A stretch of 64,000 nucleotides of DNA from a virus (Duplodnaviria; Heunggongvirae; Uroviricota; Caudoviricetes): positions 52,697 through 116,696 of the IMG/VR virus record IMGVR_UViG_3300048091_000193; one strand, 5' to 3'. Of this stretch, positions 1 to 64,000 are shown one piece after another. How positions within the stretch are numbered: the first letter of the stretch is position 1; the number at the start of each line of letters is the position of its first letter. Under the pieces are notes generated by a model. That model made no database searches. It was not told where the DNA came from and saw only the letters and a program-made list of their open reading frames with translations. A program made the position numbers and the translations under genes.

Positions 1-138
1 AGGGCGCCAACGCTCTCTTTTGCTATTACGAGGTGAGGGAAGGGAAGACAGTTTGTGCTTCCGGAGCCTCAGTCGGGCAGTAAACAACTACTTTCTAAGA
101 GAGTATTGTTTAATAGACGAAGCGAGGACCCGGAAATG

Positions 139-188
139 TTGACTTTCCGGGATAGGTCGTAGCTATAATGTAAGTCAGAACTGACTTA
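139..188 (+). promoter_or_regulatory. Class I promoter-operator: TTGACT(139-144), 19 nt, TATAAT(164-169), palindrome AAGTCA-gaac-TGACTT(172-187). A hairpin cccggaaa/tttccggg overlaps the -35.
   Basis: Read from sequence; upstream of CDS starting at 202. Confidence 0.55.
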
Positions 189-201
189 TTCAGAGGAATT
201 G

Positions 202-2061
202 ATGACAACTTTGGTCGAGATGAAGGCTTTCCTGAAGGCCTACAACAACACGAAGAAGTTCCCCTCGCTCGGCGATGTCGCTGTTGAACTCGGTGTCAGT
301 TATCAGACCGTCCGGAACAAAGCCTCCGTCTATCGCGCCCGAACCCGCCTCGACGACAAGCTGCCACCCATCATCGACCGCTCACAGGTCAAGATCGTCG
401 CCAAGGGCGATGAGAAGTCCCCCGAAGAACACGCGCACGCCCGCGCCGCCGCCCTGGCAACCGACATCACGGATATGATTCAGGGCTCGAATTATCCGCT
501 GATCAATCCGGACTGCATCATCGTCGAGAGCGGCATGGTGTGGCGCTATGACCGGGACGCCGGCACCAAGGTGAAAGTCGAATCCACACCGCGCACCTGG
601 CTCACCGAGACGCCGAAGGTCGCGCCGATCAAGAACAGCCGCGGCCGCAAGTTCATCTTCACCGGCGCCCAGAACGACACCGAGGTTCACAAGGGTTTCT
701 GGACCAACCTCAAGGCCTATGCGCGCAGCATCGGCGCCGAGATCGCTGTCGGCCCCGGCACCTACGAGACCCAGTGGTGGAGCGAGAATAACCCGGCATC
801 GCGGGCCTATGACGAAGTCCTCAAGGATCACCTCTGCTTCGGGCAGCTCGAGATCGGCGACAACTTCATGTTCTGCGGGCAGATGAACATCATCCCCACA
901 GCGTCCAGTCCCATTACAGACCTGGTGACGCATTCGCGGGGCCGCTGGGCCGTCTTTCCCCACGCCAAGCGCCAGCTGCGCTCAGTGCCCTCGACAGACC
1001 CATCTGTGCAAGCGCATCAGGTGATGTCGTCGGGCCTGGTGACCAAGCCGAAGGTCATTCCCCGCAAGGCCGGCATCAAGAGCCTATTCCATCACGTGCT
1101 CGGCGCCGTGGTGGTCGAGTTCGATAAGGACGGCGATATCTTCCCGCGGCACATCTCGGCCGACAAGAGCGGCTCATTCTACGACCTGGACGCCTATGTC
1201 ACGAACGGCAAGGTCATCCGGGGTAAGCACCGCATCGACGCCCTGACCGGGCCGGACATTCACCGGGCCAAGATGGGTCCTGTCAACGCCAAGGCAATCT
1301 GGGGCTTCGACGTGCGGACCGGCAAGGTCGATCGCCGCGGAACCCTGGTGGAGCTCCTGAAGCCGCGCAAGAAAACCTACCACGACCTGTTCGACAACGA
1401 GACCCGCAACCACCATCACGCCAAGGATCCGCTGCACAATTACGAGCAGGCGATCCGGGGCAGGGACCGCGTCATTACGGAACTGCACGAGGCCGGCGAC
1501 TTCATGGTCGCCGTGAAGACGCGCGACAGCGAGGATATCGTCATCGAGGCCAATCACGACATAGCGCTCAACCGCTATATCGTCGAAGGTCGGTTCCGGA
1601 TGGACGGCGTCAATGCGCGCCTGGGCAACCAGCTCGAGGCGGATCTGCTCGACCGGACCGAGGTGATCGCCAGGTGCCGAGCCAATTACACCTCGCCGCC
1701 GAACTGGTCGCTTCTGGAGACCGCACTGCGCCGACTGAAGGGTAACGCGCTGTCTCATGTCCGATGGGCATATGACGGCAAATCCTTCCTCATCGGCGGC
1801 ATCGAGCACGGTCATCACGGCTTCCGCGGCCCCAATGGCTCGATCGGATCGGTCATCGGTTTCGCCCGTATGGGCCGCAAGATGTCGATCGGTGACAAGC
1901 ACTCGCCGTGCATTGAAGATGGTGTCTATGTCGCTGGCGCATTGGAGCTCTCGCACGGCTACAATAAAGGCCCAAGTGGTTGGGCTGTAACGGTTATTGT
2001 CCAGTATCCCGACGGCAAGCGAACCCTCGTGACCCTCCATAATGGAAAATTCAGGGGCTAG
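202..2061 (+). CDS. Hypothetical protein with N-terminal helix-turn-helix (LGDVAVELGVSYQTVRNK); function unknown
   Basis: 620-aa ORF; ORF track begins at TTG 199, ATG at 202 after GAGG. Follows the class I promoter. Protein-like composition. Confidence 0.6.
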   Translation: MTTLVEMKAFLKAYNNTKKFPSLGDVAVELGVSYQTVRNKASVYRARTRLDDKLPPIIDRSQVKIVAKGDEKSPEEHAHARAAALATDITDMIQGSNYPLINPDCIIVESGMVWRYDRDAGTKVKVESTPRTWLTETPKVAPIKNSRGRKFIFTGAQNDTEVHKGFWTNLKAYARSIGAEIAVGPGTYETQWWSENNPASRAYDEVLKDHLCFGQLEIGDNFMFCGQMNIIPTASSPITDLVTHSRGRWAVFPHAKRQLRSVPSTDPSVQAHQVMSSGLVTKPKVIPRKAGIKSLFHHVLGAVVVEFDKDGDIFPRHISADKSGSFYDLDAYVTNGKVIRGKHRIDALTGPDIHRAKMGPVNAKAIWGFDVRTGKVDRRGTLVELLKPRKKTYHDLFDNETRNHHHAKDPLHNYEQAIRGRDRVITELHEAGDFMVAVKTRDSEDIVIEANHDIALNRYIVEGRFRMDGVNARLGNQLEADLLDRTEVIARCRANYTSPPNWSLLETALRRLKGNALSHVRWAYDGKSFLIGGIEHGHHGFRGPNGSIGSVIGFARMGRKMSIGDKHSPCIEDGVYVAGALELSHGYNKGPSGWAVTVIVQYPDGKRTLVTLHNGKFRG

Positions 2062-2112
2062 ATTGTCAGTTAGTTCTGACTTACACTTTCCCCAACTGAT
2101 CGGAGTGTTGAG

Positions 2113-2295
2113 ATGGCTGGCGAGAATACCCTGGATGGCTACACCGTAACGGCGCCGGACCCGACTGATGGTCCGAACCTCGTGAGCAATCCGGCCCCGG
2201 ATCCGCTTTACGCACCCAACCTGCCCACGAGCGACCCCGAGAATGCGGGTCAGTTCTGGAATAACAACGGCGTCCTCTCGATCTCGGCGGGCTAA
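2113..2295 (+). CDS. Small hypothetical protein (60 aa, Pro/Asp-rich)
   Basis: ORF preceded by GGAG and a degenerate class I operator at 2064-2083. Confidence 0.3.
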   Translation: MAGENTLDGYTVTAPDPTDGPNLVSNPAPDPLYAPNLPTSDPENAGQFWNNNGVLSISAG

Positions 2296-2298
2296 ACC

Positions 2299-2805
2299 AT
2301 GACGACCATAGCGTATAAAGACGGTGTTATGGCTTCCGATAGCTGCATCTCTGGCGGCGGAACGTGGCGAGCGTCGGTCGCAAAGGTCGGCAAAACTTCG
2401 ACTGGCGCACTCTATGGCTGGGCAGGCGAAGCCGATATTCGCGAAGCGCTCAACCTTATCGATCGCATTCATACTCCTGACGATCTGCCGAGCAAGCGGG
2501 AGATCGCGCACACCCAGACCGACTTCTCTCTTTTGATCGCCTTTGGACCGAACGAGGTCTACTCCATTCACTGTAACGAATGCGAGGACGGTCGCTATCA
2601 GGGCTACGTCAATATAGCCAATCTCGGCTTCGCATCGATCGGCTCCGGTAGCGAGATCGCCACGGGTGCGCTCGCAGCCGGCGCATCAGCGGTCGACGCG
2701 GTCAAGATCGCCACGGAATTCGACTGTTACTCAAAAGCGCCCGTTTATTCGATCGCATTCGAGAAACCAGCCACGAAGAAGCCCCCGAAGCCCAAGCCAA
2801 AGTAA
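2299..2805 (+). CDS. HslV-like / proteasome beta-type Ntn-hydrolase peptidase
   Basis: N-terminus MTTIAYKDGVMASDS has Thr immediately after Met (Ntn nucleophile); GSGSEIATGALAAG glycine motif as in HslV; Lys/Pro-rich C-tail. No hslU-like ATPase nearby. Confidence 0.55.
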   Translation: MTTIAYKDGVMASDSCISGGGTWRASVAKVGKTSTGALYGWAGEADIREALNLIDRIHTPDDLPSKREIAHTQTDFSLLIAFGPNEVYSIHCNECEDGRYQGYVNIANLGFASIGSGSEIATGALAAGASAVDAVKIATEFDCYSKAPVYSIAFEKPATKKPPKPKPK

Positions 2806-2824
2806 AAGACCCAGGAGTCCCGTG

Positions 2825-3622
2825 ATGTCTCGCTCTATCGACCGTGCTACCGCCCGCAAGTCCCGTAGGTCCGAAAAGAAAGACAACCGCGCCGTTCTCC
2901 TCCAAGCCGTCGAAGAAACACGGCGAGTCCCTGTGCGGGCTTCCCGCGCGCCCCTGAAGCCTCTCACCGAGGCGCAGCGCGTCTATGGCTCCTGCATTCG
3001 CGCCAGTCGTGTGACCTTCGGCATCGGCCCCGCCGGCACCGGCAAGACCTGGTTCGCCGCTGCGCTCGCCGCGGAAGCTCTCCAGGCCGGCGACATCAAG
3101 ACTATTGTCATCGTCCGCCCGGCTGTCGAGGCCGGCGAGAACCTCGGCTTTCTGCCTGGCGACCTGAATGAGAAGGTCGATCCGTTCATGCGGCCGATCT
3201 ACGACGCCCTGTCCGAGCGGATGGGATCCAGCGCGATGGAATATGCGATCAAGGCTGGCGCGATCGAGGTTCGCCCATTGGCGTTCCTGCGCGGCTCGAC
3301 GCTCAAGGACTGCTGGGTGCTGGCCGACGAAATGCAGAACACCACGCCGGCCCAGATGAAGATGTTCCTCACCCGCATCGGCGAGAATAGCCGCTTCATC
3401 GTCAACGGCGATCTCAGCCAGACTGACATCGAGGGACCGTCGGGCCTCGCCGATGCGCTGCGCCGGCTGGACGGTCTGCGCTTTGTGTCCAAGGTCGAGT
3501 TCACGACAGCGGACATTGTCCGTGATCCGATTTGTCAAGCAATCGCTGCTTGCTATGAGAAACCCCGACCAGTAGAGAACGATGGTGCGCAGGTCCGGCA
3601 TCTATTCGATCAGGCATCTTGA
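2825..3622 (+). CDS. phoH: PhoH-like P-loop ATPase
   Basis: GIGPAGTGKTW Walker A; VLADEMQN Walker B; typical phage PhoH length. Start refined to ATG 2825 after AGGAG (ORF track has an upstream in-frame extension from 2666). Confidence 0.85.
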   Translation: MSRSIDRATARKSRRSEKKDNRAVLLQAVEETRRVPVRASRAPLKPLTEAQRVYGSCIRASRVTFGIGPAGTGKTWFAAALAAEALQAGDIKTIVIVRPAVEAGENLGFLPGDLNEKVDPFMRPIYDALSERMGSSAMEYAIKAGAIEVRPLAFLRGSTLKDCWVLADEMQNTTPAQMKMFLTRIGENSRFIVNGDLSQTDIEGPSGLADALRRLDGLRFVSKVEFTTADIVRDPICQAIAACYEKPRPVENDGAQVRHLFDQAS

Positions 3623-4358
3623 CTCTGATCGCCGATACATTGGTAGCGCGGTTTCCATCTATCATCGATGGGCCGCGCACCGAAGTTATTTGACCAAGGG
3701 TGGTCATCAGAACTCGTATCTTCAACGAGCCTGGGTGCGTTATGGCGCGGATCGTTTTATATTCGAGGTTATTGAGTATGTGGATGTCGATCTCCTGATT
3801 GAGCGCGAGCAGCATTGGCTCAATCAATTCGCTCGGCCACAGCTTTTCAACCTTCGTCGCGATGCGCGATCAAATAAAGGCATCCGTCTCAGCGACGAAA
3901 CGAGGCAAAAGCTTAGCGTGATAGCCAAGCGGCGGGGTGTCTCTCCAAAGTGCCGTGCGGCAGCGGTTAAAGCTCAGACGGGAAAGAAGGCGACCGAGGC
4001 TACGCGCGCCAAGATGGTCGCGGCCAAGATCGGGAAGATCCACTCTGACGCCGCTCGGCTCAAGATGAGCGAGCAGGCCCAGCGACGAGGCGAGGGTCAT
4101 ATAGGCAAGATTCGCAAGGCACTCCTGCGCACCTGGTTACTCACTGACCCAGCCGGCGCGGAACACATCGTCACCGACATCATTGCTTTCGCTAAACAAA
4201 ATGGGCTGTCGGCGAATGAACTCCGCAATGTAGCGGATCGACCGGGCCGAACGCATAAGCGCTGGGTCTCTCGTCGGCTGTCTATTACGCGCAATCCTGA
4301 CTCGCAGAGCTATATTGCATCTAACAGCGACAACGCGCTGAAAGATCAAGCAGCCTGA
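3582..4358 (+). CDS. GIY-YIG homing endonuclease (I-TevI-like) with C-terminal NUMOD-like repeats
   Basis: GIYSIRHLDSDRRYIGSAVSIYHRWAAHRSY GIY-YIG motif; repeated basic helix motifs in the C-terminal half; overlaps the phoH 3' end. Confidence 0.75.
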   Translation: MVRRSGIYSIRHLDSDRRYIGSAVSIYHRWAAHRSYLTKGGHQNSYLQRAWVRYGADRFIFEVIEYVDVDLLIEREQHWLNQFARPQLFNLRRDARSNKGIRLSDETRQKLSVIAKRRGVSPKCRAAAVKAQTGKKATEATRAKMVAAKIGKIHSDAARLKMSEQAQRRGEGHIGKIRKALLRTWLLTDPAGAEHIVTDIIAFAKQNGLSANELRNVADRPGRTHKRWVSRRLSITRNPDSQSYIASNSDNALKDQAA

Positions 4359-4365
4359 GAGTGGA

Positions 4366-5196
4366 ATGACCGACGCGATTTTTGGACTGGATACGAGCCG
4401 CGACGACGCGGCTCGCATTATGAACCGCTTCATCGAGAACAAGTGGGTCAAGATCGAGACCGCGCTGTTTCGCGGTAAGTGGTTCGACTATCGCTTCATG
4501 AACCCTGTCCAGGCGACCTATCTCTATGCTCACGAATATACCAAGGCCTACAAGCGCGCGTTTTCAAACAATATCGACTCTACTCGCGCCGATCATGTCA
4601 AGCCGCTGAACTGCGAAACCCTGTTCACGGTGCCGGAGATCACCGAAGCGGACAACACCCCCAAGCTCATCGAGAAGAAGAAGAAGGCGATCGCATATAA
4701 AAAGCGGACCATTGCTGCGATCTGGAAGGGTCGCATGGTCGCCGATGCGATGGGTATGCCCTACGACATCTTCCTCGATCGCGCCTTTCACTGGACGCTG
4801 CGCTTCTGGCAGCAGGCGCATCTGCCGCGCCCCTCGCATCTTTATTCCGATTTGGTCACTGATCGCGCAACAATCGATTGGGAGACGCGACAGAAGGACG
4901 AGTTTTTCTATTCGACCCTGCCTCAATACAAGAACGGCGCCTACCGCGAGACGACCGAGTTCCTGCAGAACAACGATCGGTTCAACGGCACGATGCTGCA
5001 CGCGCAGAATGCTCACCATGAATGGCTGCTCGATCAGTGCATGAACCGGCGCAATGGTCACGCGATCCTGGCGCAGATGGTGTTCCATGACCAGGTGCTG
5101 CCGATCGAGAAGGTCGAAGCCCGGCTCGACGCGCACGGTTTCGAACATTTCATGTCGTTCGCCGAGAGCGAACCTGTGATCGTTCGCTATAATTAA
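4366..5196 (+). CDS. Hypothetical protein
   Basis: 276-aa ORF, protein-like composition, no recognisable motif. Confidence 0.5.
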   Translation: MTDAIFGLDTSRDDAARIMNRFIENKWVKIETALFRGKWFDYRFMNPVQATYLYAHEYTKAYKRAFSNNIDSTRADHVKPLNCETLFTVPEITEADNTPKLIEKKKKAIAYKKRTIAAIWKGRMVADAMGMPYDIFLDRAFHWTLRFWQQAHLPRPSHLYSDLVTDRATIDWETRQKDEFFYSTLPQYKNGAYRETTEFLQNNDRFNGTMLHAQNAHHEWLLDQCMNRRNGHAILAQMVFHDQVLPIEKVEARLDAHGFEHFMSFAESEPVIVRYN

Positions 5197-5228
5197 CTCA
5201 ACACGTCATCAGTAACAGAGAGCGCAAC

Positions 5229-5549
5229 ATGAACAACCGTTTCGGCAACAATCATTCCCGCGGCACCATCGATCTGACAAAGCGCCCGATCGTTGTCGAG
5301 CGCGCCGGCGAGCGCAAGCCGTTCAAGCCGAAGCCGCCTAAGAAGTGGTCGCATCAGGATCAGCTGGAGAGCCTGAAGGGTAAGGAGATCATGGTTTGCA
5401 TCTTCGGCCCGGAGAATCCTATTCGCGGCGTGCTCCTCGAGGCTGATCAATTTACGATCCAGGTCGAGGTTGACAGTTTTTTTGTCTCTGATGTTAAGTC
5501 AGTGCTGACTTACTTTAAGTCGCAGGTCGTCTTTTTCACAGCGGTCTAA
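5229..5549 (+). CDS. hfq: Hfq-like Sm-fold RNA-binding protein with basic N-terminal extension
   Basis: QDQLESLKGKEIMVCIFGPENPIRGVLLEADQFTIQVE aligns by eye with the E. coli Hfq Sm1/Sm2 region [40 protein letters not shown]. The 3' end runs into the next promoter. Confidence 0.55.
   Translation: MNNRFGNNHSRGTIDLTKRPIVVERAGERKPFKPKPPKKWSHQDQLESLKGKEIMVCIFGPENPIRGVLLEADQFTIQVEVDSFFVSDVKSVLTYFKSQVVFFTAV
5470..5511 (+). promoter_or_regulatory. Class I promoter-operator: TTGACA(5470-5475), palindrome AAGTCA-gtgc-TGACTT(5496-5511)
   Basis: Read from sequence; upstream of the dnaB-like gene. Confidence 0.5.
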
Positions 5550-5553
5550 CCCA

Positions 5554-6903
5554 ATGTCGGATACTGCAGAAGCAGAGGTCGTCGAGGGCGGCTATGAGTT
5601 CGACGACACCTTCCAGCGCAAGATCGCTGCGTTGGCGTTGCGCGATACCGTGTTTGCCCAGCGCACCGAAGGCCTGATCGAGCCGTCGTTCTTCGAGAAC
5701 GACGTCGATCGCGCCATTATCAACGTGGCGCAGGATTATTACACCAAATACAAGACGACGCCGGACAAGGGCACGATCCCGACCCTGATGAAGGACGCCC
5801 TGGCGGCGAAGAAGATCCGCAAGGAGATGTGGCCTGATCTGCGCACGCGGCTCGGCGCGCTCCTGGCGCAACCCATGTCGGATCGCGACTACGTCATCAC
5901 CAAGGTCGCCGATTTCGCCAAAAACCGAGCGATGCAGAACGCTATCATGGCGTCGGTCAATTTGCTCGACAAGGGTGACTATGTCGGCATCGAGCAGCTG
6001 ATCCGGCAGGCCGTCAATGTCGGCATCTCCGACGACGCCAGTGCATACGACTATTTCGGCGAGCTCGCATCGCGCACGGCACATCGTAATGCGCTCGCGA
6101 CCGGTCTGATCAAGCCCGACGGCATCACGACCGGCTTTGCCGAGATGGACAAGCATCTGTTCCACAACGGCTGGGGCCGCAAGGAACTGACGGCCTTCCT
6201 TGCCCGCGCCAAATTCGGCAAGTCGATGGCGCTGGGTGACTTCGGCAAGAACGCATTTCTGGCCGGCTACAACGTCCTGATCTGCTCGTGCGAAGTGTCC
6301 GCGCGCATCTATGCCGACCGTCTCGACGCCAACTTCTCCGAAACGGCGATGATGGTGCTCAAGGATAAGGCGATCGATGTTGAGGCCAAGGTTTGGGCAG
6401 CGACACAGAACGCGATCAAGAGCGGCGCTCAATTCAAGATCCACGACTTCGCGGCCGGCACGCTCAAGCCCTCGATGCTGCGCCGGCTGCTGGAGAAATA
6501 TCGCGGCCAAGGCATCATCTTCGACCTGATCATCACCGACTATGCCGACATTATGTGCCCGGAGCGGATGACGAGTGATCCGATCGAGAACTCCAAGAGT
6601 GTCTGGATCGACCTGCGCGCGATCGCCTACGAACAGAATGCAGCCTGTCTGACGGCCACGCAGACCAATCGTGACGGCGCCAAGGCCGCAACAGCGAAGG
6701 CCACAGACGTTGCGGAAGACTTCAACAAGATCCGCATCGCTGACCTTGTGATCTCAGGCAACGCGACCGAGGCTGAAATCTCGGCCGGCGAGGCGCGCAT
6801 CCACTTCGCGGCCTCACGTAACCAGGCCGAGGTGATGCTGCGGATCGCCCAGAAGCGCGATCAGATGAAGTTTTTCACCAAGATCCTCGGGGTCACAAAA
6901 TGA
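5554..6903 (+). CDS. dnaB: DnaB-family replicative DNA helicase
   Basis: C-terminal RecA-like domain with Walker A-like GKSMALGDF and helicase motifs (IIFDLIITDYADIM Walker B-like); 449 aa. Confidence 0.75.
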   Translation: MSDTAEAEVVEGGYEFDDTFQRKIAALALRDTVFAQRTEGLIEPSFFENDVDRAIINVAQDYYTKYKTTPDKGTIPTLMKDALAAKKIRKEMWPDLRTRLGALLAQPMSDRDYVITKVADFAKNRAMQNAIMASVNLLDKGDYVGIEQLIRQAVNVGISDDASAYDYFGELASRTAHRNALATGLIKPDGITTGFAEMDKHLFHNGWGRKELTAFLARAKFGKSMALGDFGKNAFLAGYNVLICSCEVSARIYADRLDANFSETAMMVLKDKAIDVEAKVWAATQNAIKSGAQFKIHDFAAGTLKPSMLRRLLEKYRGQGIIFDLIITDYADIMCPERMTSDPIENSKSVWIDLRAIAYEQNAACLTATQTNRDGAKAATAKATDVAEDFNKIRIADLVISGNATEAEISAGEARIHFAASRNQAEVMLRIAQKRDQMKFFTKILGVTK

Positions 6904-8000
6904 CCGCTTCTCGCGCCTCGCGCGAGGAGCTCGAGGAACAGCTGGACCTGGAATACTGGTTTGGCCGCGAGTCGATCGCTCACAGGATCGGCCGCGGCTC
7001 GTCCGGCATGCAGATCAACTGCAAGGAATGCCCGAGCTGCGGCGATAGTCGCTGGCGCACCTATCTCAACCTGGATACGGGCCTGGGTAACTGCTTCGTC
7101 TGCAATGAGGGATATAGCAAGCTCAAATTCGTCCACCTGTCGCTGGGGCATGACCGAGACAACCGGCAACATTGGGGCCTGACCTTCAAGCACGTTCAGG
7201 AATGCCTGGTCGAGCAGGGCTGGCGCCCGAAGCGGACAATGGAGGTCGCGGTCGAATACGAAAAAGCCGTGTTCCCCGAATCCCTGGCGCTGCCGCTGAA
7301 AGACGGCTCGAACCTCAACTACCTGCTTAACCGCGGCATCACCAACGAGATCACCAAATACTTCCACCTGCGCTATTGCCAGACCGGCAAATGGTGGTTC
7401 ACGGCCGAAGACGGCGAGCGCCGATACCAGAAGTTCGATGAGCGGGTCATCATCCCGATCTACGATCTCGACGGCACGTTCAAGACGTTCCAGGGCCGCG
7501 ATCTGTCGGGAACTTCCGAAAAGAAATACCTATTCCCGAAAGGCCTGCCAGGAACGGGTCGCTATTTGTTGAATGGTCAATCGGTGCAACGCGCCAAGAG
7601 GGCCTGCCTCGGGGAAGGGGGCTTTGACGTCTTCGCCATGAAGATGGCCTTCGACGAGGAGGTGGCGCTACGCGACGTGGTGCCGATCGGATCATTCGGC
7701 AAGCACCTGAGCTACGGCTCCATCGATCGCGACGACCAGCTGTCCCGGTTCCGCACGCTCATGGAACAGGGCCTGGAAGAAGTGGTCATCATGTGGGACG
7801 GCGAGCATAAGGCGCTCCTGGCTGCCTGCGAGGCCGCAAAGCTGCTGCGCCAGCTCGGTCTGCGGGTGCGCATCGCTCTGCTGCCCAAAGATCGCGACCC
7901 CAACGAGGTCACGCGCGACGTGGTGCGCAAGGCCTTCTGGGAGGCGGTTCCATATACCCCGCAGCAGCACATCAAATGGATGCTGAAATCGCCTTTCTAG
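6900..8000 (+). CDS. dnaG: DnaG-like DNA primase (zinc-binding plus Toprim)
   Basis: CKECPSCGDSRW...CFVCNEGYS zinc ribbon; Toprim motifs (EGGFDVFAM, IMWDGEHKA); ATGA overlap with dnaB. Confidence 0.75.
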   Translation: MTASRASREELEEQLDLEYWFGRESIAHRIGRGSSGMQINCKECPSCGDSRWRTYLNLDTGLGNCFVCNEGYSKLKFVHLSLGHDRDNRQHWGLTFKHVQECLVEQGWRPKRTMEVAVEYEKAVFPESLALPLKDGSNLNYLLNRGITNEITKYFHLRYCQTGKWWFTAEDGERRYQKFDERVIIPIYDLDGTFKTFQGRDLSGTSEKKYLFPKGLPGTGRYLLNGQSVQRAKRACLGEGGFDVFAMKMAFDEEVALRDVVPIGSFGKHLSYGSIDRDDQLSRFRTLMEQGLEEVVIMWDGEHKALLAACEAAKLLRQLGLRVRIALLPKDRDPNEVTRDVVRKAFWEAVPYTPQQHIKWMLKSPF

Positions 8001-8014
8001 TCCTGCGTTTTACC

Positions 8015-8055
8015 AGTCAGTTTTGACTTACAAACCTCGACGAACTCGCTATATT
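8015..8055 (+). promoter_or_regulatory. Class I promoter-operator, type A: palindrome AGTCAG-tttt-GACT(8015-8028) overlapping -35 TTACAA(8028-8033), 16 nt, -10 TATATT(8050-8055)
   Basis: Read from sequence; the 5' UTR that follows (gagcagcgcacac...aaagggg) is conserved with those at 17862-17899 and 60985-61016. Confidence 0.55.
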
Positions 8056-8106
8056 GACACTTGAGCAGCGCACACGAGCGCAACACAACAAAGGGGTCGC
8101 GACGTC

Positions 8107-8631
8107 ATGTCGGTGACATATCTCAAACAATCAGGACGGGCGAAGTCGTCGTCGGGCGGCAAGGATTACCATCTGATCCTGCTGCAGAACGACGAACTCG
8201 ATCGCGCCATCCTTATTCAGCGCTGGGCTAAAAAGAGCCAGTGGGGCACCGGCTGGAAGCTGACCAAAGGCACCATCAGCGAGTGCATGGCGGATTACCG
8301 CAAGCTCTACAAGGCCAAGCTCCAAGGCGAATACACCGATCACTTCATCAATAAGAACGGCGAGACCAACGATGCCGCCGAGGTGCGTCGTGTGCTTGGG
8401 CCGCAGTATCTCGCCGCGATCGGCGGCAAGAACATGCACTTTCTGCTTCCGAGCTCTGATTGGCAAAACCTCAAGGAGGATGGCCAGGCGGAGATTGAGT
8501 GGGAGCAAGATGGTCAGGGTCAATGGCGTCCGAAAGAAAAGGAGCGCCGCCTGGTCGAGACGCCAGCACCGCCCGAACCCGCCATCGAGGAACGTGTCGC
8601 AGCCAACAGCAACTGGGGAACCTGGGGATGA
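8107..8631 (+). CDS. Hypothetical protein, possible WGR-like domain; C-terminus ends NSNWGTWG
   Basis: LILLQNDELDRAILIQRWAKKSQWGTGW...YRKLYKAKLQGEY resembles the WGR domain pattern (weak). C-terminal GTWG is shared with the 37714..38292 protein. Confidence 0.5.
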   Translation: MSVTYLKQSGRAKSSSGGKDYHLILLQNDELDRAILIQRWAKKSQWGTGWKLTKGTISECMADYRKLYKAKLQGEYTDHFINKNGETNDAAEVRRVLGPQYLAAIGGKNMHFLLPSSDWQNLKEDGQAEIEWEQDGQGQWRPKEKERRLVETPAPPEPAIEERVAANSNWGTWG

Positions 8632-9152
8632 TCAGCAAAACGCTGTCGCCGAATAACCAATTCATGATCAATTGCCCGACCTTCAAGGTCGACACCAAGC
8701 TCGCGGCGTGTTTCGCGCTGCGCGACGCTGTCTACCGCGGCGATAAGCCGACGGTGCGCATCGGCTGTCAGTGCGTCGTGATGTCCGGCAAATGCCCGGC
8801 TGTTGCGGTCGTCGATCGCATGATCCGCGAGAAGGACGATCCGTATTTCTCAGCCGAGCCAAAGGTCGGCCGCCTGGATCCGACGATCCTGGACAAGGTC
8901 GCCCCGGTCATCGTCACTGACTCCATGATGAAGCGCTACCCGCTGTCGCCCAGCGAGGAGAAGCTGATCGCCGAGGCAAACGAATATGCCCGGTCCGGCA
9001 AGCATCAGCGTCATGTCGCGCCGCGCCGCGCCGAGAAGGTCGTCATGGAAGATGTGCCGACCTCCACGCCGGCGACGACACCGGGTCCCGCAACCAATGC
9101 CGCTCAGACGGGCGACATGGCTGCGGCGATCAACGCGGAGCTCGCGGCGTGA
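8628..9152 (+). CDS. Hypothetical protein; C-terminal tail TGDMAAAINAELAA
   Basis: ATGA overlap with the previous gene; Pro/Thr/Ala-rich linker then a tail shared with the 33065..33439 protein. Confidence 0.5.
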   Translation: MISKTLSPNNQFMINCPTFKVDTKLAACFALRDAVYRGDKPTVRIGCQCVVMSGKCPAVAVVDRMIREKDDPYFSAEPKVGRLDPTILDKVAPVIVTDSMMKRYPLSPSEEKLIAEANEYARSGKHQRHVAPRRAEKVVMEDVPTSTPATTPGPATNAAQTGDMAAAINAELAA

Positions 9153-9346
9153 ACAAGCATCCCTGGTATTGGCCATTTCATAGCTGGCGATACAAGGCCA
9201 GCAAGCGAGAGCCTGGCTCTCTCGTGCGCTTCCAGACCCGCGCCTGTGCGATCTGCGGCGAGAAACACGACAGAATTCAGACGGCAGGGTTTGGCAACAC
9301 TCCCTGGCGCCCGGTCACTCGCTACGAACGCGAGGGGCAGCCATGA
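9149..9346 (+). CDS. Small hypothetical protein (65 aa, Trp-rich)
   Basis: Short ORF with overlapping stop/start in an operon of + strand genes. Confidence 0.3.
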   Translation: MNKHPWYWPFHSWRYKASKREPGSLVRFQTRACAICGEKHDRIQTAGFGNTPWRPVTRYEREGQP

Positions 9347-9687
9347 ACGAGATCATCGAGCGGATGGCTCGCGTCATTGATCCGTTGGCGTTCACCTCAT
9401 GGACCGTGCCGCCGCGCGGGCTGGAGACGACACCGCGACACATCGTCGATGGCGAACGTCTGCGACGACAGAAGAAGGCCGAGCGCACTGCGCGTGCTGC
9501 GCTTTTAGCTGCGCGAGAGCCGACCGAAGACATGATCGTTGCGGGCGGCGAAGCAGTTTTCGCATGCAAGCCAACGCGCGCTCTTGAGCCAAGCTACGCG
9601 CAGGCCGCTTGGCCCGCCATGATTGACGAGGTTCTGAAGGCTTCAGATGTCCCGGTCAATAAACAATCAACCACAGAGGAGAAGTAA
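9343..9687 (+). CDS. Hypothetical protein
   Basis: 114-aa ORF, ATGA-type coupling to neighbours. Confidence 0.45.
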   Translation: MNEIIERMARVIDPLAFTSWTVPPRGLETTPRHIVDGERLRRQKKAERTARAALLAAREPTEDMIVAGGEAVFACKPTRALEPSYAQAAWPAMIDEVLKASDVPVNKQSTTEEK

Positions 9688-9688
9688 C

Positions 9689-10825
9689 TTGAAATCAGAC
9701 GTCATCTATAAGCGCGACAGCATCGGCAAAATCCGCACCTGGCAATACGAGGTCGCCGGCGCGACCTATCGCACGATCGCCGGCATCCAGGGCGGCGCTC
9801 TCGTTGAGTCCGGCTGGACGAAGTGCGAAGGCAAGAACACCGGCCGGGCCAACGAGACGACGCCCGAAGCTCAGGCGTTCAATGAGGCGGAAGCTGAGAA
9901 GAGCAAGAAGCTCAAGCGTGAATACCGCTTCACGATCGCCGAGCTGGATTCAGTGCCGGTTGGCCCGATGCTCGCGCAAGATTACGCCAAGCTGAAAAAG
10001 CCGCTGGTGTTCGGCGCCCTGATCGGTGAGCGGATCTATTCGCAGCCCAAGCTCGATGGCATTCGGGCAACCATCAGCGCCCGCGGCGCATTTAGTCGCG
10101 AGCTCCAGCAGCATTTCAACTGCGACCATATCCTCGAAGCCCTGGCGCCGGTGTTCGCAAAATATCCCGACCTCACGTTCGATGGCGAGCTCTACAACCA
10201 CGACTACAAGGATGATTTTAACGGTCTTGGTTCGCTGATCCGGAAACAGAATATCACCGATGAGCGTCGGCAGAAGGTGCGCGAGGTGGTGCAATACCAC
10301 ATCTACGATCTACCGAGCGACCGCGTCTTCTCGCATCGAGCCAACATGCTGCGGGATATCTTCTCCGAATTCGGCATCGTGGATGATTCCAGTCCACTGC
10401 GCTTGGTGACCACGACCTACGCAGCGAGCCAGGCGGAGCTCGATCACTATAACGGCATCTATACGGAGGAGGGTTACGAAGGCCAAATGGTCCGCATGGA
10501 TTGGGCCTACGACTTCGACGTTCGCTCAAAGGCGCTGCTCAAGCGCAAGGAGTTCACGAGCGAGGAGTTCCCGGTGCTGCGCATCGAGGAAGGCCTGGGC
10601 AATTGGGCCGGCGTCGCAAAGCGCATCGTCATCAAGATGCCAGACGGTCAGGAATGTGGCGCCGGCATGCGCGGCACTCAGGACTTCGCCCGCACGCTGC
10701 TCGACAACGCCAAGGCCGGCATCGTCCCGAAGGAGGCGACCGTTCGCTTCTTCGGCAAGACCCCGGACGGTATGCTGCGGTTCCCGGTCGTCACCGACTT
10801 CCACCAGGAAGGCCGGGTCGACTAA
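9689..10825 (+). CDS. lig: ATP-dependent DNA ligase
   Basis: KLDG adenylation motif I (PKLDGIRA); FDGELY motif III-like; EGQMVR motif IV; LLKRKEF motif V. Start placed at in-frame TTG 9689 after GAGGAGAAG (ORF track starts upstream at 9647, overlapping the previous gene). Confidence 0.75.
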   Translation: MKSDVIYKRDSIGKIRTWQYEVAGATYRTIAGIQGGALVESGWTKCEGKNTGRANETTPEAQAFNEAEAEKSKKLKREYRFTIAELDSVPVGPMLAQDYAKLKKPLVFGALIGERIYSQPKLDGIRATISARGAFSRELQQHFNCDHILEALAPVFAKYPDLTFDGELYNHDYKDDFNGLGSLIRKQNITDERRQKVREVVQYHIYDLPSDRVFSHRANMLRDIFSEFGIVDDSSPLRLVTTTYAASQAELDHYNGIYTEEGYEGQMVRMDWAYDFDVRSKALLKRKEFTSEEFPVLRIEEGLGNWAGVAKRIVIKMPDGQECGAGMRGTQDFARTLLDNAKAGIVPKEATVRFFGKTPDGMLRFPVVTDFHQEGRVD

Positions 10826-10838
10826 TCACAAATTTTGT

Positions 10839-10858
10839 AAGTCAGGATTGACTTGCAA
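10839..10858 (+). promoter_or_regulatory. Class I operator AAGTCA-ggat-TGACTT followed by TTGCAA -35-like hexamer
   Basis: Read from sequence; the downstream -10 is not obvious. Confidence 0.4.
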
Positions 10859-10897
10859 AATATAGCCGGCTAAGTTTGTCGGCGACTGCTTCTTGCA

Positions 10898-11506
10898 GTG
10901 TTTTCTCCTCTGTTGTGCTCGGGGCAGGTCCAATGGATCTGCCCCTTTTTCTGGCTGGAAATGATGATCGAATCCGTATCCATCAACGATCGAACCCCGA
11001 TTTCGATCTGGACGAAGCTCAATCCCCTCTGGTGGCTGGTCGGCCCCGATGGCTGGACCGTCCCTGAAATCAACAACGGCTCGCCGTATCTGCCGGACGT
11101 CAAGAACATCTGGCTGCGCCGCTTCTACTGGTTCTTCTGCCGCAACCCGCTGATGAATTTCGTTGGCTATGTGCTGGGCGCGGAAGACAAGAATTACACC
11201 GTCTACGGCTCGGCGCCGGTCCTCAAGACCACGCTGCGCGACGCTGATCCCCCGATGACGGGCTGGAAGTGGTCTGTGATCGTGTCCGGCTTTAGCCTGG
11301 GCGCTGCCGTCGTAGCGTTGGCATTCGCGGCGCTGGCTTGGCTGGTCAGCTGGATCTTCGCGGTGCCGCTGGTGTTTGCGCTTCTCAAGGCGATCGGTCT
11401 GCTGCCGTTCGTGGCCTATTGGGGCGGCAAGGTCGAGTTCTATCTCGGCTGGCGCGCACATTCGGGCGGCTACGGCCTCAAATTCGTGGTGACGGGCAAT
11501 GACTGA
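10898..11506 (+). CDS. Hypothetical membrane protein
   Basis: Several hydrophobic helices (WSVIVSGFSLGAAVVALAFAALAWLVSWIF...). Competing minus-strand ORF 10826..11632 has low-complexity Arg/Ala-rich composition. Confidence 0.35.
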   Translation: MFSPLLCSGQVQWICPFFWLEMMIESVSINDRTPISIWTKLNPLWWLVGPDGWTVPEINNGSPYLPDVKNIWLRRFYWFFCRNPLMNFVGYVLGAEDKNYTVYGSAPVLKTTLRDADPPMTGWKWSVIVSGFSLGAAVVALAFAALAWLVSWIFAVPLVFALLKAIGLLPFVAYWGGKVEFYLGWRAHSGGYGLKFVVTGND

Positions 11507-11708
11507 CATTACCCCGTTCGCCCGCTTCAAGGGCAAGATGCTGAAGGACGTCGCTGACGCCATCAATGTCGAGGCTGATCGCCGGCACCTGTCGGTGAAC
11601 GTCCTCGATCCGGACCGCGGTATGGGCTTCAATATCGACGTCGATCCGCGCCGGCTGAACGTCTACGTGGACGAGGACTTCTATATCACGAAGTTCACGA
11701 TCAAATAG
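11499..11708 (+). CDS. Small protein, possibly peptidase-inhibitor I78-like
   Basis: DPRRLNVYVDEDFYI resembles the I78 family RLNV signature (weak). Confidence 0.35.
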   Translation: MTDITPFARFKGKMLKDVADAINVEADRRHLSVNVLDPDRGMGFNIDVDPRRLNVYVDEDFYITKFTIK

Positions 11709-11737
11709 GGACGGGACTAGGCAGCTTTTTGCCGCCC

Positions 11738-11760
11738 TGTTATAATCAGTTCTGACTTAA
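11738..11760 (+). promoter_or_regulatory. Extended -10 promoter TGTTATAAT with half operator cagttCTGACTTa
   Basis: Read from sequence; precedes a gene with strong RBS GGAGGA. Confidence 0.45.
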
Positions 11761-11783
11761 CTTTTATCCTGGAGGATACCCCT

Positions 11784-12146
11784 ATGAAGCGTCACGAACT
11801 GCACCATCCCGCCAACGTCGTCGCTGTCGCGGCCGGCAAGCGCCTGTCTCACGACATCACCCTCGGCGCCACCCAGGCCGACAACGAGAAGATCGCCGGC
11901 CAGGCCGAGACCTTCGCTATTACGACCGTCGCTGGTGCCCTGCGCCAGACCGATCTGGTCGCCGGCGAGGAAGCTCAGGAAGTCACCGTCTACCTGAAGA
12001 CCCTCGGCGCAGGTGCCGCGGCTCAGATCAACGGCGCTTTCGTGGGCGGCACCAAGATCACCCTCGACACGGCCGGCGAGTTCTTCCGCGCCAAGTCACT
12101 GAATGGCAGCTGGGTCATTCTGAACAACACGGGCGTTCTCGCCTAA
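11784..12146 (+). CDS. Hypothetical protein (120 aa), probably highly expressed
   Basis: Perfect GGAGGA SD 8 nt before ATG; Ala/Gly/Thr-rich composition; function unknown. Confidence 0.6.
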   Translation: MKRHELHHPANVVAVAAGKRLSHDITLGATQADNEKIAGQAETFAITTVAGALRQTDLVAGEEAQEVTVYLKTLGAGAAAQINGAFVGGTKITLDTAGEFFRAKSLNGSWVILNNTGVLA

Positions 12147-12225
12147 TCGGGTAGGGTCGTCGCCGCGAGGCGTCGAGGCTGTAACGCACGGATGGGATGA
12201 GCATGCCCGTGCCTCGTTTGGTTAT

Positions 12226-12301
12226 TTCCAGGTAGCTCAGTTGGTAGAGCTTCCCGCTGTTAACGGGACGGTCGCTGGTTCGAGTCCAGCCCTGGGAGCC
12301 A
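12226..12301 (+). tRNA. tRNA-Asn (anticodon GTT)
   Basis: Cloverleaf folded by hand: acceptor ttccagg/cctggga, D-arm gctc-agttggta-gagc, anticodon arm tcccg-ctGTTaa-cggga, 5-nt variable loop, T-arm gctgg-ttcgagt-ccagc, discriminator G, encoded CCA. Confidence 0.8.
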
Positions 12302-12303
12302 TT

Positions 12304-13473
12304 TCAGTCCGGAGCGCCTCGCTTTCGGATCAAGGTCATCATTTCATATCGCAGATTCATGCGGCCGTCGGCGACCATGCGCACCACGGACCGGAGATAG
12401 CCGCCCGGATTGCGGATCTTCGGCGTCGAGGAATTGGCGTCGTTCTCGTAGAGCTGCAAGACCAGGCAGACAGCGGCCGCGGCCTTTAGGGGCCCGATCT
12501 TCTCGCTCGCCTCAGACCAGACCGTCGGCGAAGCCCCGAGGGTCGATCGCAGCACCCGCGCCGCCGCGACCAGATCCACCTCGCTTCGCGGCGTCTCGAC
12601 GTATTCGAGGATCGCAGGGCAGGCTTCCACTGTCAGCTCCACGGGGACAATGTCGTATGGAAGGGAAGGACTTTCTCCAAGCTCAGCTTCCCCGGAAGCC
12701 TCTTGTTCCAAATCTCGGTTAAGCGATTCTGAGGGTTTTGTTTCAATGAGGCTGCACCTCTTGCCCCCAGAGGCGGCTGAATAGAAGGTTTCTTCAGCTA
12801 AGGATCTCAGGCGACGCCAGCGATCGGTAACGCGCTCCAGCGCCCGCTCATCGTGCGACAGATTGCGACGGGGCGTTTCAGCGACCAACGATTCAAATGC
12901 GTCAGCGACGCGCACAGCGTCGGCTTGCGGGTAGCGCTGGGCGAGGGTGGTCAGAACGTCTTGCGCGGCCCGCCGGCAGATTGTGATCTCGTCGAACAAG
13001 CGCGACCTGGCGTTACGTGCAATGTCCTGTTCCCGGATCTCCTCGACCCACTCGCCGCGGCGATCGTAGACCGGCGTCAGATCGAACCCGAAGACATCGA
13101 CGATCTCGCCGCCTCGATTCTTGACCGAATAGCGCTTGCCGTTGGCGCTGTCTTTGGGCGCGATCAGCTGGAGATCGATTAGGCTGCGGATCCCATAACG
13201 CACCGCGCGCACCGACAGACCTGTTCGCCGGCACAGATATTCGTTCGATGGCCAGACCAGGACCTTGCCGGCGATCATCTTCTCACCCCAGCAGCCGATC
13301 AGCTCGCCGAGCAACTGCCGGCAGGCCGGGCGCAGCAACAGCGCCTTCATGGCGTCTCTGCCGGCCGCGGCCAGTTCCTTACGTGATACGGCGCGTTCAT
13401 CGCTGACGCGATGTCGCCTTGCCTCCAAGGCAGCCGTCGTCGGCCGCCTGGAGCCACTTAGCTCCAACTGCAT
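12304..13473 (-). CDS. repC: RepC-type replication initiator (repABC plasmid family)
   Basis: VLVWPSNEYLCRRTGLSVRAVRYGIRSLIDLQLIAPKDSANGKRYSVK matches the RepC N-terminal winged-helix signature (vFPSN..L..R..G.s..TLRRhl..L...GLI.RrDSpNGKRY); C-terminal NPGGYLRSVVRMVADGRMNL matches the RepC C-terminal sPGGYLR motif. AT-richer central linker (~12660-12810) sits where repC origins usually lie. Confidence 0.8.
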   Translation of the reverse strand: MQLELSGSRRPTTAALEARRHRVSDERAVSRKELAAAGRDAMKALLLRPACRQLLGELIGCWGEKMIAGKVLVWPSNEYLCRRTGLSVRAVRYGIRSLIDLQLIAPKDSANGKRYSVKNRGGEIVDVFGFDLTPVYDRRGEWVEEIREQDIARNARSRLFDEITICRRAAQDVLTTLAQRYPQADAVRVADAFESLVAETPRRNLSHDERALERVTDRWRRLRSLAEETFYSAASGGKRCSLIETKPSESLNRDLEQEASGEAELGESPSLPYDIVPVELTVEACPAILEYVETPRSEVDLVAAARVLRSTLGASPTVWSEASEKIGPLKAAAAVCLVLQLYENDANSSTPKIRNPGGYLRSVVRMVADGRMNLRYEMMTLIRKRGAPD

Positions 13474-13523
13474 TGTCTTTCCCCAATTTGGGGCAAGCGA
13501 GAGCGTTCACCGAATCGGTGTTC

Positions 13524-13636
13524 TTGACACGATGCAAGCTGGAGGGCATATTGGGGTTGTGTTCGAGACCCCGTGCCTAACAGCCGGTTCAGCTCTAAAA
13601 AGCCCTGCTAAGTTTGCCGCTTAGTGGGGCTTTTGC
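13524..13636 (+). ncRNA. Putative small antisense RNA (ctRNA-like) opposite the repC leader: promoter TTGACA(13524-13529), 17 nt, CATATT(13547-13552), then intrinsic terminator
   Basis: Canonical -35/-10 with 17-nt spacer on + strand; about 40 nt downstream, AAAA then an 11-bp hairpin (gccctgctaag/cttagtggggc) then TTTT at 13598-13634. The region is antisense to the upstream region of minus-strand repC. Confidence 0.35.
13598..13634. terminator. Bidirectional intrinsic terminator hairpin flanked by A-tract and T-tract
   Basis: aaaagccctgctaag-tttgccg-cttagtggggctttt; terminates the + strand small RNA and sits between minus-strand RHH gene and repC. Confidence 0.5.
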
Positions 13637-13640
13637 TTGC

Positions 13641-13853
13641 CTAAGTTCCTGATTTAACTGAAAATTCCTTTTCCAAGGCAGACGCGATAGCACTCTGACG
13701 CGACGCATACTTTCCTTCGGCGACAGCCTGTGCGATCGCTTCGCGAATCACTACAGGGATCCACACGTTCGTCTCCGTCATGCCGCTACTGCGGCGTTTC
13801 TGGCGAAGGCGATCAACTCGAGCGGCGTTCTTCTGGTCTGTCGTCATCGGCAT
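13641..13853 (-). CDS. Ribbon-helix-helix (Arc/CopG/ParG-type) DNA-binding protein
   Basis: 70 aa; beta-strand VWIPVVI followed by two helices REAIAQAVAEGK and SRQSAIASALEKEF, a typical RHH layout; directly upstream (minus strand) of repC. Confidence 0.55.
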   Translation of the reverse strand: MPMTTDQKNAARVDRLRQKRRSSGMTETNVWIPVVIREAIAQAVAEGKYASRQSAIASALEKEFSVKSGT

Positions 13854-13859
13854 TCCTGA

Positions 13860-14300
13860 ACTCGTAACGTTCCGAGTAATGTCCGATTCTGGGTGATTTG
13901 CCTAGCGGTCTCAAGTCAAGATTGAAGACCAGGTAGAGGACCGCCGAGGGCTTCCCGAGATAGCTATCATACGAAGTGAAAAGTATCCGCTGACAACCCT
14001 AACGATTGATTCGCCTGCTTTGGAGGCTAAACTTGGATTCGCATAACATACATTATGGAATATCCACGCTCCATTTCTACCGTTAAGCCTATGGCGGGCA
14101 ACGATTTTCTAAGTTCTTTGGAACAAAACTCAAGTATAGCGGTTGACAACAGACGCGGAAACAGTTCATTTTTGCACTGTCAGAACTAACTTATACCGCT
14201 CAGATTTCCAGTCGGAAGCCTACGTCGTCCCTTTCTCGCTCTGCTATATACAACTTATCGAAGCAGACAGTCGCTCATAAACCGAGCGGAGAAAGGATTA
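13860..14300. other. AT-rich non-coding region between divergent RHH and XRE genes; candidate regulatory or origin region
   Basis: Lower GC than flanks. Contains TTGACA-like hexamer, degenerate class I half-site tgtcagaactaactta (14178-14193), gattcgc repeats and a ctatatac -10-like box at ~14246. Confidence 0.4.
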
Positions 14301-14310
14301 GGAGCGATTA

Positions 14311-14757
14311 ATGTTGCACACGGAGGGCGCTACAGTGTCCAAACTACAGAGCCGGTCGGGTTTCACCTCGACGGGTGATATCAAAATCCACGAGTTCATC
14401 TCGAAGCAAATCGACGTTGTGAAGTCGATGGGCCAGACCCAGCGCGATATCGCCGAGGCTGTGGGCTACGACAAGCCCGCCATGATCAATATGTTCAAGG
14501 CCGGCACGGTGAAGGTTCCTCTCGAAAAGGTCCCGGCACTAGCCAAGGCCCTACATGTCGATCCGGGCTTTCTGTTTCGTCTTGCTCTGATGCAATACTG
14601 GAAGAACGACGCCGATGCGATTGCGCAGGTGTTCGGGACGGTCCTGACCGCAAACGAGGTCAAGATCATCGATAAGATCCGTGCTGTGTCCAAGGAGAGC
14701 GATCCTCCGCTGACCCGCGATGCGGAAGCGAAGTTGAAGGCGGCGTTCGGCGTCTAA
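14311..14757 (+). CDS. XRE-family (Cro/CI-type) HTH transcriptional regulator
   Basis: TQRDIAEAVGYDKPAMINMFKAG helix-turn-helix; AAAGGA/AGGAG RBS before ATG 14311. Confidence 0.7.
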   Translation: MLHTEGATVSKLQSRSGFTSTGDIKIHEFISKQIDVVKSMGQTQRDIAEAVGYDKPAMINMFKAGTVKVPLEKVPALAKALHVDPGFLFRLALMQYWKNDADAIAQVFGTVLTANEVKIIDKIRAVSKESDPPLTRDAEAKLKAAFGV

Positions 14758-14829
14758 CAAGACGTCGATCGCTAGGGAATACGTTTTAGGCGGCCCTTGT
14801 TCGGCCGCTTAAAATATGCCAGACAAACA

Positions 14830-14845
14830 AAGTCAGTATTGACTT
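14830..14845 (+). promoter_or_regulatory. Class I operator AAGTCA-gtat-TGACTT
   Basis: Read from sequence; followed by CTATAT box at 14869-14874 immediately before ATG 14882 (possible leaderless start). Confidence 0.45.
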
Positions 14846-14881
14846 ATCCCTTAAACAGAGAGCGCAGGAACTATATCAACT

Positions 14882-15106
14882 ATGCAAACCCGTATTCGCG
14901 AAGTGAACCTCGAGCGTGCCATCGAACTATCGGAAGAACTGACTGATAAGACCGTCCACGAGGGCGATTCCTCTACCGTCTTTAGCGGCACGCATCCGGA
15001 GCTCGGCTCAATCCACATCGCGATCCCTCCACTCGGCAATTCCCTGCTTCTCCCCGCAGATCTTGCCGCAGTTCTCCCTGTTGTAATCCAGGGTTTGTCT
15101 TTGTAG
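14882..15106 (+). CDS. Small hypothetical protein (74 aa), possibly leaderless
   Basis: ORF sits between two class I operators; no SD; -10-like box ends ~7 nt before ATG. Confidence 0.3.
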   Translation: MQTRIREVNLERAIELSEELTDKTVHEGDSSTVFSGTHPELGSIHIAIPPLGNSLLLPADLAAVLPVVIQGLSL

Positions 15107-15117
15107 TCTGTTTTTAC

Positions 15118-15131
15118 AGTCAACACTGACT
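15118..15131 (+). promoter_or_regulatory. Class I operator cAGTCA-acac-TGACTt upstream of the cobT-like gene
   Basis: Read from sequence; AAAGGGGAA RBS follows. Confidence 0.45.
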
Positions 15132-15154
15132 TACACGCCAAAGGGGAATACGAA

Positions 15155-17680
15155 ATGAACAAGGTCCAGATCCTGCGCGAGGTGATCACTAAGCTGGTCC
15201 CCATGCTCACGAGTCGCGGTCTGCGCGTTACGCAGGTCGGGGCGAAAGCCTTTGTTCAGACCGATGCAAAAACCCTCAAGCCCGTCCGCGTCAATATTCC
15301 GCATCTGCCGGATGACGCGGACGAAGCTTTGATCTTCGCAGTTCAAGGCTTCATCGATCACGAGGTCGGGCACGTTCTCGACACTGACTGGGCCGCAGTT
15401 GCGAAATCGCTGGAGCTCGGCCGATCCCTCGCGGATTCCCGCAAGATGAAGCCCGCAGTCGCCGCAGAGATGATGCGACAATACCACAACATCGTCGAAG
15501 ACCCGTTCGTTGAGCGCAAGATGGTCGAGCGCTTCAAGGGCTCCGCCTACAACGTCGACAAGCTCTACGACATCTTCATCGCCAAGATCTCCAAGCCCGC
15601 GATCGATGCCGCGACAACGCCGATCGAGCGCTTCAACTGCATTCTGGTGCCCCTGATCCGCTCCTGGGCGGGCCAGCAGCGGTTCATCGATTTCATCACG
15701 GTCAATGGCTACGACAAGGATCCGCTGGTTGAGAAGTTCACGAGCCTGGTGCCCGCGAAGGTGCGCCAGGACATCGGCAAGGCCAAGACGTCCTGGGATA
15801 CGCTCGCAGCCGCGCAAGCGATCTTCGACGTCCTGCATCCGGAGCCTCCGCCGCCTCCGCCGGCACCCGAGCCGAAGGGCGACGACCAGGACGATAACGA
15901 TCCTGATCAGGGCGACGCCGACGATCAGAATGATGATCAGGATCAGGACGATTCCGACAGCGAGAAGTCGGACGATCCGGATGGTGAGGGTTCGAACGAG
16001 GACAAACCGGAAGACGAGGACGACAAGGGCTCGGGCGGCGAGGAGCAGGAGGATACCGACGATGAAGGTGACGCCGGGGATGGTGAAGCTTCTGCAGAGG
16101 ATGATGACGACGCCGCAGACAAGGACGGCGATCGGGATGGTTCTGATGCAAGCGACGACGATGGAGAAGCCGACGAGAAAGACGACGGCGAGTCCGAAAA
16201 GGACGATGCTGACGCCGCTGGCGAAGGCGACCCGGACGATAACGACGATGCCGAAAACGATGGCGCCGACGGTAGCGAGGAGAGCGACGACCAGAATTCC
16301 GGCGATGATCAGTCGGGTGACGATGGCGCCGACGGGTCAGATGACGCTGACGCCGATGAGGATTCCGGCGATGACGCTGACGGATCTGACGAGAACAAGC
16401 TATCTGACGAGGCCGCTGATGATGAAGATGGCTCGCCAAAGGACGGTGATAGCGAGGATGCAGGGTCGGATGACGCCGGCGACGGCGATCAGGACGAGGA
16501 CTCGGATAGCGAGGGCGCCGAAGGCAAAGACGAAGTAGAGGGCGACAGCAAGGACGATCAGAAAGACGCCGAGGAAGGCGATGGCGCCCCTGCGCCCGCG
16601 GCCGACGACGAAGAAGGTGACGGTGAGGAGACCGAAACCGAGGAGAAAGCCGAGCAGTCCGACAACGAGATTGAACATGCGCCCGAGCCTAATCCGTTCG
16701 AGACGCTGGACGTCAAGCCTGGCGATGACCTGGCGAAGGCGATCGAGTTCATCATCACCAATGAGGCCTCGCGCGAGATCCGCGACGCTGATTACCGCGT
16801 CTACACGACCGAGCACGACACCGTCAAAACGATGGTCGTGCCGGACGACATGCCGATTTCGTGGGTCGGGTATCTCGACGACCGCACCCGTCACATGGTT
16901 GCGCCGATGCAAAAGGACATCGAGCGCATGATGGCCGCGCGCAGTCAGATCGTGAAGGTTCCGGGCTATCGTTCCGGACGCCTACATAGCGGATCCCTTC
17001 ACCGGCTCCAGGTCAACGACGACCGCGTGTTTCGTCGGATCCAGGAGAACAGGACGAAGGAGACGGCTGTCTCGCTCCTGATCGACAACTCCGGTTCGAT
17101 GCACGGGAACAAGATGGAGACTGCGATGGCCGCGGGCTACGCGCTGTCGCAGACGCTGGAGCGCGTCGGCATCAAGCACGAGGTTCTGGGCTTCACGACT
17201 GGGTCATATCCGAAGGGTGTTTGGGAGGAGCAAGAAGCCGAGGAGAGGCGTCTGGGTAAGTGCTTCTCCCGCATCTGCACGGTCGACATCACCGTCTATA
17301 AGGACTTCAACGAGCGTGTGACCCCCGAGGTCAAGAAGCGGTTCGCTGCGGCGCCCCGCTACGCGCGCTCGGCCGCGAACGTCGACGGCGAGTCCGTGCG
17401 CGTTGCAGCTAACCGCCTCAACCAGCGCAATGAGCCCCGCAAGGTGCTGATGGTGCTGTCGGACGGTCAACCGTCCGGCGCATCGCACCACCCCGAAGAA
17501 ATCTATGCCGACCTGCATCGTGCGGTCGCGCAGGCAGAAGCCGCGAAGATCGAGACCATCGGCATCGGTATCATGGATGCGTCGGTCAAGACCTTCTATC
17601 CGAAACATGCCGTGCTGCAGAACCTGGGCGATCTTCCGAAAGCAGTGATGGGCGAGCTCAAGAGGATCCTGACACAATGA
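15155..17680 (+). CDS. cobT: CobT-like protein: N-terminal CobT domain, ~280-aa poly-acidic linker, C-terminal von Willebrand A domain
   Basis: C-terminal vWA MIDAS motif LLIDNSGSMHGNKM; gene adjacent to an AAA+ MoxR/CobS-like ATPase, as in phage cobS/cobT pairs. The D/E/G-rich tract spans about 15836-16690. Confidence 0.8.
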   Translation: MNKVQILREVITKLVPMLTSRGLRVTQVGAKAFVQTDAKTLKPVRVNIPHLPDDADEALIFAVQGFIDHEVGHVLDTDWAAVAKSLELGRSLADSRKMKPAVAAEMMRQYHNIVEDPFVERKMVERFKGSAYNVDKLYDIFIAKISKPAIDAATTPIERFNCILVPLIRSWAGQQRFIDFITVNGYDKDPLVEKFTSLVPAKVRQDIGKAKTSWDTLAAAQAIFDVLHPEPPPPPPAPEPKGDDQDDNDPDQGDADDQNDDQDQDDSDSEKSDDPDGEGSNEDKPEDEDDKGSGGEEQEDTDDEGDAGDGEASAEDDDDAADKDGDRDGSDASDDDGEADEKDDGESEKDDADAAGEGDPDDNDDAENDGADGSEESDDQNSGDDQSGDDGADGSDDADADEDSGDDADGSDENKLSDEAADDEDGSPKDGDSEDAGSDDAGDGDQDEDSDSEGAEGKDEVEGDSKDDQKDAEEGDGAPAPAADDEEGDGEETETEEKAEQSDNEIEHAPEPNPFETLDVKPGDDLAKAIEFIITNEASREIRDADYRVYTTEHDTVKTMVVPDDMPISWVGYLDDRTRHMVAPMQKDIERMMAARSQIVKVPGYRSGRLHSGSLHRLQVNDDRVFRRIQENRTKETAVSLLIDNSGSMHGNKMETAMAAGYALSQTLERVGIKHEVLGFTTGSYPKGVWEEQEAEERRLGKCFSRICTVDITVYKDFNERVTPEVKKRFAAAPRYARSAANVDGESVRVAANRLNQRNEPRKVLMVLSDGQPSGASHHPEEIYADLHRAVAQAEAAKIETIGIGIMDASVKTFYPKHAVLQNLGDLPKAVMGELKRILTQ

Positions 17681-17820
17681 AAATGCCAAAAGGGGTTCCG
17701 CCGACTCGGCCTATCCGCCAGCCGGCGATGCAGATCAAGCCGGCGCCCGAACCCATCATCGTCTACAGCGCGAGCTGGACAGGCCGCGGGTAGCAGTCCC
17801 ATTTGCTTCCCTAGAATTAT

Positions 17821-17861
17821 AAGTCAAAACTGACTTGCAAACCTAGCGACGCAACGATATT
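17821..17861 (+). promoter_or_regulatory. Class I promoter-operator, type A: AAGTCA-aaac-TGACTT(17821-17836) overlapping -35 TTGCAA(17835-17840), -10 GATATT(17856-17861)
   Basis: Read from sequence; near-identical in layout and 5' UTR to the promoter at 8015-8055. Confidence 0.55.
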
Positions 17862-17899
17862 AAAATTGAGTAGCAGCACACATTCGAAGGGGAAATTCG

Positions 17900-19132
17900 A
17901 TGAGCAATGATAAGGCAAAAATTCGGTGCGAGATCGACGGCGCACTCGTTCACTCCGTCCAGCATCACATTCGCGACAATCATCCTGACTGGGATATCGA
18001 CCGCTACCGCGCGACGTATAAGAATGCACCGCTTCTCAGCGACACCGCAAAGAACATGCTGACCCGCAGGAAAGCCGAGAAAGAAGCGGCGAAGGTCGAG
18101 GACTCTGTTTTGCGCCAGCCGATCGACAGCCTGTTCGGCTTCCCCGCGGCTGCCGTGACCAACAGCCAGGGCCAGGTCATGCAGGCGCGTGTCCTCGATC
18201 TCGCAACGATCAACGCCGACGATCAGGCGTTCATTCCGGACCAGGATCCGGACTTCATCTTCAATATCGATCTGGTTAAGATCGCGCTGATGACCCTCGA
18301 AATGCGGACGCCCGGTCTGCTCTGGGGTCTGCACGGCACCGGCAAGACGTCGATCTGGGAACAGGTCTGCGCCAAGACGAACCGGCCGTTCCAGCGGGTC
18401 CAGCACACGATCAACACCGAAGAAGCCCACGTTCTCGGTCAGTATGTCGTGCGCCAGAAGGTTCACACGACCGATGTAGCGCGGGAAGTCACCGGTCCGG
18501 ACGGTAAGAAAACGACCGTCATAGAGCAGGTCGAACACGTTCACGCTGTCACCGAGTTCAATCTCGGGCCGCTGCCGATCGCAATGATGAATGGGCACGT
18601 CTACTGCGCCGACGAATACGATTTCGGCCTGCCCTCGGTTCTCGCGGTCTACCAGCCGGTCATGGAGGGCAAGGCGCTCGTCATCAAGGACGCACCGCCC
18701 GAATACCGCGTGATCCGTCCGCACCCGAATTTCCGCTTCGTTGCGACGGGCAACACCAACGGCGGCGGTGACGAAACGGGTCTCTATCAGGGCACTCAGA
18801 TCCAGAACGCCGCGAACTACTCGCGCTTCGGCATCACCGCAGAAGTCGGATATCTCGATGGCAAGGTCGAAGCTGCGATCGTCGCCGGCAAGTCGGGCTG
18901 CCGCATGGAGGAAGCCAAGAATATCATCAAATACGCTGATGAAATCCGCAAACAGTTCCGTGCAGGCGCGATTAGCTCAACGATCTCGCCGCGTGAGCTG
19001 ATCAACGCCGCGAATTGGGGCTGCGCAATGGGCGGCAACTGGCGCAACGGGCTCAACCTCGCTTTCGCCAATCGTCTGTCGCGGACCGATCGCGAAGTCT
19101 GCGACCAGTTCGCACAGCGCCTGTTCGGTTAG
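17900..19132 (+). CDS. cobS: CobS-like AAA+ ATPase (MoxR family)
   Basis: LWGLHGTGKTS Walker A; VYCADEYDF Walker B; paired with the vWA CobT-like gene upstream. Confidence 0.8.
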   Translation: MSNDKAKIRCEIDGALVHSVQHHIRDNHPDWDIDRYRATYKNAPLLSDTAKNMLTRRKAEKEAAKVEDSVLRQPIDSLFGFPAAAVTNSQGQVMQARVLDLATINADDQAFIPDQDPDFIFNIDLVKIALMTLEMRTPGLLWGLHGTGKTSIWEQVCAKTNRPFQRVQHTINTEEAHVLGQYVVRQKVHTTDVAREVTGPDGKKTTVIEQVEHVHAVTEFNLGPLPIAMMNGHVYCADEYDFGLPSVLAVYQPVMEGKALVIKDAPPEYRVIRPHPNFRFVATGNTNGGGDETGLYQGTQIQNAANYSRFGITAEVGYLDGKVEAAIVAGKSGCRMEEAKNIIKYADEIRKQFRAGAISSTISPRELINAANWGCAMGGNWRNGLNLAFANRLSRTDREVCDQFAQRLFG

Positions 19133-19136
19133 TCCG

Positions 19137-19787
19137 ATGACAGAACTCCGCATCGAACAGCACTTGGGGCTGATGAAGAAGTTCTCCTTTCAGGTCATGC
19201 GCCGGCTTCAAGCCGCCGGCTCAAAGACGACCCTGATGGACGACATCATGCAAGAATGCGCCGAAGCCTGGTGTAAGGCGCGTGACAAATGGGATCCCGA
19301 AGCCGGCGTCCCGTTCGTCGCCTATTTCAAGAAGGGCATGGTTGATCACGTCAACCGCTTCGTCGGCAAGGAGATCTTCCACTACAACGGGTCCCATTTC
19401 GAGCTGGACGCGGAGCTCTCTGAAGACGGTGACTCCGCAGGTCACGAGCTGGTGGCGGACCACGCAGCCGGCACGCCCGAAGACGCCATCGTGGAGTCCG
19501 ATCGTCGCGCTAAGGCCCTTGCTCGGCTCTCCCCGCGCGCGCGCCAGTTCATCGAACTGTGCGAAAGCCCGCCGAAGTGCCTGGTCGACACCGTCAATGC
19601 GCTGCGCGAGCGCCGCGAATATGCCCTCGCCCGCAAGCTGCCGGCGATCCCGGTGCCCAAGCGCGTGCTGCCGAGCCTGATCTTCCGGTTCATGGGCGCC
19701 ACGCGGACTGAGCAGACCGGCATCACGCGGGAGCTCGAACAGAAATTCAACATCAAAGCCAACCTCGCGGAAATGGATCGAGTTTAA
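19137..19787 (+). CDS. Putative sigma-70 family (ECF-like) sigma factor
   Basis: Region-2-like MDDIMQECAEAWCKARDKWDPEAGVPFVAYFKKGMVDHVNRF (cf. AEDLVQETFLKAW...FDP...FSTWLYRIARN...R); region-4-like LSPRARQFIELCESPP. Similarity judged by eye only. Confidence 0.45.
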   Translation: MTELRIEQHLGLMKKFSFQVMRRLQAAGSKTTLMDDIMQECAEAWCKARDKWDPEAGVPFVAYFKKGMVDHVNRFVGKEIFHYNGSHFELDAELSEDGDSAGHELVADHAAGTPEDAIVESDRRAKALARLSPRARQFIELCESPPKCLVDTVNALRERREYALARKLPAIPVPKRVLPSLIFRFMGATRTEQTGITRELEQKFNIKANLAEMDRV

Positions 19788-20320
19788 TGGACGGATTGGA
19801 CACCTCGCTCGCCCCAGGCTGCTACGGCATGAGCATGTGCTTCAAGGACGGGTCGACCGAATGCGGCACCTGCCCCTTTGCAGCGACATGCAAGCCGCTC
19901 GGTGAGCAGCAGCTGGCAGCGATGCGCCTGGAGCTCGGCATCAAACCGCCGGTCGTTAGAGCTCGTGAGGTGCGCCCTGCCCGCGTTCCGCCGGGCATGC
20001 AGATGTCCGTCGGTCTGCCGAAGAAGGTCGCCGCCTGGGTCGAATACATCGAGCAAGCCCAGATCGGCGTCACCGAGGCGCTGCGCAACCGGATCAATCC
20101 GTTCATCGGCCGGCGCCCGCAGTTTCTGACGGTCGCGTGTCATCTCCTGCTCAACTGCGAGGCCGGCGTTTCGCGGGCGACGCTGAAATACGCCTTCATG
20201 AAGAAGCTCAATTGGAGCGAGGACACGACCGAGGCGCATATCACACAGACGCGCCAGATCCTGACGGCGATCGGCGCGATCGATAGCGTGGATGGCGTCA
20301 TGCGCTTGAGGGCGCAGTGA
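19787..20320 (+). CDS. Hypothetical protein with Cys-rich N-terminus (CYGMSMC...CGTCPFAATC); candidate regulator or anti-sigma
   Basis: ATGA-coupled directly to the sigma-like gene; N-terminal Cys cluster. Confidence 0.45.
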   Translation: MDGLDTSLAPGCYGMSMCFKDGSTECGTCPFAATCKPLGEQQLAAMRLELGIKPPVVRAREVRPARVPPGMQMSVGLPKKVAAWVEYIEQAQIGVTEALRNRINPFIGRRPQFLTVACHLLLNCEAGVSRATLKYAFMKKLNWSEDTTEAHITQTRQILTAIGAIDSVDGVMRLRAQ

Positions 20321-20508
20321 TGCGCCCGTTGTTCATCGCTTACTGCGCCGTGGTGGAAAACAAGACGCATCACGGCTGGCTTGTTGCCGACGCCTCGGAC
20401 GTCAAGACCGGCGCCGACGTGAAGGCGCTGGCAGACGCCGTCGAAGATCACATGAAGTTTCCGCGGGGTGTCGTGATCATCACCAATTTTCGACGCCTGG
20501 AGGATTGA
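20317..20508 (+). CDS. Small hypothetical protein (63 aa)
   Basis: Overlapping start/stop coupling in operon. Confidence 0.35.
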   Translation: MMRPLFIAYCAVVENKTHHGWLVADASDVKTGADVKALADAVEDHMKFPRGVVIITNFRRLED

Positions 20509-20739
20509 ATGGGCTGCTTCGACACGGTTCGCGTTCCCTGCCCGCAATGCGGCGCTCGACAAGAGGCTCAGTCGAAGGGCGGCGAATGCTCATTGAGCAC
20601 CTTTGAACTCGAGAACGCGCCGGCGGACGTGCTGTCCGATGTCAATCGGCACGCACCATTCACCTGCGACGGGTGCGGCACCTTATTCAAGGTGCTGGTG
20701 ATTTCTCGCGGTGTTTCGGTTCGGCAAGAGGAAGACTGA
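20509..20739 (+). CDS. Small zinc-ribbon protein (CPQCG...CDGCG)
   Basis: Two CxxC pairs; 76 aa. Confidence 0.4.
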   Translation: MGCFDTVRVPCPQCGARQEAQSKGGECSLSTFELENAPADVLSDVNRHAPFTCDGCGTLFKVLVISRGVSVRQEED

Positions 20740-21047
20740 TGTTCGGCATCATCGTTACGGGAAAAGAGGCTCGATCTGGCAATCCAGAGCGCAGCATCGT
20801 CGCGCAAGCTGGCGAGAAGTTCTGGGTCTGCACTGAACGAGATGGATGGGTCGACGCAACGAGTTTGCGATGCACGGATCCGAAGGCCGTTCCGGGAGAC
20901 ATCAAAATCTTCAAGACGACCGAGTGCGCTGAGAAATTCGCCAAGAAATGGAAGGGTCACCCGTGGTGGTGCCAGCCCGATACCTATGAGGTCGTTGAGC
21001 TTCACGCCAAGACCAAAGTCGTCGTCACTGGATATGAGGTAGCCTAA
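20739..21047 (+). CDS. Hypothetical protein (102 aa)
   Basis: ATGA overlap with the previous gene; ORF track shows a longer in-frame upstream extension from 20673. Confidence 0.4.
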   Translation: MFGIIVTGKEARSGNPERSIVAQAGEKFWVCTERDGWVDATSLRCTDPKAVPGDIKIFKTTECAEKFAKKWKGHPWWCQPDTYEVVELHAKTKVVVTGYEVA

Positions 21048-24000
21048 TGCACACGGTTTTGGCAGCGCGATCATCGTTCTCGATCGGCGAAGGTATTCTA
21101 ACGGTCGAGGAGCTCGTTGAGCAGTCGAAGGCGGCCGGCGCAACCGCGATCGCGCTCACCGACACGATGACGATCACCGGAATGATCGACTTCACCAATC
21201 GCGCCAAGAAGGCCGATATCAAGCCGATCCTGGGCTGCCGGCTACGCATCTCCACCAACGTCGCCTGGCGCAAGACCAAAGACGACAAGAAGGCGCCGCC
21301 TGAATACTACCTGACCGTCTATGTCGTGTCCGAGCTGGGTCTGAAAGCGCTGTTCCGGCTGCTGACCCTCGCCAATTCTGCGGACCGCTTCTACAACACT
21401 CCGAAGCTTGAGATCGAGGACGTCTACGAGGAACTCGACAACCTGACCGCGGGCGACATCATCATCACCTCCGGTGACGTCAACGCGCTGACGGCGCATC
21501 CCATAGCCGAGGGTGTGTTGGCCGCGATCGCATCGCGGCTGGGCGAAGCCGGCGTCTATCTGACGGTCTCGCCGATCAACACGCCCTATTACGACACGCT
21601 GAACATCAAGGCGGTGAAGCTGGCCGAGAAGCTTGATCTGCAGCTGCTGGTCACGCGGCCCGTGCTTTACGCCGAGACTGCGCCGGATGCAGCGAATGAG
21701 GCAGATGCGGCCGACGTCATGAATGCGGTCACCCGCGGCGTCAAAATGAGCGAAAACTGGGTTCAGTCGCCGGCGTTCCGCGATCTGCACCCGCAATCGA
21801 TGCAGCAGTGGATCACCCAGGTCAAAGCGATGCAGGCGCGGCTTGCCGCGCGCGGCACGGTCGTCGGCCCTGCCCTCGCGCAGGGGCTGCGCAACACCAT
21901 CGGTCTGGCCAATCGCATCGGCTATATTTGGTCGAAAGCGCCGGTGTCGCTGCCGAAGATGGCAGACGACGAGTTCGCAACACTGGTCGCGGCGGCGCGG
22001 GCCGGATGGAGTCAGCGACTGAGCAAACCCGCCTTCGGTCATCAGCCGACCCGTGACGAGCTGGTCACCATCTACAAGCCCCGCCTTGAATACGAGCTCT
22101 CCGTTCTCAAGAAGCTGGGTTTCGCCGGCTACTTTCTCCTCGTGATGGACATCGTCAACTATGCAAAATCAAATGGTATTCTGGTCGGTCCTGGTCGCGG
22201 CTCTGTCGGCGGCTCGCTTGTTGCTTATCTTGTCGGCATTACTGATTGTGACCCTATCCGTTTCGATCTCCTTTTTGAGCGTTTCATCAATCCTGATCGT
22301 ATCGATCTTCCTGACGCCGACCTTGATTTCATGTCTGCGCGACGTGGCGAGATTATTGATTATCTGGTCACCAAATACGGGCAAGCGCGCGTAGCCGGCA
22401 TCAGCAACTTCGGCAAGCTTGCGGCTGCATCTGCGATCCGCAACGTCGGCAAGGCCTTCGGACTTAATGAGTTCGACTACGCCTGTTCGAAATTCGCACC
22501 GAAGGAACATGGCGCCAACGTAAAACTGCCCAAGGCGGCCGAGATCGCGCCTGAGATCGGCGCTTTCCGCGACAAATACACGCCGATCTGGGACGTCATG
22601 GTGCGGCTCGAGGGCGTGATGAACATCATGGGTCGCCACGCTGCCGGCGTCGTCGTCGGCGGATGCGATCTCGTGGAGCGCGGCGTCATCGAGCGGCGCA
22701 AAGACGGCGCCACGATGAATTGGGACAAGCGCATCGTCGAGGATCAAGGCCTGGTCAAGGTCGATATTCTGGGCCTCGAAACGCTGGATCTGATCGACCT
22801 GTCGGTCAAATTCATTCGCGAGCGCACCGGTCGCCACGTCGACCTGATGCAAATTCCGCTGGACGATAAGCTCGTGCTGGACGCATTCGCGGCCGGCAAG
22901 ACAACGGGCATCTTTCAGTTTGAGTCCGGCGGCATGCGACGCCTTCTCAAGGAGCTCGGCAAGGACGGCGTCATCACCTTTGACGACATCACGGCCGCGA
23001 CCGCACTGTATCGACCGGGTCCGATGGAGTCGGGCATGATGGATAGCTACTGGAAGCGCAAACAGGGTCAGGAGAGCGTCGATTATGACCATCCGCTGCT
23101 CGAGGAACCCCTGAAGCCGACCTACGGCGTGTTCGTCTACCAGGAACAGGTCATGCGCGCGTCAGTCGTGATGGCTGGCTATTCCGGCGCCGACGCCGAC
23201 AAGCTGCGCAAGATCATGGGCAAGAAGCTGCCCGAGGAGATGGCCAAAGAGCGCGGCAAGTTCGTCAATGGCTGCGTCGCGACCGTCGGCATCACCCCGG
23301 ACGAAGCGGGCGACCTGTTCGACAAGATCGAAGGATTCGCCGGCTACGGCTTCAATAAGAGCCATTCGGTCGAATACACCCTGATTTCCTATCAGGCGAT
23401 GTGGCTCAAGGTGAATTACCCCGTCGAGTTCTACGCCGCAGCGCTGTCGCTGATGAAGGAGGAAAAGCTAGCCTCGATCCTCAAGGATGCGAACGCATTC
23501 GGGGTGAAGGTCGTCATGCCCGACATCAACAACTCGTCGGCGCGCTTCGAGATCCTCAACGACACCTGCCTGGCGATCCCGTTCAACCGGATCAAGGGCA
23601 TCTCCGACAAGGCCTCGGTCGCGATCATGAAGGCCCGCGAGGGCGGCAAGTTCAAGGACAAGGCCGATTTCGTCTCAAGGGTCGAGCGACGCACCTGCAA
23701 CAAGCGCGTGGTGGACGCTCTGGAGGCCGTGGGTGCGTTCGCGCGCATCGAGCCCGGTCAAGTGCCGGCGCACGACCCTAGCCGCATCATGGCCCAGCGG
23801 GAGCTCATCCCAGGCCTGATCGTGGATACCGTGCCGATTAACCGCGACATGGCCAACGACAAGTTCACCAAAGCGAAGCTGGGACAGATCGTCGGCGGGT
23901 ATCGCCAGGCCCTCGGCAACGATGGTCAGGGCGTCGCGCCGGTGATGGGTAAGAATGCTCGCTTCATGGTGATCTTCGACGGCCCCTCCTCTGGCGAGGA

Positions 24001-24406
24001 GCGTCAGGGCGCATTTACCTGGGGCGACAATTTCCGCTGGGTGGCAGATGCCATGTCGGAACACGGCCTGGAGCGATCCGACGGCTATTGGACTGGTCTG
24101 ATCAAGCGCCCGAAGGAAGGCAAACAGGTGTCTCCGAAGGAGATCGAGCTCTATGGGCCGTATCTGGACAAGGAAATCGACCTGCTCAAGCCGCCTTTGA
24201 TCGTGCTTCTTGGATCGATGACCGTCCGCAACTTCTTCCCCGACTTCAAGGGCAAGGCGTCCGACAGTGCGGGCAAGATCATCTATTCCAAGCGCTATGA
24301 CGCCAATTTCGTCATCGGCTTCAATCCCGGCGAGATCTACCACGATCCGGACAAGCAGCTTGCCTTGAACGACGTCTTCGCGGTCGTCGCCGGGTTCCTC
24401 GAATAA
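21047..24406 (+). CDS. dnaE: DNA polymerase III alpha subunit (DnaE) with N-terminal PHP domain and a C-terminal family-4 UDG-like domain replacing the usual OB/tau-binding region
   Basis: GFAGYFLLVMDIVNYAKSNGILVGPGRGSVGGSLVAYLVGITDCDPIRFDLLFERFINPDR DnaE palm signature; HhH region KISDKASVAIMKAREGG. The last ~170 aa (VIFDGPSSGEERQGAFTWGDNFRW...VIGFNPGEIYHDP) resemble UDG family 4 motifs (GEAPG..ED..G.PFvG.aG / HPS). Confidence 0.9.
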   Translation: MHTVLAARSSFSIGEGILTVEELVEQSKAAGATAIALTDTMTITGMIDFTNRAKKADIKPILGCRLRISTNVAWRKTKDDKKAPPEYYLTVYVVSELGLKALFRLLTLANSADRFYNTPKLEIEDVYEELDNLTAGDIIITSGDVNALTAHPIAEGVLAAIASRLGEAGVYLTVSPINTPYYDTLNIKAVKLAEKLDLQLLVTRPVLYAETAPDAANEADAADVMNAVTRGVKMSENWVQSPAFRDLHPQSMQQWITQVKAMQARLAARGTVVGPALAQGLRNTIGLANRIGYIWSKAPVSLPKMADDEFATLVAAARAGWSQRLSKPAFGHQPTRDELVTIYKPRLEYELSVLKKLGFAGYFLLVMDIVNYAKSNGILVGPGRGSVGGSLVAYLVGITDCDPIRFDLLFERFINPDRIDLPDADLDFMSARRGEIIDYLVTKYGQARVAGISNFGKLAAASAIRNVGKAFGLNEFDYACSKFAPKEHGANVKLPKAAEIAPEIGAFRDKYTPIWDVMVRLEGVMNIMGRHAAGVVVGGCDLVERGVIERRKDGATMNWDKRIVEDQGLVKVDILGLETLDLIDLSVKFIRERTGRHVDLMQIPLDDKLVLDAFAAGKTTGIFQFESGGMRRLLKELGKDGVITFDDITAATALYRPGPMESGMMDSYWKRKQGQESVDYDHPLLEEPLKPTYGVFVYQEQVMRASVVMAGYSGADADKLRKIMGKKLPEEMAKERGKFVNGCVATVGITPDEAGDLFDKIEGFAGYGFNKSHSVEYTLISYQAMWLKVNYPVEFYAAALSLMKEEKLASILKDANAFGVKVVMPDINNSSARFEILNDTCLAIPFNRIKGISDKASVAIMKAREGGKFKDKADFVSRVERRTCNKRVVDALEAVGAFARIEPGQVPAHDPSRIMAQRELIPGLIVDTVPINRDMANDKFTKAKLGQIVGGYRQALGNDGQGVAPVMGKNARFMVIFDGPSSGEERQGAFTWGDNFRWVADAMSEHGLERSDGYWTGLIKRPKEGKQVSPKEIELYGPYLDKEIDLLKPPLIVLLGSMTVRNFFPDFKGKASDSAGKIIYSKRYDANFVIGFNPGEIYHDPDKQLALNDVFAVVAGFLE

Positions 24407-24421
24407 ATTTCGATTTGCCAC

Positions 24422-24467
24422 GCGCAATCCTGTTCGTTTGCGCTATATTATAAGTCAACACTGACTT
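24422..24467 (+). promoter_or_regulatory. Class I promoter-operator, type B: -35 GCGCAA(24422-24427), 16 nt, -10 TATATT(24444-24449), palindrome AAGTCA-acac-TGACTT(24452-24467)
   Basis: Read from sequence. Confidence 0.6.
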
Positions 24468-24484
24468 AACGAGAGAGCGAGAGC

Positions 24485-25027
24485 ATGAGCGATCCGACTG
24501 CGACACCTGCCCCAGTCACCACGATCAGGGTGAAGAATTTCGTCGATGGGGTCCAAGCGCGTGCGGATATTCAGTATTCGCTGGCCGACCTGAGTTCGGC
24601 GTTCCAGGCGCAAGCGTCGCTCAATCTTCACTATCACGAGCTCCGCGCCCAGGCGACGCGCCAGGTTGCCGATCTCAAGATCACCCTCGAAGCCGCTGAA
24701 GCCAAGGTCTATCGCGATCTCCGCGATAAATACGTCGCTGCATCGCAGAAGTTCACCGAGGCGCAGCTCGAGAAGGAAGTGTCGGCGCATCCCACGATCC
24801 GCAAGATCAAACTGGCGATCAATGAAGCCCGCCAGATCGAGGACAACGCCAAGGGCGTCGTCGAGTCCTTCGGTCATCGCAAGGACATGCTTGTCCAGGC
24901 CGGCGCCAAGGACCGCGTCGAATTGAGCGGCGAACTGCGTATGCAGGAGATCGCCGAGCGCAATAACGCCGTCGGCACCGGTATCGTCGAGAAGCGCCGG
25001 CAGATGATCGCGGAGCAATCGTCGTGA
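24485..25027 (+). CDS. Hypothetical protein, weak UvsY-like recombination mediator resemblance
   Basis: 180 aa, helical; KDMLVQAG/DRVELSGEL segments loosely recall the T4 UvsY C-terminus. Low-confidence call. Confidence 0.45.
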   Translation: MSDPTATPAPVTTIRVKNFVDGVQARADIQYSLADLSSAFQAQASLNLHYHELRAQATRQVADLKITLEAAEAKVYRDLRDKYVAASQKFTEAQLEKEVSAHPTIRKIKLAINEARQIEDNAKGVVESFGHRKDMLVQAGAKDRVELSGELRMQEIAERNNAVGTGIVEKRRQMIAEQSS

Positions 25028-25290
25028 GACTCGCTACCGCTATTTCCTTGGGTGTTTACGTCGGCATCGGCGCATTCACCCACGCGCTGCTGGTCGGCAC
25101 CACGTTCAGCGCTGCCAATGTGCTCGGCTGGGCCTGCCTCGTAGCCTGGCCGGCGATCTGGTTCGTCGTTCTTCTGTTGTTTGCGTTCGCCGCTGCCCTG
25201 CTCGTGATGGCAGGCCTGGCGCTCGACAACCTCTGGGGCCGGTTGCCCTTCATCGCGCGCCGTCGCCGGCGTTTCTTCTCGGTCTCCTGA
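25024..25290 (+). CDS. Small membrane protein (2-3 TM helices)
   Basis: Hydrophobic stretches LLVGTTFSAANVLGWACLVAWPAIWFVVLLLFAFAAALLVMAGLAL. Confidence 0.4.
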   Translation: MRLATAISLGVYVGIGAFTHALLVGTTFSAANVLGWACLVAWPAIWFVVLLLFAFAAALLVMAGLALDNLWGRLPFIARRRRRFFSVS

Positions 25291-25319
25291 CCGACTTCTA
25301 AACTGACTGGAGTTCTATA

Positions 25320-25880
25320 ATGCGGATCTTTGCCGCAGGGATGATCTGTGCCCTGCTTTCAACGTCAGCGCTGATATCGAGCGCGGAAGCTAAGCCTCGG
25401 CATCATCGCCACCACGTCGCCAAGCATCATCATGTGAAGCACGTCCGGCACAAGGCGAAGCATCGTTATGTCGTGCGGCCGCAGGTCGAGCCGTCGAATT
25501 TCGGAGCGCCCAGTTTCCCCTCGTTCCTCTCGCACACGGACGACATTGTTCAGAAGGCCCGCAGCTACATCGGCGCCGGCGCAGTGTTTGGTCGTTCGAG
25601 CCTCTGGTGCGCTCGCTTCATGAACGTGGTGCTGGAGAAGACCGGACACCGCGGCACCGGCTCGGACATGGCCAAGAGCTTCCTGACAATGCCCGCAACA
25701 GCCCCGCGGGTCGGAGCGATCGCTGTCATGAGCCGTGGCAAGCGCGGCGGACACGTCGGCGTGGTCTCGGGTTTCGACGCCAGGGGTAACCCGATCATCG
25801 TTTCCGGCAATCACGGTAACCGCGTCGCCGAGTCCGTCTACTCGCGCAGCCGCATCATCAAGTTCGTGAGCCCCTCATGA
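25320..25880 (+). CDS. Secreted CHAP-domain peptidase (cell-wall hydrolase-like) with His-rich region
   Basis: N-terminal signal peptide MRIFAAGMICALLSTSALISSAEA; Cys (SLWCARF) and His (GGHVGVVSG) in CHAP-like spacing; HHRHHVAKHHHVKHVRHKAKH His-rich tract. Confidence 0.55.
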   Translation: MRIFAAGMICALLSTSALISSAEAKPRHHRHHVAKHHHVKHVRHKAKHRYVVRPQVEPSNFGAPSFPSFLSHTDDIVQKARSYIGAGAVFGRSSLWCARFMNVVLEKTGHRGTGSDMAKSFLTMPATAPRVGAIAVMSRGKRGGHVGVVSGFDARGNPIIVSGNHGNRVAESVYSRSRIIKFVSPS

Positions 25881-25998
25881 GCTCGTTTGCCAACACCCTG
25901 TTCGGCATCTCGCTCGGTCTGATCGCCGGCATCCTCCTGGGCAACGTCCGGGCCGAGATGCCTGTCTCCAAAACCCACGTGGTTGGGCAAATTATGGA

Positions 25999-26077
25999 GG
26001 CGCGTCAGTAACTTAGAAAGTTACGTCAATCCTCGATCGTCTCGCTATATTAGATTAGCGAAATCGCTAAATAGCGA
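25999..26077 (+). promoter_or_regulatory. Promoter with class II operator: palindrome GTAACTT-aga-AAGTTAC, -35 CGTCAA, -10 TATATT(26046-26051), then AGCGAAATCGCTAAATAGCGAAAT (26057-26077)
   Basis: Read from sequence; same -35/-10 frame as class I promoters but with the TCGCTAAATAGCGA-type palindrome in the operator position; upstream of the SSB gene. Confidence 0.5.
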
Positions 26078-26132
26078 AATTAGCAGTCAAAAGCGAACCT
26101 GTGAACCAAAGTCCAAAGGAACTAAAACCCAA

Positions 26133-27221
26133 ATGGCCCTCTCTCCCGAACTGTTGAAGCTCGTCAAGAGCTCCAAAAATAAGCACACTCGCACCGGCAA
26201 CTCGGTCTCCCTGAAGGAAGGCAAGACCACCATCCGCATCCTCGCAAAGGGCGCCGATCAGTTCTGGTTCGATTTCGCCGTCCACTGGATCAAGACCGAG
26301 AAGAACGGCAAGCCCGTCGCTGTCGTCGGCTGTAAGGACGAAGTTTTCGGCGAACCCTGCGCAATCTGCACTGCCATCGCCCAGGCGACCGCTCAGGCAA
26401 CCGACCAGGACGAGATCGATCTGATCAAGGAATGGAAGGCGAAGAAGGGCGTTCTCGTGAATGCGCTCGTTCGTTCCGGCCCCGACAAGTCGGAGTCCCC
26501 GCAGATCGTCGAACTGAAGCCGACCGTGTGGGCTGAGATCGCCGGCATGATTGCCGAATACCAGGAGTCCGATGTCGACCTGCTCGATGCCCTGAAGGGT
26601 CAGGACTTCATCATCGAACGTCGCGGCAAGAACCTCGACACCAAATACAGCGTCATGCTGGCTCCGAAGTCTGCTCCGGTTCCTGCCGAAGCTTTCGACG
26701 CCATGCACGACCTGAAGGCCTATGTCGAAGCGCAGTATTTCCGCGGCGACGAGACCAAGGCTCTGACTGCGATCGCCAACGTCACCGGCGTTTCGGTCAG
26801 CGTGGGTAACCAGATCGCCGCTCCGCGTCGCTCTGCCATGCTGAGTGCTCCGGCTGCGACTGTGGTCGATGCCGAAGTCGCAGCCGCTGTCGAGGCTGAA
26901 CTCGCCGCCGAAGACGAGGTGATCGAGGCCGTCGTCGAGGAAGTGGTCGAAGTCGTGGCCGAAGCGGTCGAGACCGACGAGGAGCGTGACCGCCGCGAGT
27001 TCCGCGAGTTCAAGGCGATGCAGGCGGCGAAGGCCGCAGCTGTGAAGCCTGCTCCTGCAGCTGCTGCCCCGGTCGCTCGCGCCAAGCCGGTTGCTGCTCC
27101 GGTCAAGCCGAAGCCCACTGCTGTCGCCGCTCCTGCGACGGTGCCGGCTGATGACTTCGACGGCGCTCTGCCCGCTGATGAAATCGACGCGCTGCTCGGT
27201 GAGCTGGACGTCGTGAAGTAA
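26133..27221 (+). CDS. T4 gp32-like single-stranded DNA-binding protein
   Basis: H-x16-C-x8-C-x2-C (HWIKTEKNGKPVAVVGCKDEVFGEPCAIC) matches the gp32 zinc-binding arrangement; acidic/Ala-rich C-terminal tail. Start at internal ATG 26133 (ORF track begins at 25983 inside the promoter). Confidence 0.65.
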   Translation: MALSPELLKLVKSSKNKHTRTGNSVSLKEGKTTIRILAKGADQFWFDFAVHWIKTEKNGKPVAVVGCKDEVFGEPCAICTAIAQATAQATDQDEIDLIKEWKAKKGVLVNALVRSGPDKSESPQIVELKPTVWAEIAGMIAEYQESDVDLLDALKGQDFIIERRGKNLDTKYSVMLAPKSAPVPAEAFDAMHDLKAYVEAQYFRGDETKALTAIANVTGVSVSVGNQIAAPRRSAMLSAPAATVVDAEVAAAVEAELAAEDEVIEAVVEEVVEVVAEAVETDEERDRREFREFKAMQAAKAAAVKPAPAAAAPVARAKPVAAPVKPKPTAVAAPATVPADDFDGALPADEIDALLGELDVVK

Positions 27222-27229
27222 GCGAATAA

Positions 27230-27310
27230 CTGCCGGTTCTACCCTTTCCCGGCAGTCAACGCGCCCGGTGCGGATCCTCCCCTGTCCTAAGCACCGGGCG
27301 CTTTTTCTTT
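27230..27310 (+). terminator. Tandem hairpins; second is a strong intrinsic terminator gcgcccggtg...caccgggcgc + TTTTTCTTT
   Basis: ctgccgg/ccggcag hairpin (27230-27255) then 10-bp GC stem (27261-27301) followed by T-run. Confidence 0.7.
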
Positions 27311-27335
27311 CCCACTACCAAAGGTTCGCTTCCGC

Positions 27336-27602
27336 ATGAAGACGATCGCCGTCATAGCCCCGACCGAAGCAGCCTTCGATGCGTGGGTCGATAAGACTTT
27401 CGATAGTGCTTTGATCCGACGCCACACTCGCCATGTTGTGCTGACACCCGACAACACGATGTATGTCCGCATGGTGCAGCCTTGGCAATTTCGCGGCTAC
27501 AGCGTCAGTGAGATAATTCTGGTGCGCGGCTACTGGTCTCTGCCTAATCTTCACGAATTGCTCCAGAACCTGCGCTACAGCATGTTGGCGGAACAAGTAT
27601 GA
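27336..27602 (+). CDS. Hypothetical protein (88 aa)
   Basis: ORF downstream of terminator with AAAGG RBS. Confidence 0.45.
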   Translation: MKTIAVIAPTEAAFDAWVDKTFDSALIRRHTRHVVLTPDNTMYVRMVQPWQFRGYSVSEIILVRGYWSLPNLHELLQNLRYSMLAEQV

Positions 27603-28612
27603 GCCGTGGCCTTCTGATGATCGACGGCAGCAATGTGCTGCACGCCAACAACAATATCGGTCAGCTCAAGGTCGGCGATCAGCCAACCCAGGCCGTCTAC
27701 GGTTTTCTACGCGCGCTGCGTCCGATGCTCTCCATCTATTCGATGCTCACACCGATAGTGCTCTGGGACGGCGCCTCGTGGCGACGCATGACCTATCCGG
27801 AATACAAGGGCAATCGCGACAAAGAAGCCAAGACCAAAGAAGAATTAAAGGTCAAGGAGCTCAAGCGACAGTTCAAGCTGCAGCTGCCCCTGATGAAAGA
27901 GGCGCTATCGCTGCTCGGCGTGCGTCAGATGATCGCCATCAACTACGAAGCCGACGATCTCGCTGGTCTGATCTGTGAGCGGCTCAAGGCGACCGGCAAA
28001 CGCGGCGTCATGATCTCCGGCGACAAGGACTGGGTCCAGCTGGTGTCGAAGAACACGGCATGGGTCGATCCGGTGCGCGACTATCGATTGTCGCTGAACA
28101 CCATGCCCAACAAGCTGGGTTGGATCCCGGATAAGAAGGATATCCGCGTCACTGACGACGGATCGAAGATCGAGGGATTTGTTGGCGTTCCCTCGCCGCG
28201 CGCCTGGTTGGAGATGAAGGCACTGATGGGCGACATGGGTGATAATATCCCCGGTGTCGGCGGCATTGGTCCTCGCGGTGCGATCGACTTTGTCCATGCG
28301 TATGGCTCGGTCGCGTCGTTCTTCAACCAGTGCGCGGATAAATCCATCGATATCGACAAGCTTCCCAAGAAGCTGCGCGATTTCGCCATCTCCGATGAAA
28401 AGCAGGAGCTCTATCGTCGCAACATGCGGCTGATGGATCTCAACACGACCGAACGTCCGGCGCCGATCGCGCTGGAGACGACACGCGGTCAGCTGGACCC
28501 GGACGCGTTTGAACAGTTCTGCGAACGATGGATGTTCCGCACGATCACAAGTGATCTCGACCACTACCTGGCGCCATTCGGCGGCGCGCAGCAACTCAAG
28601 GCAGCAGCATGA
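27599..28612 (+). CDS. 5'-3' exonuclease / flap endonuclease (T4 RNase H / Pol I 5'-nuclease family)
   Basis: ISGDKDWVQLV and MGDMGDNIPGVGGIGPRGA motifs of FEN/53EXO family. Confidence 0.8.
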   Translation: MSRGLLMIDGSNVLHANNNIGQLKVGDQPTQAVYGFLRALRPMLSIYSMLTPIVLWDGASWRRMTYPEYKGNRDKEAKTKEELKVKELKRQFKLQLPLMKEALSLLGVRQMIAINYEADDLAGLICERLKATGKRGVMISGDKDWVQLVSKNTAWVDPVRDYRLSLNTMPNKLGWIPDKKDIRVTDDGSKIEGFVGVPSPRAWLEMKALMGDMGDNIPGVGGIGPRGAIDFVHAYGSVASFFNQCADKSIDIDKLPKKLRDFAISDEKQELYRRNMRLMDLNTTERPAPIALETTRGQLDPDAFEQFCERWMFRTITSDLDHYLAPFGGAQQLKAAA

Positions 28613-29208
28613 TTACCCGCGAAGCAGCAACCTCTGTTCTGGAGGATCGCGTCACCAAGATTTCCAAGGCGATGAGCCAGCTGGTGAAGGATGCCCCGCG
28701 CATTGCCGACGTCCTCGACGACGAGGCGATGAAGCGCACCGAAGCGTTCATTCTGCGCAGGCTGGGCGACATGATGCGAGAGCTTGCCGCAGCACGTGCC
28801 TCGCGCCCGGCAAGCGTCAGCTTCTCGCTCGATGCGCCTGTAGATCCGACGCCGTATGTGCCGGCAGCACCCCCGCCCTACACCGGCCCCAAGCCCGCAT
28901 ATGCAATGGCAATGCAGGATAGGCAGCCAGTCCCACGGGTATCAGCCCCGAGCAGTGACGAGCCTGATCTGAGCGACGACGATCTGTCCGTTCTCGAGGT
29001 TCTGGACGTCGCAACAGACGGCGAAGGTCGACCGGATCCGAAGCCCGAGGCACCCAAGCGCTGGCGTCGCCCGATCGGTCGTCTCGCGGGCACAGGTGAG
29101 CCAATCTACGGCGACCCCGACGAATTCAAGATCCCGAAGCCCGAAGCGGGCGAGCAACCAGACCGCACCGGCCAGATCGCCGATGCCGGCTTTATCGACG
29201 CAGATTAA
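28609..29208 (+). CDS. Hypothetical protein (Pro-rich, acidic C-terminal half)
   Basis: 199-aa ORF ATGA-coupled to FEN gene. Confidence 0.45.
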   Translation: MITREAATSVLEDRVTKISKAMSQLVKDAPRIADVLDDEAMKRTEAFILRRLGDMMRELAAARASRPASVSFSLDAPVDPTPYVPAAPPPYTGPKPAYAMAMQDRQPVPRVSAPSSDEPDLSDDDLSVLEVLDVATDGEGRPDPKPEAPKRWRRPIGRLAGTGEPIYGDPDEFKIPKPEAGEQPDRTGQIADAGFIDAD

Positions 29209-29223
29209 CCCCAGGAGACCAAA

Positions 29224-30351
29224 GTGGCCAAGTCCAACTCTAACGACCTTGCATCCAGTTTGACCGCGCTGATCGGCGCCAACGACGAGTCCGCGACCGT
29301 AAAACAGTGGCTCGACACCGGCTACCCGCCGTTCAACCACGCTCTGTCCTCCAAATGGGATGGCGGATTTCCCGTGGGGCGCATCATCGAGTTGTCGGGT
29401 CCGGCATCGTCGGGCAAGACCGCGATCGCTACTAAGGCGATGATCGCAGCCCAGAAGATGGGCGGCATCGCGGCATTTATGGATCACGAGCATTCGTATG
29501 ATCAGAGCCTCGCTGAAAAGCTGGGTCTCGATGCGTCGCCTGGTCGATTTGTTTACAAGAAGCCGCGCACTTATGAGGACTCGCTGACGCTGGCTGTCAC
29601 GATCGGCAAACATGTCCGTGACAAGAAGCTGATCAAGCCCGATGCGCCGATCTGTATCGTGTTCGACTCCCTCGCCTCGATGGTGCCGCAGTCGGCCCTC
29701 TACGAGATGAAGAACGGCAAGCGCACGGGCGCCGAAAAGGGTCTCGACGACCGCAACATGCACGACAACACCGCGCTTGCGCGCGCCACGTCGGGCTCGA
29801 TGCCGGCATTCTCGCTGTATTGCGAAGAACTCGGCATCTGCGCGATCTTCCTCAACCAGATCCGCATGAAGCTTGGTGTCATGTATGGCGATCCCCGCAC
29901 CACGCCAGGCGGCGAGGCTCCGAAATTCTACGCATCGCAGCGCATCATGCTCGGCGGCGCAAAGAAGGTTCAGAAGGGCAAAGGTGAAGACGCTGAAGTT
30001 CTCGGTGTGTCGATCTCGGCCGGCGTTATCAAGAACAAGTGCTCTCGCCCGTTTACCAAAGCCGACTGGCGTTTCATGTATCAGCCGGACGGATCAGGTC
30101 GCTTTGACGTCGAGCGTTCGATGGTCGAGTTCCTGGAAGGCGAAGGCGCGATCGCTACTGGCTCCAAAGCAGGCTACGTGGTCTGGGATGGCAAACAGGT
30201 CTACAAGGAGCATCTTGCGCGCGACATTCAGGATCGCAACGCATTATCCGAGTTGATCGCTCTGTTGCCGGCGGAATACGCCGCGCCGATCATGACGGAG
30301 ATCCCGATCGAGGGCGCCGAAGAAGCTGACCCTGTGGAGGACGCTGCATAA
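29224..30351 (+). CDS. RecA/UvsX-family recombinase
   Basis: GRIIELSGPASSGKTAIA Walker A; IVFDSLASM Walker B-like; RecA fold length. Confidence 0.8.
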   Translation: MAKSNSNDLASSLTALIGANDESATVKQWLDTGYPPFNHALSSKWDGGFPVGRIIELSGPASSGKTAIATKAMIAAQKMGGIAAFMDHEHSYDQSLAEKLGLDASPGRFVYKKPRTYEDSLTLAVTIGKHVRDKKLIKPDAPICIVFDSLASMVPQSALYEMKNGKRTGAEKGLDDRNMHDNTALARATSGSMPAFSLYCEELGICAIFLNQIRMKLGVMYGDPRTTPGGEAPKFYASQRIMLGGAKKVQKGKGEDAEVLGVSISAGVIKNKCSRPFTKADWRFMYQPDGSGRFDVERSMVEFLEGEGAIATGSKAGYVVWDGKQVYKEHLARDIQDRNALSELIALLPAEYAAPIMTEIPIEGAEEADPVEDAA

Positions 30352-30417
30352 GTCCTCACTGTTGCAAATCACTGCGAAGCGCTATTACAGCGCTTCGCAC
30401 TTACAACGGAGAGAACA

Positions 30418-30873
30418 ATGCGCGTCATCAGCCTTTGGCAGCCCTATGCCTCGCTATTTGTGCGGGGCTTTAAACTCAATGAGACGCGGCCGTTCACCTG
30501 CCCGCCCCATATTGTGGGCACGCGCATCGGCATCGCCTCGACCAAAATCATCCGGCCCGATCAGCGCGAGCTAGTCAAGGATCCGATCTTCTCCATCTAT
30601 TACGAAGCCACGGGCCTGCCAGCGTTAGATGATCTGCCGCATGGCTACTTGCTCGGCTCGGTTTTCATTCAATCGTCGGACCTGATCACCGAAGACGATC
30701 TCGAGGACGTTACCGAAGAAGAACAGATTTTCGGCGACTGGAGGCCTGGACGCTACGCCTGGCGAGGCCGTGATCCGGAATTTCTCACTGAGCCTGTCCC
30801 GGTGAGCGGGCAGCAAGGCATTTGGACACTGACCGATGGCGCGAAAATCCTCGATTTTAGTCGAGCCCTTTAA
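30418..30873 (+). CDS. ASCH-domain protein
   Basis: N-terminus VISLWQPYASLFVRGFKLNETR typical of ASCH/PUA-like domains. Confidence 0.55.
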   Translation: MRVISLWQPYASLFVRGFKLNETRPFTCPPHIVGTRIGIASTKIIRPDQRELVKDPIFSIYYEATGLPALDDLPHGYLLGSVFIQSSDLITEDDLEDVTEEEQIFGDWRPGRYAWRGRDPEFLTEPVPVSGQQGIWTLTDGAKILDFSRAL

Positions 30874-31234
30874 GAAGGGCCGGCGCACCTATGGGGCGAT
30901 CTATACGTTCCCCAGCGGCTTGGTCTGTTATCTGGCCTGGCGCCGCACCAAGGAGATCTTCCGCTACGGCGAAAAGGACATCAGCGCAGCAATCCGGGCC
31001 GGCAAAGCCGCCTGGGCGCTCGATGACGAAACCCTGATCAATCTGCGCGCCAAGGGCATCAAGTATGTCGGCGTGCTCGATCGGGACACTGGCGACAAAT
31101 ACATGACCACGCTGGATAAATTCTACGATCCCAAGAATGTGGCGATCCTTAATTTCGAGAGCCGCGGCGGCGCGCTGCAGCGCTATCTCCCCATCAATCA
31201 GTTCCGCCGCCAAGTGGGAACAACGAAAATCTAG
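30836..31234 (+). CDS. Hypothetical protein
   Basis: 132-aa ORF; exact start uncertain. Confidence 0.4.
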   Translation: MARKSSILVEPFKKGRRTYGAIYTFPSGLVCYLAWRRTKEIFRYGEKDISAAIRAGKAAWALDDETLINLRAKGIKYVGVLDRDTGDKYMTTLDKFYDPKNVAILNFESRGGALQRYLPINQFRRQVGTTKI

Positions 31235-31245
31235 CGTTTTACCGA

Positions 31246-31292
31246 CTGCAAACCGCGACAATCTCGCTATATTCGCATAGTCAGCACTGACT
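31246..31292 (+). promoter_or_regulatory. Class I promoter-operator, type B: -35 CTGCAA(31246-31251), 16 nt, -10 TATATT(31268-31273), palindrome AGTCA-gcac-TGACT(31279-31292)
   Basis: Read from sequence. Confidence 0.6.
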
Positions 31293-31309
31293 TACATCCG
31301 GGGAACAAT

Positions 31310-31684
31310 ATGCGCCAGCTCGATCTACAAGCCCATTCCGTCGAAGCGTGCCGTGAGGTCTTCGGCGAGAAGAACATGCTCAGCCGCGCCGAGCGGATCC
31401 TGCGCTTCGCCGAAGAAAGCGCCGAGCTGCTGCATGCGGTCGGCCTGACCTTCGAGCAATATTGCTCGATCATCGCCTATGAGTATTTCAAGCGCGAAAA
31501 GGGCGAGGTCTCGCAGGAAATCGCGGGCGTTCAGACCACACTCTATGGCCTGGCCAACGTCTACAACGTCGACGTTCGCTTGGTCTCGATCAAGGAGATC
31601 GACCGCATTATTGCCAACAAAGAGAAGATCCGCGCAAAGCATAACGCCAAGCCGGCTCAGTTCGTCGCCCAACGGGTCGCATGA
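31310..31684 (+). CDS. mazG: MazG-like nucleoside triphosphate pyrophosphohydrolase
   Basis: RFAEESAELLHAVG EExxE-type motif region; all-alpha ~120 aa. Confidence 0.6.
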   Translation: MRQLDLQAHSVEACREVFGEKNMLSRAERILRFAEESAELLHAVGLTFEQYCSIIAYEYFKREKGEVSQEIAGVQTTLYGLANVYNVDVRLVSIKEIDRIIANKEKIRAKHNAKPAQFVAQRVA

Positions 31685-31908
31685 TGAAGTGGCTCGGACG
31701 GCAATTCGACGCGCTGGCGCTCGGTTTCTTCGGCATCATCGCTGTGGGCCTAGTGTTGAAGTTCTTCAGCTGGCTCGTCAACACACCATTTGATGGCTGG
31801 AAGATTGCCGTCGCTATCGCCTTTTTCTGCTGGCTCTTTGGCTGGGCGCTGATCGGCTCATGGAAGCTGATCCAGTGGGTTCGTAGCAAATCATGGGAAA
31901 TCGCCTAA
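31681..31908 (+). CDS. Small membrane protein
   Basis: Two hydrophobic helices (FGIIAVGLVLKFFSWLV; IAVAIAFFCWLFGWALIGSW). Confidence 0.4.
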   Translation: MMKWLGRQFDALALGFFGIIAVGLVLKFFSWLVNTPFDGWKIAVAIAFFCWLFGWALIGSWKLIQWVRSKSWEIA

Positions 31909-32996
31909 TGAAGCCTTACGCCATCGTCTCCGATATTCATTGTCACAACTGGTCGGCCTTCGCGACGACCCTGCCGGATGGCATGAACTCGCGGCTCAAG
32001 ATCACCCTCGACGATCTACGTCGCGCAGCCATCGAGCTCCGCGACGCCGGGGGCGACACGCTTTATGTCGCGGGTGATATCTTTCATTCGCGCGGCTCCA
32101 TCGATCCGGAGGTCTTCAACCCGACCCACGACGCGTTCAAGGAGATCGCCGAGGATAGCATCACCGTCCGTATGATCCCCGGCAATCACGATCTCAAGGG
32201 GCGCGACACGACGGAGTTGGGTAACGCAATCCAGACCCTTGGCGCGATCGAGGGTATCGAGATCGTCACCGAAAAGGTCGGGCGTCGGTTCGATGATGGC
32301 GACAGCAAGATACTGATGTTGCCGTGGCACGCAACGAAAGCCGATCTGCGGGCCACGATTGCAGATATCGTCAGCGCCTACCCGCCGGAATTACTGGCAG
32401 AGGTAGACCTGATCATCCATGTCGGCATCGATGGCGTTTTGGCGGGGGTGCCGGATTCGGGCCTGTCCACATCTGAAGTCGCCTCATGGGGCTTCAAGCG
32501 CGTCTTTGCCGGCGATTATCACGCCCACAAGGTCATGGAGGACGGCAAGGTCATCTCGATCGGTGCGTCCACCCAGCAGCAGTGGGGTGATATCGGCACA
32601 AAGGCAGGCTTTCTGCTCGTCTACCCCGACCGGATCGACTTCCGTGCATCCCACGCGCCGAGCTTCATCGAACTGACCGGCGACACCGATCCGGATGACT
32701 ACGAGCTCCTGGTCGACGGCAATTATGTTCGCATCCGCGGCATGAAGCTGACCGATCCAGAGATCAAGAAGTTTCGCACCGAACTCGAAAAGATGGGTGC
32801 GCGTGGCGTGAACTTTCAGATCACGCGCGAGGTCGTGGCAGCCAGGGGATCCTCGACCGTGGCTAAAGCCTCAACCCTAGACGAGTCCGTCGACAAGTTC
32901 GTCGAGACCCTGACCGTCACCGATCCGGCGCACGTCGCGCTGATCAAGGCGGGCGCGGCCGATGTGCTTTCGACCGTGCGCAGCGTCGCTGCCTGA
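31908..32996 (+). CDS. sbcD: SbcD/Mre11-family nuclease (calcineurin-like phosphoesterase)
   Basis: IVSDIHCH, GDIFH, GNHD phosphoesterase motifs; start at ATG 31908 overlapping upstream stop. Confidence 0.8.
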   Translation: MKPYAIVSDIHCHNWSAFATTLPDGMNSRLKITLDDLRRAAIELRDAGGDTLYVAGDIFHSRGSIDPEVFNPTHDAFKEIAEDSITVRMIPGNHDLKGRDTTELGNAIQTLGAIEGIEIVTEKVGRRFDDGDSKILMLPWHATKADLRATIADIVSAYPPELLAEVDLIIHVGIDGVLAGVPDSGLSTSEVASWGFKRVFAGDYHAHKVMEDGKVISIGASTQQQWGDIGTKAGFLLVYPDRIDFRASHAPSFIELTGDTDPDDYELLVDGNYVRIRGMKLTDPEIKKFRTELEKMGARGVNFQITREVVAARGSSTVAKASTLDESVDKFVETLTVTDPAHVALIKAGAADVLSTVRSVAA

Positions 32997-33040
32997 TCTT
33001 GCCACCCGCTATCCGCTTTCAGACTTCGTAGTCTGAAAGC
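32993..33040 (+). promoter_or_regulatory. Class III element cTGATCTTGCCACCCGCTATCCG overlapping the sbcD stop codon, followed by a perfect 11-bp hairpin gctttcagact-tcgt-agtctgaaagc
   Basis: Read from sequence; same element at 45158-45179 and 55520-55540. Confidence 0.45.
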
Positions 33041-33064
33041 AGAGCAACAGACACAGGACGCGCA

Positions 33065-33439
33065 ATGTCGCAACTTTTCACCGTTCGTATGGTCTCGCAG
33101 AAGATCATCGTGACCTACGACAAACACGGCAAAGCCGCGAGCGAGCGCACGGAGCTGATCCCGCAGGTCTATAGCGATCTGCCGTATAAGACGGCCCTCG
33201 CCTACAAGACCAAATTTCCCGACGCGCAGGTGGATATCGCCATGCAGTCAGCGGAGACCAGCAATGCGCGCGTGTCACACGGCAAAATGATAGGCACCGG
33301 CCGAATGGGTTCGCCGCGCGCGACTCGGAATTATTACGAGAAGCCCGATGCAGCGAGTGCGCCGGTCGCTTCGGAGGATTTCACCGCCGCGATGACCGGC
33401 GACATGGCAGCAGCAATCAACGCGGAGATGGATTCGTGA
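33065..33439 (+). CDS. Hypothetical protein; C-terminal tail MTGDMAAAINAEMDS
   Basis: 124 aa; tail shared with the 8628..9152 protein. Confidence 0.5.
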   Translation: MSQLFTVRMVSQKIIVTYDKHGKAASERTELIPQVYSDLPYKTALAYKTKFPDAQVDIAMQSAETSNARVSHGKMIGTGRMGSPRATRNYYEKPDAASAPVASEDFTAAMTGDMAAAINAEMDS

Positions 33440-34059
33440 AATTTAACGTAAAACTTGAACACAAGACCCACGGCGTCGTCGATACGGTCGTCGATCTCCC
33501 CGAGGTCGGCGAGAACGATAGCCCGCACGAGTCCTGGGAGGAGATAGTCACGGCTGCGCAGAAGAACGCGGCATCTCGCTATGTCGATTTCGAGAGCTTC
33601 GGCAACGACAGCAAGTATCTCGATCGCCTCGAGGAAGTCGGGGCTGAGTTCGAGATGGTCGATGCGCTGGTGGAGAGCGATCAGCCGAACAAGCGCTGGG
33701 CCGTCTATGGTCATTATTCAAACAACGACGGCGGCACCTGGAACGACCACGTCGAGGCGCCAACCTACGAGATTGCGGCGTTCTATGCACGCAAGACGAT
33801 GGCCTACAACGAATACGAAGGGCGGACCGGCGTCGATCAGACCGACTTCCAGATCACGATGGACGAGATCCAGATTTTCGACTGCTACGAGGAGCCGGTG
33901 ACGAAGGACGAGGCTATCGGGGAGCTGAAAGCTGCATATGCCGCGATGCAGAATTTCGTCGACAAGTGCGATCGCGGCGAAGCCAAGAGCGTCCGCACCT
34001 ACGCCGCGTTCAAGGCGCTGCTCGGCGGATCCAGGCTGCCGGCGGAGATGCGTTCGTGA
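33436..34059 (+). CDS. Hypothetical acidic protein
   Basis: 207-aa ORF ATGA-coupled. Confidence 0.45.
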   Translation: MKFNVKLEHKTHGVVDTVVDLPEVGENDSPHESWEEIVTAAQKNAASRYVDFESFGNDSKYLDRLEEVGAEFEMVDALVESDQPNKRWAVYGHYSNNDGGTWNDHVEAPTYEIAAFYARKTMAYNEYEGRTGVDQTDFQITMDEIQIFDCYEEPVTKDEAIGELKAAYAAMQNFVDKCDRGEAKSVRTYAAFKALLGGSRLPAEMRS

Positions 34060-34205
34060 AGGTCGTCAAGATAGCGTTAGCGGTCATCGCTCTGATCCTG
34101 GGAACCCTGATCTTCATCTGGCTTTCGCTCGATCTCATGGACGCGCCGGCGAAGCGATGCACGCCGGGTGCGGTTCCCTCTGTTCTTCAACCCTGCAGGA
34201 AATAG
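34056..34205 (+). CDS. Small membrane protein (49 aa)
   Basis: GTGA overlap; one TM helix IALAVIALILGTLIFIWLSL. Confidence 0.3.
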   Translation: MKVVKIALAVIALILGTLIFIWLSLDLMDAPAKRCTPGAVPSVLQPCRK

Positions 34206-34208
34206 GCC

Positions 34209-36146
34209 GTGAAATTCAAGAAACTGACCATCGAGAACTTCATGGCGATCGGCAATGCCGAGATCGAGTTGTCCGACCGTGGTCTGGTGCTGATCGAGGG
34301 TGTGAACAATTTCGAGAGCTCCGCCGACTCCAACGGCGCCGGCAAGTCGACGATCGCCGATGCTCTGTCCTGGGTCCTGTTCGGCGAGACCGCGCGCGGC
34401 GAGGATGGCGACAATGTCGTCAACGAGAGCGAGGGTAAGAACTGCCGCGTTATGGTTGTTGTCGAAGATGACGGCATGACCTACGAGATCACCCGCCATC
34501 GCAAGCATAAGGCCGGCAAGAACGCTCTGTGGGTCGATCAGGACAGCGGCACTTCTAAGACCGCCCTGACCAAGGGCACCGACAAGCTGACCCAGGCCGA
34601 GGTCAACAAGATCATCGGCTGCTCGGTCGAGGTCTTCAATGGCGCCGTCTATGCGGGCCAAGAGAAGATGCCCGATCTACCCGGCATGACCGACAAGAAC
34701 CTCAAGGTGCTGATCGAGGAGGCTTCCGGCGCCACGTTGCTCGAGACCGCATTTGTCGAGGCCAACAAGAGGTTTCAGACGGCGAAGAACGACGCCAATA
34801 CCGCGAGCGCCAATCTGTCGTCCGCAGCGACGCGGCTCGCCGATGCCAAACAGCGCGTGACCGACGCCGAGACCAACCGGAACGAATACGAAGCCCAGCG
34901 CGCCATCAAGATCAACGGGTTGGCTACGAACGGTCGCGCCCTCAAGAAGGAGATCGAGGACTACACAGTCACGATCCAAGGGCTGGGCGACGCGGTCGCG
35001 ATCCGCAAGGAGATCGCCGACGTCGAAATGGAGATCGACGGCGTAAATAAGGAGATCGCCGAGGAGCGCCGACTGTTTAATGAAGCAGCGGCACTTGGCA
35101 AAGTTTCTGAGCGCCACGATATCTCGCTGATTAGGCTCAACCGGCAGCTTCTCGCCCAGAAGAAGACATTGATCGAGCTTGACCATCAGGTTGGCTGTCC
35201 ATGTAGCACGTGTGATCGTCCGTTCTCGGCCGAAGATATCGACCCGGCCAAGAAGCTTGCTGCCGATGGCATCGCCACGACTGAAGCTGAGATCGAGACG
35301 CTACAAAAGACGCTGGATGATGCGAACAAAGCACATACGAGCGCGATTGACGTCGTGGAAGCATTTCAAGCGACAATGACAGATGTCAGCGCAGCGAGCG
35401 CTAAGCGCGCTTCCCTGCAGTCACAACTCGACGCGATCCGCACGGCCGAGGCTGACCTAACGAACAAGAAGACCCGTTTCGCCAGCATCGTTCAGCAGAT
35501 CAAGGACGCCCGCGATGCCGAGAACCCCTTTGTGAAGGAGATCGCCAAGCAGGAGGTCGTCGTCAAGACGTCAGAAGCGACACTCGCCGACTGCGAGAGT
35601 GCGGCAAAGGACGCTACACTGGCTCAGGCGATCGCCGAGAGCGTCGCCAAGGTGTTCAGTCCCACAGGTGTTCGCGCCTTCCTCCTCGACGAGGTGACGC
35701 CCTTCCTCAACGATCAGACCGCGAAGTATTTGGGCACGCTGTCCGATGGACACGTGTCGGCGACCTGGACCACCCTGATCAAGAATGCCAAAGGCGAATT
35801 GCGTGAGAAGTTCTCCATCGAGGTCGAAAACGCCAATGGCGGAAAGACCTTCAAGTCCATCTCGGGCGGCGAAAAACGTAAGGTTAGGGTTGCTTGTGCG
35901 CTGGCGTTGCAGGATCTGGTTGCTCGCCGCGCGACGAAGCCGATCGAGCTATTCATCGGCGACGAGATTGACGATGCGCTCGACCGTGCCGGCCAAGAGC
36001 GACTGATGAATATCCTGGAGGAGAAGGCGCGCGAGCGTGGCTCCGTGTTCATCATTAGCCACGCGGATCTCAAGGACTGGATCCGGACCACGATCACGGT
36101 TAAGCGCGACGGCCCCTGTTCGACGATCGAGGAGAAGGTGTCGTAA
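34209..36146 (+). CDS. sbcC: SbcC/Rad50-family ATPase
   Basis: N-terminal Walker A NGAGKST; central coiled coil with zinc-hook CPCSTC; C-terminal signature SGGEKRK and Walker B FIGDEIDD. Confidence 0.8.
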   Translation: MKFKKLTIENFMAIGNAEIELSDRGLVLIEGVNNFESSADSNGAGKSTIADALSWVLFGETARGEDGDNVVNESEGKNCRVMVVVEDDGMTYEITRHRKHKAGKNALWVDQDSGTSKTALTKGTDKLTQAEVNKIIGCSVEVFNGAVYAGQEKMPDLPGMTDKNLKVLIEEASGATLLETAFVEANKRFQTAKNDANTASANLSSAATRLADAKQRVTDAETNRNEYEAQRAIKINGLATNGRALKKEIEDYTVTIQGLGDAVAIRKEIADVEMEIDGVNKEIAEERRLFNEAAALGKVSERHDISLIRLNRQLLAQKKTLIELDHQVGCPCSTCDRPFSAEDIDPAKKLAADGIATTEAEIETLQKTLDDANKAHTSAIDVVEAFQATMTDVSAASAKRASLQSQLDAIRTAEADLTNKKTRFASIVQQIKDARDAENPFVKEIAKQEVVVKTSEATLADCESAAKDATLAQAIAESVAKVFSPTGVRAFLLDEVTPFLNDQTAKYLGTLSDGHVSATWTTLIKNAKGELREKFSIEVENANGGKTFKSISGGEKRKVRVACALALQDLVARRATKPIELFIGDEIDDALDRAGQERLMNILEEKARERGSVFIISHADLKDWIRTTITVKRDGPCSTIEEKVS

Positions 36147-36610
36147 TGCCGCTGACGCAGGAATACGTCGCCGATCTAACCACACTGACCCTTCGCCGCG
36201 CGACGGGCAAGGAACGATACGACGCCCTCACCTTTCAGGCGACGATCGAGCCATCATCGAGCATTCCATATTTCCTGCTCGTTGTGTCCTACACGGCCGG
36301 CGACTCGATGAACCCGGAAGGCGAAACGCGCCATGAGGTCGTCGATCTCTATGGGGACTACGATATCGTCTGCATGGTCGCGCAGCGGATCCGGGATGAC
36401 ATCAAGGCAGACACGTATCTGGCCCGGATGCGCAAGGAATACGACGAGAAGAACCTGGAAATCATGTTCGCAAACGGCTTGTCCGAGCGACGCGGCTACT
36501 GGCCCTGGAAGGGCCATTTCGAGAAGGTGGTCGAAATCGCCGTCTACGAGGTTATGTTGAACGGAGCGCCGAAGAAAACGGTGATCTACGATCGCTGGAG
36601 CTCGCAATAA
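36146..36610 (+). CDS. Hypothetical protein
   Basis: 154-aa ORF ATGA-coupled to sbcC. Confidence 0.45.
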   Translation: MPLTQEYVADLTTLTLRRATGKERYDALTFQATIEPSSSIPYFLLVVSYTAGDSMNPEGETRHEVVDLYGDYDIVCMVAQRIRDDIKADTYLARMRKEYDEKNLEIMFANGLSERRGYWPWKGHFEKVVEIAVYEVMLNGAPKKTVIYDRWSSQ

Positions 36611-36625
36611 GCGTCGTTTAGCCAG

Positions 36626-36673
36626 CTGCAAACCTTGTTTCGCTCGCTATATTACACAAGTCAGCACTGACTT
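36626..36673 (+). promoter_or_regulatory. Class I promoter-operator, type B: CTGCAA(36626-36631), 16 nt, TATATT(36648-36653), AAGTCA-gcac-TGACTT(36658-36673)
   Basis: Read from sequence. Confidence 0.6.
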
Positions 36674-36690
36674 ACAGAAGGGAATTTCGA

Positions 36691-36786
36691 ATGATTATCT
36701 TTCTCGGTGTGCTCGGTGCTGGTCTTTTGACCTACGTCCTCTACCGCGGCCTCAAGGCCATCATCGACAGCAAGGAGTCCAAGTGA
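36691..36786 (+). CDS. Small membrane peptide (31 aa, MIIFLGVLGAGLLTYVLYRGLKAIIDSKESK)
   Basis: GAAGGG RBS 7 nt upstream; single TM helix; GTGA-coupled to the SPFH gene; below the ORF-track cut-off. Confidence 0.35.
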   Translation: MIIFLGVLGAGLLTYVLYRGLKAIIDSKESK

Positions 36787-37640
36787 TCCGCATCACCCCA
36801 GTCACCGTTATTGCCGGCATCGTCGGTCTCGCCCTCGCCTCGACGGCGCTCGGCAGTTTCTACACCATCGACCAGAAGGAACGCGGCGTCCTCACGCGCA
36901 ACGGCAAGGTCATCGGTATCGCGCAGCCTGGTCTGGGCTGGAAGATGCCCTTCATCGACGGCGTCACCGACGTTGCGGTCACCACCAAAACCGTCAACTA
37001 TGACAAGCTGAACGCCTATTCGGCCGACCAGCAGCCGGCCGACATGAAGGTGTCCGTCACGGTCCACGCCAACCCGGAGAAGGTCGACCAGCTCTATTCC
37101 CGCTTCGGCACCGTCGATGCCTATATGGCACAGCGGATCTCGCCGGTCGTGCATCAGCAGGTCAAGATCGTGTTCGGCGGCTATACCGCTGTGAAGGCAA
37201 TTCAAAACCGGGGCGTGCTTAATACGGCGATCGCGGAGGCCATCGAAAAGACGGCTGACGACGGCCTGGTCGTGATCGAGTCGATCCAGCTCGAAAACAT
37301 CGACTTCTCGCCGATCTACATTCGATCCATCGAGGAGCGCATGCTCGCCGAGGTCGAAGTGCAGAAGGTCCAGCAGAACGCCCAGAAGGAGATCGTGACC
37401 GCAAAGATCACGGTGACGAAGGCCCAGGCAAAGGCGGACAGTGCGCTTGCCGAGGCCGAAGCTGAAGCCAAGGCTACCCGCCTCAAGGGTGACGCCGAAG
37501 CCGACGCCATCAAAGCCCGCGCCGCAGCGCTCGGCCAGAACCCGCTCCTGATCGAGCTGACCAAGGCCGAAAAGTGGAAGGGCGATCTGCCGACCACGAT
37601 GATCCCCGGCTCGGCTGTGCCGTTCATCAACATCAAGTAA
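36783..37640 (+). CDS. SPFH/band-7 (prohibitin/HflC-like) membrane protein
   Basis: N-terminal TM helix, SPFH domain, C-terminal coiled coil and prohibitin-like NPLLIELTKAEKWKGDLP motif. Confidence 0.65.
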   Translation: MIRITPVTVIAGIVGLALASTALGSFYTIDQKERGVLTRNGKVIGIAQPGLGWKMPFIDGVTDVAVTTKTVNYDKLNAYSADQQPADMKVSVTVHANPEKVDQLYSRFGTVDAYMAQRISPVVHQQVKIVFGGYTAVKAIQNRGVLNTAIAEAIEKTADDGLVVIESIQLENIDFSPIYIRSIEERMLAEVEVQKVQQNAQKEIVTAKITVTKAQAKADSALAEAEAEAKATRLKGDAEADAIKARAAALGQNPLLIELTKAEKWKGDLPTTMIPGSAVPFINIK

Positions 37641-37651
37641 TCGACAAAATA

Positions 37652-37700
37652 GCGCGCAGACCTACATCTGCGCGCTATAATATAAGCTAACACTGACATT
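37652..37700 (+). promoter_or_regulatory. Degenerate class I promoter: hairpin gcgcgcag/ctgcgcgc, -10 TATAAT(37676-37681), degenerate operator aagctaacactgacatt
   Basis: Read from sequence. Confidence 0.4.
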
Positions 37701-37713
37701 GCGAGATTAGACG

Positions 37714-38292
37714 ATGGGAATTCGTAAACCAGCAGGCGGCAGAGCGCGGGTCAAGGTCGAGGATATCACCGCCGACAACATCATGATCGACAAGATCGCG
37801 GAAGCGGTTCAGTCGGGCGTGCTCAAGGATCTGGTTCTCGAAGTCGAGAACATGAGCCAGATGCAGGTTCAGCGGAAGTCGGACGGCGCCTATCGCACCT
37901 CGAACGTTAGTCGGGGTGAGGAGTTCATGCCGGTCGGTGTTCGCCTTGGCAAGAAGCCCGGCACCGTGATCTTCGAGTTCAAGCCTGTCGATCCGGATAC
38001 GGATTATAGGCAATACGAGGCGGACGACGCCAAGGTTTTTCATATCTTCCCGGAGCTCGAGCCGCTGATCCTGCGCGTGCTCGATCTGACGGTCAGAAAC
38101 ACCGATGGCGAGGTCATTCGCTTTGCCAATGTGAAGCACCTCTATCTCAAGGAAGCCGAGGCTGAAGCCGAGAAGGCTCGTCAGGAGGCTCTGGCCGAGA
38201 TCGAGCGCAAGAAGCAGGAAGCGATCGAGAAGGAAGCGAAGCGCCAGGCCGACCACTACGCCGAGCATCCGACCTATGGAACCTGGGGATGA
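37714..38292 (+). CDS. Hypothetical protein; C-terminus ends HPTYGTWG
   Basis: 192 aa; C-terminal coiled-coil-like EAEAEAEKARQEALAEIERKKQEAIEKEAKRQ then the GTWG tail. Confidence 0.5.
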   Translation: MGIRKPAGGRARVKVEDITADNIMIDKIAEAVQSGVLKDLVLEVENMSQMQVQRKSDGAYRTSNVSRGEEFMPVGVRLGKKPGTVIFEFKPVDPDTDYRQYEADDAKVFHIFPELEPLILRVLDLTVRNTDGEVIRFANVKHLYLKEAEAEAEKARQEALAEIERKKQEAIEKEAKRQADHYAEHPTYGTWG

Positions 38293-38906
38293 AAGCACTC
38301 CGCGTCGCCGCCATCGATCCGTCCCTCACGCATTTCGGGATCGCTAAACTCATCCTGAAACTCGAAACAATGCAGTTCGGCATTCTCAGCCTGCACACGA
38401 TCGTCACCGAGTCCAACACCAAGGGTAACAAGACCCTGCGCAAGAACAGTGACGATTTGCGCCGCTGTAAGCTGATCATGGACACCTATCCGAAGCTGGT
38501 GGCTGATTGCAGCGTGGTTTTTGCCGAGATCCCGGTCGGCGCCCAGAGCGCACGCGCCATGTTCGCATTCGGCGCCGCGACGATGGCTGTTGCCGCCTGC
38601 CCAGTGCCGGTGATTGAGATCCAGCCGTCAGAGACCAAGATGGCGACCGTCGGCACCAAGACCGCTTCGAAGGAGGAGATGATTGAGTGGGCTAGTGCCG
38701 CCTACCCGAATGGCCCCTTTGAGCGCTATCCCAAGGACAAATTCGTCAAGGGTAAACTGATCCGTCGGGCCGGCGCGATTGTCGACAGCGAGGAGCACGT
38801 ATGCGACGCCGTCGCGGTTGCGCATGCGGGAGTCCGAAACGTGCAATTTCAACAACTTCTAGCGTTGATGCGCGCCACCCAACCACAAAATCTAGCTGCT
38901 GCCTAG
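38289..38906 (+). CDS. ruvC: RuvC-family Holliday junction resolvase
   Basis: AAIDPSLTHFGIA (first catalytic Asp region) and DAVAVAHAG (last catalytic Asp region), RuvC-like by eye. Confidence 0.6.
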   Translation: MKALRVAAIDPSLTHFGIAKLILKLETMQFGILSLHTIVTESNTKGNKTLRKNSDDLRRCKLIMDTYPKLVADCSVVFAEIPVGAQSARAMFAFGAATMAVAACPVPVIEIQPSETKMATVGTKTASKEEMIEWASAAYPNGPFERYPKDKFVKGKLIRRAGAIVDSEEHVCDAVAVAHAGVRNVQFQQLLALMRATQPQNLAAA

Positions 38907-38912
38907 ACTGGT

Positions 38913-38928
38913 AAGTCAGTTCTGACTT
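38913..38928 (+). promoter_or_regulatory. Class I operator AAGTCA-gttc-TGACTT upstream of the RNR gene
   Basis: Read from sequence. Confidence 0.45.
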
Positions 38929-38976
38929 ATCTAAAATAGCCTCTCACACCTCGAATACCAAAAGGATAACCCATCA

Positions 38977-41493
38977 ATGGGCAATACCATCACGCGCGAC
39001 TACTTCCCCGGAATGGGTCAGGCAGTCGCCGATCGCACCATCAACCGCAAGATCGAACGACACTTCGCCGCGCCGGAGCGCGTCCAGTTCATGATCGCCC
39101 GCGACGACAAGTCCTCGCTGGAAAAGCAGATCGCGCTGCACGCCGAGTCCCACGGGTATCTGTTCGACAACGATTTCTTTGTGGAACATGGCGACGATAA
39201 GATCGTTTCGGGCTATTTCTGGGCGACGGGCCGGAAAGAAGTCGAAAAGTGGGCGGACGTCGCGATGCGCGTTGCTGCCGGCAATGCGCTGCTCGATCCG
39301 CGCGCCAATATGAAGAAGCGCCAGACCAATGCTGAGTTTGCGAAGGACCCCGGCACGTTCGCTGTCGAGTTCGACCGCATGCACCACCACCTGTCGCAGG
39401 CCTCGCTCCTGATGTCCGGCCGGCACCTGCAGCACGGAGACGAGACGCAGCCCTCGCGCAACATGGAAGTCTTTACCAACTGCTCGACGGCAGCGAACAC
39501 CTTCCTCCTGTTCTATCTGCTGCTCAATGGCTCCGGCGTCGGCCGCGCCTATGACGACGCGATGATCCAGGCCGATCTGAACAATATGCCGATCGTCGTC
39601 TGCGCCATCGATTACAACCATCAGGACGTGCAGAGCGGCCTGATCAAGGGCTACCCGACCCGCCGCGACGCCGAGCACCTTTATGCCGGCCGCAAGGTAA
39701 CTGTGTTCGATGTGCCGGACAGCCGCGAAGGTTGGGCTAAGGCCATCGAGATCGTCGAGCGCATGGCGTTTGAGAACCGGCGCGAGGAAGTGCTGATCCT
39801 GGAATTCACCGGCGTCCGTCCGCGCAATGCGCCGATCATGGGTATGCAGGGTCGCCCGGCGTCGGGTCCAGGCCCCCTGATGTCGGCCGTCGTCAATATC
39901 GCCAAGCTGCGCGACGCCGGCATGGATCCCTGGCGCGCGGCCATGTATGCCGACCACTATGCGGCAGAATGCGTTCTCGTCGGCGGTGCCCGGCGCGCGG
40001 CGCGTATGGCGACCAAATACTGGCGCGATCGCACGGTCCTCGACTTCATCCAGGTGAAGCGCGGCGGGTTCCTGTGGTCGTCGAACAATTCGGTGACGGT
40101 CGACCAGGACTTCCGCGATGCCGTGAAGAAGGTGCATGCGGCTGTAAGCAAGCTCGGGCACACTCATATCGATGCTTCGGGTAAGATGACCCGAACCGCG
40201 GAAAACGTCGAAAAGCTGAACTCGCTTCTGGCTTTCAAGGTCATCACCGAGGATGAGGCGCACGCCTATCGTGTCCTGCATGCGCTGGCGACAGCGGCTT
40301 ACCAGGACGGCACCGGCGAGCCCGGCATCATTAATCAGGACCGGCTGACACAAAACAACGCCGGCATCGACGCCTATACGGACGGGCTGTTCGCCGAAAG
40401 TGCCAAGTTTAAGCTGGATCCAGAGAGCATCCCGCTGATGCGGGCGCTGGCCAAGGCCGCGATCGCTCTGAATTACAACGTGATCACCAACCCCTGTGGC
40501 GAGATCGTGCTGCTGCTCCTGGGCGGCTACTGCGTCATCGCCGACGTCGTGCCATTCCACGCACAGAACGACGACGATGCAGAGGATGCGTTCCGGACGG
40601 CGACGCGGGCGCTGATCCGCACGAACCTGATGGACTCGCTCTACAAGCGCGAGGTCAAGCGCACGAACCGGATCGGCGTCGGCATCACGGGTTTCCACGA
40701 ATGGGCCTATGCCCGGTTCAAGTTCACCTGGCACGACCTGGTGAATGAGGAGAAGTCCAAAGCCCTGTGGCTGACCATGTCGCGGTTCAAGCGCGCGATT
40801 GTGGCTGAAGCCGCCGCCTACTCGGCAGAGCTCGGCGTCGTGGCGCCGCAGACCGATACGACGTTCAAGCCCGCCGGCACCACGTCGAAGCTGTTCGGTT
40901 TGACGGAAGGCGCCCACCTGCCCTCGATGCGCGAGTTTGTGCGCTGGGTGCAGTTCCGCAATGACGATCCGCTGGTCAAGGAATACGAAGACAAGGGCTT
41001 CCCCGTGAAGCACCTGAAAACGTATGAGGGCACCACGGTCGTCGGCTTCCCGACCAAACCGGCGATCTGCGCGCTCGATGGCGGGGAATGGGTGGTCACC
41101 GCGGCCGAAGCGACGCCGGAGGAGCAATACGCCTTCCTGCGGTTGCTGGAGAAATACTGGCTGACGGGTGTTGCGGAAGACGGTGTCACGCCGCTGCGCG
41201 AGACCGGCAACCAGATCTCCTACACGCTCAAATACGATCCGAAGACCGTGACGTTTGACCGGTTCCTGGAGACGCTGATCGAGGGCCAGTTCTCGATCCG
41301 CTGCTGCTCTGTGATGCCGCAGACCGACACCACGGCCTACGAATACCAGCCGGAACAGCCGGTTTCCAAGGCGGAGTTCGAAATGATCGCCCGTGCGATC
41401 CAGGAGGACAACGTCAAGGAAGATATCGGCTTCGAACACGTCGATTGCGGAGGCGGTGCCTGCCCGATCGATTTTAATTCGAAGGCTGCATAG
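38977..41493 (+). CDS. nrdJ: Class II (adenosylcobalamin-dependent) ribonucleotide reductase
   Basis: NPCGEI active-site motif; CCSVMPQ; C-terminal Cys cluster CGGGACP; 838 aa monomeric-type length. Confidence 0.85.
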   Translation: MGNTITRDYFPGMGQAVADRTINRKIERHFAAPERVQFMIARDDKSSLEKQIALHAESHGYLFDNDFFVEHGDDKIVSGYFWATGRKEVEKWADVAMRVAAGNALLDPRANMKKRQTNAEFAKDPGTFAVEFDRMHHHLSQASLLMSGRHLQHGDETQPSRNMEVFTNCSTAANTFLLFYLLLNGSGVGRAYDDAMIQADLNNMPIVVCAIDYNHQDVQSGLIKGYPTRRDAEHLYAGRKVTVFDVPDSREGWAKAIEIVERMAFENRREEVLILEFTGVRPRNAPIMGMQGRPASGPGPLMSAVVNIAKLRDAGMDPWRAAMYADHYAAECVLVGGARRAARMATKYWRDRTVLDFIQVKRGGFLWSSNNSVTVDQDFRDAVKKVHAAVSKLGHTHIDASGKMTRTAENVEKLNSLLAFKVITEDEAHAYRVLHALATAAYQDGTGEPGIINQDRLTQNNAGIDAYTDGLFAESAKFKLDPESIPLMRALAKAAIALNYNVITNPCGEIVLLLLGGYCVIADVVPFHAQNDDDAEDAFRTATRALIRTNLMDSLYKREVKRTNRIGVGITGFHEWAYARFKFTWHDLVNEEKSKALWLTMSRFKRAIVAEAAAYSAELGVVAPQTDTTFKPAGTTSKLFGLTEGAHLPSMREFVRWVQFRNDDPLVKEYEDKGFPVKHLKTYEGTTVVGFPTKPAICALDGGEWVVTAAEATPEEQYAFLRLLEKYWLTGVAEDGVTPLRETGNQISYTLKYDPKTVTFDRFLETLIEGQFSIRCCSVMPQTDTTAYEYQPEQPVSKAEFEMIARAIQEDNVKEDIGFEHVDCGGGACPIDFNSKAA

Positions 41494-41499
41494 TTCCAC

Positions 41500-41551
41500 G
41501 CGCAAACCTCGTCGATCTCGCTATATTCATCTTACACAGTCAGTGTTGACT
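41500..41551 (+). promoter_or_regulatory. Class I promoter-operator: GCGCAA(41500-41505), 16 nt, TATATT(41522-41527), AGTCA-gtgt-TGACT(41538-41551)
   Basis: Read from sequence. Confidence 0.55.
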
Positions 41552-41634
41552 TACATCACTGACGGTCTTAGAGGAAGAAGGAGAGATCGATGACCCGCGG
41601 TTAAGCCACCCTACCCTGATGTTTCCTCCCAACT

Positions 41635-41666
41635 GCGACCCGTCATGCCCGGCGGGTCGCATTTTC
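41635..41666 (+). terminator. Leader hairpin gcgacccg-tcatgcccgg-cgggtcgc followed by ATTTT, inside a ~140-nt 5' UTR
   Basis: Sits between the promoter at 41500-41551 and the first ORF at 41689; possible attenuator or small RNA 3' end. Confidence 0.35.
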
Positions 41667-41688
41667 TCCAGCACAGCACAAAGAGACC

Positions 41689-41946
41689 ATGATGTCTGAA
41701 CGCCGCATCACGTCCGAACGCGACAATCCCCTTAAGACCATTGCCGGCCTGATCCAGAAGCTCTCGTATCGAGACATGCAGAAGCTATCGGAAGCGCTGG
41801 TGCAGGCCTTCGCGGGTGAGAACAAGGGCTCGATGGAAATGGCGTCCGCGCTGCTCAAGGTCGCCGACCAGACCCTTGCGCCGACGGTCAACGAAAACGT
41901 CATCGGTTATCACAAGGACAAGGCTATCGGCGGGCCGTTTCGCTGA
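41689..41946 (+). CDS. Hypothetical protein (85 aa)
   Basis: ORF after AAAGAGA RBS. Confidence 0.4.
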   Translation: MMSERRITSERDNPLKTIAGLIQKLSYRDMQKLSEALVQAFAGENKGSMEMASALLKVADQTLAPTVNENVIGYHKDKAIGGPFR

Positions 41947-42203
41947 TGGGGAAGAACTCGCCGTCACGCTATCGCAGCGAGGGCCGTAATGCCTTCTATC
42001 GCGGCGGCCGACCCATTGATCACCTTCCTTACAGGTCGAGCACTGATGGCCGCGCGCGTGACTGGCTCGAGGGCTGGATGCTCGAAAAGCGCGACGACGA
42101 CATCAAGATCAAGGAAGAAGCCGCGGCCGCGATCGAAGACCAGGAAAAGGTCGAGGAGTTCGCCCGCCTCTACAATCTCGCCAAAGAACAGGGACTTATC
42201 TGA
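41946..42203 (+). CDS. Hypothetical protein (85 aa)
   Basis: ATGA-coupled. Confidence 0.4.
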   Translation: MGKNSPSRYRSEGRNAFYRGGRPIDHLPYRSSTDGRARDWLEGWMLEKRDDDIKIKEEAAAAIEDQEKVEEFARLYNLAKEQGLI

Positions 42204-43178
42204 ATGACCATTTCTGCCAAGATCATCGCCGACTCGATCAGCCCACAGCGCATCCGCCTGACCACCATGCAGCTGCGCTACCCGCGCTTCATCCATGCCG
42301 AGTTCATGACGCATCGGGTGTTCTCGCGAAACGCCTCGTCATCGCGCGCCATCCCGGTCAAGCGTCTGATCCAGGACGTCATCGATGATCCAGCGATGCC
42401 ATTGCATTGGGGCAAGAACCAGCCCGGCATGCAGGCCAAGGAAGAACACGACGGCGAGGTGCAGCTACCCGTCCAAGTCGTGCGTCATTCAGGCACCAGC
42501 TTCGAGGCGAAGCCTCATTCTGCGCAAGATGCGTGGTTTTGGGCGCGTCATCGCGCAATCCAGGCTGCCGATGCTTTCGATAGAGCCGGCTACCACAAGC
42601 AGATCGTCAACCGTCTCCTCGAGCCCTTCAGCCATATCAACGTGCTGGTGACGGCGACGGAATACGACAACTTCTTCGCGCTCCGTGATCATCCGGATGC
42701 ACAACCCGAAATTCGCATGCTTGCTCAGGCTATGCAGGGAGCAATGGATGCGTCAAAGCCTGAGCCCCTTTGGTCTGGAATGTGGCATCTTCCATATGTT
42801 TCTGCGGAAGAACGAAGCAGCTTGAGCGCGGCTATTGGTCTTGCAACGATGTCGGTCGACGAAATCCAGAAAACTCATTGGGCGGTTTCAGTAGCTCGTT
42901 GCGCCCGCGTTTCTTATCTGACGCAAGAAGGCAAGACCCCTACTCTCGAGGAAGACCTGGCGCTCTACGATCGCCTGCTCGCATCTGTGCCACTGCATGC
43001 CTCGCCAGCTGAGCACCAGGCGACGCCGGATCAAGGAACGGTTCGGATCGATGGCGGGGCCGGCCCGCAGTTTCGCAAGCCATATCTCGCTTGGCACAAT
43101 TTCGAGAAGCACGGCAATCTGAGGGGCTGGATCCAGTTCCGCAAAACGCTTTCGGGCGAAAATCAAGCGCAAACCTAA
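42204..43178 (+). CDS. thyX: Flavin-dependent thymidylate synthase ThyX
   Basis: ThyX motif RHRxxSxxxxSxR present as THRVFSRNASSSRAIP; appropriate length. Confidence 0.85.
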   Translation: MTISAKIIADSISPQRIRLTTMQLRYPRFIHAEFMTHRVFSRNASSSRAIPVKRLIQDVIDDPAMPLHWGKNQPGMQAKEEHDGEVQLPVQVVRHSGTSFEAKPHSAQDAWFWARHRAIQAADAFDRAGYHKQIVNRLLEPFSHINVLVTATEYDNFFALRDHPDAQPEIRMLAQAMQGAMDASKPEPLWSGMWHLPYVSAEERSSLSAAIGLATMSVDEIQKTHWAVSVARCARVSYLTQEGKTPTLEEDLALYDRLLASVPLHASPAEHQATPDQGTVRIDGGAGPQFRKPYLAWHNFEKHGNLRGWIQFRKTLSGENQAQT

Positions 43179-43212
43179 ACGCTTACGCTATATTGTAAGT
43201 CAACGCTGACTT
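43167..43212 (+). promoter_or_regulatory. Class I promoter-operator: GCGCAA(43167-43172), 16 nt, TATATT(43189-43194), AAGTCA-acgc-TGACTT(43197-43212)
   Basis: Read from sequence. Confidence 0.6.
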
Positions 43213-43225
43213 ATACGAGATCAAT

Positions 43226-43468
43226 ATGACCCCTTCGCTCGCTGCTGTTCGTGAAGTCCCGTTCCAGATCTTCGATTTCACGGCAACGCCGCCGGAGGGT
43301 TTCGAGCCAGGCTTCTACTTCGACGTGCCGCTGGCGCCGACCGACAAGATCCACGCCGCCGAGCTGTTCCTCGACGGTCCCCATGAAACCCACGCCAAGG
43401 CGCTCGATGCGGCGCGGGACTTCATCATCGACGCCCTGACCAACCACAACACAGGAACTACCGAATGA
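43226..43468 (+). CDS. Small hypothetical protein (80 aa)
   Basis: First ORF after promoter. Confidence 0.4.
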   Translation: MTPSLAAVREVPFQIFDFTATPPEGFEPGFYFDVPLAPTDKIHAAELFLDGPHETHAKALDAARDFIIDALTNHNTGTTE

Positions 43469-43674
43469 CCAAGATGACCTTCATGCCCCTGCCGGCGCGC
43501 ACGGTGCCAAGCCTGCTCGCTGGACGCTCACACGATCGCCGCGTCACCTACGGGACATTGGTGCCCAAGCCGACCAAGGCCTACCCGGTCGTCGGCAAGC
43601 GCCAGCGCGAACGTGCGGCTCGCAAGATCGCTCGCATCTCTGGCCTGCAGCGTCTCGACGGCATCGCCATCTGA
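43465..43674 (+). CDS. Small hypothetical protein (69 aa)
   Basis: ATGA-coupled. Confidence 0.35.
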   Translation: MTKMTFMPLPARTVPSLLAGRSHDRRVTYGTLVPKPTKAYPVVGKRQRERAARKIARISGLQRLDGIAI

Positions 43675-43703
43675 TTTCAACCGGGCAACAGCCCACAACC
43701 GGA

Positions 43704-43955
43704 GTGACTGGAATGAACTTCTTCAAGACCATCGCTCGCCTGCTCGGCTTCGCGCAGCGCGAATATCACCACATCGTCGACGGCTTCAACAAGGCTGTGG
43801 TCGATCTCGAAGCCCTCGCCGAGCGCGAGAAGCAGAAGGCCGCGGACGCCATCCGCGCGATGAAGGAACACGAGCAGAAGCTTGGCGACGCCACCCAGGC
43901 CTCGCACCAGGCGCTGACCACGGCCGGCAACATCAAGAGCCTGCTCGGCAACTGA
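43704..43955 (+). CDS. Small hypothetical protein (83 aa, helical)
   Basis: ORF with GGAG RBS. Confidence 0.4.
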
Positions 43956-44010
43956 TCCAATCGCCGGGCAGCACCCCTGCCCGGCCCCTTCCTCCTTCGA
44001 AAGCACACAG

Positions 44011-44556
44011 ATGATCCGCGCATTCTTCGATCTTTTCTCCCGCCGCCCTCGCTCGTATCCCGCGCCGTATCCGGCCGAGTGGATGAGTGCGCCGGTCTTC
44101 CCGGCGACAGAAGCGGTGACCGAGACCGTCGAGTTCATCCGTATGTCCTCGACCGCGATCATGCCGCGCTATGCAACGCCTGGCGCCGCCGGCATGGATC
44201 TTCACGCGGATATCGACGCTTCGATCGCCATCGGCGACCACAAGCTGATCCCCACCAATATCGCCATCAAGCTGCCGTCCGATCTCGAGGCGCAGGTTCG
44301 CCCTCGCTCCGGTCTGGCGCTCAAGAAGGGCATCACGGTGCTGAACAGCCCCGGCACCATCGATCCGGACTATCGCGGCGGCATTGGCGTCATTCTCTAC
44401 AACGCCGGCTCCGAACGCTTCGAGATCAAACAGGGCGACCGCATCGCCCAGCTGGTAATCGCACCCTTCATCCGCGCTGAACTGGTGCAGGTCGACGCCT
44501 TCGACAAGACCGCCCGCGGTGAAGGCGGGTTCGGCTCGACCGGAATTGCGGCATGA
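44011..44556 (+). CDS. dut: dUTPase (trimeric dUTP diphosphatase) with N-terminal extension
   Basis: [14 protein letters not shown] motif 1, [10 protein letters not shown] motif 2, [10 protein letters not shown] motif 3, GDRIAQLV motif 4; true start may be a downstream Met. Confidence 0.8.
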
Positions 44557-45161
44557 GCTTCGGATTCGCGGGCGCGCATCGCACGGGCAAGACGACCCTC
44601 GCCAAGAAGGTCGCCGAGGAGCTGAACTACCACTACCACGACGCCTCGGTCTCCAAGATCATGAAGGAAGCCGGCATCAATGCCGTCGGCGACGTTCCGA
44701 TCGAGCAGCGCATGGACGCGCAGGAATTCTTGCTTAGCCGCTACCTGCAGCAGTTGACCTGGGCGCCGCGGCCGATGGTCACCGATCGCACCCCGCTCGA
44801 CATGATCGGCTACATGCTGGGCGAAGTGACGATGCACAACACCACGGCCGAGGTGGGCGAGCGCGTTCACGCCTATTGGGAGCGCTGCATCGAGGCCACG
44901 GTCCAGCATTTCGACACCATCATTCTGGTGCGGCCGCTCGACGCCTATATGGCGGATCCCAAGAGTCCGCCGCTGAACCTCGGCTATCAGACCATGGTGC
45001 AGATGATCATCGAGGGCGCGGCCTGGGCCGTGAATGGCGCGCTCTATGTGGAGACGCTCTACACGACCGATCTCGCCGCCCGCGTCGACATCTCCAAGCA
45101 ATTCATTCTCGACCGTATGGACGAGATCAGCCGTCAGTCGGCAGCTGTGCGGAAGCACTGA
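44553..45161 (+). CDS. P-loop nucleotide kinase (dNMP-kinase-like)
   Basis: [18 protein letters not shown] Walker A at N-terminus; ~200-aa kinase-sized; exact family not resolved. Confidence 0.5.
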
Positions 45162-45179
45162 TCTGCCAGCCGCTATCCG
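45158..45179 (+). promoter_or_regulatory. Class III element cTGATCTGCCAGCCGCTATCCG overlapping the kinase stop codon
   Basis: Read from sequence; followed by short hairpin gctcg-ctagtgt-cgagc. Confidence 0.45.
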
Positions 45180-45231
45180 GGTTTTCGCTCGCTAGTGTCG
45201 AGCATAGACAACGCACAACGAAAGGTCTGCA

Positions 45232-46368
45232 ATGAGCCACTTCACAGTCATGGTTATAAGCGACAAAGCGCTCGATGAGACGGCGCTCGAGCCGTTGCTG
45301 CAGCCGTATCACGAATACGAATGCACCGGCTGCGACGACCAGTATGTGGTCGAGGTCGATATCACGGACGAGATCGCCGAGACTTTCAATCGCGCGGTGT
45401 CGGTCGTCGTTCTTGCCGATGGCAAGGTGGTCGATCGCTATGATGACGCTCTTTATGTCGTCGAGGAATGCGGTCGCAAGAAGATCTTCGCGTTGCCCGA
45501 AGGCGCGGTCGCGCAAGACATGCCGGCTGATGAGGCTCGCACATATGGTCTCGGCTATGCGTCGATGGACCAGTGCGCCGAAGATTACTATGGCATTCGG
45601 CCAGAGCAGTGCCGCGACGGTCGCTACTTCAACAAGACCAATCCGAACCGGAAATGGGATTGGTGGCAACTGGGCGGGCGCTGGAGTGGCATGCTTCGCC
45701 TCAAGGGCGAGGTCAGCGAAGCCATGCGTCACATCGAGGCGCTTCAGGCACGCGGACTGCCAATTCCTGACAGCGCCATGAAGCTAGTCGAGGGTGTCAA
45801 TCGCGGCCAGCGCTCTTGGACCAATGCGGCGGAGGTCAACGAGGTTGGCTATGTCGATGCGGCCCTCAAGGGTCAAATCGATTTCGAGGCGCTGCGTGGC
45901 GAGGCCGAGAAGTCGGCGACGGAAAAGCACACCAAGGCGAACGAGATCATCGCCGGACGTGACTTCGAGACTTGGGAACAAGTTCGCACCCGGATCGAGG
46001 CGCTCACTGACGGCGATGCGATGCTTGTCGCCGAAAAGTCCCGCATCGACGTTGCCCGCGACGTGTTCCATGCGCAGCAGGTGATCGTGGATCTCAAGAA
46101 GGCGGACATGCTGCCCTGGTTCAATGTCGATGAGGCGCTTGACACCTATCGCAAGCCGCTCGCCGACGTCATCAAGGCGGCCCGCGCGAGCATTTTGCAG
46201 ACGTTCGCCGTGCTCAAGGACGGCGAGTGGATCCAGAAGGGCGAAATGGGCTGGTTCGGCTGCTCGACCGACGAGATGACCGAAGCAGAATGGTCCGAGA
46301 AATTCGCCCAGCTCCTCGACGATCTGCCCGACACGGCGGGCATCGCGATCGTGGACTGCCACATCTAA
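45232..46368 (+). CDS. Hypothetical protein (378 aa)
   Basis: ORF after AAAGG RBS; no motif recognised. Confidence 0.5.
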   Translation: MSHFTVMVISDKALDETALEPLLQPYHEYECTGCDDQYVVEVDITDEIAETFNRAVSVVVLADGKVVDRYDDALYVVEECGRKKIFALPEGAVAQDMPADEARTYGLGYASMDQCAEDYYGIRPEQCRDGRYFNKTNPNRKWDWWQLGGRWSGMLRLKGEVSEAMRHIEALQARGLPIPDSAMKLVEGVNRGQRSWTNAAEVNEVGYVDAALKGQIDFEALRGEAEKSATEKHTKANEIIAGRDFETWEQVRTRIEALTDGDAMLVAEKSRIDVARDVFHAQQVIVDLKKADMLPWFNVDEALDTYRKPLADVIKAARASILQTFAVLKDGEWIQKGEMGWFGCSTDEMTEAEWSEKFAQLLDDLPDTAGIAIVDCHI

Positions 46369-46396
46369 CTCCCGGTCTTTACCAGCCGATAACCGC

Positions 46397-46429
46397 GTCG
46401 TCGCTCGCTATTGTTTTGTGAGCGACGAC
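46397..46429 (+). promoter_or_regulatory. 10-bp perfect hairpin gtcgtcgctc-(gctattgttttgt)-gagcgacgac occupying the usual operator position upstream of rIIA; contains CGCTATTG -10-like box
   Basis: Read from sequence; AAGGGGAA RBS follows. Confidence 0.4.
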
Positions 46430-46454
46430 ACAACACGACAAGGGGAATTTTGAA

Positions 46455-48842
46455 ATGCAAGTCAGCGGCGCGCTTGAAAGCGACAAGTTTGCGATGATGG
46501 GCGGCGGTAAAACGCACTCGTTCACCATCAAGAGTTCGGCCCATACGTTCCGGGTTCTCTCGAACAGCCTCTATGGTGACAAATATACGGCTGTCGCCCG
46601 CGAGCTGATCTGCAACGTGATCGATATTCATAACCGTCACGGCATCAATGCTCCCGTCGTCATCGAGCTGACCGACAATGAGGTCAAGTTCATCGATCAG
46701 GGGCCGGGTATCTCCGACGAGGACATTCCGGAGCGCTACCTCACCTATTTCGGATCCGACAAGACGGATGATGCGACGCAGATCGGCGGTTTTGGCCTGG
46801 GCTGCAAGGCGCCATTCGCGCTGTCTGAGCATTTTCGGGTCGAGAGCAATCACAACGGCTTCAAGCGCATCTATGCGCTGACAATCGGAAGCACCGAGAC
46901 GAACGGCGAGCCGGCCGCGACCGAGATGGTGTGCGTGCCCACGACCGATGTTGGTCTGGTCGTCGCTGTGCCGCTTGATGGGCACCAGGCGCGCAATCTG
47001 ATGGAGCGCTGCATCTACCGCGTCGCCCGAGACGGCGGCATCCCGGTGATGCTCAACGGCGAGATGATCACCAATATCCGCGACTACACCGGCTTCGAGC
47101 AGGCTGGCTATGGCTATTACCGATACATCGACAACGCGGGCAGGCACCTCATCGCCGTGCGTTATGGCCACGTCCTGTATCCCGTTGAGGGCAATGATGC
47201 GATCCAGGAACTGTTCCTGGAGCTCTCCAAATACGCGATCATGAACTACCAGCTCGTTCTGCATGCGCCGCCCAACTCGATCGCGGTGCAGCCCTCGCGC
47301 GAGCGACTGAGCTACGAGGATCTGACGATCTCGACCTTGAAGCGCCTAATGGAGCGCTTCCTCCGCGACGTCCGGCCGCGCATCGAGCGGCAGCGCAAAG
47401 TCGCCTTTATCGAGGGCCTGAACGGTTATCGCCGGCACGAATACATCCAGGCAGTGACTGGCGGAATTTACGCCAACATCGCCGCTGACAGAGACGTGCC
47501 TAGCGTCGGGCCGGAAGGAGCCGCGAGCATGATCGCGCGGTCACGCCTTCTGAATAACCGTGAAATCACGATGGATCTGCATCGCTTGGCGATGAGCTAT
47601 TACCGTGATCGCGGCATCGCGGTCGGCAAAGGGTTCACGCCCCAAGGGGACCAGTTCCGCTACGTTCTGAGCCGTGTGCTGCGCGCCATCATGCCGACGG
47701 TTCCGAAGCCCGACCTGCTCTATCGGAACAGCGCCTATAGCAGCTTCGAGCCTGTCAAAAAGCTGAAGTTCAACCGCACCAGCTCCATCGACGGTCTCCG
47801 CCTGACAGTCGTCAACAGCCGCACGACAGCGATCAGTCACAAGGCCACGGGCCTGGTGCTGGTCGGCCGCTTCAACGAGGCGGAAATCGCCGGCATCAAG
47901 GCCGGTCTGGAACGCTACCACTTCAAATTCAAGCGCCTGATGCCGTTTGCACAGCCGAAGAAGCCAAAGCCGGTCAAGGCTGATACCGATCTGTTCGTCC
48001 AATTCGATAAGACCACCTTTGCCTATCGAAGCTTCGCCACCTACTCGCGTTACGCGCCGGGGGCACCGACACTTGCCCAGCCCGCGAGCTTCCTGCCGTT
48101 GCAGGTCACCCGCATGAAAGACAAGAACGATACGTTCGTGCCCGCGCTCGATGGTGCAGTGGTCGCTCATCTGACCCACGAGGACGTCGGATCTCTCTAC
48201 GATGGCTGTGCGGTGCCGCTGACCGTCAAGGAGCGGGATCGCCTGGTCGAGATGGGTGTGCCGCGCGTCGGCGATATGATCCTCGCCAAACTGCGGGCGC
48301 GCATCAAGAAGAACAGGGACGACTTGTTCACGGTCATCGCGGGCGCAATGCACCGCAACGACAAGAAAGGTTATCCCCTTAGCAGTCGCGAGGTCCGCAA
48401 ATTCGCGACCAATGCCGCTTATATGAGCCGGCGCCTGGCCTGCGCCGTGTTTGGCGAGACCTATCGCCACCTGACCAAGCTCGATGACTGCTGGCAGGTC
48501 TGGCGGGAGGCAAGAGCCTTCTTTACGGACGCATCCTATCGCGGCGTGTGGCTCGACGATGCCGAAAAACAGGCTTTCGACCTGCAGCACATCGCATTCC
48601 AACAAATCATCGCCGATCTGCTGGCGAAAGTGCCGGCCGATCGCAAGGTTCTCCAGCGTCTCGGCGACGTCGTGCTGACCCAGGCCGACGTGCTGCACAT
48701 GAATTTCCTCGCGAGCATCGTCGACCTGTCGGGTCTCGAGGATGAAGAACGTCTGGCTCGCCTGATCGAGGCGGACGCCAAACTCTACAACCCCAAAACG
48801 ATCTCAACCAGCAAAGATGAGGACCTGGAATGCGCAGCGTAA
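46455..48842 (+). CDS. rIIA: rIIA-like protein with N-terminal GHKL (histidine-kinase-like) ATPase domain
   Basis: KTHSFTIKSSAHTFRVLSNSLYGDKYTAVARELICNVIDIH aligns with T4 rIIA [48 protein letters not shown] and GGFGLGCKAPF Bergerat-fold motifs. Confidence 0.85.
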   Translation: MQVSGALESDKFAMMGGGKTHSFTIKSSAHTFRVLSNSLYGDKYTAVARELICNVIDIHNRHGINAPVVIELTDNEVKFIDQGPGISDEDIPERYLTYFGSDKTDDATQIGGFGLGCKAPFALSEHFRVESNHNGFKRIYALTIGSTETNGEPAATEMVCVPTTDVGLVVAVPLDGHQARNLMERCIYRVARDGGIPVMLNGEMITNIRDYTGFEQAGYGYYRYIDNAGRHLIAVRYGHVLYPVEGNDAIQELFLELSKYAIMNYQLVLHAPPNSIAVQPSRERLSYEDLTISTLKRLMERFLRDVRPRIERQRKVAFIEGLNGYRRHEYIQAVTGGIYANIAADRDVPSVGPEGAASMIARSRLLNNREITMDLHRLAMSYYRDRGIAVGKGFTPQGDQFRYVLSRVLRAIMPTVPKPDLLYRNSAYSSFEPVKKLKFNRTSSIDGLRLTVVNSRTTAISHKATGLVLVGRFNEAEIAGIKAGLERYHFKFKRLMPFAQPKKPKPVKADTDLFVQFDKTTFAYRSFATYSRYAPGAPTLAQPASFLPLQVTRMKDKNDTFVPALDGAVVAHLTHEDVGSLYDGCAVPLTVKERDRLVEMGVPRVGDMILAKLRARIKKNRDDLFTVIAGAMHRNDKKGYPLSSREVRKFATNAAYMSRRLACAVFGETYRHLTKLDDCWQVWREARAFFTDASYRGVWLDDAEKQAFDLQHIAFQQIIADLLAKVPADRKVLQRLGDVVLTQADVLHMNFLASIVDLSGLEDEERLARLIEADAKLYNPKTISTSKDEDLECAA

Positions 48843-50041
48843 ATGTGGCCGGCGCAGTCGTCGGCAATGCCAATATCACTCTGTTTTTCACCGACGGCAA
48901 AACCGAGGTGCTCCCGCAGTCCGGCTTTCGAACCGCCGAGATTATGGAGCAGATCATGCCCACGCTCGCCAAGATGCAGACGGCGACGATCAACCTCGAG
49001 GAGTTCGCGATCGTCAAGGTGATCGAGGATCTGACCAAGGGCGTCGTCAAGGCCGAAGCTTCGATCAGCGGCGAAGTGACAATGAAGGTGAATGGTCAGG
49101 AGATCGATCACGAGGCTCTCTCGGACCATATCGAGCGCGCGACACTCGACGGATCGCCCGGTTTCGGCCGCTTCATGCAGAAGTTCTCCGAGATCAGGCG
49201 CCAGCACACCTCGAACGAGCTCCTGGTCTTCATGAAGGGCGCCGACCTGCCCCTGTGTGACGACGGTTCTATCCTGGGCTTCAAGATCCTGGTCGAGAAG
49301 GCAAAGGACGACGACGCGCCCGATATCATGCGCGACAAGCATTCGAAGCGGGTTCCCCAGCGGCTCGGCTCGCTGGTGTTCATGCCCGACTCCAAGGTCA
49401 ACGACAATCGGCGCGAGGCATGCGGCACCGGCCTGCACATTGCGGCGCGGAGCTACCTGTCCGGGTTCTGGGATCGCAATGCTCGGCTCTGTCTGGTCAA
49501 GATCCAGCCGAAGGACGTGATCGCGGTTCCGCTGCGCGAGACCACGAAGATGCGCGTGTCCGCCTATCACATCGTCAAGGTGTTCTCGAAGGAGGATGGC
49601 GACGCAATCAAGGACGGCAAGAGCATTCACGACATTCCGAGTGCCTTGAAATTGCTGGAAGAAGCCGTCGGCGGCGACATCGGCTCGATCATCGAGAAGG
49701 TCGAGGTCAAGATGGACAACACTGTCACCGTGACCCCGGTTGCCCCGAAGACCGAGCGCGTCGTTCAGCGCAAGGCGAAGAAGGCGGTCAAGGTCTCACA
49801 GGTCGTCAAGAAAGCGTCCGCTGACAAAAAGGGCGGCGTCGGCATGAAGATCGACCCGAAGGACGTCAAACTCCTGAAAAAGCTGATCAAGGCCTCGCCG
49901 CACCTGGCTGACCTGGACAATGCCTACCTCAAGAAGCTGGTCCGCGCGCAGAAGATGCTGGATGACGGCAAGTCCCTGCGCACGATCGGCGAGAAGCTGG
50001 GCGTCGACCGCGACGCGCTGGGACGTAATCTGATCCGCTAA
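48830..50041 (+). CDS. rIIB: rIIB-like protein
   Basis: MPDSKVNDNRREACGTGLHIAARSYLSGFWDRNARLCLVKIQPKDVIAVP aligns with T4 rIIB MPRTRVNDDDTQTCSRGLHVCSKSYIRHFGSGDRVVKCKVHPRDVVSIP; follows rIIA. Confidence 0.8.
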   Translation: MRSVNVAGAVVGNANITLFFTDGKTEVLPQSGFRTAEIMEQIMPTLAKMQTATINLEEFAIVKVIEDLTKGVVKAEASISGEVTMKVNGQEIDHEALSDHIERATLDGSPGFGRFMQKFSEIRRQHTSNELLVFMKGADLPLCDDGSILGFKILVEKAKDDDAPDIMRDKHSKRVPQRLGSLVFMPDSKVNDNRREACGTGLHIAARSYLSGFWDRNARLCLVKIQPKDVIAVPLRETTKMRVSAYHIVKVFSKEDGDAIKDGKSIHDIPSALKLLEEAVGGDIGSIIEKVEVKMDNTVTVTPVAPKTERVVQRKAKKAVKVSQVVKKASADKKGGVGMKIDPKDVKLLKKLIKASPHLADLDNAYLKKLVRAQKMLDDGKSLRTIGEKLGVDRDALGRNLIR

Positions 50042-50049
50042 TTTGCCAT

Positions 50050-50108
50050 CTGCAAACCTAACGCTGCGCGCTATATTGTAAGTCAGTATTGACTTTGTAG
50101 CGCGCAGC
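50050..50108 (+). promoter_or_regulatory. Class I promoter-operator: CTGCAA(50050-50055), 16 nt, TATATT(50072-50077), AAGTCA-gtat-TGACTT(50080-50095), bracketed by 9-bp inverted repeat gctgcgcgc(50063-50071)/gcgcgcagc(50100-50108)
   Basis: Read from sequence. Confidence 0.6.
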
Positions 50109-50123
50109 AAGCAAGGAGACGAC

Positions 50124-50807
50124 ATGAACGCCCCGCTCCGTCCCGTCCTTCCGATCGACCATGTTCGCGTCCTGATCAGCCAGATGTCGATCGCGGATCT
50201 GATGCGCGGAACCCATTCCGATGGCTATCCGGATCGGATCGGCTATTTCCAATATACGCACACCGGGCGCCTGTTTTGGTCGTGCGACCCCCGCCCCGAA
50301 GAAGTCTTCATCGAGGATATCGCTACCCAGCTGGCCCGAGTGCCGCGCTTCGGCGGCGGATGTGTCCGCAATGTCTCGGTCGCCGAGCATTCCTGGATCG
50401 CCTCGTTCGTTGGCTCGGAAGAAGAAGCTCTGGAGCGCCTGCTTCATGACGCACCCGAGGCCTACATCGGCGATCTGATCCGCCCGCTCAAGGCATTGCC
50501 GGTCTACAGCGACGTCTACCTCCGCATCGAGGACGGCATCATGAAGGCGATCGCAGAGCGTTATCGCCTGCAATACCCCTTCCCGCGCAGCGTCAAATAT
50601 GCCGACGAATACGTGGTCGGCGGCGAGATCGCCCAGAACATCGACGCGACCGAACAATCGTCGCAGCACATCAAAGACCGCGCCGCTCGCATCGATGGCG
50701 CCGGCGTGCGGCTCTACTACTGGTCGGCCGACGTAGCGAAACACCATTTCCTGCAGCGCTTCTATGAGCTGGCTGAAAAGCGCGGTCTGCGCGGCATGGC
50801 TGTTTGA
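50124..50807 (+). CDS. HD-domain phosphohydrolase (YfbR-like 5'-deoxynucleotidase family)
   Basis: HSWIASFVG...LLHDAPEAYIGDLIRPLK matches the HD-domain H...HD...D pattern of YfbR-type nucleotidases. Confidence 0.55.
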   Translation: MNAPLRPVLPIDHVRVLISQMSIADLMRGTHSDGYPDRIGYFQYTHTGRLFWSCDPRPEEVFIEDIATQLARVPRFGGGCVRNVSVAEHSWIASFVGSEEEALERLLHDAPEAYIGDLIRPLKALPVYSDVYLRIEDGIMKAIAERYRLQYPFPRSVKYADEYVVGGEIAQNIDATEQSSQHIKDRAARIDGAGVRLYYWSADVAKHHFLQRFYELAEKRGLRGMAV

Positions 50808-50820
50808 GTTGGAGCCCGAG

Positions 50821-50988
50821 ATGGAAAAGCTGATCTATTACATCGCGGCCTGCGCCGTCGTCGCTTCGCTCGCCATCGGATTTATCGGCGGCGCCATCGG
50901 TAACCTGTTTGGCTTCGGCTTTTGGACACCCGCTTGTATCTGCGGCGGACTGTTCGCTGCATTCACTCTGGGAAGGATCATCGGCTGA
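50821..50988 (+). CDS. Small membrane protein (55 aa)
   Basis: Two hydrophobic helices with GxxxG-like motifs; start at internal ATG 50821. Confidence 0.3.
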   Translation: MEKLIYYIAACAVVASLAIGFIGGAIGNLFGFGFWTPACICGGLFAAFTLGRIIG

Positions 50989-51260
50989 TGTCGGAGAAAT
51001 TCCCTCACCGCGAATACGGCTCGTGCTTCGAGCGCGTCTACTGGAACAACAACGTCGCCGGCAACAGCAGCAATGCCGACCGCGTCTGGGTCCAGGTGAA
51101 CGCCGGCATCCACCACAATCGCATGATCTTCAATTGGCCGGCTGATCGCGACGCTATCGAAAACCTCGAGGCAATGCTGGACCGGGCTCACAAGATTGGC
51201 CAAGGCGCCGCAAAGAGCGAGATCCGCAAGTTTCTCGGCATCGAGGATCCGCGCCGATGA
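50988..51260 (+). CDS. Hypothetical protein (90 aa)
   Basis: ATGA-coupled. Confidence 0.4.
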   Translation: MSEKFPHREYGSCFERVYWNNNVAGNSSNADRVWVQVNAGIHHNRMIFNWPADRDAIENLEAMLDRAHKIGQGAAKSEIRKFLGIEDPRR

Positions 51261-51505
51261 CCGAGTCCTGGCCCGATATGTCGACTGAGTTGACGCGCAA
51301 GGCGATGGAATGCGCTTTGAAGCACGTCGACCACGCGGAGAACGGCGGGTCCCTCGGGGGCCTGGCGCTGGTGCTCGACGTGCTGACCGACATTACTCAG
51401 GGCCTGATCGAGAATGATCAGTGGCAGATTCTCTACGACCTGCGCCAGAACACCATCAAAGAGATCCGTCTGATGGTCGCCAAGAAGAAGGCGGCCAAGC
51501 CATGA
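51257..51505 (+). CDS. Hypothetical protein (82 aa)
   Basis: ATGA-coupled. Confidence 0.4.
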   Translation: MTESWPDMSTELTRKAMECALKHVDHAENGGSLGGLALVLDVLTDITQGLIENDQWQILYDLRQNTIKEIRLMVAKKKAAKP

Positions 51506-52035
51506 CCGAGCCCTTCGACAAAGACGCCTGGGTCCTGCGCGCGATCGACAGCGGAAAGCTGCGGGTGAGCCGAGACGGTCGCGCGTTCCGTGTTGGCCAA
51601 AACGGTCTCGTTGAGATCCCGCTGCAGACCCACAAGAAGACCGGCCGCGTCTACTTCAACTTCACCTTCGAGGAGAAGACGAAGTCGATCCTGATCAATC
51701 GCGCAGTGGGGCTCAAATATCTGCCCAATCCGCTGAACCTGCCCCAGGTGAACCACATCGACGGCATCAAGGCGCACAACTGGGTGGAATGCGAGAAGCA
51801 CCCGGTCAGCAATCTCGAATGGTCGTCGAAGTCCCATAACGAGAAGCATGCCTTCGGCACTGGCCTGAAATCGAACCGCGGCACCTCGAACGGCAATTCG
51901 AAGTTGACGCCGGCCGACGTCGTCAAAATCCGAGAAGCCCCAGCCGACAACCTCGTTGCACTCGCGCAATCTCTCAAAGTGTCGCGCAAGACGATTAGCG
52001 ACGTTCGCGCCAAAAAGACCTGGAGCCACGTATGA
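51502..52035 (+). CDS. HNH homing endonuclease (HNH_3-type)
   Basis: VNHIDGIKAHNWVECEKHPVSNLEWSSKSHNEKHAF HNH_3 signature (NHIDG...NN..NLEW...N); ATGA-coupled. Confidence 0.65.
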   Translation: MTEPFDKDAWVLRAIDSGKLRVSRDGRAFRVGQNGLVEIPLQTHKKTGRVYFNFTFEEKTKSILINRAVGLKYLPNPLNLPQVNHIDGIKAHNWVECEKHPVSNLEWSSKSHNEKHAFGTGLKSNRGTSNGNSKLTPADVVKIREAPADNLVALAQSLKVSRKTISDVRAKKTWSHV

Positions 52036-52256
52036 CGCCGCAGATCATTCACGCCCTACAGAACGGCGAAGCTTATTACGCCCCGACAAATCTCGGCTTC
52101 GCGCTGATCTTCCCGGTCGAGAAGCCGACGCCGGGCGATCTTGCGACCGCGCCGCGTGATCCGCCGCTGACGCTGACCCCGAAGGGTCCGCTTGAACGCG
52201 CCGTCCAGGCTCAGACCCGGCGCCGGGGCTTCACTGTCGTTGGCGACGCATCGTGA
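52032..52256 (+). CDS. Small hypothetical protein (74 aa)
   Basis: ATGA-coupled ORF. Confidence 0.35.
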   Translation: MTPQIIHALQNGEAYYAPTNLGFALIFPVEKPTPGDLATAPRDPPLTLTPKGPLERAVQAQTRRRGFTVVGDAS

Positions 52257-52326
52257 GCTTCCTCGCTGAATACTGGCCGCTCGCGATCATCGCGGGCGTT
52301 CTGGTCCTTGCCTACTGGAGAACCTG

Positions 52327-52503
52327 ATGCCCACACCACAAGAGAAAGACGACGTGCAGCCGACGATCGATCCAGCTGCTGTCGGCTGGTTTGTCGTCGC
52401 CATGCTTTTCATCGCCATCGTTGGTTTGCTTTTGGCGAGCGCCTTGCCGCCGGAGAGCGAGTGCTGGCAAGGCATGTATATCGGGGGCACGCGCCGATGC
52501 TGA
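52327..52503 (+). CDS. Small membrane protein (58 aa)
   Basis: MPTPQEKDDVQPTIDPAAVGWFVVAMLFIAIVGLLLASALPP... single TM helix; below the ORF-track cut-off, read directly from sequence. Confidence 0.3.
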   Translation: MPTPQEKDDVQPTIDPAAVGWFVVAMLFIAIVGLLLASALPPESECWQGMYIGGTRRC

Positions 52504-52727
52504 CCAAGACAATGATCGCTGGTCTGAGGGAGTGCGCTGATTGGGGCGCAAGTGGATCTGATTACGGCATGCACACGGCTTGGAAGCCCAAAACGATGGA
52601 GAAGCTGCACCAGCTCGGTCTCGTGATGAAGGTTGAAAAGTGCCGATCCGCTGCCGGCTTTCGCTTCACTGGTTGGCGTCTCACCGAAAAGGGCGAAACC
52701 ACTCTCAAGGGAGAAATCCAATGCTGA
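52497..52727 (+). CDS. Small hypothetical protein (76 aa)
   Basis: Internal ATG of ORF-track entry 52308..52727; the upstream part of that entry is out-of-character sequence. Confidence 0.35.
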   Translation: MLTKTMIAGLRECADWGASGSDYGMHTAWKPKTMEKLHQLGLVMKVEKCRSAAGFRFTGWRLTEKGETTLKGEIQC

Positions 52728-53278
52728 TCGCGGGAAGCGACATAGAGACAACAGGCCTCGAGCCCGGCGATCACCGCATCATCGAAGCGTATGTCGGCGT
52801 CTATGACCTGACCACTCGCAAGCTGGTCGGCAAGTATTTCTCGCGCATCGACCCGCAGCGCACGATCCAGCCGGCAGCCCAGGTGGTCCACAAGATCGCG
52901 TTGTCCGATCTGCAGGGCGAACCGCTCTGGAAGGACGTCGCGGCTGATTTCCGCACGGCGCTCGAAAGCGCTGATCTCGTCGTCGGGCACAACTGGATCG
53001 GCTTCGACGGTCCCTTCGTCGATTATGAGATGCAGCGCGTCGGCCTGCCCAAGCTGACCAAGCCCACTTTCGACACCATGCTCGAAGGGCGCTGGGCGAC
53101 GCCGACCGGCCTGGTGCCGAACCTCGGCGCGCTCTGCTGGGCCGCTGGCATCGAATACGACGCATCACAAGCGCACGCCGCCGAATACGACGTGGACGTG
53201 ATGATGCAAGCGTTTTTCCGCGGCCTCGACTGGGGCTTCTTCAAGATCAACCAGCCGGCCACGGCACTCGCAGCTTAG
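52721..53278 (+). CDS. DnaQ-like DEDDh 3'-5' exonuclease
   Basis: Exo I DIETTGL, Exo II GHNWIGFDGPFV, Exo III HAAEYDVDVM. Confidence 0.75.
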   Translation: MLIAGSDIETTGLEPGDHRIIEAYVGVYDLTTRKLVGKYFSRIDPQRTIQPAAQVVHKIALSDLQGEPLWKDVAADFRTALESADLVVGHNWIGFDGPFVDYEMQRVGLPKLTKPTFDTMLEGRWATPTGLVPNLGALCWAAGIEYDASQAHAAEYDVDVMMQAFFRGLDWGFFKINQPATALAA

Positions 53279-53286
53279 GAGTCATA

Positions 53287-53712
53287 GTGCAGTTCTACGT
53301 TTCACCCGAGGTTCTGGCGAAGATCGAAGCGAAGCTTGACCAGCAGATGGTCGCTCGGCTCGCCCACCAGGAGCATGTCTGCGGCGAGCAGGAAAAGATC
53401 ATTCTCAATCTGGAGGGTCAGAACGCCACTCTCCGTAAACTCGCCGCGCTCAAGAAGCGGGAGAAGCCGAAAGCCAGTCTGCGCGTGAAGCTCGGCAAGA
53501 ACCCCAGCCGGTTGCGCTCGGCCTGGCTCGGCATTCGCGAGAGCATCTGGTTTGCGCCTCTGGCCTTCGTTGAGACGACCGCAATTCCGGTGATCGCAAC
53601 GATCGGCTCGGCCGTGATGGTGCTGTTCGCAATGGGTGTGTGGGTCTTTTCGCGTCCCCTGATCCTGATCAGCGGCCTCTGCGGCTATATCCAGGAGACC
53701 GACGCCAAATGA
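53287..53712 (+). CDS. Hypothetical protein with coiled coil and C-terminal TM helices
   Basis: 141 aa; hydrophobic C-terminus AIPVIATIGSAVMVLFAMGVWVF. Confidence 0.45.
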   Translation: MQFYVSPEVLAKIEAKLDQQMVARLAHQEHVCGEQEKIILNLEGQNATLRKLAALKKREKPKASLRVKLGKNPSRLRSAWLGIRESIWFAPLAFVETTAIPVIATIGSAVMVLFAMGVWVFSRPLILISGLCGYIQETDAK

Positions 53713-55013
53713 ATATGCACGTCCCTACCCTGCAGCGCAGCCTGTCCGACATGGTTGCGGAATACGAGGAGAAGAAAGCCGCGCTGCCGGCTGCGATCGC
53801 GGCGTTCAAGCGAGCCGGCTCGGCTCTTGTTGATGCTTCGATCGTGGCAAGCACTTACGGCTGCATGTCGCCGGACATCGGGCACATCTACGAGCGGGAC
53901 CTGGAGCGCAACCTACTCACCTCGGCCTGGAACCATGTCTATACAGGCCTGAACATCGCCCTGCTCGCGACGCCGTCCGAGAAGTGCCTTTACGAACAGT
54001 CCATGAAGGATTTGCCGGAGTTCAACCTCGACAATATCCGCGGCACCTTTGGCAAATACATTCTGGATCCGCGCGGCAGCATGTTGCGCAGCCTGGCCGA
54101 GGTCTTCTGCGAGCTGGATCAGGCCTACAAGAGCCACGACAAGGTCAAGATCGGCGTTGCCGGTCTGCCGAAGCGCATCATCATGAGCGGGTTCAACGGC
54201 TATTCGTATTACGGCCGAGATCGGCTCAAGGTCGTGCTGAACGCGCTGGCTGTCTACCAAGGCAAGCCGCTAATCGAGCACGACGAGCTTCTTTGTCTCA
54301 TCGCCGACAAGCACCTGGCTGTAAAGGACGCCGAGTCGCGCGACATAGCGGCCGAGCGCGGTGTCACGGTCAAGACATTTCAGAACGGCAACGGCCATGT
54401 GATCTTTGCACCGGCCACGCTGCGCGACGTCAACAAGGCGCTCGCTGACTTCTATGGCAACGTGCTGCCCGACACCACTGAAGAACGTCCGGACAAGCCG
54501 TCGGCCTCGACCGCGGTGTCCAAGGATCTGCAGTTCTACCGCACGCCCGACGACGTGGTGGAGCGTGTCCTCGCCAACATCTACCAGCTCAAGGACAAGA
54601 AGGTTCTGGAGCCGTCATGCGGCGATGGTGCGTTTCTTCGTGGGCTGCGCAAGGCCGGCGCCCGCACATTCGGTGTCGAGTTCGACTCCATGCGCGCCGC
54701 AGCATGCCGCTCCCAGGGCTTCAAGGTTCTGACCGCGAATTTTCTGCAGACCGTTCCCGACGCTATCTTCGATTTGGTGGTGATGAACCCGCCCTTCTAC
54801 GGACAGCATTACGCCAAGCACGTCGAACACGCCCTCGAGTTCCTGGTCCCAGGCGGCACGCTCTACGCGATCCTTCCAGTGACGGCCCGCTACGACCACC
54901 ACCTGCTCGATCACCATAAGCCGCATTGGGATGACCTGCCGGTTGGCTCGTTCAGCGAGTCCGGCACCAACATCAACACGACCGTATGTCGCATTCGAAA
55001 GGCAGAAGCATGA
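53709..55013 (+). CDS. N6-adenine DNA methyltransferase (orphan, no cognate REase seen)
   Basis: SAM-binding motif I VLEPSCGDGAF and catalytic motif IV VVMNPPFY; start at ATG 53709 overlapping upstream stop. Confidence 0.75.
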   Translation: MNMHVPTLQRSLSDMVAEYEEKKAALPAAIAAFKRAGSALVDASIVASTYGCMSPDIGHIYERDLERNLLTSAWNHVYTGLNIALLATPSEKCLYEQSMKDLPEFNLDNIRGTFGKYILDPRGSMLRSLAEVFCELDQAYKSHDKVKIGVAGLPKRIIMSGFNGYSYYGRDRLKVVLNALAVYQGKPLIEHDELLCLIADKHLAVKDAESRDIAAERGVTVKTFQNGNGHVIFAPATLRDVNKALADFYGNVLPDTTEERPDKPSASTAVSKDLQFYRTPDDVVERVLANIYQLKDKKVLEPSCGDGAFLRGLRKAGARTFGVEFDSMRAAACRSQGFKVLTANFLQTVPDAIFDLVVMNPPFYGQHYAKHVEHALEFLVPGGTLYAILPVTARYDHHLLDHHKPHWDDLPVGSFSESGTNINTTVCRIRKAEA

Positions 55014-55522
55014 ACCCGATCAAGTTTGAAGGCGCAACGATCGTCGGTGCTCCGAAGAACTGGGACCCTGAGAAGGATGGCGAGTGCATCGGCCTGCCGG
55101 CGCAGATTTCAATCGGCCCTAACGGGATGCGTTTGATCACTTCCGTCTGGAAATTCACGGATGAGGAACGGCGCGCTATCGCATCAGGTCACAACCTGGC
55201 CCTTTCCTGCGTGGGTGCGCAGGTGCCGGTCATTCTGTCCACGGCAGATATAGACGGACCGATCGTGCCCTTCAGCCGCGACGTGAAAGAGCAGACGCAG
55301 GTGGACCTGATCAAGCAGGCAATCACCGACGTCATGACCGACAACCCCAGCAAGGTAGCCCAGGCTCGCGCAAGTCGCGCGCTGCGGGGTTGGTTCGTCG
55401 GCACGACGATCAACACCCTCCTCATCCGTGGTGAGACTGTTTCGCATCCACGGCTGGTTGCGACGTTGGTCGATAAAGCCTTCGACGAACTACGCCAGCC
55501 TGTTGCCACGAGCGAGACGTGA
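55010..55522 (+). CDS. Hypothetical protein (170 aa)
   Basis: ATGA-coupled to the MTase gene. Confidence 0.45.
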   Translation: MNPIKFEGATIVGAPKNWDPEKDGECIGLPAQISIGPNGMRLITSVWKFTDEERRAIASGHNLALSCVGAQVPVILSTADIDGPIVPFSRDVKEQTQVDLIKQAITDVMTDNPSKVAQARASRALRGWFVGTTINTLLIRGETVSHPRLVATLVDKAFDELRQPVATSET

Positions 55523-55540
55523 GATCCCACCCGCTATCCG
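55520..55540 (+). promoter_or_regulatory. Class III element gTGAGATCCCACCCGCTATCCG overlapping the stop codon at 55520-55522
   Basis: Read from sequence. Confidence 0.4.
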
Positions 55541-55605
55541 CAGGTCATGTCGCTATGTTTGCATCTGTCGATGACGACACAGCAACAGGACAGGAGAACG
55601 AAGCA

Positions 55606-56307
55606 ATGGATACGAATATCGAAGTGATTGAGGGTGAAATCATGAGCGCAACCGACACCCTTCTCGATGATCTCGACCTCGAAATCATCGTCGGCGAGGA
55701 AGCCAGCGATGCCGAAGTGATCGCAGCGATGACGTCGGAAGACGAAGCCGCGATCGACATTCTGGTCGAGACCGATGCCGCCCACACCGCAGCTGCCGCC
55801 GACAGCGTCATTGACGTTGCGACGACTGCGCCGGTGACCGCGAAGCCCAAGAAGGAGCGCAAGGCCGCTGCTGCGAAGGCTCCGAAAGCCGAGCGCGACC
55901 CCGCCAACCTGCCCGCCGAGATGTTTGTTCTCGACACCAGCGCGGTGCCGGCCGATCTCGACGCGAACAAGGCCCACGTTCTGACCCTTTGCCCGCAGCA
56001 GAAGAAGATCGCCGAGAAGTTCGACAACCTGTTCACGGCGATCGCAGCGGGCAAAAAGCCGAGCGTCTACACGATGGTATGTTTCGACGTGCTGTCGGCG
56101 AAGGGCAGCGCCACCTCTATCGAGCTGATCGCGGCGCTCAAGGCGACGGCATCGCGTAGCGGCGGCGCTTACAACGATGGCACCGCTCGCTCGCAGGTCG
56201 GTCAGATGATGGCGCTGTTCCACGCCGTCGGCATCGCGACGCGCTCGGGCAACACGCTGACGTTCAACGCTACCTCGAAGATCGCGGAGCGTCTCAAGGC
56301 TCTGTGA
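55606..56307 (+). CDS. Hypothetical acidic protein
   Basis: Start at first ATG after the class III element (ORF-track entry begins earlier at 55519). Confidence 0.45.
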   Translation: MDTNIEVIEGEIMSATDTLLDDLDLEIIVGEEASDAEVIAAMTSEDEAAIDILVETDAAHTAAAADSVIDVATTAPVTAKPKKERKAAAAKAPKAERDPANLPAEMFVLDTSAVPADLDANKAHVLTLCPQQKKIAEKFDNLFTAIAAGKKPSVYTMVCFDVLSAKGSATSIELIAALKATASRSGGAYNDGTARSQVGQMMALFHAVGIATRSGNTLTFNATSKIAERLKAL

Positions 56308-56607
56308 TTGATGCTGATCGGAGGGCGGCGGATCCCGTGCGCCCTCCTGCTCAGTGTTTCGTTGGGAGGCGACATGATGGGTGCCCGTCATGCTCGGCAC
56401 CGAGATACGGCCGATTGGTTTTCCAGATGGCCCTATCGCCTCCTTACCAAACACTGATCCACGTGAGCTGCGGCTGGGGAACTAGTCGTTGATGTTGCCG
56501 CGGCCCGACAGACAACGGGAAGTGACCTGCTCGTTCCCCGCTGCCGCAAGGCAGTCACTAAGGGTTCAAGGTCACACGGCCGCTGGAATTCTTTTGAAAC
56601 GGAGACG

Positions 56608-56811
56608 TTGAAGATGCCTGGTGCGGAGATTTTCGAACAACTGACAAAGGCGCGGGGCTACCTGCTCTATTTGTCCGCGCTCCTTGCGGCCGCTCGGAAG
56701 CGGCGCAGCAAATGGGCGCGCTTTTACGAGGAAGAAGTCTGCAAGCAGCTGGACGTGGTCTGGGAGCTCCAGCTCGACCACAAGGCCGCAATTCGCGCGT
56801 TCCGGTGCTGA
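56608..56811 (+). CDS. Small hypothetical protein (67 aa)
   Basis: GGAGA RBS; helical. Confidence 0.35.
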   Translation: MKMPGAEIFEQLTKARGYLLYLSALLAAARKRRSKWARFYEEEVCKQLDVVWELQLDHKAAIRAFRC

Positions 56812-56813
56812 TC

Positions 56814-57035
56814 ATGGCCGAAACCCGTCAGACCGACACCCGCGACATTGGTCTCGCGATCCGCGACTTCATGCAGGGTTTCGCCATCTCTCAGTTTCAC
56901 GAGATCGACGGCGAGCTCCAGGAGGTCGATTCCGCTGACAAGATCGACTTTGTCGATGTCAGCGATCCGCATAACCCCGTGCTGCACATGGAAAGCGGCA
57001 TTCAATTCACCGTTCGTGTTGTGAGGACTGGCTAA
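56814..57035 (+). CDS. Small hypothetical protein (73 aa)
   Basis: ATGA-coupled. Confidence 0.35.
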   Translation: MAETRQTDTRDIGLAIRDFMQGFAISQFHEIDGELQEVDSADKIDFVDVSDPHNPVLHMESGIQFTVRVVRTG

Positions 57036-57232
57036 TGGTTGATGTGAAGAAGGGCGACCGCGTTCGCCTGCTCGAAATGGGCAAAGACCCCTGCCCCGTC
57101 GCTCGCGGCACCAAGGGGACCGTCTCGTGTGACCCCCTCACCTTCCAGGGTCGCGACCAGATCCCGGTGAAATGGGATGACGGCCGCACGCTGGCGATGG
57201 TCTGCCCGCCGGATCGCTGGGAGCGCGTCTGA
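57035..57232 (+). CDS. Small hypothetical protein (65 aa)
   Basis: ATGA-coupled; beta-rich composition. Confidence 0.35.
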   Translation: MVDVKKGDRVRLLEMGKDPCPVARGTKGTVSCDPLTFQGRDQIPVKWDDGRTLAMVCPPDRWERV

Positions 57233-57486
57233 TGGGCGAGATTTCAGACTATCGCCGCGGTTTTGAGGCTGGGCAACGCAAGGCTTGGGCTCAGCAACGC
57301 AAGGAGAACGGCCGCATCATGATCGAGGAGCACTTTACCCTGGTAAAGAGTGACAATCGATCCGCCGGCGGCTCGCAGAACCATTACATCGCCGATGACT
57401 TTGATTTTTCCATCAACATGATCTCGATGAACAAGATCGAGGGTAAAAAGCCGCCGAAGCGGATCACAGTGCAGGTGTTCCGATGA
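57232..57486 (+). CDS. Small hypothetical protein (84 aa)
   Basis: ATGA-coupled. Confidence 0.35.
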   Translation: MGEISDYRRGFEAGQRKAWAQQRKENGRIMIEEHFTLVKSDNRSAGGSQNHYIADDFDFSINMISMNKIEGKKPPKRITVQVFR

Positions 57487-57734
57487 GCCGCACCTTCCTT
57501 TCACCGACCGGCGCCAGGATCAAAGGCACCGTTGAAAGCCTGCCGGCCTGCGCACCGATCTCCGATATCGACGAACACGGTATCCCGATCCATTCCGGCG
57601 CCGACGCCGAGCTGTTCTGGGACGCCATGCAGACCCAAGTCGACTCCTCGACCGACAAAGTTCTCTACATGGACGAGAACGGCGAGGAATGGACGTTCGA
57701 CAAGCTGACGGTGGCGCCGGAGGATGACCAATGA
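57483..57734 (+). CDS. Small hypothetical protein (83 aa)
   Basis: ATGA-coupled. Confidence 0.35.
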   Translation: MSRTFLSPTGARIKGTVESLPACAPISDIDEHGIPIHSGADAELFWDAMQTQVDSSTDKVLYMDENGEEWTFDKLTVAPEDDQ

Positions 57735-57886
57735 CGTCGATCGAGGAAATCAAGAAGTGGCTCGATGCTCTCCTGCCCGGTAGCCAGGTCGCCATCCACG
57801 ACGACGGCTTGCAGCTGATCGAGGTTCATGACGGTCACCCCACGGGCGCCTGGCTCGAGATCGGCGGAGTGCCCGATGAAGATTGA
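57731..57886 (+). CDS. Small hypothetical protein (51 aa)
   Basis: ATGA-coupled; below ORF-track cut-off. Confidence 0.3.
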   Translation: MTSIEEIKKWLDALLPGSQVAIHDDGLQLIEVHDGHPTGAWLEIGGVPDED

Positions 57887-58127
57887 TCGGGACCCCCTCA
57901 TTACGGTGACTGCCGCCCTCGCCGCGGCCATTTCGCTCCTTGAGCGCACGCCGAAGACCAAGAAGGCCGCTGCCTCGGACAAGATGTTCGACCAGATGCT
58001 TCAGGATTACCGCAAGGCGCTCGAAATCGGTCGCGAGGCGCTGAAAGCGCCCAAGGCTCGAGACCCGCGGAACCTGTGCTCGCCGGCCTGCGCTGACGGC
58101 GGCATCGGCTGTCAGTGTGAACCATGA
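57876..58127 (+). CDS. Small hypothetical protein (83 aa)
   Basis: Internal ATG of ORF-track entry 57828..58127. Confidence 0.35.
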   Translation: MKIDRDPLITVTAALAAAISLLERTPKTKKAAASDKMFDQMLQDYRKALEIGREALKAPKARDPRNLCSPACADGGIGCQCEP

Positions 58128-58248
58128 AAATGGCCATCCATCACCTCGACGGCGTGAAGCGCCGGCCGGACCCGTTGATCACCTGCCCGAAGTGCGGCCC
58201 CGTTTCACGTGAAACGATTTCGCCTATTAGCGAAGACGCTAAATAGCG

Positions 58249-58476
58249 ATGCCGCTACGGCGCGAAAGGACGATCATGCGAAATAGCGAAATGACGTTCG
58301 AGGAGAAGCTGACGCTTTACCTCCTGGCCGACCGTGACCAGCAAGACGATGACACCAAGGCCGACCGGGTCCTAATCAACACGGGTCTGGCGGAGCGCTA
58401 CGACCCAGGCATGATGCGGATCACGCCCGCCGGCACTGCGGCGCTCATGGCCTTTCGCCACGAAATCGCTAAATAA
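58249..58476 (+). CDS. Small putative winged-helix DNA-binding protein (paralogue 1)
   Basis: LTLYLLADRD...VLINTGLAERYDPGMMRITPAGTAALMAF is similar by eye to LHALALLTIDLG...LIFLGMIEKSSNGFALTQRGREIVQSL of the next gene; start codon abuts a class II site. Confidence 0.4.
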   Translation: MPLRRERTIMRNSEMTFEEKLTLYLLADRDQQDDDTKADRVLINTGLAERYDPGMMRITPAGTAALMAFRHEIAK

Positions 58477-58490
58477 CGAAAGGGCGAAAT

Positions 58491-58706
58491 ATGGTCACCA
58501 TCACCGATGCGGTGCGCGGCACCCACGTAATGACCCATCTCCATGCACTGGCCCTCCTGACGATCGATCTCGGCTATCCCTACATTCGGGAAAAAGACGC
58601 TTTAGCCCTGATTTTCCTCGGAATGATCGAAAAATCGAGCAACGGGTTCGCTCTGACACAGCGCGGGCGCGAAATCGTGCAATCGCTAAAGAGCGATGAC
58701 GCTTAA
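58491..58706 (+). CDS. Small putative winged-helix DNA-binding protein (paralogue 2)
   Basis: Tandem paralogue of 58249..58476; a class II site (58682-58697) lies in its 3' coding end. Confidence 0.4.
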   Translation: MVTITDAVRGTHVMTHLHALALLTIDLGYPYIREKDALALIFLGMIEKSSNGFALTQRGREIVQSLKSDDA

Positions 58707-58980
58707 AAACGATCTGGGGCGCGCAGCGCGCGTCACTCGTGCATTCGCTCTTTAACGATAGAGCGATGCAGCTATTTAGCGAAAGCGCGTCAGTGACGTT
58801 CTAAAGCGATCCCGTTAAATCGCTAATTCGTCTTTTCGCTTGTCGACCGCCCGGACGCAGGTCTAGTTTTAGCGAATGACAGGGAATGCGATATCGCTTG
58901 AAATGTATTTCGCTAAATCGCGGCGACTGCGGCTCGAATTGTCAAATCGGCCATTCGTTGACGGCCTGCCGATCAGCACC

Positions 58981-59634
58981 TCAACCCGCAAAGTCTGCAT
59001 CTATCAGCGATCGCGGCGCGGCCAGTCCGGCGTGATCGACATTGAATTTGCTCACATTTTGGCCATCTGGGAGCTCAATCGCGGAATCTGCATTTGGCGA
59101 AAGGGCGATATCGTTAAATAGCGATTGAGCGACAAGAGCCTTGGCGAGTTGAACCAAGATGTCGTGACCCCAATCCCCCTTGGCCATATTGTAGCACCAT
59201 ACCACCACCTGACAGTTCGCTTTCGTATAGCCTATCCCAGGCTCGCGTTGGTCCAGGGATGGCACGAAGGGGCTATTTGGCTCGAAAACAAACGACATAT
59301 TGGTCACCGAGCACGTTCCGCGGGCCAATTTCTGCTCGATCCAACCCTGGTCAAGATCAAATGGAACGTTGATGATAGCGGCTCTCTTGCGCGCGCTGTT
59401 CCACAGCCTCGACGCCCAAGCGCTCCGATCGACCCGAAGACGCTCCAAGGATCGCTCAACCGCCCTCTCGTAATATCGGCGCTTCCGGTCTGCCGGCGAG
59501 AGATCCAAGAAACTGCGCTTCGACCGAGTATCCCGACATTGCCGACACCTGTCGAAAAGCCGGCCAGTCGGCGCAAGATCGTATTGATCGCTAGGCTTAG
59601 ATTTGGCGCAGGACCGACAGACTTTAATTCGCAT
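58981..59634 (-). CDS. HNH homing endonuclease
   Basis: Cys-rich N-terminus (CRSCAKSK...CRQC) and HNH motif YTKANCQVVVWCYNMAKGDW. Confidence 0.6.
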   Translation of the reverse strand: MRIKVCRSCAKSKPSDQYDLAPTGRLFDRCRQCRDTRSKRSFLDLSPADRKRRYYERAVERSLERLRVDRSAWASRLWNSARKRAAIINVPFDLDQGWIEQKLARGTCSVTNMSFVFEPNSPFVPSLDQREPGIGYTKANCQVVVWCYNMAKGDWGHDILVQLAKALVAQSLFNDIALSPNADSAIELPDGQNVSKFNVDHAGLAAPRSLIDADFAG

Positions 59635-59754
59635 AATCGTTATATAGCTAAATCGCTAAAGAACGACGACGAAAAGATTTCGCCTAATAACGAAAAAGCG
59701 AGATCGCTATAGAACGATCCCGCTCTTTAGTGACATCGCTAAATCGCGAAGTCG

Positions 59755-60450
59755 TTATGCGGCAAGGCTAACTGGACCCGTTGGGTTCGGCACGGTCAAC
59801 GATCGGGCGCCGGTCGGCGGGGCAGGGGGCTTTGGCTCGCTCAGGTATCGACGCAGCCGCAGGGAGTTCCGGATCGCCCAAGGCATCACCAGCGCCGTGG
59901 TCAGATAGAACGCGGCACAGATCGCCTCGATCTTGTCGGGAAGCGTTAAGCTCCAAGTTGGGAAGACATCGAGCAGGTTGTGAAAGATGGGCGACAGAAC
60001 CGCCAGCAACAGGGCAGGGCGGGTGCCGAAGACCATCGCCGCGCCCATGACGCCGAAGGCATAGAACAGAGCTCCGCCGTGAGGCACGAAGACGGATAAA
60101 ATAGTGGAGAGGGGAACGGTAACCAGAAGCGTCGCCAGAGTATAGAACAGGGCGGCGTTATTGGTCGGCACCGGCGGATCAGTCTCCGACGGGTAGGTTT
60201 CCAGGTCCTGACCGGCAATCGGGTAAACGTTGCTGGAGTAGCCATCCTGGGCCGATTCAGGCCAGGCGTCGGCGCCAAACATCAGGACTTCGCCGGCGAC
60301 ATCGTCGAGTGCCGCGCTCATCTGGCACAGGGCCAGGTGGTCGAAGGATTCGAGACCAATGTTCTTTGCGAATTGGGCTGCCGTTGAGACGAAAAGCTCC
60401 GAGAGGTCATGCTTCATGCCCTCGAAATCAGACGCCGAGTGGAACGACAT
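59755..60450 (-). CDS. Hypothetical membrane protein (acidic N-terminal domain, 4-5 TM helices)
   Basis: Protein-like composition unlike shadow ORFs; hydrophobic helices LATLLVTVPLSTILSVFV, ALFYAFGVMGAAMVF, ICAAFYLTTALVMPWAI; no competing + strand gene. Confidence 0.45.
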   Translation of the reverse strand: MSFHSASDFEGMKHDLSELFVSTAAQFAKNIGLESFDHLALCQMSAALDDVAGEVLMFGADAWPESAQDGYSSNVYPIAGQDLETYPSETDPPVPTNNAALFYTLATLLVTVPLSTILSVFVPHGGALFYAFGVMGAAMVFGTRPALLLAVLSPIFHNLLDVFPTWSLTLPDKIEAICAAFYLTTALVMPWAIRNSLRLRRYLSEPKPPAPPTGARSLTVPNPTGPVSLAA

Positions 60451-60771
60451 AATAGTGGTTTCCTTTGCTGCTGACCGTCAACCACGACGGAGACTACCTA
60501 CGTTGAGGTGGTCACAGGTTCTCTTTCTGTTCTCTTGTCGTCAAGTAGGAAACATATCCGAATTGGGATTTATTTTCCGGCGGTCGGTGACGATTTAGCG
60601 AAATCGTGCTATCGTTCTTTCAGGCCGACCCTATTGCCTTACAACCCGCCCAAATGTTGCGCAACGTGGAACTGTGTCAGAATTGACTTATTTCCAAGGC
60701 ATCCGGCATTCGGGCAACAGTTTGTTCATCCTTTTCTGTTCATCGGCGATTGATACTTGAAGGAATACCCA

Positions 60772-60981
60772 ATGAAATCAAAGAACGTGGACTTTACTAA
60801 CCTTAACGAGCGACAACCGACGCGATGGCGCCCCGATCCGCACCGACGCGGTCGCATCATCGCCAGCAAGAAGCTCTACAAACGAAAGCCTCGCACAAAA
60901 CGTGACGAGGCTTTCGACTTTAGTGGGGTGGCGTTATCATCTTTGCCTACTGCGAACCTGCGTCTGATCGCTATATTCTAG
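60772..60981 (+). CDS. Small basic hypothetical protein
   Basis: AAGGAA RBS 6 nt before ATG 60772. Confidence 0.3.
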   Translation: MKSKNVDFTNLNERQPTRWRPDPHRRGRIIASKKLYKRKPRTKRDEAFDFSGVALSSLPTANLRLIAIF

Positions 60982-60984
60982 TCA
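60972..60984 (+). promoter_or_regulatory. -10 TATATT (60972-60977) with half operator TAGTCA; conserved 5' UTR gcgcacagcacaaagga
   Basis: Read from sequence; UTR resembles those at 8056-8106 and 17862-17899. Confidence 0.35.
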
Positions 60985-61016
60985 CTCAACAACGCGCACA
61001 GCACAAAGGATACCGA

Positions 61017-61301
61017 GTGATTACACTGCCAAGCCTTCTGACCCTGGAGAACGTCACTGCCGCACCAATCGAAGCGGGTGACGCCGGCATCATCCTGAAA
61101 GCCGACGGGTCTTTTCGTGTCTTCAACTGCCACGAGGGGCTTAATCCTGACAACGTGACCGAGGCCCAGAAAGACCAGGCCCGTAAAATGATGGCGTTTG
61201 CTGTCGCACTGCAGGTGCCGGCCGTCATGGAGATCCTTTACGATTTCGCCCGCAACCCGGACATCGTCGGTTCGCTGTTTGATCGAGGTCAGTTCAATTG
61301 A
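61017..61301 (+). CDS. Hypothetical protein (94 aa), GTG start
   Basis: AAAGGA RBS 6 nt before GTG. Confidence 0.4.
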   Translation: MITLPSLLTLENVTAAPIEAGDAGIILKADGSFRVFNCHEGLNPDNVTEAQKDQARKMMAFAVALQVPAVMEILYDFARNPDIVGSLFDRGQFN

Positions 61302-61669
61302 CCGGGCACCGCAGCCGATATCGCGAGCTGGAGGCTGTGGTCGAAGCTCTGATGGAGCTGGACCACACCGATGCCGGCCTCGCCGAGAAGGTGATGCGGA
61401 TCAAACGTAAGGGTCGCAAGGCGCTCGACTTCAAGGAGGCGCCGCGCAGCCCGACTATCGATCTGGCGCGCAAGCTTGGCACGGAAGCGAACGTTGCCCG
61501 TGCGAATATCTTCCGTGCCAAGCTTGCGCCGGTCGTCGCTGAGATCCAGGCGGCCGGCATAAAGGGTTACGGCGAGATTGCCGCGGAGCTCAATAAACGC
61601 GGCTTCACTGCGCCCCGCGGCAATCCCTGGTCCAAGGGAACCGTTGGTCGGTTTATCAATGGGAACTGA
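61298..61669 (+). CDS. Small protein with resolvase/recombinase-type HTH motif
   Basis: IAAELNKRGFTAPRGNPWSKGTVGRFI resembles the recombinase-domain HTH (IA..LN..G..tprGg.W....V..iL). Confidence 0.4.
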   Translation: MTGHRSRYRELEAVVEALMELDHTDAGLAEKVMRIKRKGRKALDFKEAPRSPTIDLARKLGTEANVARANIFRAKLAPVVAEIQAAGIKGYGEIAAELNKRGFTAPRGNPWSKGTVGRFINGN

Positions 61670-61738
61670 CTCTTTCCGCTCGACAACCGTTTTTTGCTTT
61701 GCTAGTGCAATTCAGCACTGACTTACATAGAGGACAAG

Positions 61739-62056
61739 ATGACCGCATTCAGCTTTTTCAAGATGTTCGCCCGCAAGCCGGCTCTGGCGATCCCGGAGAA
61801 TGATTTGGTTCATATCGACCTCGCGGAACAGCTGGAACTCGCCGAGATTGCCAATTCCGGCCTCGAGGCGGCCCTCCGGGTCGAAAGTTCCGAGAGCGAC
61901 AAGCTGGCGGCGAAGCTGCGCGCGGCCGAGGATGCGGTGCTCTACCTGAATGACCATGTGCCGGCCGACGCCAAGCTCGACCCGTCGCTGTCGATCACCG
62001 AATCGATCTCGGAGATCATCAAGCGCCGCACGCAGAAGGGCAAAGGTTTCGCATGA
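61739..62056 (+). CDS. Hypothetical protein (105 aa)
   Basis: Preceded by half operator TCAGCACTGACT (61712-61723) and AGAGGA RBS. Confidence 0.4.
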   Translation: MTAFSFFKMFARKPALAIPENDLVHIDLAEQLELAEIANSGLEAALRVESSESDKLAAKLRAAEDAVLYLNDHVPADAKLDPSLSITESISEIIKRRTQKGKGFA

Positions 62057-62295
62057 AGGAGGACGATGCGGCGCTTGTGGCGACAATGACCCTGTTCCGC
62101 GCCTTGCGGCGGGAATGGGTCGGTCGCAACCCGACCAGGAACGGCGACGAATGTCCCATTCCCGAGGTCGCCGCGATGCGCCCCATCGACCGACAGATAT
62201 TCGTCCGAGCCATGAAGTCCGCGATCGCCTCGGCCAAGCCCGAGAATGTCGCACGGGTCATGGAGGGCCTGTCACGGCCCGCGGATATTTACTAA
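62053..62295 (+). CDS. Hypothetical protein (80 aa)
   Basis: ATGA-coupled. Confidence 0.35.
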   Translation: MKEDDAALVATMTLFRALRREWVGRNPTRNGDECPIPEVAAMRPIDRQIFVRAMKSAIASAKPENVARVMEGLSRPADIY

Positions 62296-62308
62296 CGCCT
62301 TGAATGGT

Positions 62309-62324
62309 AAGTCAGTTTTGACTT
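62309..62324 (+). promoter_or_regulatory. Class I operator AAGTCA-gttt-TGACTT
   Basis: Read from sequence; 70 nt upstream of ATG 62395. Confidence 0.45.
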
Positions 62325-62394
62325 GCCTTACTATTCCAGCCGCAATCCGTAACGCGTCGTGAGACTGTGAGAAATCGCAACACGAGAGGCGCAT

Positions 62395-62706
62395 ATGACG
62401 AACGAAGTCGAAAAGAAGATCGTGGATATGCTGGTGATCCGTGCGATCGCCGAGGGCTACACGATCGAGGTCAATGACGGCGCAGAGACCGCGCTGCTGC
62501 CGTCGCAGAATTGCGATGACGTTCTCAACGCCATGTTCTCGACGGGCATCGACATGCTCGTTCTTCGCCGCGCTGGCGCCGTCGGCATCGTGGGCTCTGT
62601 GGTGCTGATCCACGGCAACGACGAGGACATTATCTCCGATCACTCCGACCGCGCCGAGATCACCAAGCTGGTCGCGGAAGCAATGGGGCTCGCCGGTCAT
62701 GCCTAA
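62395..62706 (+). CDS. Hypothetical protein (103 aa)
   Basis: GAGAGG RBS. Confidence 0.4.
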   Translation: MTNEVEKKIVDMLVIRAIAEGYTIEVNDGAETALLPSQNCDDVLNAMFSTGIDMLVLRRAGAVGIVGSVVLIHGNDEDIISDHSDRAEITKLVAEAMGLAGHA

Positions 62707-62932
62707 TCAGGTCTGGGTTCTCCGCATCGACCATCGGCACGGCACCAATGTTGAGGTTTTCGGCAACAAGCCGCGCGCCGAGCGCGGCCTGATCGAATAC
62801 GTCGACCACTGGTGGGACCATGAAATGAGCAGCATCGAGCGGCCCGCCGACGACCAGGCGGCCGTCGATTTGTATTTCACCGAGGTTAGGGACGAGACCT
62901 ACGATCTCGAGGCGCATGAGGTGGTCAAGTGA
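62699..62932 (+). CDS. Hypothetical protein (77 aa)
   Basis: Overlap-coupled. Confidence 0.35.
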   Translation: MPNQVWVLRIDHRHGTNVEVFGNKPRAERGLIEYVDHWWDHEMSSIERPADDQAAVDLYFTEVRDETYDLEAHEVVK

Positions 62933-63108
62933 GCCGCAAACTCAAGATGGTCTGCGCGGTCTGCGATAGCGACGCGGTCGTTTGCGACGCCTTCGCCACC
63001 TGGGACGTCGAGACCCAGACCCATGTGATCCAAAACACCTTCGAGAAGGGTGGATACTGCGAAACCTGCGACCGTGAAACCAAGGTCAAATACGAGGCCC
63101 TGTCGTGA
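62929..63108 (+). CDS. Small zinc-ribbon protein (CAVC...CETC)
   Basis: GTGA-coupled; 59 aa; below ORF-track cut-off. Confidence 0.3.
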   Translation: MSRKLKMVCAVCDSDAVVCDAFATWDVETQTHVIQNTFEKGGYCETCDRETKVKYEALS

Positions 63109-63278
63109 AATCGTATCGTGAATACCAGTTTCCGAACGCCAAGATCCGCATCTACGCCGATCGCAGCTGCCGCGAATTCCCGATGTGGTGTCTCCAAATC
63201 AACGTCGAGCGCTCGCGCGCCTACGTCGCCGAAGCCCTACGCGCCCTTCGCGCGTTCAACCGAGGAGAAACGCCGTGA
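63105..63278 (+). CDS. Small hypothetical protein (57 aa)
   Basis: GTGA-coupled. Confidence 0.3.
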   Translation: MKSYREYQFPNAKIRIYADRSCREFPMWCLQINVERSRAYVAEALRALRAFNRGETP

Positions 63279-63514
63279 ATCAGCCAAGTGAAAAAGCCCT
63301 GCGGCTCGCCGCGGCCGAGAACGACGTCGATAAGGCGGTGAAGTCCATTCAGGACATCGCCGACATCACCACGGGTGACATCGCCGGCCAGTTCTTCGAT
63401 CCCGTCAGTTGGGCTCAGCTCGGCTACGCCGCACGCTATTGGCTGCTCTCGGAATGGCTCAAGGCCGAGGCCGCCTACAATTTCGCATCAGCCCTTGAAG
63501 GAAAAGCAGCGTGA
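63275..63514 (+). CDS. Hypothetical protein (79 aa)
   Basis: GAGGAG RBS before GTG 63275. Confidence 0.4.
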   Translation: MNQPSEKALRLAAAENDVDKAVKSIQDIADITTGDIAGQFFDPVSWAQLGYAARYWLLSEWLKAEAAYNFASALEGKAA

Positions 63515-63819
63515 ACAACAATACCCGCGCCATGATTGAGGCAGTGGCGATCCTCAATTGCACCGATCAGCCAGCCATCGTCGAAGGGATCTGGCTGCGC
63601 CAGGCCAACGGCGAGTCCACCTTCGTCAAGACGGTCATCGTGGACACCACCATGGTCTATGCGCGCGTCGACCGCACCGACGGCTGGCTGATGATGCCGC
63701 TCGATCAGTGGGTCGGCGTGGAGTTCGAACTCAAGAAGGGATCTCTGGCGAACGGCAAGACGCTGCCTGAGCTCCTCGAGGCCGTGAAGGAGCAGAACAG
63801 GAAGAAGAAAGCTGCCTGA
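63511..63819 (+). CDS. Hypothetical protein (102 aa)
   Basis: GTGA-coupled. Confidence 0.4.
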   Translation: MNNNTRAMIEAVAILNCTDQPAIVEGIWLRQANGESTFVKTVIVDTTMVYARVDRTDGWLMMPLDQWVGVEFELKKGSLANGKTLPELLEAVKEQNRKKKAA

Positions 63820-64000
63820 TCGTCCCGCCCGCAACCCGCGCTGCAGTGTGCGACAACGTAATCACTGCAGAGCAATTGAAAACGACAGCAACGCGAGACT
63901 GATGAGAACGTGATGTGTATCGCGCCGGGGTGAGCCCGGCTGGTGGATGGGCGCGAGATGCGCTCCCTCAACCTGGCTACGCCGTGAAGTCGGCGAGGCG

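Follow-up and report, generated by a model that had tools for sequence, protein, structure and literature searches.

A promoter-associated palindrome in a RepC plasmid-prophage as candidate operator of an XRE-type protein

Why should one short palindrome stand at so many promoters of the same phage genome, and what might read it? The question is raised by AAGTCA-N4-TGACTT, which recurs through a 64-kb stretch of viral DNA (hereafter the window, i.e. the whole sequence analysed) corresponding to the replication/early half of a RHEph10/pLM21S1-type (SSU5-supergroup) RepC plasmid-prophage. Judged from sequence comparisons, it is reasonably likely that the palindrome is a double-stranded DNA operator bound by the dimer of a phage HTH protein, most probably the XRE protein encoded in the window.

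Number and placement of the palindromes

The recurrence noticed in the initial annotation is real, since the window contains 11 perfect copies (0 expected; 0 in 100 shuffles) and altogether 20 copies with up to two mismatches compared with 0.76 expected, namely 16 strong copies (0-1 mismatch) and four with two mismatches. Two of the latter, at 33635 and 60674, are situated inside ORFs and are probably chance matches, and two additional copies with three mismatches (14177 and 37684) are each found just downstream of a -10 hexamer. The copies are not equally frequent in coding regions, because 17 of 20 are intergenic in a window with an intergenic share of 7.6% (binomial P ~1e-16). In full, the palindrome spans 20 bp and reads GTAAGTCAR-NN-YTGACTTAC. 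However, its presence in essentially every gap that starts an operon was overstated; a copy occurs in 19 of the 37 gaps of at least 50 nt, with none in the 50.8-61.6 kb part of the window. Upstream of the maintenance genes for RepC and RHH, a conserved copy is missing.

With respect to promoters, the palindrome is either located 2-9 nt past a -10 hexamer (type B) or its end overlaps a -35 (type A). The type B promoters form a rigid 27-bp module, YGCRAWCCK-N9-CGCTATATT, which is followed 2-9 nt downstream by the palindrome. This arrangement holds for seven module copies, the -35 overlap for two sites. The features are as follows, with the strand given where one is assigned.

172..187: perfect palindrome; TATAAT (164-169) 2 nt upstream, DNA-transfer-protein start codon 14 nt downstream
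2067..2082: 2-mismatch copy (CAGTTA...TGACTT); TAGATT 2 nt upstream
5496..5511: perfect palindrome; DnaB-like helicase gene 42 nt downstream
8014..8029: 1-mismatch copy, type A; end overlaps -35 TTACAA, -10 block 8047-8055
10839..10854: perfect palindrome, possibly type A; TTGCAA follows
11743..11758: 2-mismatch copy; left arm overlapped by TGTTATAAT, extended -10
14143..14192, + strand: XRE gene promoter; TTGACA 14143-14148, 16-nt spacer, TTCATT 14165-14170
14177-14192, + strand: weakened palindrome CTGTCAGAACTAACTT of the XRE promoter, 6 nt past TTCATT
14311..14757, + strand: 148-aa HTH protein of XRE/Cro-CI type; putative master repressor and candidate binder
14830..14845: perfect palindrome; XRE gene on one side, small first gene of the CobT operon on the other
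15117..15132: 1-mismatch copy; CobT 22 nt downstream
17821..17836: perfect palindrome, type A; promoter TTGCAAACCT...GATATT (17836-17861), TAGAAT also 3 nt upstream
24423..24467, + strand: type B unit; CGCAATCCT-N9-CGCTATATT, 2 nt, perfect palindrome 24452-24467
31247..31293, + strand: type B unit; module, 4 nt, 1-mismatch palindrome 31278-31293
36627..36673, + strand: type B unit; module, 4 nt, perfect palindrome 36658-36673
37656..37699, + strand: type B unit; CGCTATAAT, weakened palindrome AAGCTAACACTGACAT 37684-37699
38913..38928: perfect palindrome, type B; precedes ribonucleotide reductase gene, TAGACT 3 nt upstream
41501..41552, + strand: type B unit; module, 9 nt, 1-mismatch palindrome 41537-41552
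43168..43212, + strand: type B unit; module, 2 nt, perfect palindrome 43197-43212
50051..50095, + strand: type B unit; module, 2 nt, perfect palindrome 50080-50095, flanked by GCGCGCTA/TAGCGCGC
61709..61724: 1-mismatch copy; start codon 14 nt downstream
62309..62324: perfect palindrome; TTGAAT 3 nt upstream

All six type B promoters named at the outset (24422, 31246, 36626, 41500, 43167 and 50050) were recovered, each within the 27-bp module. The type A layout was found at two of the four proposed places, 8014 and 17821, where the palindrome end supplies the TT of TTACAA or TTGCAA and a -10 follows 16-17 nt on; given the -10 block at 8047-8055, the centre of palindrome 8014 falls at approximately -41. 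The sites at 38913 and 62309 were rejected as type A, because no well-placed -10 exists downstream, and are assigned to type B since a -10-like hexamer (TAGACT and TTGAAT, respectively) precedes each by 3 nt. The copy at 17821 stands ahead of the genes for CobS, the sigma factor and DnaE, and the promoter ahead of copy 172 reads TTGACT-N19-TATAAT, hence its spacing is non-optimal. Among 93 family sites, -10-like hexamers are concentrated at two distances from the palindrome, 0-4 nt on its upstream and 36-41 nt on its downstream side, and the type A layout is kept at orthologous sites in relatives. The deviating hairpin before rIIA (46397-46429) is present, as are the 8-bp repeats on either side of 50063-50108. 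Gene-specific inverted repeats occupy the same place in several other window promoters (30352-30417, 32997-33064, 45162-45231 and the mentioned 46397-46429).

Such repetition could also reflect a promoter cassette spread by recombination, comparable to the promoter-early stem-loops known from T4-type phages, and kept for module shuffling instead of being read by a protein. The 27-bp module indeed occurs in about 10 nearly identical repeats, and palindrome and module are combined in differing orders or appear alone. Nevertheless, we consider this explanation very improbable, because the palindrome is retained in genomes with entirely different surrounding promoter sequences, its distance from the module is variable (2-9 nt), it lacks a U-tract or any likeness to a terminator, and its arms are more constrained than its surroundings. 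In 95%-identical relatives the arms are conserved, whereas centre and flanks drift; at sites 14830 and 15117 the substitutions are confined to the central four bases, i.e. only the central N4 differs at the former and only position 7 at the latter.

Double-stranded DNA or RNA hairpin

Alternatively, the palindrome could act at the RNA level, as a stem-loop of 6-8 bp located at the 5' terminus of every mRNA or close to it, which would stabilise the transcript, modulate translation immediately 5' of the Shine-Dalgarno sequence, or be recognised by an RNA-binding protein or endoribonuclease with sequence specificity. In many cases the copy ends 13-17 nt ahead of the start codon, directly 5' of the Shine-Dalgarno sequence, some relatives have copies inside operons, and the gene-specific inverted repeats at the equivalent place in other promoters hint that structure itself may matter. 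However, the sequence features point to recognition as double-stranded DNA, because the non-Watson-Crick arm pairs in 94 oriented sites comprise 41 of G-U type and 41 of A-C type and thus show no G-U bias, the symmetry reaches the flanks (GT/AC), position 7 (R/Y) and the centre, i.e. runs through the would-be loop and beyond any plausible RNA stem, and with a -10 only 2-4 nt away the transcript is predicted to begin inside the left arm and would miss most of it. Moreover, compensatory changes are lacking, the arm sequence itself being kept across genomes of 43-68% GC, the folding energies are unremarkable (-4 to -8 kcal/mol, z-scores -2.5 to +0.7), no Rfam family matches the palindrome, type A copies precede the promoter they belong to, and the motif is absent altogether from virulent relatives. 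Hence, the 5' stem-loop considered in the initial annotation is unsupported and appears quite improbable. In contrast, every test run agreed with a dimer-sized operator built into promoters through which one factor could serve many operons, as judged by the two-fold symmetry, the missing wobble bias, the fixed place relative to -10 or -35, the conserved arms and the absence in virulent relatives.

Candidate binders and a proposed switch

The palindrome core is shared by relatives from Alpha-, Beta- and Gammaproteobacteria with GC contents of 43-68%, among them RHEph10, a Cupriavidus plasmid and IMG/VR contigs, and a variant with AGTAA is carried by SSU5, Cyrano and an Aeromonas plasmid. The sites co-occur with an XRE gene; nickie and ANB28, which are virulent and syntenic, lack both this gene and any recurrent palindrome. 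Among the four binders initially proposed, the XRE protein gained support, whereas no connection to the motif was found for the RHH protein or for the twin winged-helix proteins, whose genes lie where another palindrome, TTAGCG-N4-CGCTAA, is clustered.

The XRE protein is therefore the best candidate, on circumstantial grounds. Its model shows a five-helix HTH plus three C-terminal helices in a Cro/CI-type fold, the nearest folds belong to the dimeric operator binders P22 c2, 434, lambda cI, HigA, DdrO and C.AhdI, and an 'immunity repressor' is its top sequence match in the PDB. The XRE gene and an operon consisting of a small gene, CobT, CobS and DnaE are divergently oriented in Cupriavidus, Moellerella and Cyrano, and the lytic promoter of Cupriavidus has a -10 followed by the near-perfect palindrome CAGTCATAGCTGACTG (two mismatches to AAGTCA-N4-TGACTT). 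At the XRE promoter, the -10 is followed by a weakened palindrome in Cupriavidus, Cyrano (TAATAT, then a GGTAAG-CA-CTTACC core) and the window; in 95%-identical relatives the promoter elements and this weakened site are invariant, with the spacer changed at four positions. The E. coli ortholog of the window XRE, CYRAN_45 of the ciprofloxacin-inducible Cyrano, is transcribed 10-fold over local background in E. coli LF82 lysogens (PMC9928086).

From these data we infer that the XRE protein binds the sites, represses by binding and does so in lysogeny. In the RepC-plasmid state, it would occupy about 20 operators in the 64 kb, and more across the remaining genome, thereby keeping the virus silent during plasmid life. 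In most cases (type B) the operator would cover approximately -5 to +15 and block RNA polymerase; in a few (type A), where it overlaps the -35 with its centre near -41, it would block sigma region 4 or permit class II-like activation. The weakened site at the regulator's own promoter could provide negative autoregulation, and removal of the XRE protein would let the lytic operons fire together. The earlier idea that one factor controls the replication module agrees with the many operons concerned but not with module specificity, since RHEph10 copies also precede tail genes. Plasmid-prophage silencing is the likely biological setting, rather than early-gene timing.

Several observations speak against the repressor reading. 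For an immunity repressor, an operator core so constant across hosts of 43-68% GC is unusual, the recognition-helix region of XRE varies among the genomes sharing it, and the Pfam HTH_3 match falls under the curated cut-off (17 vs 23 bits). Furthermore, the XRE gene of the window and of RHEph10-like genomes has the same direction as the lytic genes, only about a quarter of the family sites have a -10 hexamer passing a strict E. coli-type criterion, and some RHEph10 copies lie between tail genes without a recognisable promoter. SSU5 carries about 19 copies of the AGTAA variant, and no XRE homolog was found in it. We explain this absence by a recent loss, because Cyrano is reported to have 81% identity across 65% of SSU5 (PMC9928086); alternatively, another protein could read the sites.

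A DNA site read by some other phage factor, such as a lytic temporal regulator (early shut-off, middle/late activator) or a silencing or partition-type (ParB-like) protein, would accommodate SSU5, the RHEph10 sites ahead of late tail genes and a core conserved far beyond usual immunity specificity; it would also suit the class II activator geometry of type A, and the phage has a sigma factor of its own (19137-19787) as well as ParB-like proteins. Still, we regard such a factor as rather unlikely. Only one other family-wide small DNA-binding protein was found, a winged-helix protein encoded upstream of TerS, and it occurs in nickie despite the lack of palindromes there. The same lytic programme proceeds in the virulent relatives although they lack the motif, and several site promoters have a good -10, joined in one relative by a good -35, and should not depend on an activator. 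The sigma factor is missing at the syntenic position in SSU5, although SSU5 carries sites. Motif candidates for ParB-like proteins in the window are other palindromes, TTAGCG-N4-CGCTAA and a parS-like site.

Relation to known systems

A master repressor with dispersed operators, as we propose with the XRE protein, is a familiar kind of switch; for this phage group, no earlier description was found in the literature searched. A plasmid-prophage parallel is P1, whose C1 repressor acts on many scattered operators, each serving a separate operon, and whose repressor gene is itself regulated, as proposed here. However, the 17-bp operators of P1 are asymmetric, C1 falls outside the XRE/HTH_3 proteins and late genes are controlled indirectly via Lpa, whereas the present element is a 20-bp palindrome, occurs more densely and in RHEph10 also precedes structural genes. 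The CI/Cro systems of lambda, 434 and P22 share the HTH_3 fold of the candidate binder, two-fold symmetric operators overlapping -35, -10 or +1, a weaker operator at the repressor's own promoter and, in some relatives, the divergent repressor/lytic layout; an operator near -41 matches the geometry of activation by lambda CI at PRM. They differ in having one immunity region instead of operators at about 20 promoters in 64 kb, and the window XRE lacks an S24 peptidase domain, hence RecA-mediated self-cleavage is not expected.

Many dispersed sites with a proposed role in prophage silencing also recall the stoperators of cluster A mycobacteriophages (L5 gp71), tens of genome-wide repressor sites, some intra-operonic, in a group with some extrachromosomal members carrying parABS. 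Stoperators are asymmetric 13-bp sites of fixed orientation to transcription and act on elongation, whereas the present sites are palindromic and, in the window, tied to promoter cores. The promoter-early stem-loops (PeSL) of RB49-like T4-type phages are likewise repeated promoter-plus-inverted-repeat cassettes of a large phage, placed before many small operons, and their stem-loops function in termination and as recombination substrates; in the present case, the repeat comes after the -10, has no U-tract and is conserved in sequence rather than structure. In SPbeta, MrpR acts via a repeated element. It is described as the master repressor that keeps this large phage in lysogeny (PMC10516654). 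The arrangement is similar, with an unrelated protein family, a Gram-positive host and an integrated prophage. Finally, KorA and KorB of the IncP plasmid RK2 use short palindromic operators at many plasmid promoters for coordinated silencing (PMC11790492), as proposed here, but KorB is a ParB-type CTPase clamp acting at a distance, whereas the sites described here are fixed on the promoter.

The palindrome and its placement on predicted promoters

On approximately 20 predicted promoters, the window carries a 20-bp site of two-fold symmetry, whose positions relative to the promoter are fixed. Its 16-bp core, AAGTCA-N4-TGACTT, had been proposed by the initial annotation, and the pattern search bore this out: 11 copies are perfect (none in 100 shuffles), and 20 copies were found at up to two mismatches compared with 0.76 expected. 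The intergenic enrichment, whose absence would by the initial annotation have refuted the idea, is present as well, with 17 of the 20 copies falling into the 7.6% of the window that is intergenic (binomial P ~1e-16). Both two-mismatch copies that lie inside ORFs (33635 and 60674) are probably chance occurrences, and the three-mismatch copies at 14177 and 37684 are each situated directly 3' of a -10 hexamer. The earlier statement that essentially every operon start bears the palindrome is too strong, because a copy exists in only 19 of the 37 gaps that span 50 nt or more and in none between 50.8 and 61.6 kb. The gene calls behind these gaps are crude, and some of the gaps may be coding sequence that was missed.

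Alignment of the copies revealed that the element exceeds 16 bp, with the 20-bp consensus GTAAGTCAR-NN-YTGACTTAC. Among 94 sites of known orientation from the window and its relatives, the base frequencies of left and right arm are mirrored at 10 of 10 positions, among them GT/AC in the flanks, R/Y at position 7 and the two central bases. This set of 93-94 oriented sites replaced an orientation of the IMG/VR loci by a naive ORF rule, which blurred the logo, and a pattern so degenerate that it returned noise. Like operators of the Cro/CI type, the element is two-fold symmetric, falls into the range of 14-20 bp and has half-sites about one helical turn apart. Mismatches are more frequent in the promoter-proximal left arm (80) than in the right arm (45). 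Furthermore, the arms are under selection: in three metagenomic relatives, approximately 95% identical over the alignment (mean column identity; 97% for the Cro/CI-type HTH protein XRE encoded at 14311-14757), differences at sites 14830 and 15117 are confined to the central four bases, whereas flanking intergenic bases have changed.

Many copies accompany a rigid 27-bp promoter module, YGCRAWCCK-N9-CGCTATATT, whose 9-nt gap is constant.

Promoter modules, -10-like hexamers and palindromes in the window
4290, 17836, 24423, 31247, 36627, 41501, 43168, 50051, 60951: promoter modules
4308, 5185, 26043, 60969: module copies without palindrome
24452, 37684, 43197, 50080: palindrome 2 nt 3' of the module -10
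31278, 36658: palindrome 4 nt 3' of the module -10
41537: palindrome 9 nt 3' of the module -10
8014, 17821: palindrome 5' of the module
172, 2067, 17821, 38913, 62309: palindrome 2-3 nt 3' of another -10-like hexamer (TATAAT, TAGATT, TAGAAT, TAGACT and TTGAAT, respectively)

Seven module copies thus have the palindrome downstream of the -10 (type B). For the second layout, in which the end of the palindrome overlaps the -35 (type A), four sites had been claimed. The overlap holds at 8014 and 17821, where the last two T's of the palindrome begin the -35 hexamer and its centre therefore lies near -41, but not at 38913 and 62309, which have TAGACT and TTGAAT upstream instead. The type A layout is kept at orthologous sites (5' of cobS and 5' of the gene after primase) in at least 10 relatives. 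In 93 family sites, -10-like hexamers cluster in two places, 0-4 nt 5' and 36-41 nt 3' of the palindrome. Hence, the overlap of operator and core promoter elements that characterizes Cro/CI-type systems is found here on predicted promoters.

A scan of 30.5-50.4 kb with the E. coli promoter consensus returned no site, because the module -35 (GCAAAC) is unlike TTGACA; for the same reason, the label "host sigma-70 promoter" is an assumption. The module -10, CTATAT, presumably fits the alphaproteobacterial consensus. The phage also has its own sigma-70-family (ECF-like) gene at 19137-19787, syntenic with gp045 of Rhizobium phage RHEph10. Two ways of regarding the palindrome as a promoter part were rejected. 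The right arm TTGACT could serve as a host sigma-70 -35, but a -10 at a distance of 17 nt is missing and the start codon follows too closely. A promoter for the phage sigma factor would need another arm spacing to provide -35 and -10, and Salmonella phage SSU5 has sites with no sigma gene at the syntenic position.

Some promoters show additional features. Four of them have gene-specific inverted repeats with arms of 5-10 bp (30352-30417, 32997-33064, 45162-45231 and 46397-46429), which enclose a CTATNN -10 or come immediately after it and thus occupy the place of the shared palindrome at other promoters; the RHEph10 rIIA promoter carries a degenerate shared palindrome in place of such a repeat. 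At 41519-41661, a 4-codon ORF (ATG ACC CGC GGT TAA) comes after promoter and palindrome, and a strong terminator-like hairpin with T-tract (41634-41661) stands between it and the next gene (41689); this arrangement may represent a leader/attenuator or else a small RNA. TTGACT at 139-146, 19 nt 5' of TATAAT (164-169), doubles as the right-arm half-site TGTTGACTT and may be a half-operator instead of a -35.

Double-stranded site or RNA hairpin

As an alternative, the initial annotation had offered a 5' stem-loop on the mRNAs. Two observations agree with it: many copies stop 13-17 nt 5' of a start codon, and unrelated inverted repeats occupy the same place at the four promoters with gene-specific repeats. 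Nevertheless, five points favour the reading as double-stranded DNA. Imperfect arm pairs on the sense strand comprise 41 of G-U type and 41 of A-C type, so wobble pairs are not preferred. The symmetry continues across the would-be loop, and the arm sequence itself, beyond its pairing, is constant over genomes of 43-68% GC. With 2-4 nt between -10 and palindrome, standard promoter geometry would put the start of transcription inside the left arm, and type A copies lie upstream of their own promoter. The predicted hairpins are weak (-4 to -8 kcal/mol; z-scores -2.5 to +0.7). No palindrome matched a covariance model of Rfam 15 at the gathering score; the sole match was a tRNA gene (12226-12298, 64.6 bits), which adjoins the end of the RepC gene.

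Relatives of the window and candidate binders

The window encodes a DNA-transfer protein, PhoH, DnaB, primase, ligase, RepC (minus strand), CobT, CobS and a sigma factor, and furthermore DnaE, RecA, SbcCD, ribonucleotide reductase and rIIA/rIIB. This gene order is that of RHEph10 (DnaE 57% identical) and, more distantly, that of the SSU5 supergroup. RHEph10 and the 117.5-kb Sinorhizobium plasmid pLM21S1 have been described as one group, namely plasmid-like prophages that replicate through RepC (PMC4447125), and the RepC gene together with this relationship argues for a plasmid-prophage nature of the window. No near-identical record was found in phage or plasmid collections; megablast gave only short thymidylate-synthase matches in phages and none in plasmids.

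The motif is widespread in this supergroup. The IMG/VR scan detected many contigs with several copies each, which have the terminase-portal-capsid-tail module of the supergroup in common. RHEph10 carries the version CAGTCAATATTGACTG, with copies also before tail genes and some inside operons, and a 106-kb Cupriavidus plasmid CAGTCAG-NN-CTGACTG. An AGTAA core is found in an Aeromonas plasmid, SSU5 and the temperate E. coli phage Cyrano; the SSU5 version is TAAGTAAG-NN-CTTACTTA, with approximately 19 copies. SSU5 has a second family, AAACAA-N-TTGTTT (approximately 20 copies), on early promoters, 12-13 nt 3' of a GATAAT-like -10, and the Shine-Dalgarno sequence of the early gene follows at once. 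For some sites in relatives, no promoter is recognisable. In the virulent phages nickie and ANB28, which have the same gene order, no palindrome of any kind recurs in the 80 kb and 43 kb examined, respectively.

The site co-occurs with a gene for an HTH_3 protein, and a weak copy lies on the promoter of this gene. This protein, XRE (14311-14757, plus strand, 148 aa), is the best candidate binder; among the binders proposed initially it is the one favoured by distribution, switch position, fold, expression of an ortholog and the sparing of maintenance genes. Homologs occur in 108 plasmid records (77 from Klebsiella) of Alpha-, Beta- and Gammaproteobacteria, mostly of 103-120 kb among the matches listed. 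Among temperate phage records, Cyrano, PhiR41_1, several Klebsiella phage-plasmids and the Rhizobium phages have one too. Since no Pseudomonas or Stenotrophomonas record came up in the phage search, nickie and ANB28 are without XRE. A locus search with the single XRE sequence gave no match.

In Cupriavidus, Moellerella and Cyrano, XRE is divergent from an operon of a small gene, CobT, CobS and DnaE. The Cupriavidus lytic promoter consists of TATAAT and, after 9 nt, the near-perfect palindrome CAGTCATAGCTGACTG; the XRE promoter of the same plasmid has TATAAT and, after 7 nt, a three-mismatch palindrome. The corresponding promoter in Cyrano reads TAATAT, 1 nt, GGTAAGCACTTACC, and that in the window TTGACA-N16-TTCATT, 6 nt and the weakened copy CTGTCAGAACTAACTT (14177-14192). 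Every element of the latter is invariant among close relatives, in which the spacer has changed at four positions. Hence, a weaker putative operator on the candidate repressor's own gene, as in Cro/CI-type systems, is seen in the window, Cupriavidus and Cyrano. No conserved copy lies upstream of RepC or of the ribbon-helix-helix (RHH) gene at 13641, i.e. plasmid maintenance genes are spared; a pseudo-site at 13913 was rejected as operator of the RHH gene, since it is not kept in 95%-identical relatives.

The structure model of XRE has a pLDDT of 76, with approximately 90 in the HTH, and shows the HTH_3 DNA-binding fold of five helices (26-39, 44-51, 57-64, 71-80 and 85-96), to which three C-terminal helices are added. 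Foldseek superimposed it on P22 c2 (rmsd 1.8 A over 66 columns) and the 434 protein (1.9 A over 60); lambda cI, HigA, DdrO and C.AhdI were matched as well. For P22 c2, 434, lambda cI, HigA and DdrO the probability was ~1.0 but E only ~0.01-0.08. The family profile matched the "immunity repressor" 8bny in the PDB (E 5.5e-4), and the Pfam HTH_3 score is 17 bits, under the cut-off of 23. Transcription of CYRAN_45, the Cyrano ortholog, is 10-fold over local background in LF82 lysogens, the table giving this gene has a footnote marking master repressors of lysogeny, and ciprofloxacin induces Cyrano 39-fold (PMC9928086).

Weak points are that XRE in the window is co-oriented with the lytic genes and that the operator core varies unusually little for an immunity determinant. 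Furthermore, SSU5 has no XRE homolog. We attribute its sites to a recent, putative loss of XRE, because Cyrano is reported to be 81% identical across 65% of SSU5 (PMC9928086), but another protein may read them. No homology was found between XRE and SSU5_121, the "transcriptional repressor" of SSU5.

Among the other binders proposed initially, neither the twin winged-helix genes (58249 and 58491) nor the RHH gene showed any link to the motif. Another winged-helix protein, encoded 5' of the small terminase gene (TerS), is conserved across the supergroup and present in 12 motif-rich contigs, SSU5 and RHEph10.

Small winged-helix genes directly 5' of the small terminase gene in loci of relatives
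L002, L020, L024, L044, L081
L125 (SSU5): 2971-3237
L122: 10361-10597
L151: 6846-7187

It was rejected as sole determinant, since nickie has a homolog (E 1.6e-22) and no palindromes, and the same motif occurs in contigs whose recognition helices differ. Its location would suit a regulator of late genes or of packaging.

A second palindrome family, TTAGCG-N4-CGCTAA, was observed at 26055-26070, 58227-58242, 58684-58911, 59644-59659 and 59727-59742. Of 23 half-sites in the window, 10 cluster at 58.2-59.75 kb around the twin winged-helix genes; one perfect copy lies 3' of the -10 of the promoter at 26043, and RHEph10 has the family near ParA/ParB. A centromere-like array is one possibility, a further set of operators another. 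The single copy of CGTTTCACGTGAAACG (58201-58216), which matches the parS consensus of chromosomal ParB over its central 14 bp, lies 11 nt 5' of a TTAGCG palindrome and 33 nt 5' of the first twin winged-helix gene.

Proposed mechanism and comparison with known systems

We propose that an XRE dimer binds the palindrome. At type B promoters it would cover -5 to +15 and block initiation, and at type A promoters it would cover the -35 or touch sigma region 4 and activate. The weak site on the XRE promoter would provide negative autoregulation. In the plasmid state, the lytic genome would be silenced by XRE, and upon derepression the operons would fire together. Since XRE is without a peptidase domain, its inactivation probably involves an antirepressor or a similar factor.

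A wider reading, which we consider rather unlikely, combines one regulator and operator in two promoter geometries with a shared core that allows cross-regulation or cross-immunity among phage-plasmids. A centre near +4 to +11 would mean repression and one near -41 activation; depending on occupancy, the genome would use one promoter set or the other instead of being simply silenced. The core AGTCA-N4-TGACT (AGTAA in enterics and Aeromonas) is common to phage-plasmids of Alpha-, Beta- and Gammaproteobacteria, so one repressor type could cross-regulate or cross-immunise distantly related elements, with SSU5-like ones among the possible targets. SSU5-like elements have been reported with resistance genes, and phage-plasmids in general to spread them (PMC9600943).

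The SSU5-supergroup phage-plasmids are common and widespread. The full-text literature searched contained nothing on how they silence more than 100 lytic genes as plasmid and no description of the motif. The 20-bp operator and the map of approximately 20 sites in the window make lysogeny control in this group testable, with a named candidate repressor, whose orthologs include CYRAN_45 (Cyrano) in E. coli and one from pLM21S1 in Sinorhizobium, and with virulent relatives lacking both sites and XRE gene as natural control. The palindrome is also a signature that could help to separate temperate from virulent members.

As read from the sequence, the system is in its parts an ordinary Cro/CI-type repressor-operator pair, with XRE as putative binder. 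A repressor with dispersed operators is of a familiar kind; it is the motif in this phage-plasmid group for which no description was found. The PeSL cassettes of T4-type phages combine a terminator stem-loop with an early promoter beside it, whereas the palindrome of the window lies 3' of the -10, has no U-tract and is absent from the window's terminator-like matches. The KorA/KorB regulon and MrpR, the master repressor of SPbeta, are alike in function. The stoperators of cluster A mycobacteriophages are also dispersed repressor sites; however, they are asymmetric, of fixed orientation and inside operons, whereas the window sites are palindromic and promoter-associated, although RHEph10 does have some intra-operon copies. 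The P1 C1 operator is an asymmetric 17-bp site with its own C1 consensus, read by a repressor of the C1 family. The window site differs from it as a palindrome of other sequence with an HTH_3 protein as candidate binder, but shares with it many dispersed operators serving separate operons of a plasmid-prophage, here 18-20 sites at operon starts.

Follow-up and report, generated by a model that had tools for sequence, protein, structure and literature searches.

A solo repC module with a predicted antisense control RNA in a probable member of the RHEph10/pLM21S1 phage-plasmid lineage

Described replicons closest to the locus

RepC-bearing elements of the RHEph10, pLM21S1, and B1VFA kind have already been called phage-plasmids in the literature (PMC4447125, PMC5537653, PMC12509600); the occurrence of RepC in this phage lineage is published and the repC module is not new. 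pLM21S1 (from Sinorhizobium sp. LM21) is a RepC-bearing plasmid-like prophage related to RHEph10 and devoid of an integrase (PMC4447125, PMC5537653). B1VFA and V1VFA-S carry parA, parB, and repC, encode a tRNA-Asn(GTT), and have been called possible prophage-plasmids (PMC12509600). Mitomycin C did not induce pLM21S1. In the window (the whole 64-kb stretch of viral DNA analyzed here), a helix-turn-helix (HTH) gene and a divergent ribbon-helix-helix (RHH)-RepC block occupy the same slot as in pLM21S1, the Rhizobium phages RHEph10, B1VFA, V1VFA-S, RHph_N1_10, and X66, and the plasmid pRlX6. These elements also share with the window the antisense promoter, the terminator, and the leader hairpins described below, as well as nearby tRNA genes and the lack of any integrase seen. 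On the other hand, the window is divergent from them (34–40% identity in RepC and approximately 20–33% in the RHH protein), and no nucleotide-level match of the window to GenBank phages was found.

In repABC replicons such as p42d and pTiR10, the gene for a counter-transcribed RNA (ctRNA; RepE, IncA, or inc-alpha) is located immediately upstream of repC, which is also the position of the antisense RNA predicted in the window. Both have a sigma-70-type promoter, an intrinsic terminator, and leader stem-loops involving the repC ribosome-binding site, and in both the oriV is expected inside repC (PMC3155836). The essential A+T-rich oriV region of p42d is formed by nt 450–850 of repC, the mutated stretch being nt 658–822 (PMC3155836). 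Transcription attenuation has been described for p42d and pTiR10 (PMC6090056). Unlike repABC replicons, the window has no repA/repB and contains an RHH gene upstream of repC instead, and its antisense RNA would be about 80 nt long with extra 5' sequence, compared with 46–59 nt for repABC ctRNAs.

Solo repC genes are also known from the "repC family" plasmids (pRmeGR4a and, with repC2, pSmeLPU88b), for which antisense RNA control is quoted (Izquierdo et al. 2005, cited in PMC10194956). As summarized in that secondary account, repC lies outside a repA/repB operon and an upstream antisense RNA is a negative regulator, a likeness to the window that is one of description. Such replicons have been reported only on plasmids also bearing a repABC replicon (PMC10194956), whereas the solo repC of the window is the only replicon seen and lies within a phage genome. 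The summary drawn on here mentions no RHH partner of repC for these plasmids, whereas the window has one.

Dual copy control by an RHH protein and an RNA is known from pMV158, in which the CopG repressor and antisense RNAII act on repB. The gene order of pMV158 (small RHH repressor gene, intergenic antisense RNA, rep gene) is like that of the window, and so is the logic proposed here, namely transcriptional autorepression plus antisense control. However, RepB is a rolling-circle initiator in contrast to the theta-type RepC, and the RNA and host range are unrelated. We regard this resemblance as functional, not as a family relationship.

The solo repC gene and its neighbors

The genes of the island and the sites assigned to them are listed below.

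12226–12301, + strand: phage-encoded tRNA-Asn(GTT), convergent with repC (ARAGORN; Rfam tRNA, 64.6 bits)
12304–13473, - strand: repC, solo type, replication initiator protein RepC, 389 aa (Pfam, NCBIfam, PHROG)
12649–12748, no strand assigned: putative oriV, the lowest-GC stretch in repC (gene nt 726–825; GC minimum)
13641–13853, - strand: gene for a small RHH protein, 70 aa (ortholog profile, PGAP names)
13860–13914, - strand: putative RHH-repC operon promoter (TTGAGA-N17-CAGAAT, 13914–13886) and probable operator palindrome (promoter scan)
14038–14060, no strand assigned: conserved palindrome TTCCATAA-N6-TTATGCGA between the divergent RHH and HTH genes (comparison of 10 regions)
14311–14757, + strand: XRE/HTH-type transcriptional regulator, 148 aa, divergent from RHH-repC (Pfam, PHROG, orthologs)

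Domain searches revealed that the Pfam families RP-C (PF03428) and RP-C_C (PF11800) cover residues 9–176 (2.3e-38, 132.2 bits; curated cut-off 24.4 bits) and 278–383 (2.2e-18, 66.8 bits; curated cut-off 32.6 bits) of the 12304–13473 product, respectively. The NCBIfam equivalog NF040974 (RepABC_RepC; cut-off 150 bits) was matched with 200.6 bits over model positions 12–392 of 393, and PHROG 22671 ("replication protein") at 4e-47. An alignment of 17 RepC sequences placed the motifs WPSNEYLCRRTGLS..., KDSANGKRY, and NPGGYLR in invariant columns. Judged by these profiles, the gene encodes a full-length RepC. A first-pass annotation of this DNA had already named it RepC from its signature motifs; the profile searches agree, the motifs are present in the translation, and each feature which that annotation had listed was found where it had been placed. 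RepC of the window is 59–64% identical to proteins of phage-like contigs, approximately 47% to the solo RepC of Microvirga, and approximately 30% to repABC RepC. Groups in the RepC tree follow host family, which points to a long residence of RepC in the phage lineage.

The lowest GC content over 100 nt within repC is 47% (62% for the gene), and this stretch overlaps the AT-rich center (approximately 12660–12810) that had been highlighted earlier. The GC minimum is found at gene fraction 0.61–0.66 in 12 of 15 relatives, and, relative to gene length, the low-GC center of the window gene lies where the p42d oriV does (PMC3155836). By analogy, 12649–12748 may function as an origin.

The gene upstream of repC encodes the 70-aa RHH protein and is followed by the divergent HTH gene, whereas canonical repABC loci such as L072 have ORFs of 411 and 335 aa upstream of repC. 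Homologs of the ParA and ParB-domain proteins of pLM21S1 were found nowhere in the 64-kb window. A repABC operon was thus rejected for the window because the RHH gene occupies the repA/repB place and no repA/repB lies upstream; the replicon is a solo repC with an RHH gene upstream. Of the plasmid-type repABC label proposed before, the RepC part stands and the operon part does not.

With Pfam, the 70-aa protein matched MazE-like alone and below the cut-off of 22 (E = 0.002, 18.5 bits). The NikR RHH domain was matched by a profile of 10 orthologs (E = 5e-4 and 1.3e-3), which also gave weak matches to ParD and MazE4 (E 0.05–0.07) and to HicB. Orthologs, labeled "ribbon-helix-helix" by PGAP, were present at the same position in 10 of the phage-like and plasmid loci checked. 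These weak profile matches suggest that the protein belongs to the RHH class, in line with the original call, and its gene is probably cotranscribed with repC. The 148-aa ORF showed a weak match to HTH_3 (E = 0.006) and matched PHROG 8 ("transcriptional regulator") at 3e-7; its orthologs (31–65% identity), annotated as "helix-turn-helix transcriptional regulator", occupy the same position in 14 loci.

The intergenic region between these two genes (13854–14310) comprises 457 bp with 46% GC, compared with approximately 59% for the window, which matches the earlier description of an AT-rich region of about 440 bp next to a divergent XRE gene. A GANTC site (13885) lies in the -10 of the putative RHH-repC promoter, downstream of which is an 18-bp palindrome, ACTCGGAAC/GTTACGAGT, at 13860–13877, a probable operator. 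Three related loci (L007, L008, and L010) likewise have the "AGAATCGG" -10 block and a CTCGTAAC/GTTACGAG palindrome directly before the RHH start. Each of the 10 intergenic regions in the comparison, which extended from Rhizobium phages to Bradyrhizobium and Methylobacterium elements, contained the site TTCCATAA-N6-TTATGCGA; this site is a candidate operator, perhaps bound by the HTH regulator.

On the other side of the island, the tRNA-Asn gene was detected by both ARAGORN and Rfam and ends 2 nt from the repC stop codon; it had been said to abut this codon with no integrase beside it, and no ORF scanned in the window contains an integrase domain. Variable sets of tRNA genes are located downstream of repC in relatives (Asn in L007, five genes in L008, two in L012, and Met in L003). 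The tRNA-Asn gene was rejected as an attachment site, as it is a member of this variable phage-borne tRNA set (relatives; PMC12509600).

Antisense RNA and leader structures upstream of repC

The noncoding features between the RHH gene and repC are as follows.

13480–13493, - strand: leader hairpin B, mRNA 5'-CCCCAAAUUGGGG-3' (+ strand 13481–13493; covariation and predicted fold)
13508–13520, - strand: leader hairpin A, mRNA CACCGAUUCGGUG, with a GANTC site inside (conservation and covariation)
13524–13552, + strand: predicted antisense RNA promoter TTGACA-N17-CATATT (promoter scan, 10 of 12 consensus positions)
13552–13641, + strand: predicted antisense (counter-transcribed) RNA gene, approximately 80 nt, with a start predicted near 13559 (covariance model, conservation)
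13629–13641, - strand: 5' arm of a long-range inverted repeat (I5), mRNA GGCAAGC..., 13 nt, 85% complementary

The + strand promoter at 13524–13552, which had been proposed from the letters alone, was recovered by the scan, one of four promoter-like sites in the 3.2 kb scanned (1.3 expected). The A-tract, 11-bp hairpin, and T-tract reported downstream of it are also present: an A5 tract (13597–13601) precedes a stem formed by 13602–13612 and 13620–13630 and then an TTTTGCTT tail. Examination of 36 related loci showed that every one retains, on the antisense strand, both a TTGAC -35 box and a GC hairpin followed by an TTTTGCTT tail. We built a covariance model (R1) from 22 relatives, leaving the window out. 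Its sole full-length match in 64 kb was 13552–13641 on the + strand (44.1 bits, E = 2e-10); the opposite strand scored 17.7 bits, with the hairpin alone covered. R1 matched all clade loci, always antisense to repC. In the 22 loci, the terminator stem contains 201 Watson–Crick pairs, 27 G.U pairs on the antisense strand, and 8 mismatches. Its outer eight pairs are 100% paired, five of them with compensatory changes, which was reached in 0 of 500 shuffles.

These data bear on an alternative reading in which there is no antisense RNA; the hairpin would only terminate (intrinsically, in both directions) or attenuate transcription of the RHH gene, and TTGACA would be a chance match or protein-binding site. 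The hairpin begins 7 nt past the RHH stop codon, its flanking A5 means that a - strand transcript would also end in U5, and a single promoter-like match is weak evidence alone. However, only the antisense strand keeps the T-tract TTTTGCTT, the sense-strand U-run being down to 2–3 in most relatives, and the 27 G.U pairs that favor the antisense strand compare with 3 C.A pairs, which would wobble only on the other strand. The hairpin is also 7.6 kcal/mol more stable on the + strand (-23.0 kcal/mol, z -4.95) than on the - strand (-15.4 kcal/mol, z -2.04). In 35 of the 36 loci, the TTGAC box lies at a fixed 52–59 nt from the repC start, the outlier (L005) probably reflecting a wrong start-codon choice, and this box aligns with the promoter region of experimentally established repABC ctRNAs (PMC3155836, PMC6090056), the TTGACA of the window falling on the -35 of the canonical promoter. 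We therefore consider it improbable that the antisense RNA does not exist.

The whole window gave no match at gathering to Rfam RF00489 (ctRNA_p42d; 50 bits) or RF00490 (S-element; 47 bits), nor did 2.8-kb and 221-nt segments at E ≤ 10, whereas canonical repABC loci used as positive controls scored 52–73 and 55–84 bits, respectively. Conversely, R1 matched 1 of approximately 55 canonical repABC loci, and weakly. Nevertheless, the -35 box, hairpin A (CACCGAUUYGGUG), a UUGCC block, and the Shine–Dalgarno (SD) hairpin can be aligned with canonical repABC leaders which have Rfam ctRNA_p42d and S-element matches; the latter three fall in the S-element region (by eye and MAFFT), with hairpin A opposite CACCGAUUUGGUG within the S-element match. 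An antisense RNA in the repC leader is thus well supported by comparative data, with its own promoter and intrinsic terminator and conservation among relatives, and appears to be a divergent relative of ctRNA that Rfam models do not match. The putative ctRNA of the first-pass annotation survives this comparison as an RNA antisense to the repC leader; it would be about 80 nt long (about 75 nt in that annotation), and the ctRNA parallel does not extend to an Rfam match.

Both leader hairpins are conserved. The 3' arm of hairpin B holds most of the SD sequence GGGGA (13480–13484), and the anti-SD/SD arms covary across loci (CCCC/GGGG, CCCUC/GAGGG, CCCUUG/CAAGGG, and CCUCC/GGAGG), with 4.9 of 5 positions paired within a locus and 3.0 of 5 in cross-locus combinations. 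Hairpin B also appears in the predicted fold of the window leader. Every clade locus that was checked has hairpin A; its arms show compensatory changes as well as wobble pairs favoring the sense strand (5.0 of 5 within a locus, 2.8 of 5 across loci). The partner arm of I5 is 13492–13504 (mRNA ...GCUUGCC), directly before hairpin B; most loci keep the repeat as GGCAAAGC/GCUUUGCC, L003 having a single compensatory change (GACAAGC/GCUUGUC), and in 9 of the 17 loci folded, but not in the window, the repeat is predicted to close the leader. It may be either an RNA structure or a protein site. When the antisense target was blocked in constraint folding, the ribosome-binding site became less accessible in 13 of 17 loci and was unchanged in the window. 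Because hairpin B has no U-tract, in contrast to the attenuation described for p42d and pTiR10 (PMC6090056), translational occlusion is more likely than transcription attenuation.

Relatives and proposed role of the module

DnaB, primase, and DnaE genes, reported before as DnaB, DnaG, and DnaE, were confirmed in the window, and the gene order (DnaB, primase, ligase, [repC, RHH], HTH, small ORF, CobT, CobS, sigma, DnaE) matches the RHEph10/pLM21S1 type. The HTH and divergent RHH-repC block occupies the same slot, from ligase to CobT/CobS/sigma/DnaE, in the Rhizobium phages RHEph10 and B1VFA; the module was also found in six complete circular plasmids of 115–120 kb (pLM21S1 and five others), in IMG/VR contigs, and in assemblies including Bradyrhizobium sp. 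179. Gene order is colinear over approximately 50 kb between the window and pLM21S1, in which the genes for ParA, ParB-domain proteins, and terminase are located at 70–80 kb, by colinearity beyond the window end; partition genes are thus expected there. The closest relatives of the window (59–64% RepC identity) are unpublished contigs, one of which comes from Bradyrhizobium sp. 179, pointing to a different host family. The host is probably Bradyrhizobium or related.

We propose, with a probability of roughly 0.7, that the island serves a large, siphovirus-like phage-plasmid, a divergent member of the RHEph10/pLM21S1/B1VFA lineage, as its plasmid-type maintenance replicon. Of the two options considered in the first-pass annotation, this one is better supported than a phage origin-initiator module because relatives with the same synteny are known as virions and also as complete circular plasmids of 115–120 kb. 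An RHH-repC transcript would yield RepC, which would initiate theta replication, probably in cis at the A+T-rich origin in its own gene (approximately 12649–12748). The supply of RepC would be limited at two levels. The RHH protein would probably repress its own promoter via the palindrome just downstream of the -10 box, and the antisense RNA (13559 to approximately 13640, + strand), if made constitutively, would pair with the leader in the stretch from the RHH stop codon to repC. Such pairing may shift the leader towards a fold in which hairpin B sequesters the repC ribosome-binding site, the same control logic as in the repABC ctRNA/S-element system. The divergent HTH regulator and the palindromes of the 457-bp spacer would probably tie the replicon to the lysis/lysogeny decision, and the element may persist as an episome in lysogens.

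Another possibility is a virulent phage whose lytic DNA replication is the sole or main task of RepC and its internal origin, the control elements being inherited baggage or setting the timing of early replication. The module sits in the middle of a replication block (DnaB, primase, ligase, DnaE, gp32-like SSB, FEN, and RecA-like recombinase), no other initiator was recognized and no partition genes were found in the window, and both RHEph10-type phages and B1VFA were obtained from plaques (PMC12509600). However, negative feedback by an antisense RNA and an autorepressor fits steady low-copy maintenance and not runaway lytic replication. Moreover, the six syntenic plasmids are complete circles in cultured bacteria, pLM21S1 persists as a plasmid without an integrase (PMC4447125), and relatives of the window carry parA and parB (PMC12509600). 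We consider an exclusively or mainly lytic role unlikely, but the lytic-initiator and maintenance roles of RepC are not mutually exclusive, and plaque formation and plasmid carriage are each known from separate members of the lineage.

A further reading, in which the phage recently captured a plasmid fragment that is now decaying and has no function in it, is very improbable. The island is the only opposite-strand block in that part of the genome, its closest nonphage relatives are megaplasmid RepC genes, and repC is split in two in one relative, pRlX6. On the other hand, the repC ORF of the window is uninterrupted, has its full length, and retains every invariant RepC residue; relatives at only 34–63% RepC identity have the three-gene module, together with its noncoding elements, in the same position; the RepC tree follows host families; and the GC content of the island is not anomalous except in the regulatory spacer.

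A maintenance replicon of a phage-plasmid thus remains our preferred reading, with the module a divergent member of a known phage-plasmid lineage. What is new is the annotation of the antisense control RNA, which the papers found for this lineage do not describe and which would be a control RNA not recognized before in these phages.

Genomic setting of the solo repC

The first-pass annotation had proposed an island on the opposite strand with a repABC-type RepC initiator, an antisense RNA, a small RHH protein, an XRE regulator and a tRNA-Asn abutting the repC stop codon, and all of these features were found in the sequence. The genes are as follows.

12226-12301, plus strand: tRNA-Asn(GTT), separated from the repC stop codon by 2 nt
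12304-13473, minus strand: repC, an ORF of 389 amino acids with Pfam domains RP-C (2.3e-38) and RP-C_C (2.2e-18)
13641-13853, minus strand: putative RHH gene upstream of repC, an ORF of 70 amino acids
14311-14757, plus strand: HTH regulator, an ORF of 148 amino acids

Profile searches with the product of 12304-13473 gave an almost end-to-end match to the NCBIfam equivalog NF040974 (200.6 bits, against a cut-off of 150) and a match to the "replication protein" family PHROG 22671 (4e-47). The RepC part of the earlier claim was thus borne out, but the repABC operon was not, as the gene upstream, probably of the RHH type, is not repB; the replicon is a solo repC. A profile built from orthologues of the 70-residue protein, which PGAP names RHH, matched the NikR ribbon-helix-helix domain (E=5e-4) and, more weakly, ParD and MazE4. 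Searches of the 64-kb window with the ParA and ParB-domain proteins of pLM21S1, a plasmid of Sinorhizobium sp. LM21, revealed no homologues, and the DEAD helicase and terminase of pLM21S1 had no match there either. The ParA and ParB genes of pLM21S1 lie 70–75 kb from its repC, outside the region colinear with the window. A second group of opposite-strand ORFs (58981-62254; 217, 231 and 180 amino acids, one with a DUF4118 membrane domain) showed no homology to the ParA island of pLM21S1.

Megablast of window positions 11000-16000 had no hit among GenBank phages, which shows that at the nucleotide level this is no known phage. A search for entries with exactly the RepC sequence of the window retrieved none. 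RepC is 34–36% identical to proteins of Rhizobium phages RHEph10, B1VFA, V1VFA-S, RHph_N1_10 and X66, which are labelled "repC family" or "plasmid replication". In RHEph10 and B1VFA, repC occupies exactly the same genomic slot as in the window, the order being DnaB, primase, further genes, ligase, repC with a small ORF on the opposite strand, divergent regulator, small ORF, CobT, CobS and sigma factor. The same block was detected in three IMG/VR contigs, in a 139-kb contig of Bradyrhizobium sp. 179 (RepC 59% and regulator 65% identical), in two further assemblies, and in six complete circular "plasmids" of 115–120 kb from Methylobacterium oryzae, Methylobacterium sp. AMS5, Shinella, Pararhizobium, Rhizobium beringeri (pRlX6) and Sinorhizobium sp. 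LM21 (pLM21S1), the last of which is colinear with about 50 kb of the window. Such conserved synteny around an intact repC conflicts with the idea that the island is a decaying fragment, which is less well supported than a functional replicon.

It has been reported that pLM21S1 is a plasmid-like prophage related to RHEph10, with a RepC-like replication system and without an integrase (PMC4447125, PMC5537653), and it is also noted in a survey of phage-plasmids (PMC7969092). B1VFA and V1VFA-S, which carry parA, parB, repC and a DNA-binding regulator, were termed "possible prophage-plasmids" in 2025 (PMC12509600). Because this lineage is already published, neither the phage RepC initiator nor the phage-plasmid reading is new; the window adds a new, remote member to it, probably from another host family than the published rhizobial phage-plasmids.

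A neighbor-joining tree placed all phage-type and solo RepCs in a single clade, joined by a long branch to the RepCs of canonical repABC plasmids. Sub-clades within it track host families: Rhizobiaceae, Methylobacteriaceae, and the window group together with Bradyrhizobium sp. 179. Solo repC copies of Microvirga megaplasmids nest among the Methylobacteriaceae elements, with a remnant of the RHH gene still present upstream. Between one and three solo repC copies belonging to this clade occur on many megaplasmids (L011 and L017-L041, which are megaplasmids and contigs of Microvirga and Methylobacterium); every copy is accompanied by the same antisense RNA gene and by an RHH remnant, and in L011 a WGR-domain gene adjoins repC, as in the phage-plasmids. 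These copies suggest that phage-plasmids and megaplasmids have exchanged the replicon. The repC of pRlX6 (L016; CP140813.1, 2941-4087) is annotated as two CDS and its tblastn match is likewise in two parts, which could reflect a frameshift, a sequencing error or a pseudogene; pRlX6 is a circular element of 119 kb that is still on record as a plasmid.

Different tRNA sets were found at the position of the tRNA-Asn in related loci (Asn in L007; Trp, Ile, Phe, Asn and Met in L008; Met and Ile in L012; Met in L003), and B1VFA and V1VFA-S also encode Asn-GTT and Met-CAT tRNAs (PMC12509600). We therefore regard it as a tRNA of the phage, placed where the plus-strand unit ends. An integration or attachment site was considered and rejected, given these differing sets and the lack of an integrase in relatives (PMC4447125).

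Outside the island, the window covers that half of a large phage genome which serves replication and nucleotide metabolism, with genes for DnaB, primase, ATP-dependent ligase, DnaE, a gp32-like SSB, FEN, a RecA-like recombinase and SbcCD-like proteins; PhoH, a GIY-YIG endonuclease, CobT, a CobS/MoxR ATPase, a sigma factor and an SPFH protein; and class II RNR, ThyX, dUTPase, an exonuclease and a methyltransferase. The CobT-like VWA protein (15155-17680, 841 amino acids) contains an insert of about 300 residues of almost pure Asp/Glu/Gly/Ser, a low-complexity stretch that also gives rise to lengthy spurious ORFs in either direction. The DnaE (Pol III alpha) ORF (21047-24406) ends in a uracil-DNA glycosylase superfamily domain (residues 969-1078), a fusion also present in the Bradyrhizobium sp. 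179 relative (L006/L007). The GIY-YIG/NUMOD3 homing-endonuclease-like gene (3582-4358) lies between PhoH and the DnaB region, with a counterpart at the same place in L007.

Predicted antisense RNA and repC leader

The region between repC and the RHH gene contains the following elements.

13481-13493, sense strand of repC: hairpin B, in which an anti-SD pairs with the repC ribosome-binding site (SD)
13508-13520, sense strand of repC: hairpin A, whose wobble pairs favor the sense strand
13524-13552, plus strand: promoter TTGACA-N17-CATATT of the predicted antisense RNA, the top of four promoter-like sites in 3.2 kb (1.3 expected)
13597-13638, plus strand: hairpin made of A5, an 11-bp stem and TTTTGCTT, with a fold of -23.0 kcal/mol (z -4.95)
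13629-13641 with 13492-13504: long-range inverted repeat, directly past the RHH stop codon and directly before hairpin B

To the minus strand, the 13597-13638 hairpin offers a weaker fold (only -15.4 kcal/mol, z -2.04). We compared the strand antisense to repC across 36 related loci. A TTGAC[A/G/T/C] box was detected in all 36, and in 35 it lies 52–59 nt from the repC start codon, the one outlier probably being due to a misassigned start codon. The box is followed at 16–18 nt by a -10-like hexamer and, after another 70–110 nt, by a GC-rich hairpin that is bordered by AAA and, at its other end, by TTTTGCTT(T)G. The stem sequence varies by lineage while pairing is retained. A stem-anchored count over 22 non-redundant loci gave 201 Watson-Crick pairs, 27 G.U pairs and 8 mismatches; the 27 G.U pairs of the antisense strand are C.A mismatches on the repC-sense strand, with the opposite bias in only three pairs. 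A strong U-tract occurs only on the antisense strand. This strand bias and the U-tract point to the hairpin as the terminator of the predicted antisense transcript, and not primarily that of the RHH gene. The simpler reading, that the hairpin is a terminator only and no antisense RNA is made, is less well supported because it conflicts with this strand-specific conservation.

A covariance model (R1, from alignment A5) was built from 22 relatives with the window excluded. Its sole full-length match in the 64-kb window is 13552-13641 on the plus strand (44.1 bits, E=2e-10), and on the reverse strand it scored 17.7 bits for the hairpin portion only. Across 95 sources R1 matched every locus of the clade, antisense to and upstream of repC, including the held-out RHEph10, pLM21S1 and Shinella loci, and gave almost no matches among about 55 canonical repABC loci. 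In the model-based alignment the outer eight stem pairs are 100% paired, five of them with changes on both sides, and none of 500 shuffles attained the observed stem values. In MAFFT alignments (A2, A3) the stem was out of register and RNAalifold recovered it only in part, so the stem-anchored count and the model-based alignment were used. The antisense RNA proposed upstream of repC is thus supported, at the level of comparative sequence analysis, by a conserved promoter and terminator, the held-out match and covariation. In the scaffold-level Microvirga records L028 (about 3610-3910) and L030, runs of N start a few bases past the antisense -10 box, and R1 found the RNA body 300–900 nt away from there. 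Deliberate masking, at first suspected, was discarded on these grounds; the runs may be gaps in the scaffolds or else insertions at this point.

Membership in the Rfam families ctRNA_p42d (RF00489) and S-element (RF00490) was rejected: the window gave no match at the gathering threshold, at E<=10 over 2.8 kb, or over 221 nt, and eight loci of the clade likewise had none, although canonical repABC loci were detected with 52–84 bits. On the other hand, canonical leaders share a series of features with the window in the same order, namely GTCAA (the -35 complement), a hairpin (CACCGAUUUGGUG in canonical leaders, CACCGAUUCGGUG in the window), a UUGCC block, an SD hairpin and a terminator of the GGGGCCUUUUUCUUUUGC type. 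This shared order argues that the window control region is a divergent homologue of the canonical one. The antisense RNA is predicted to be about 80 nt, compared with 46–59 nt for canonical ctRNAs. A weak R1 match in the canonical repABC locus L072 (3824-3908, minus strand; 21 bits, E=0.007), at the canonical ctRNA position, would fit a distant homology of the two classes of RNA.

Both leader hairpins are conserved with compensatory changes. The arms of hairpin B are CCCC/GGGG in the window and CCCUC/GAGGG, CCCUUG/CAAGGG or CCUCC/GGAGG elsewhere; hairpin arms pair at 4.9–5.0 of five positions within a locus, and at 2.8–3.0 when taken from different loci. The long-range repeat, whose two arms enclose the antisense RNA gene, keeps the form GGCAAAGC/GCUUUGCC (GGCAA(A)GC / GCUU(U)GCC), its sole covariation being one compensatory change in L003. 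In the predicted folds it closes the entire leader in 9 of 17 loci, and it may act either as an RNA helix that closes the leader or as two binding sites for a protein. This architecture resembles the published repABC model, in which a large leader stem-loop leaves the SD free until ctRNA binding causes refolding into local stem-loops (PMC3155836, PMC6090056). When the antisense target was blocked in silico, predicted SD accessibility fell modestly in 13 of 17 loci and was unchanged in the window. Since this shift is modest and not seen in all loci, we only infer that the leader might refold on binding of the antisense RNA. As hairpin B lacks a U-tract, translational occlusion of repC is more likely than attenuation.

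Operator-like sites and a proposed intragenic origin

Further sites lie in the divergent spacer and within repC.

12649-12748 (nt 726–825 of the gene): lowest-GC 100 nt of repC, 47% GC compared with 62% for the gene
13854-14310: spacer between the RHH and HTH regulator genes, 457 bp, 46% GC
13860-13877: 18-bp palindrome beside the RHH start, following the promoter-like site
13914-13886, minus strand: promoter-like site TTGAGA-N17-CAGAAT preceding the RHH gene
14038-14060: palindrome TTCCATAA-N6-TTATGCGA

The spacer agrees with its earlier description as AT-rich. The AGAATCGG block of the promoter-like site, with its GANTC site, is conserved among relatives. The 18-bp palindrome, where an autorepressor would bind, is conserved as well; among the more closely related loci, L007, L008 and L010 have it as CTCGTAAC/GTTACGAG. 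At least two palindromes of the spacer, this one and that at 14038-14060, are thus shared family-wide. The 14038-14060 palindrome is present in 10 of the 10 spacers compared (the window, L001, L002, L007, L008, L010 and L013-L016). A third palindrome (TAAGTCA-N4-TGACTTA) is clear in most relatives and degenerate in the window (about 14180-14194). Judged from their sequences, these palindromes together look like a multi-operator switch region.

GANTC (CcrM-type methylation) sites are modestly enriched in 12200-14800 (10, compared with about 3.3 expected; roughly three times the window's density of 1.28 per kb), a pattern reminiscent of repABC replicons, whose repE promoters are rich in GANTC (PMC6090056). 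Among their positions are the -10 of the putative RHH-repC promoter (13885), leader hairpin A (13512) and the low-GC center of repC (12725).

The GC minimum lies at 0.61–0.66 of repC in 12 of 15 relatives, the same relative position as in the window. In plasmid p42d, oriV is located in the A+T-rich nt 450–850 of repC, synonymous changes at nt 658–822 abolish replication, and RepC is cis-acting (PMC3155836). By this analogy, an intragenic origin in the window repC is a well-founded proposal.

A probable maintenance replicon for large phage-plasmids

The best explanation of the island is a solo-repC replicon that maintains the prophage as a plasmid. Its control would act at two levels, through the RHH autorepressor and the antisense RNA, and repC itself would house the replication origin. 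The same replicon may in addition be used when lytic growth begins; a RepC serving lytic growth only is less well supported, the lytic and maintenance roles being compatible.

A broader, tentative hypothesis, to which we give roughly one chance in three, is that the RHH/antisense RNA/leader/RepC unit forms a distinct class of repC replicon, unrecognized by Rfam, that co-diverged with siphovirus phage-plasmids of 115–140 kb in Rhizobiaceae, Methylobacteriaceae and Bradyrhizobium-type hosts and seeded the solo repC of Microvirga and Methylobacterium megaplasmids. One RepC and its intragenic origin would then serve both low-copy prophage maintenance and the lytic start, with the HTH regulator and the operators switching between modes.

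Because RepC replication in rhizobial phage-plasmids was already on record, the initiator itself contributes a new, distant member. What the module usefully adds is its regulatory anatomy: a conserved gene for an antisense RNA, a pair of covarying hairpins in the leader, the long-range repeat and the conserved operator-like palindromes, which are missed by current Rfam models and unmentioned in the literature found on this lineage. The annotation of the antisense RNA and leader is well supported, and a seed alignment is now available for annotating the same RNA in Methylobacteriaceae megaplasmids. This anatomy provides a concrete, testable model for the low-copy plasmid maintenance of these large phages, and suggests candidate determinants of incompatibility between co-resident phage-plasmids and rhizobial plasmids.
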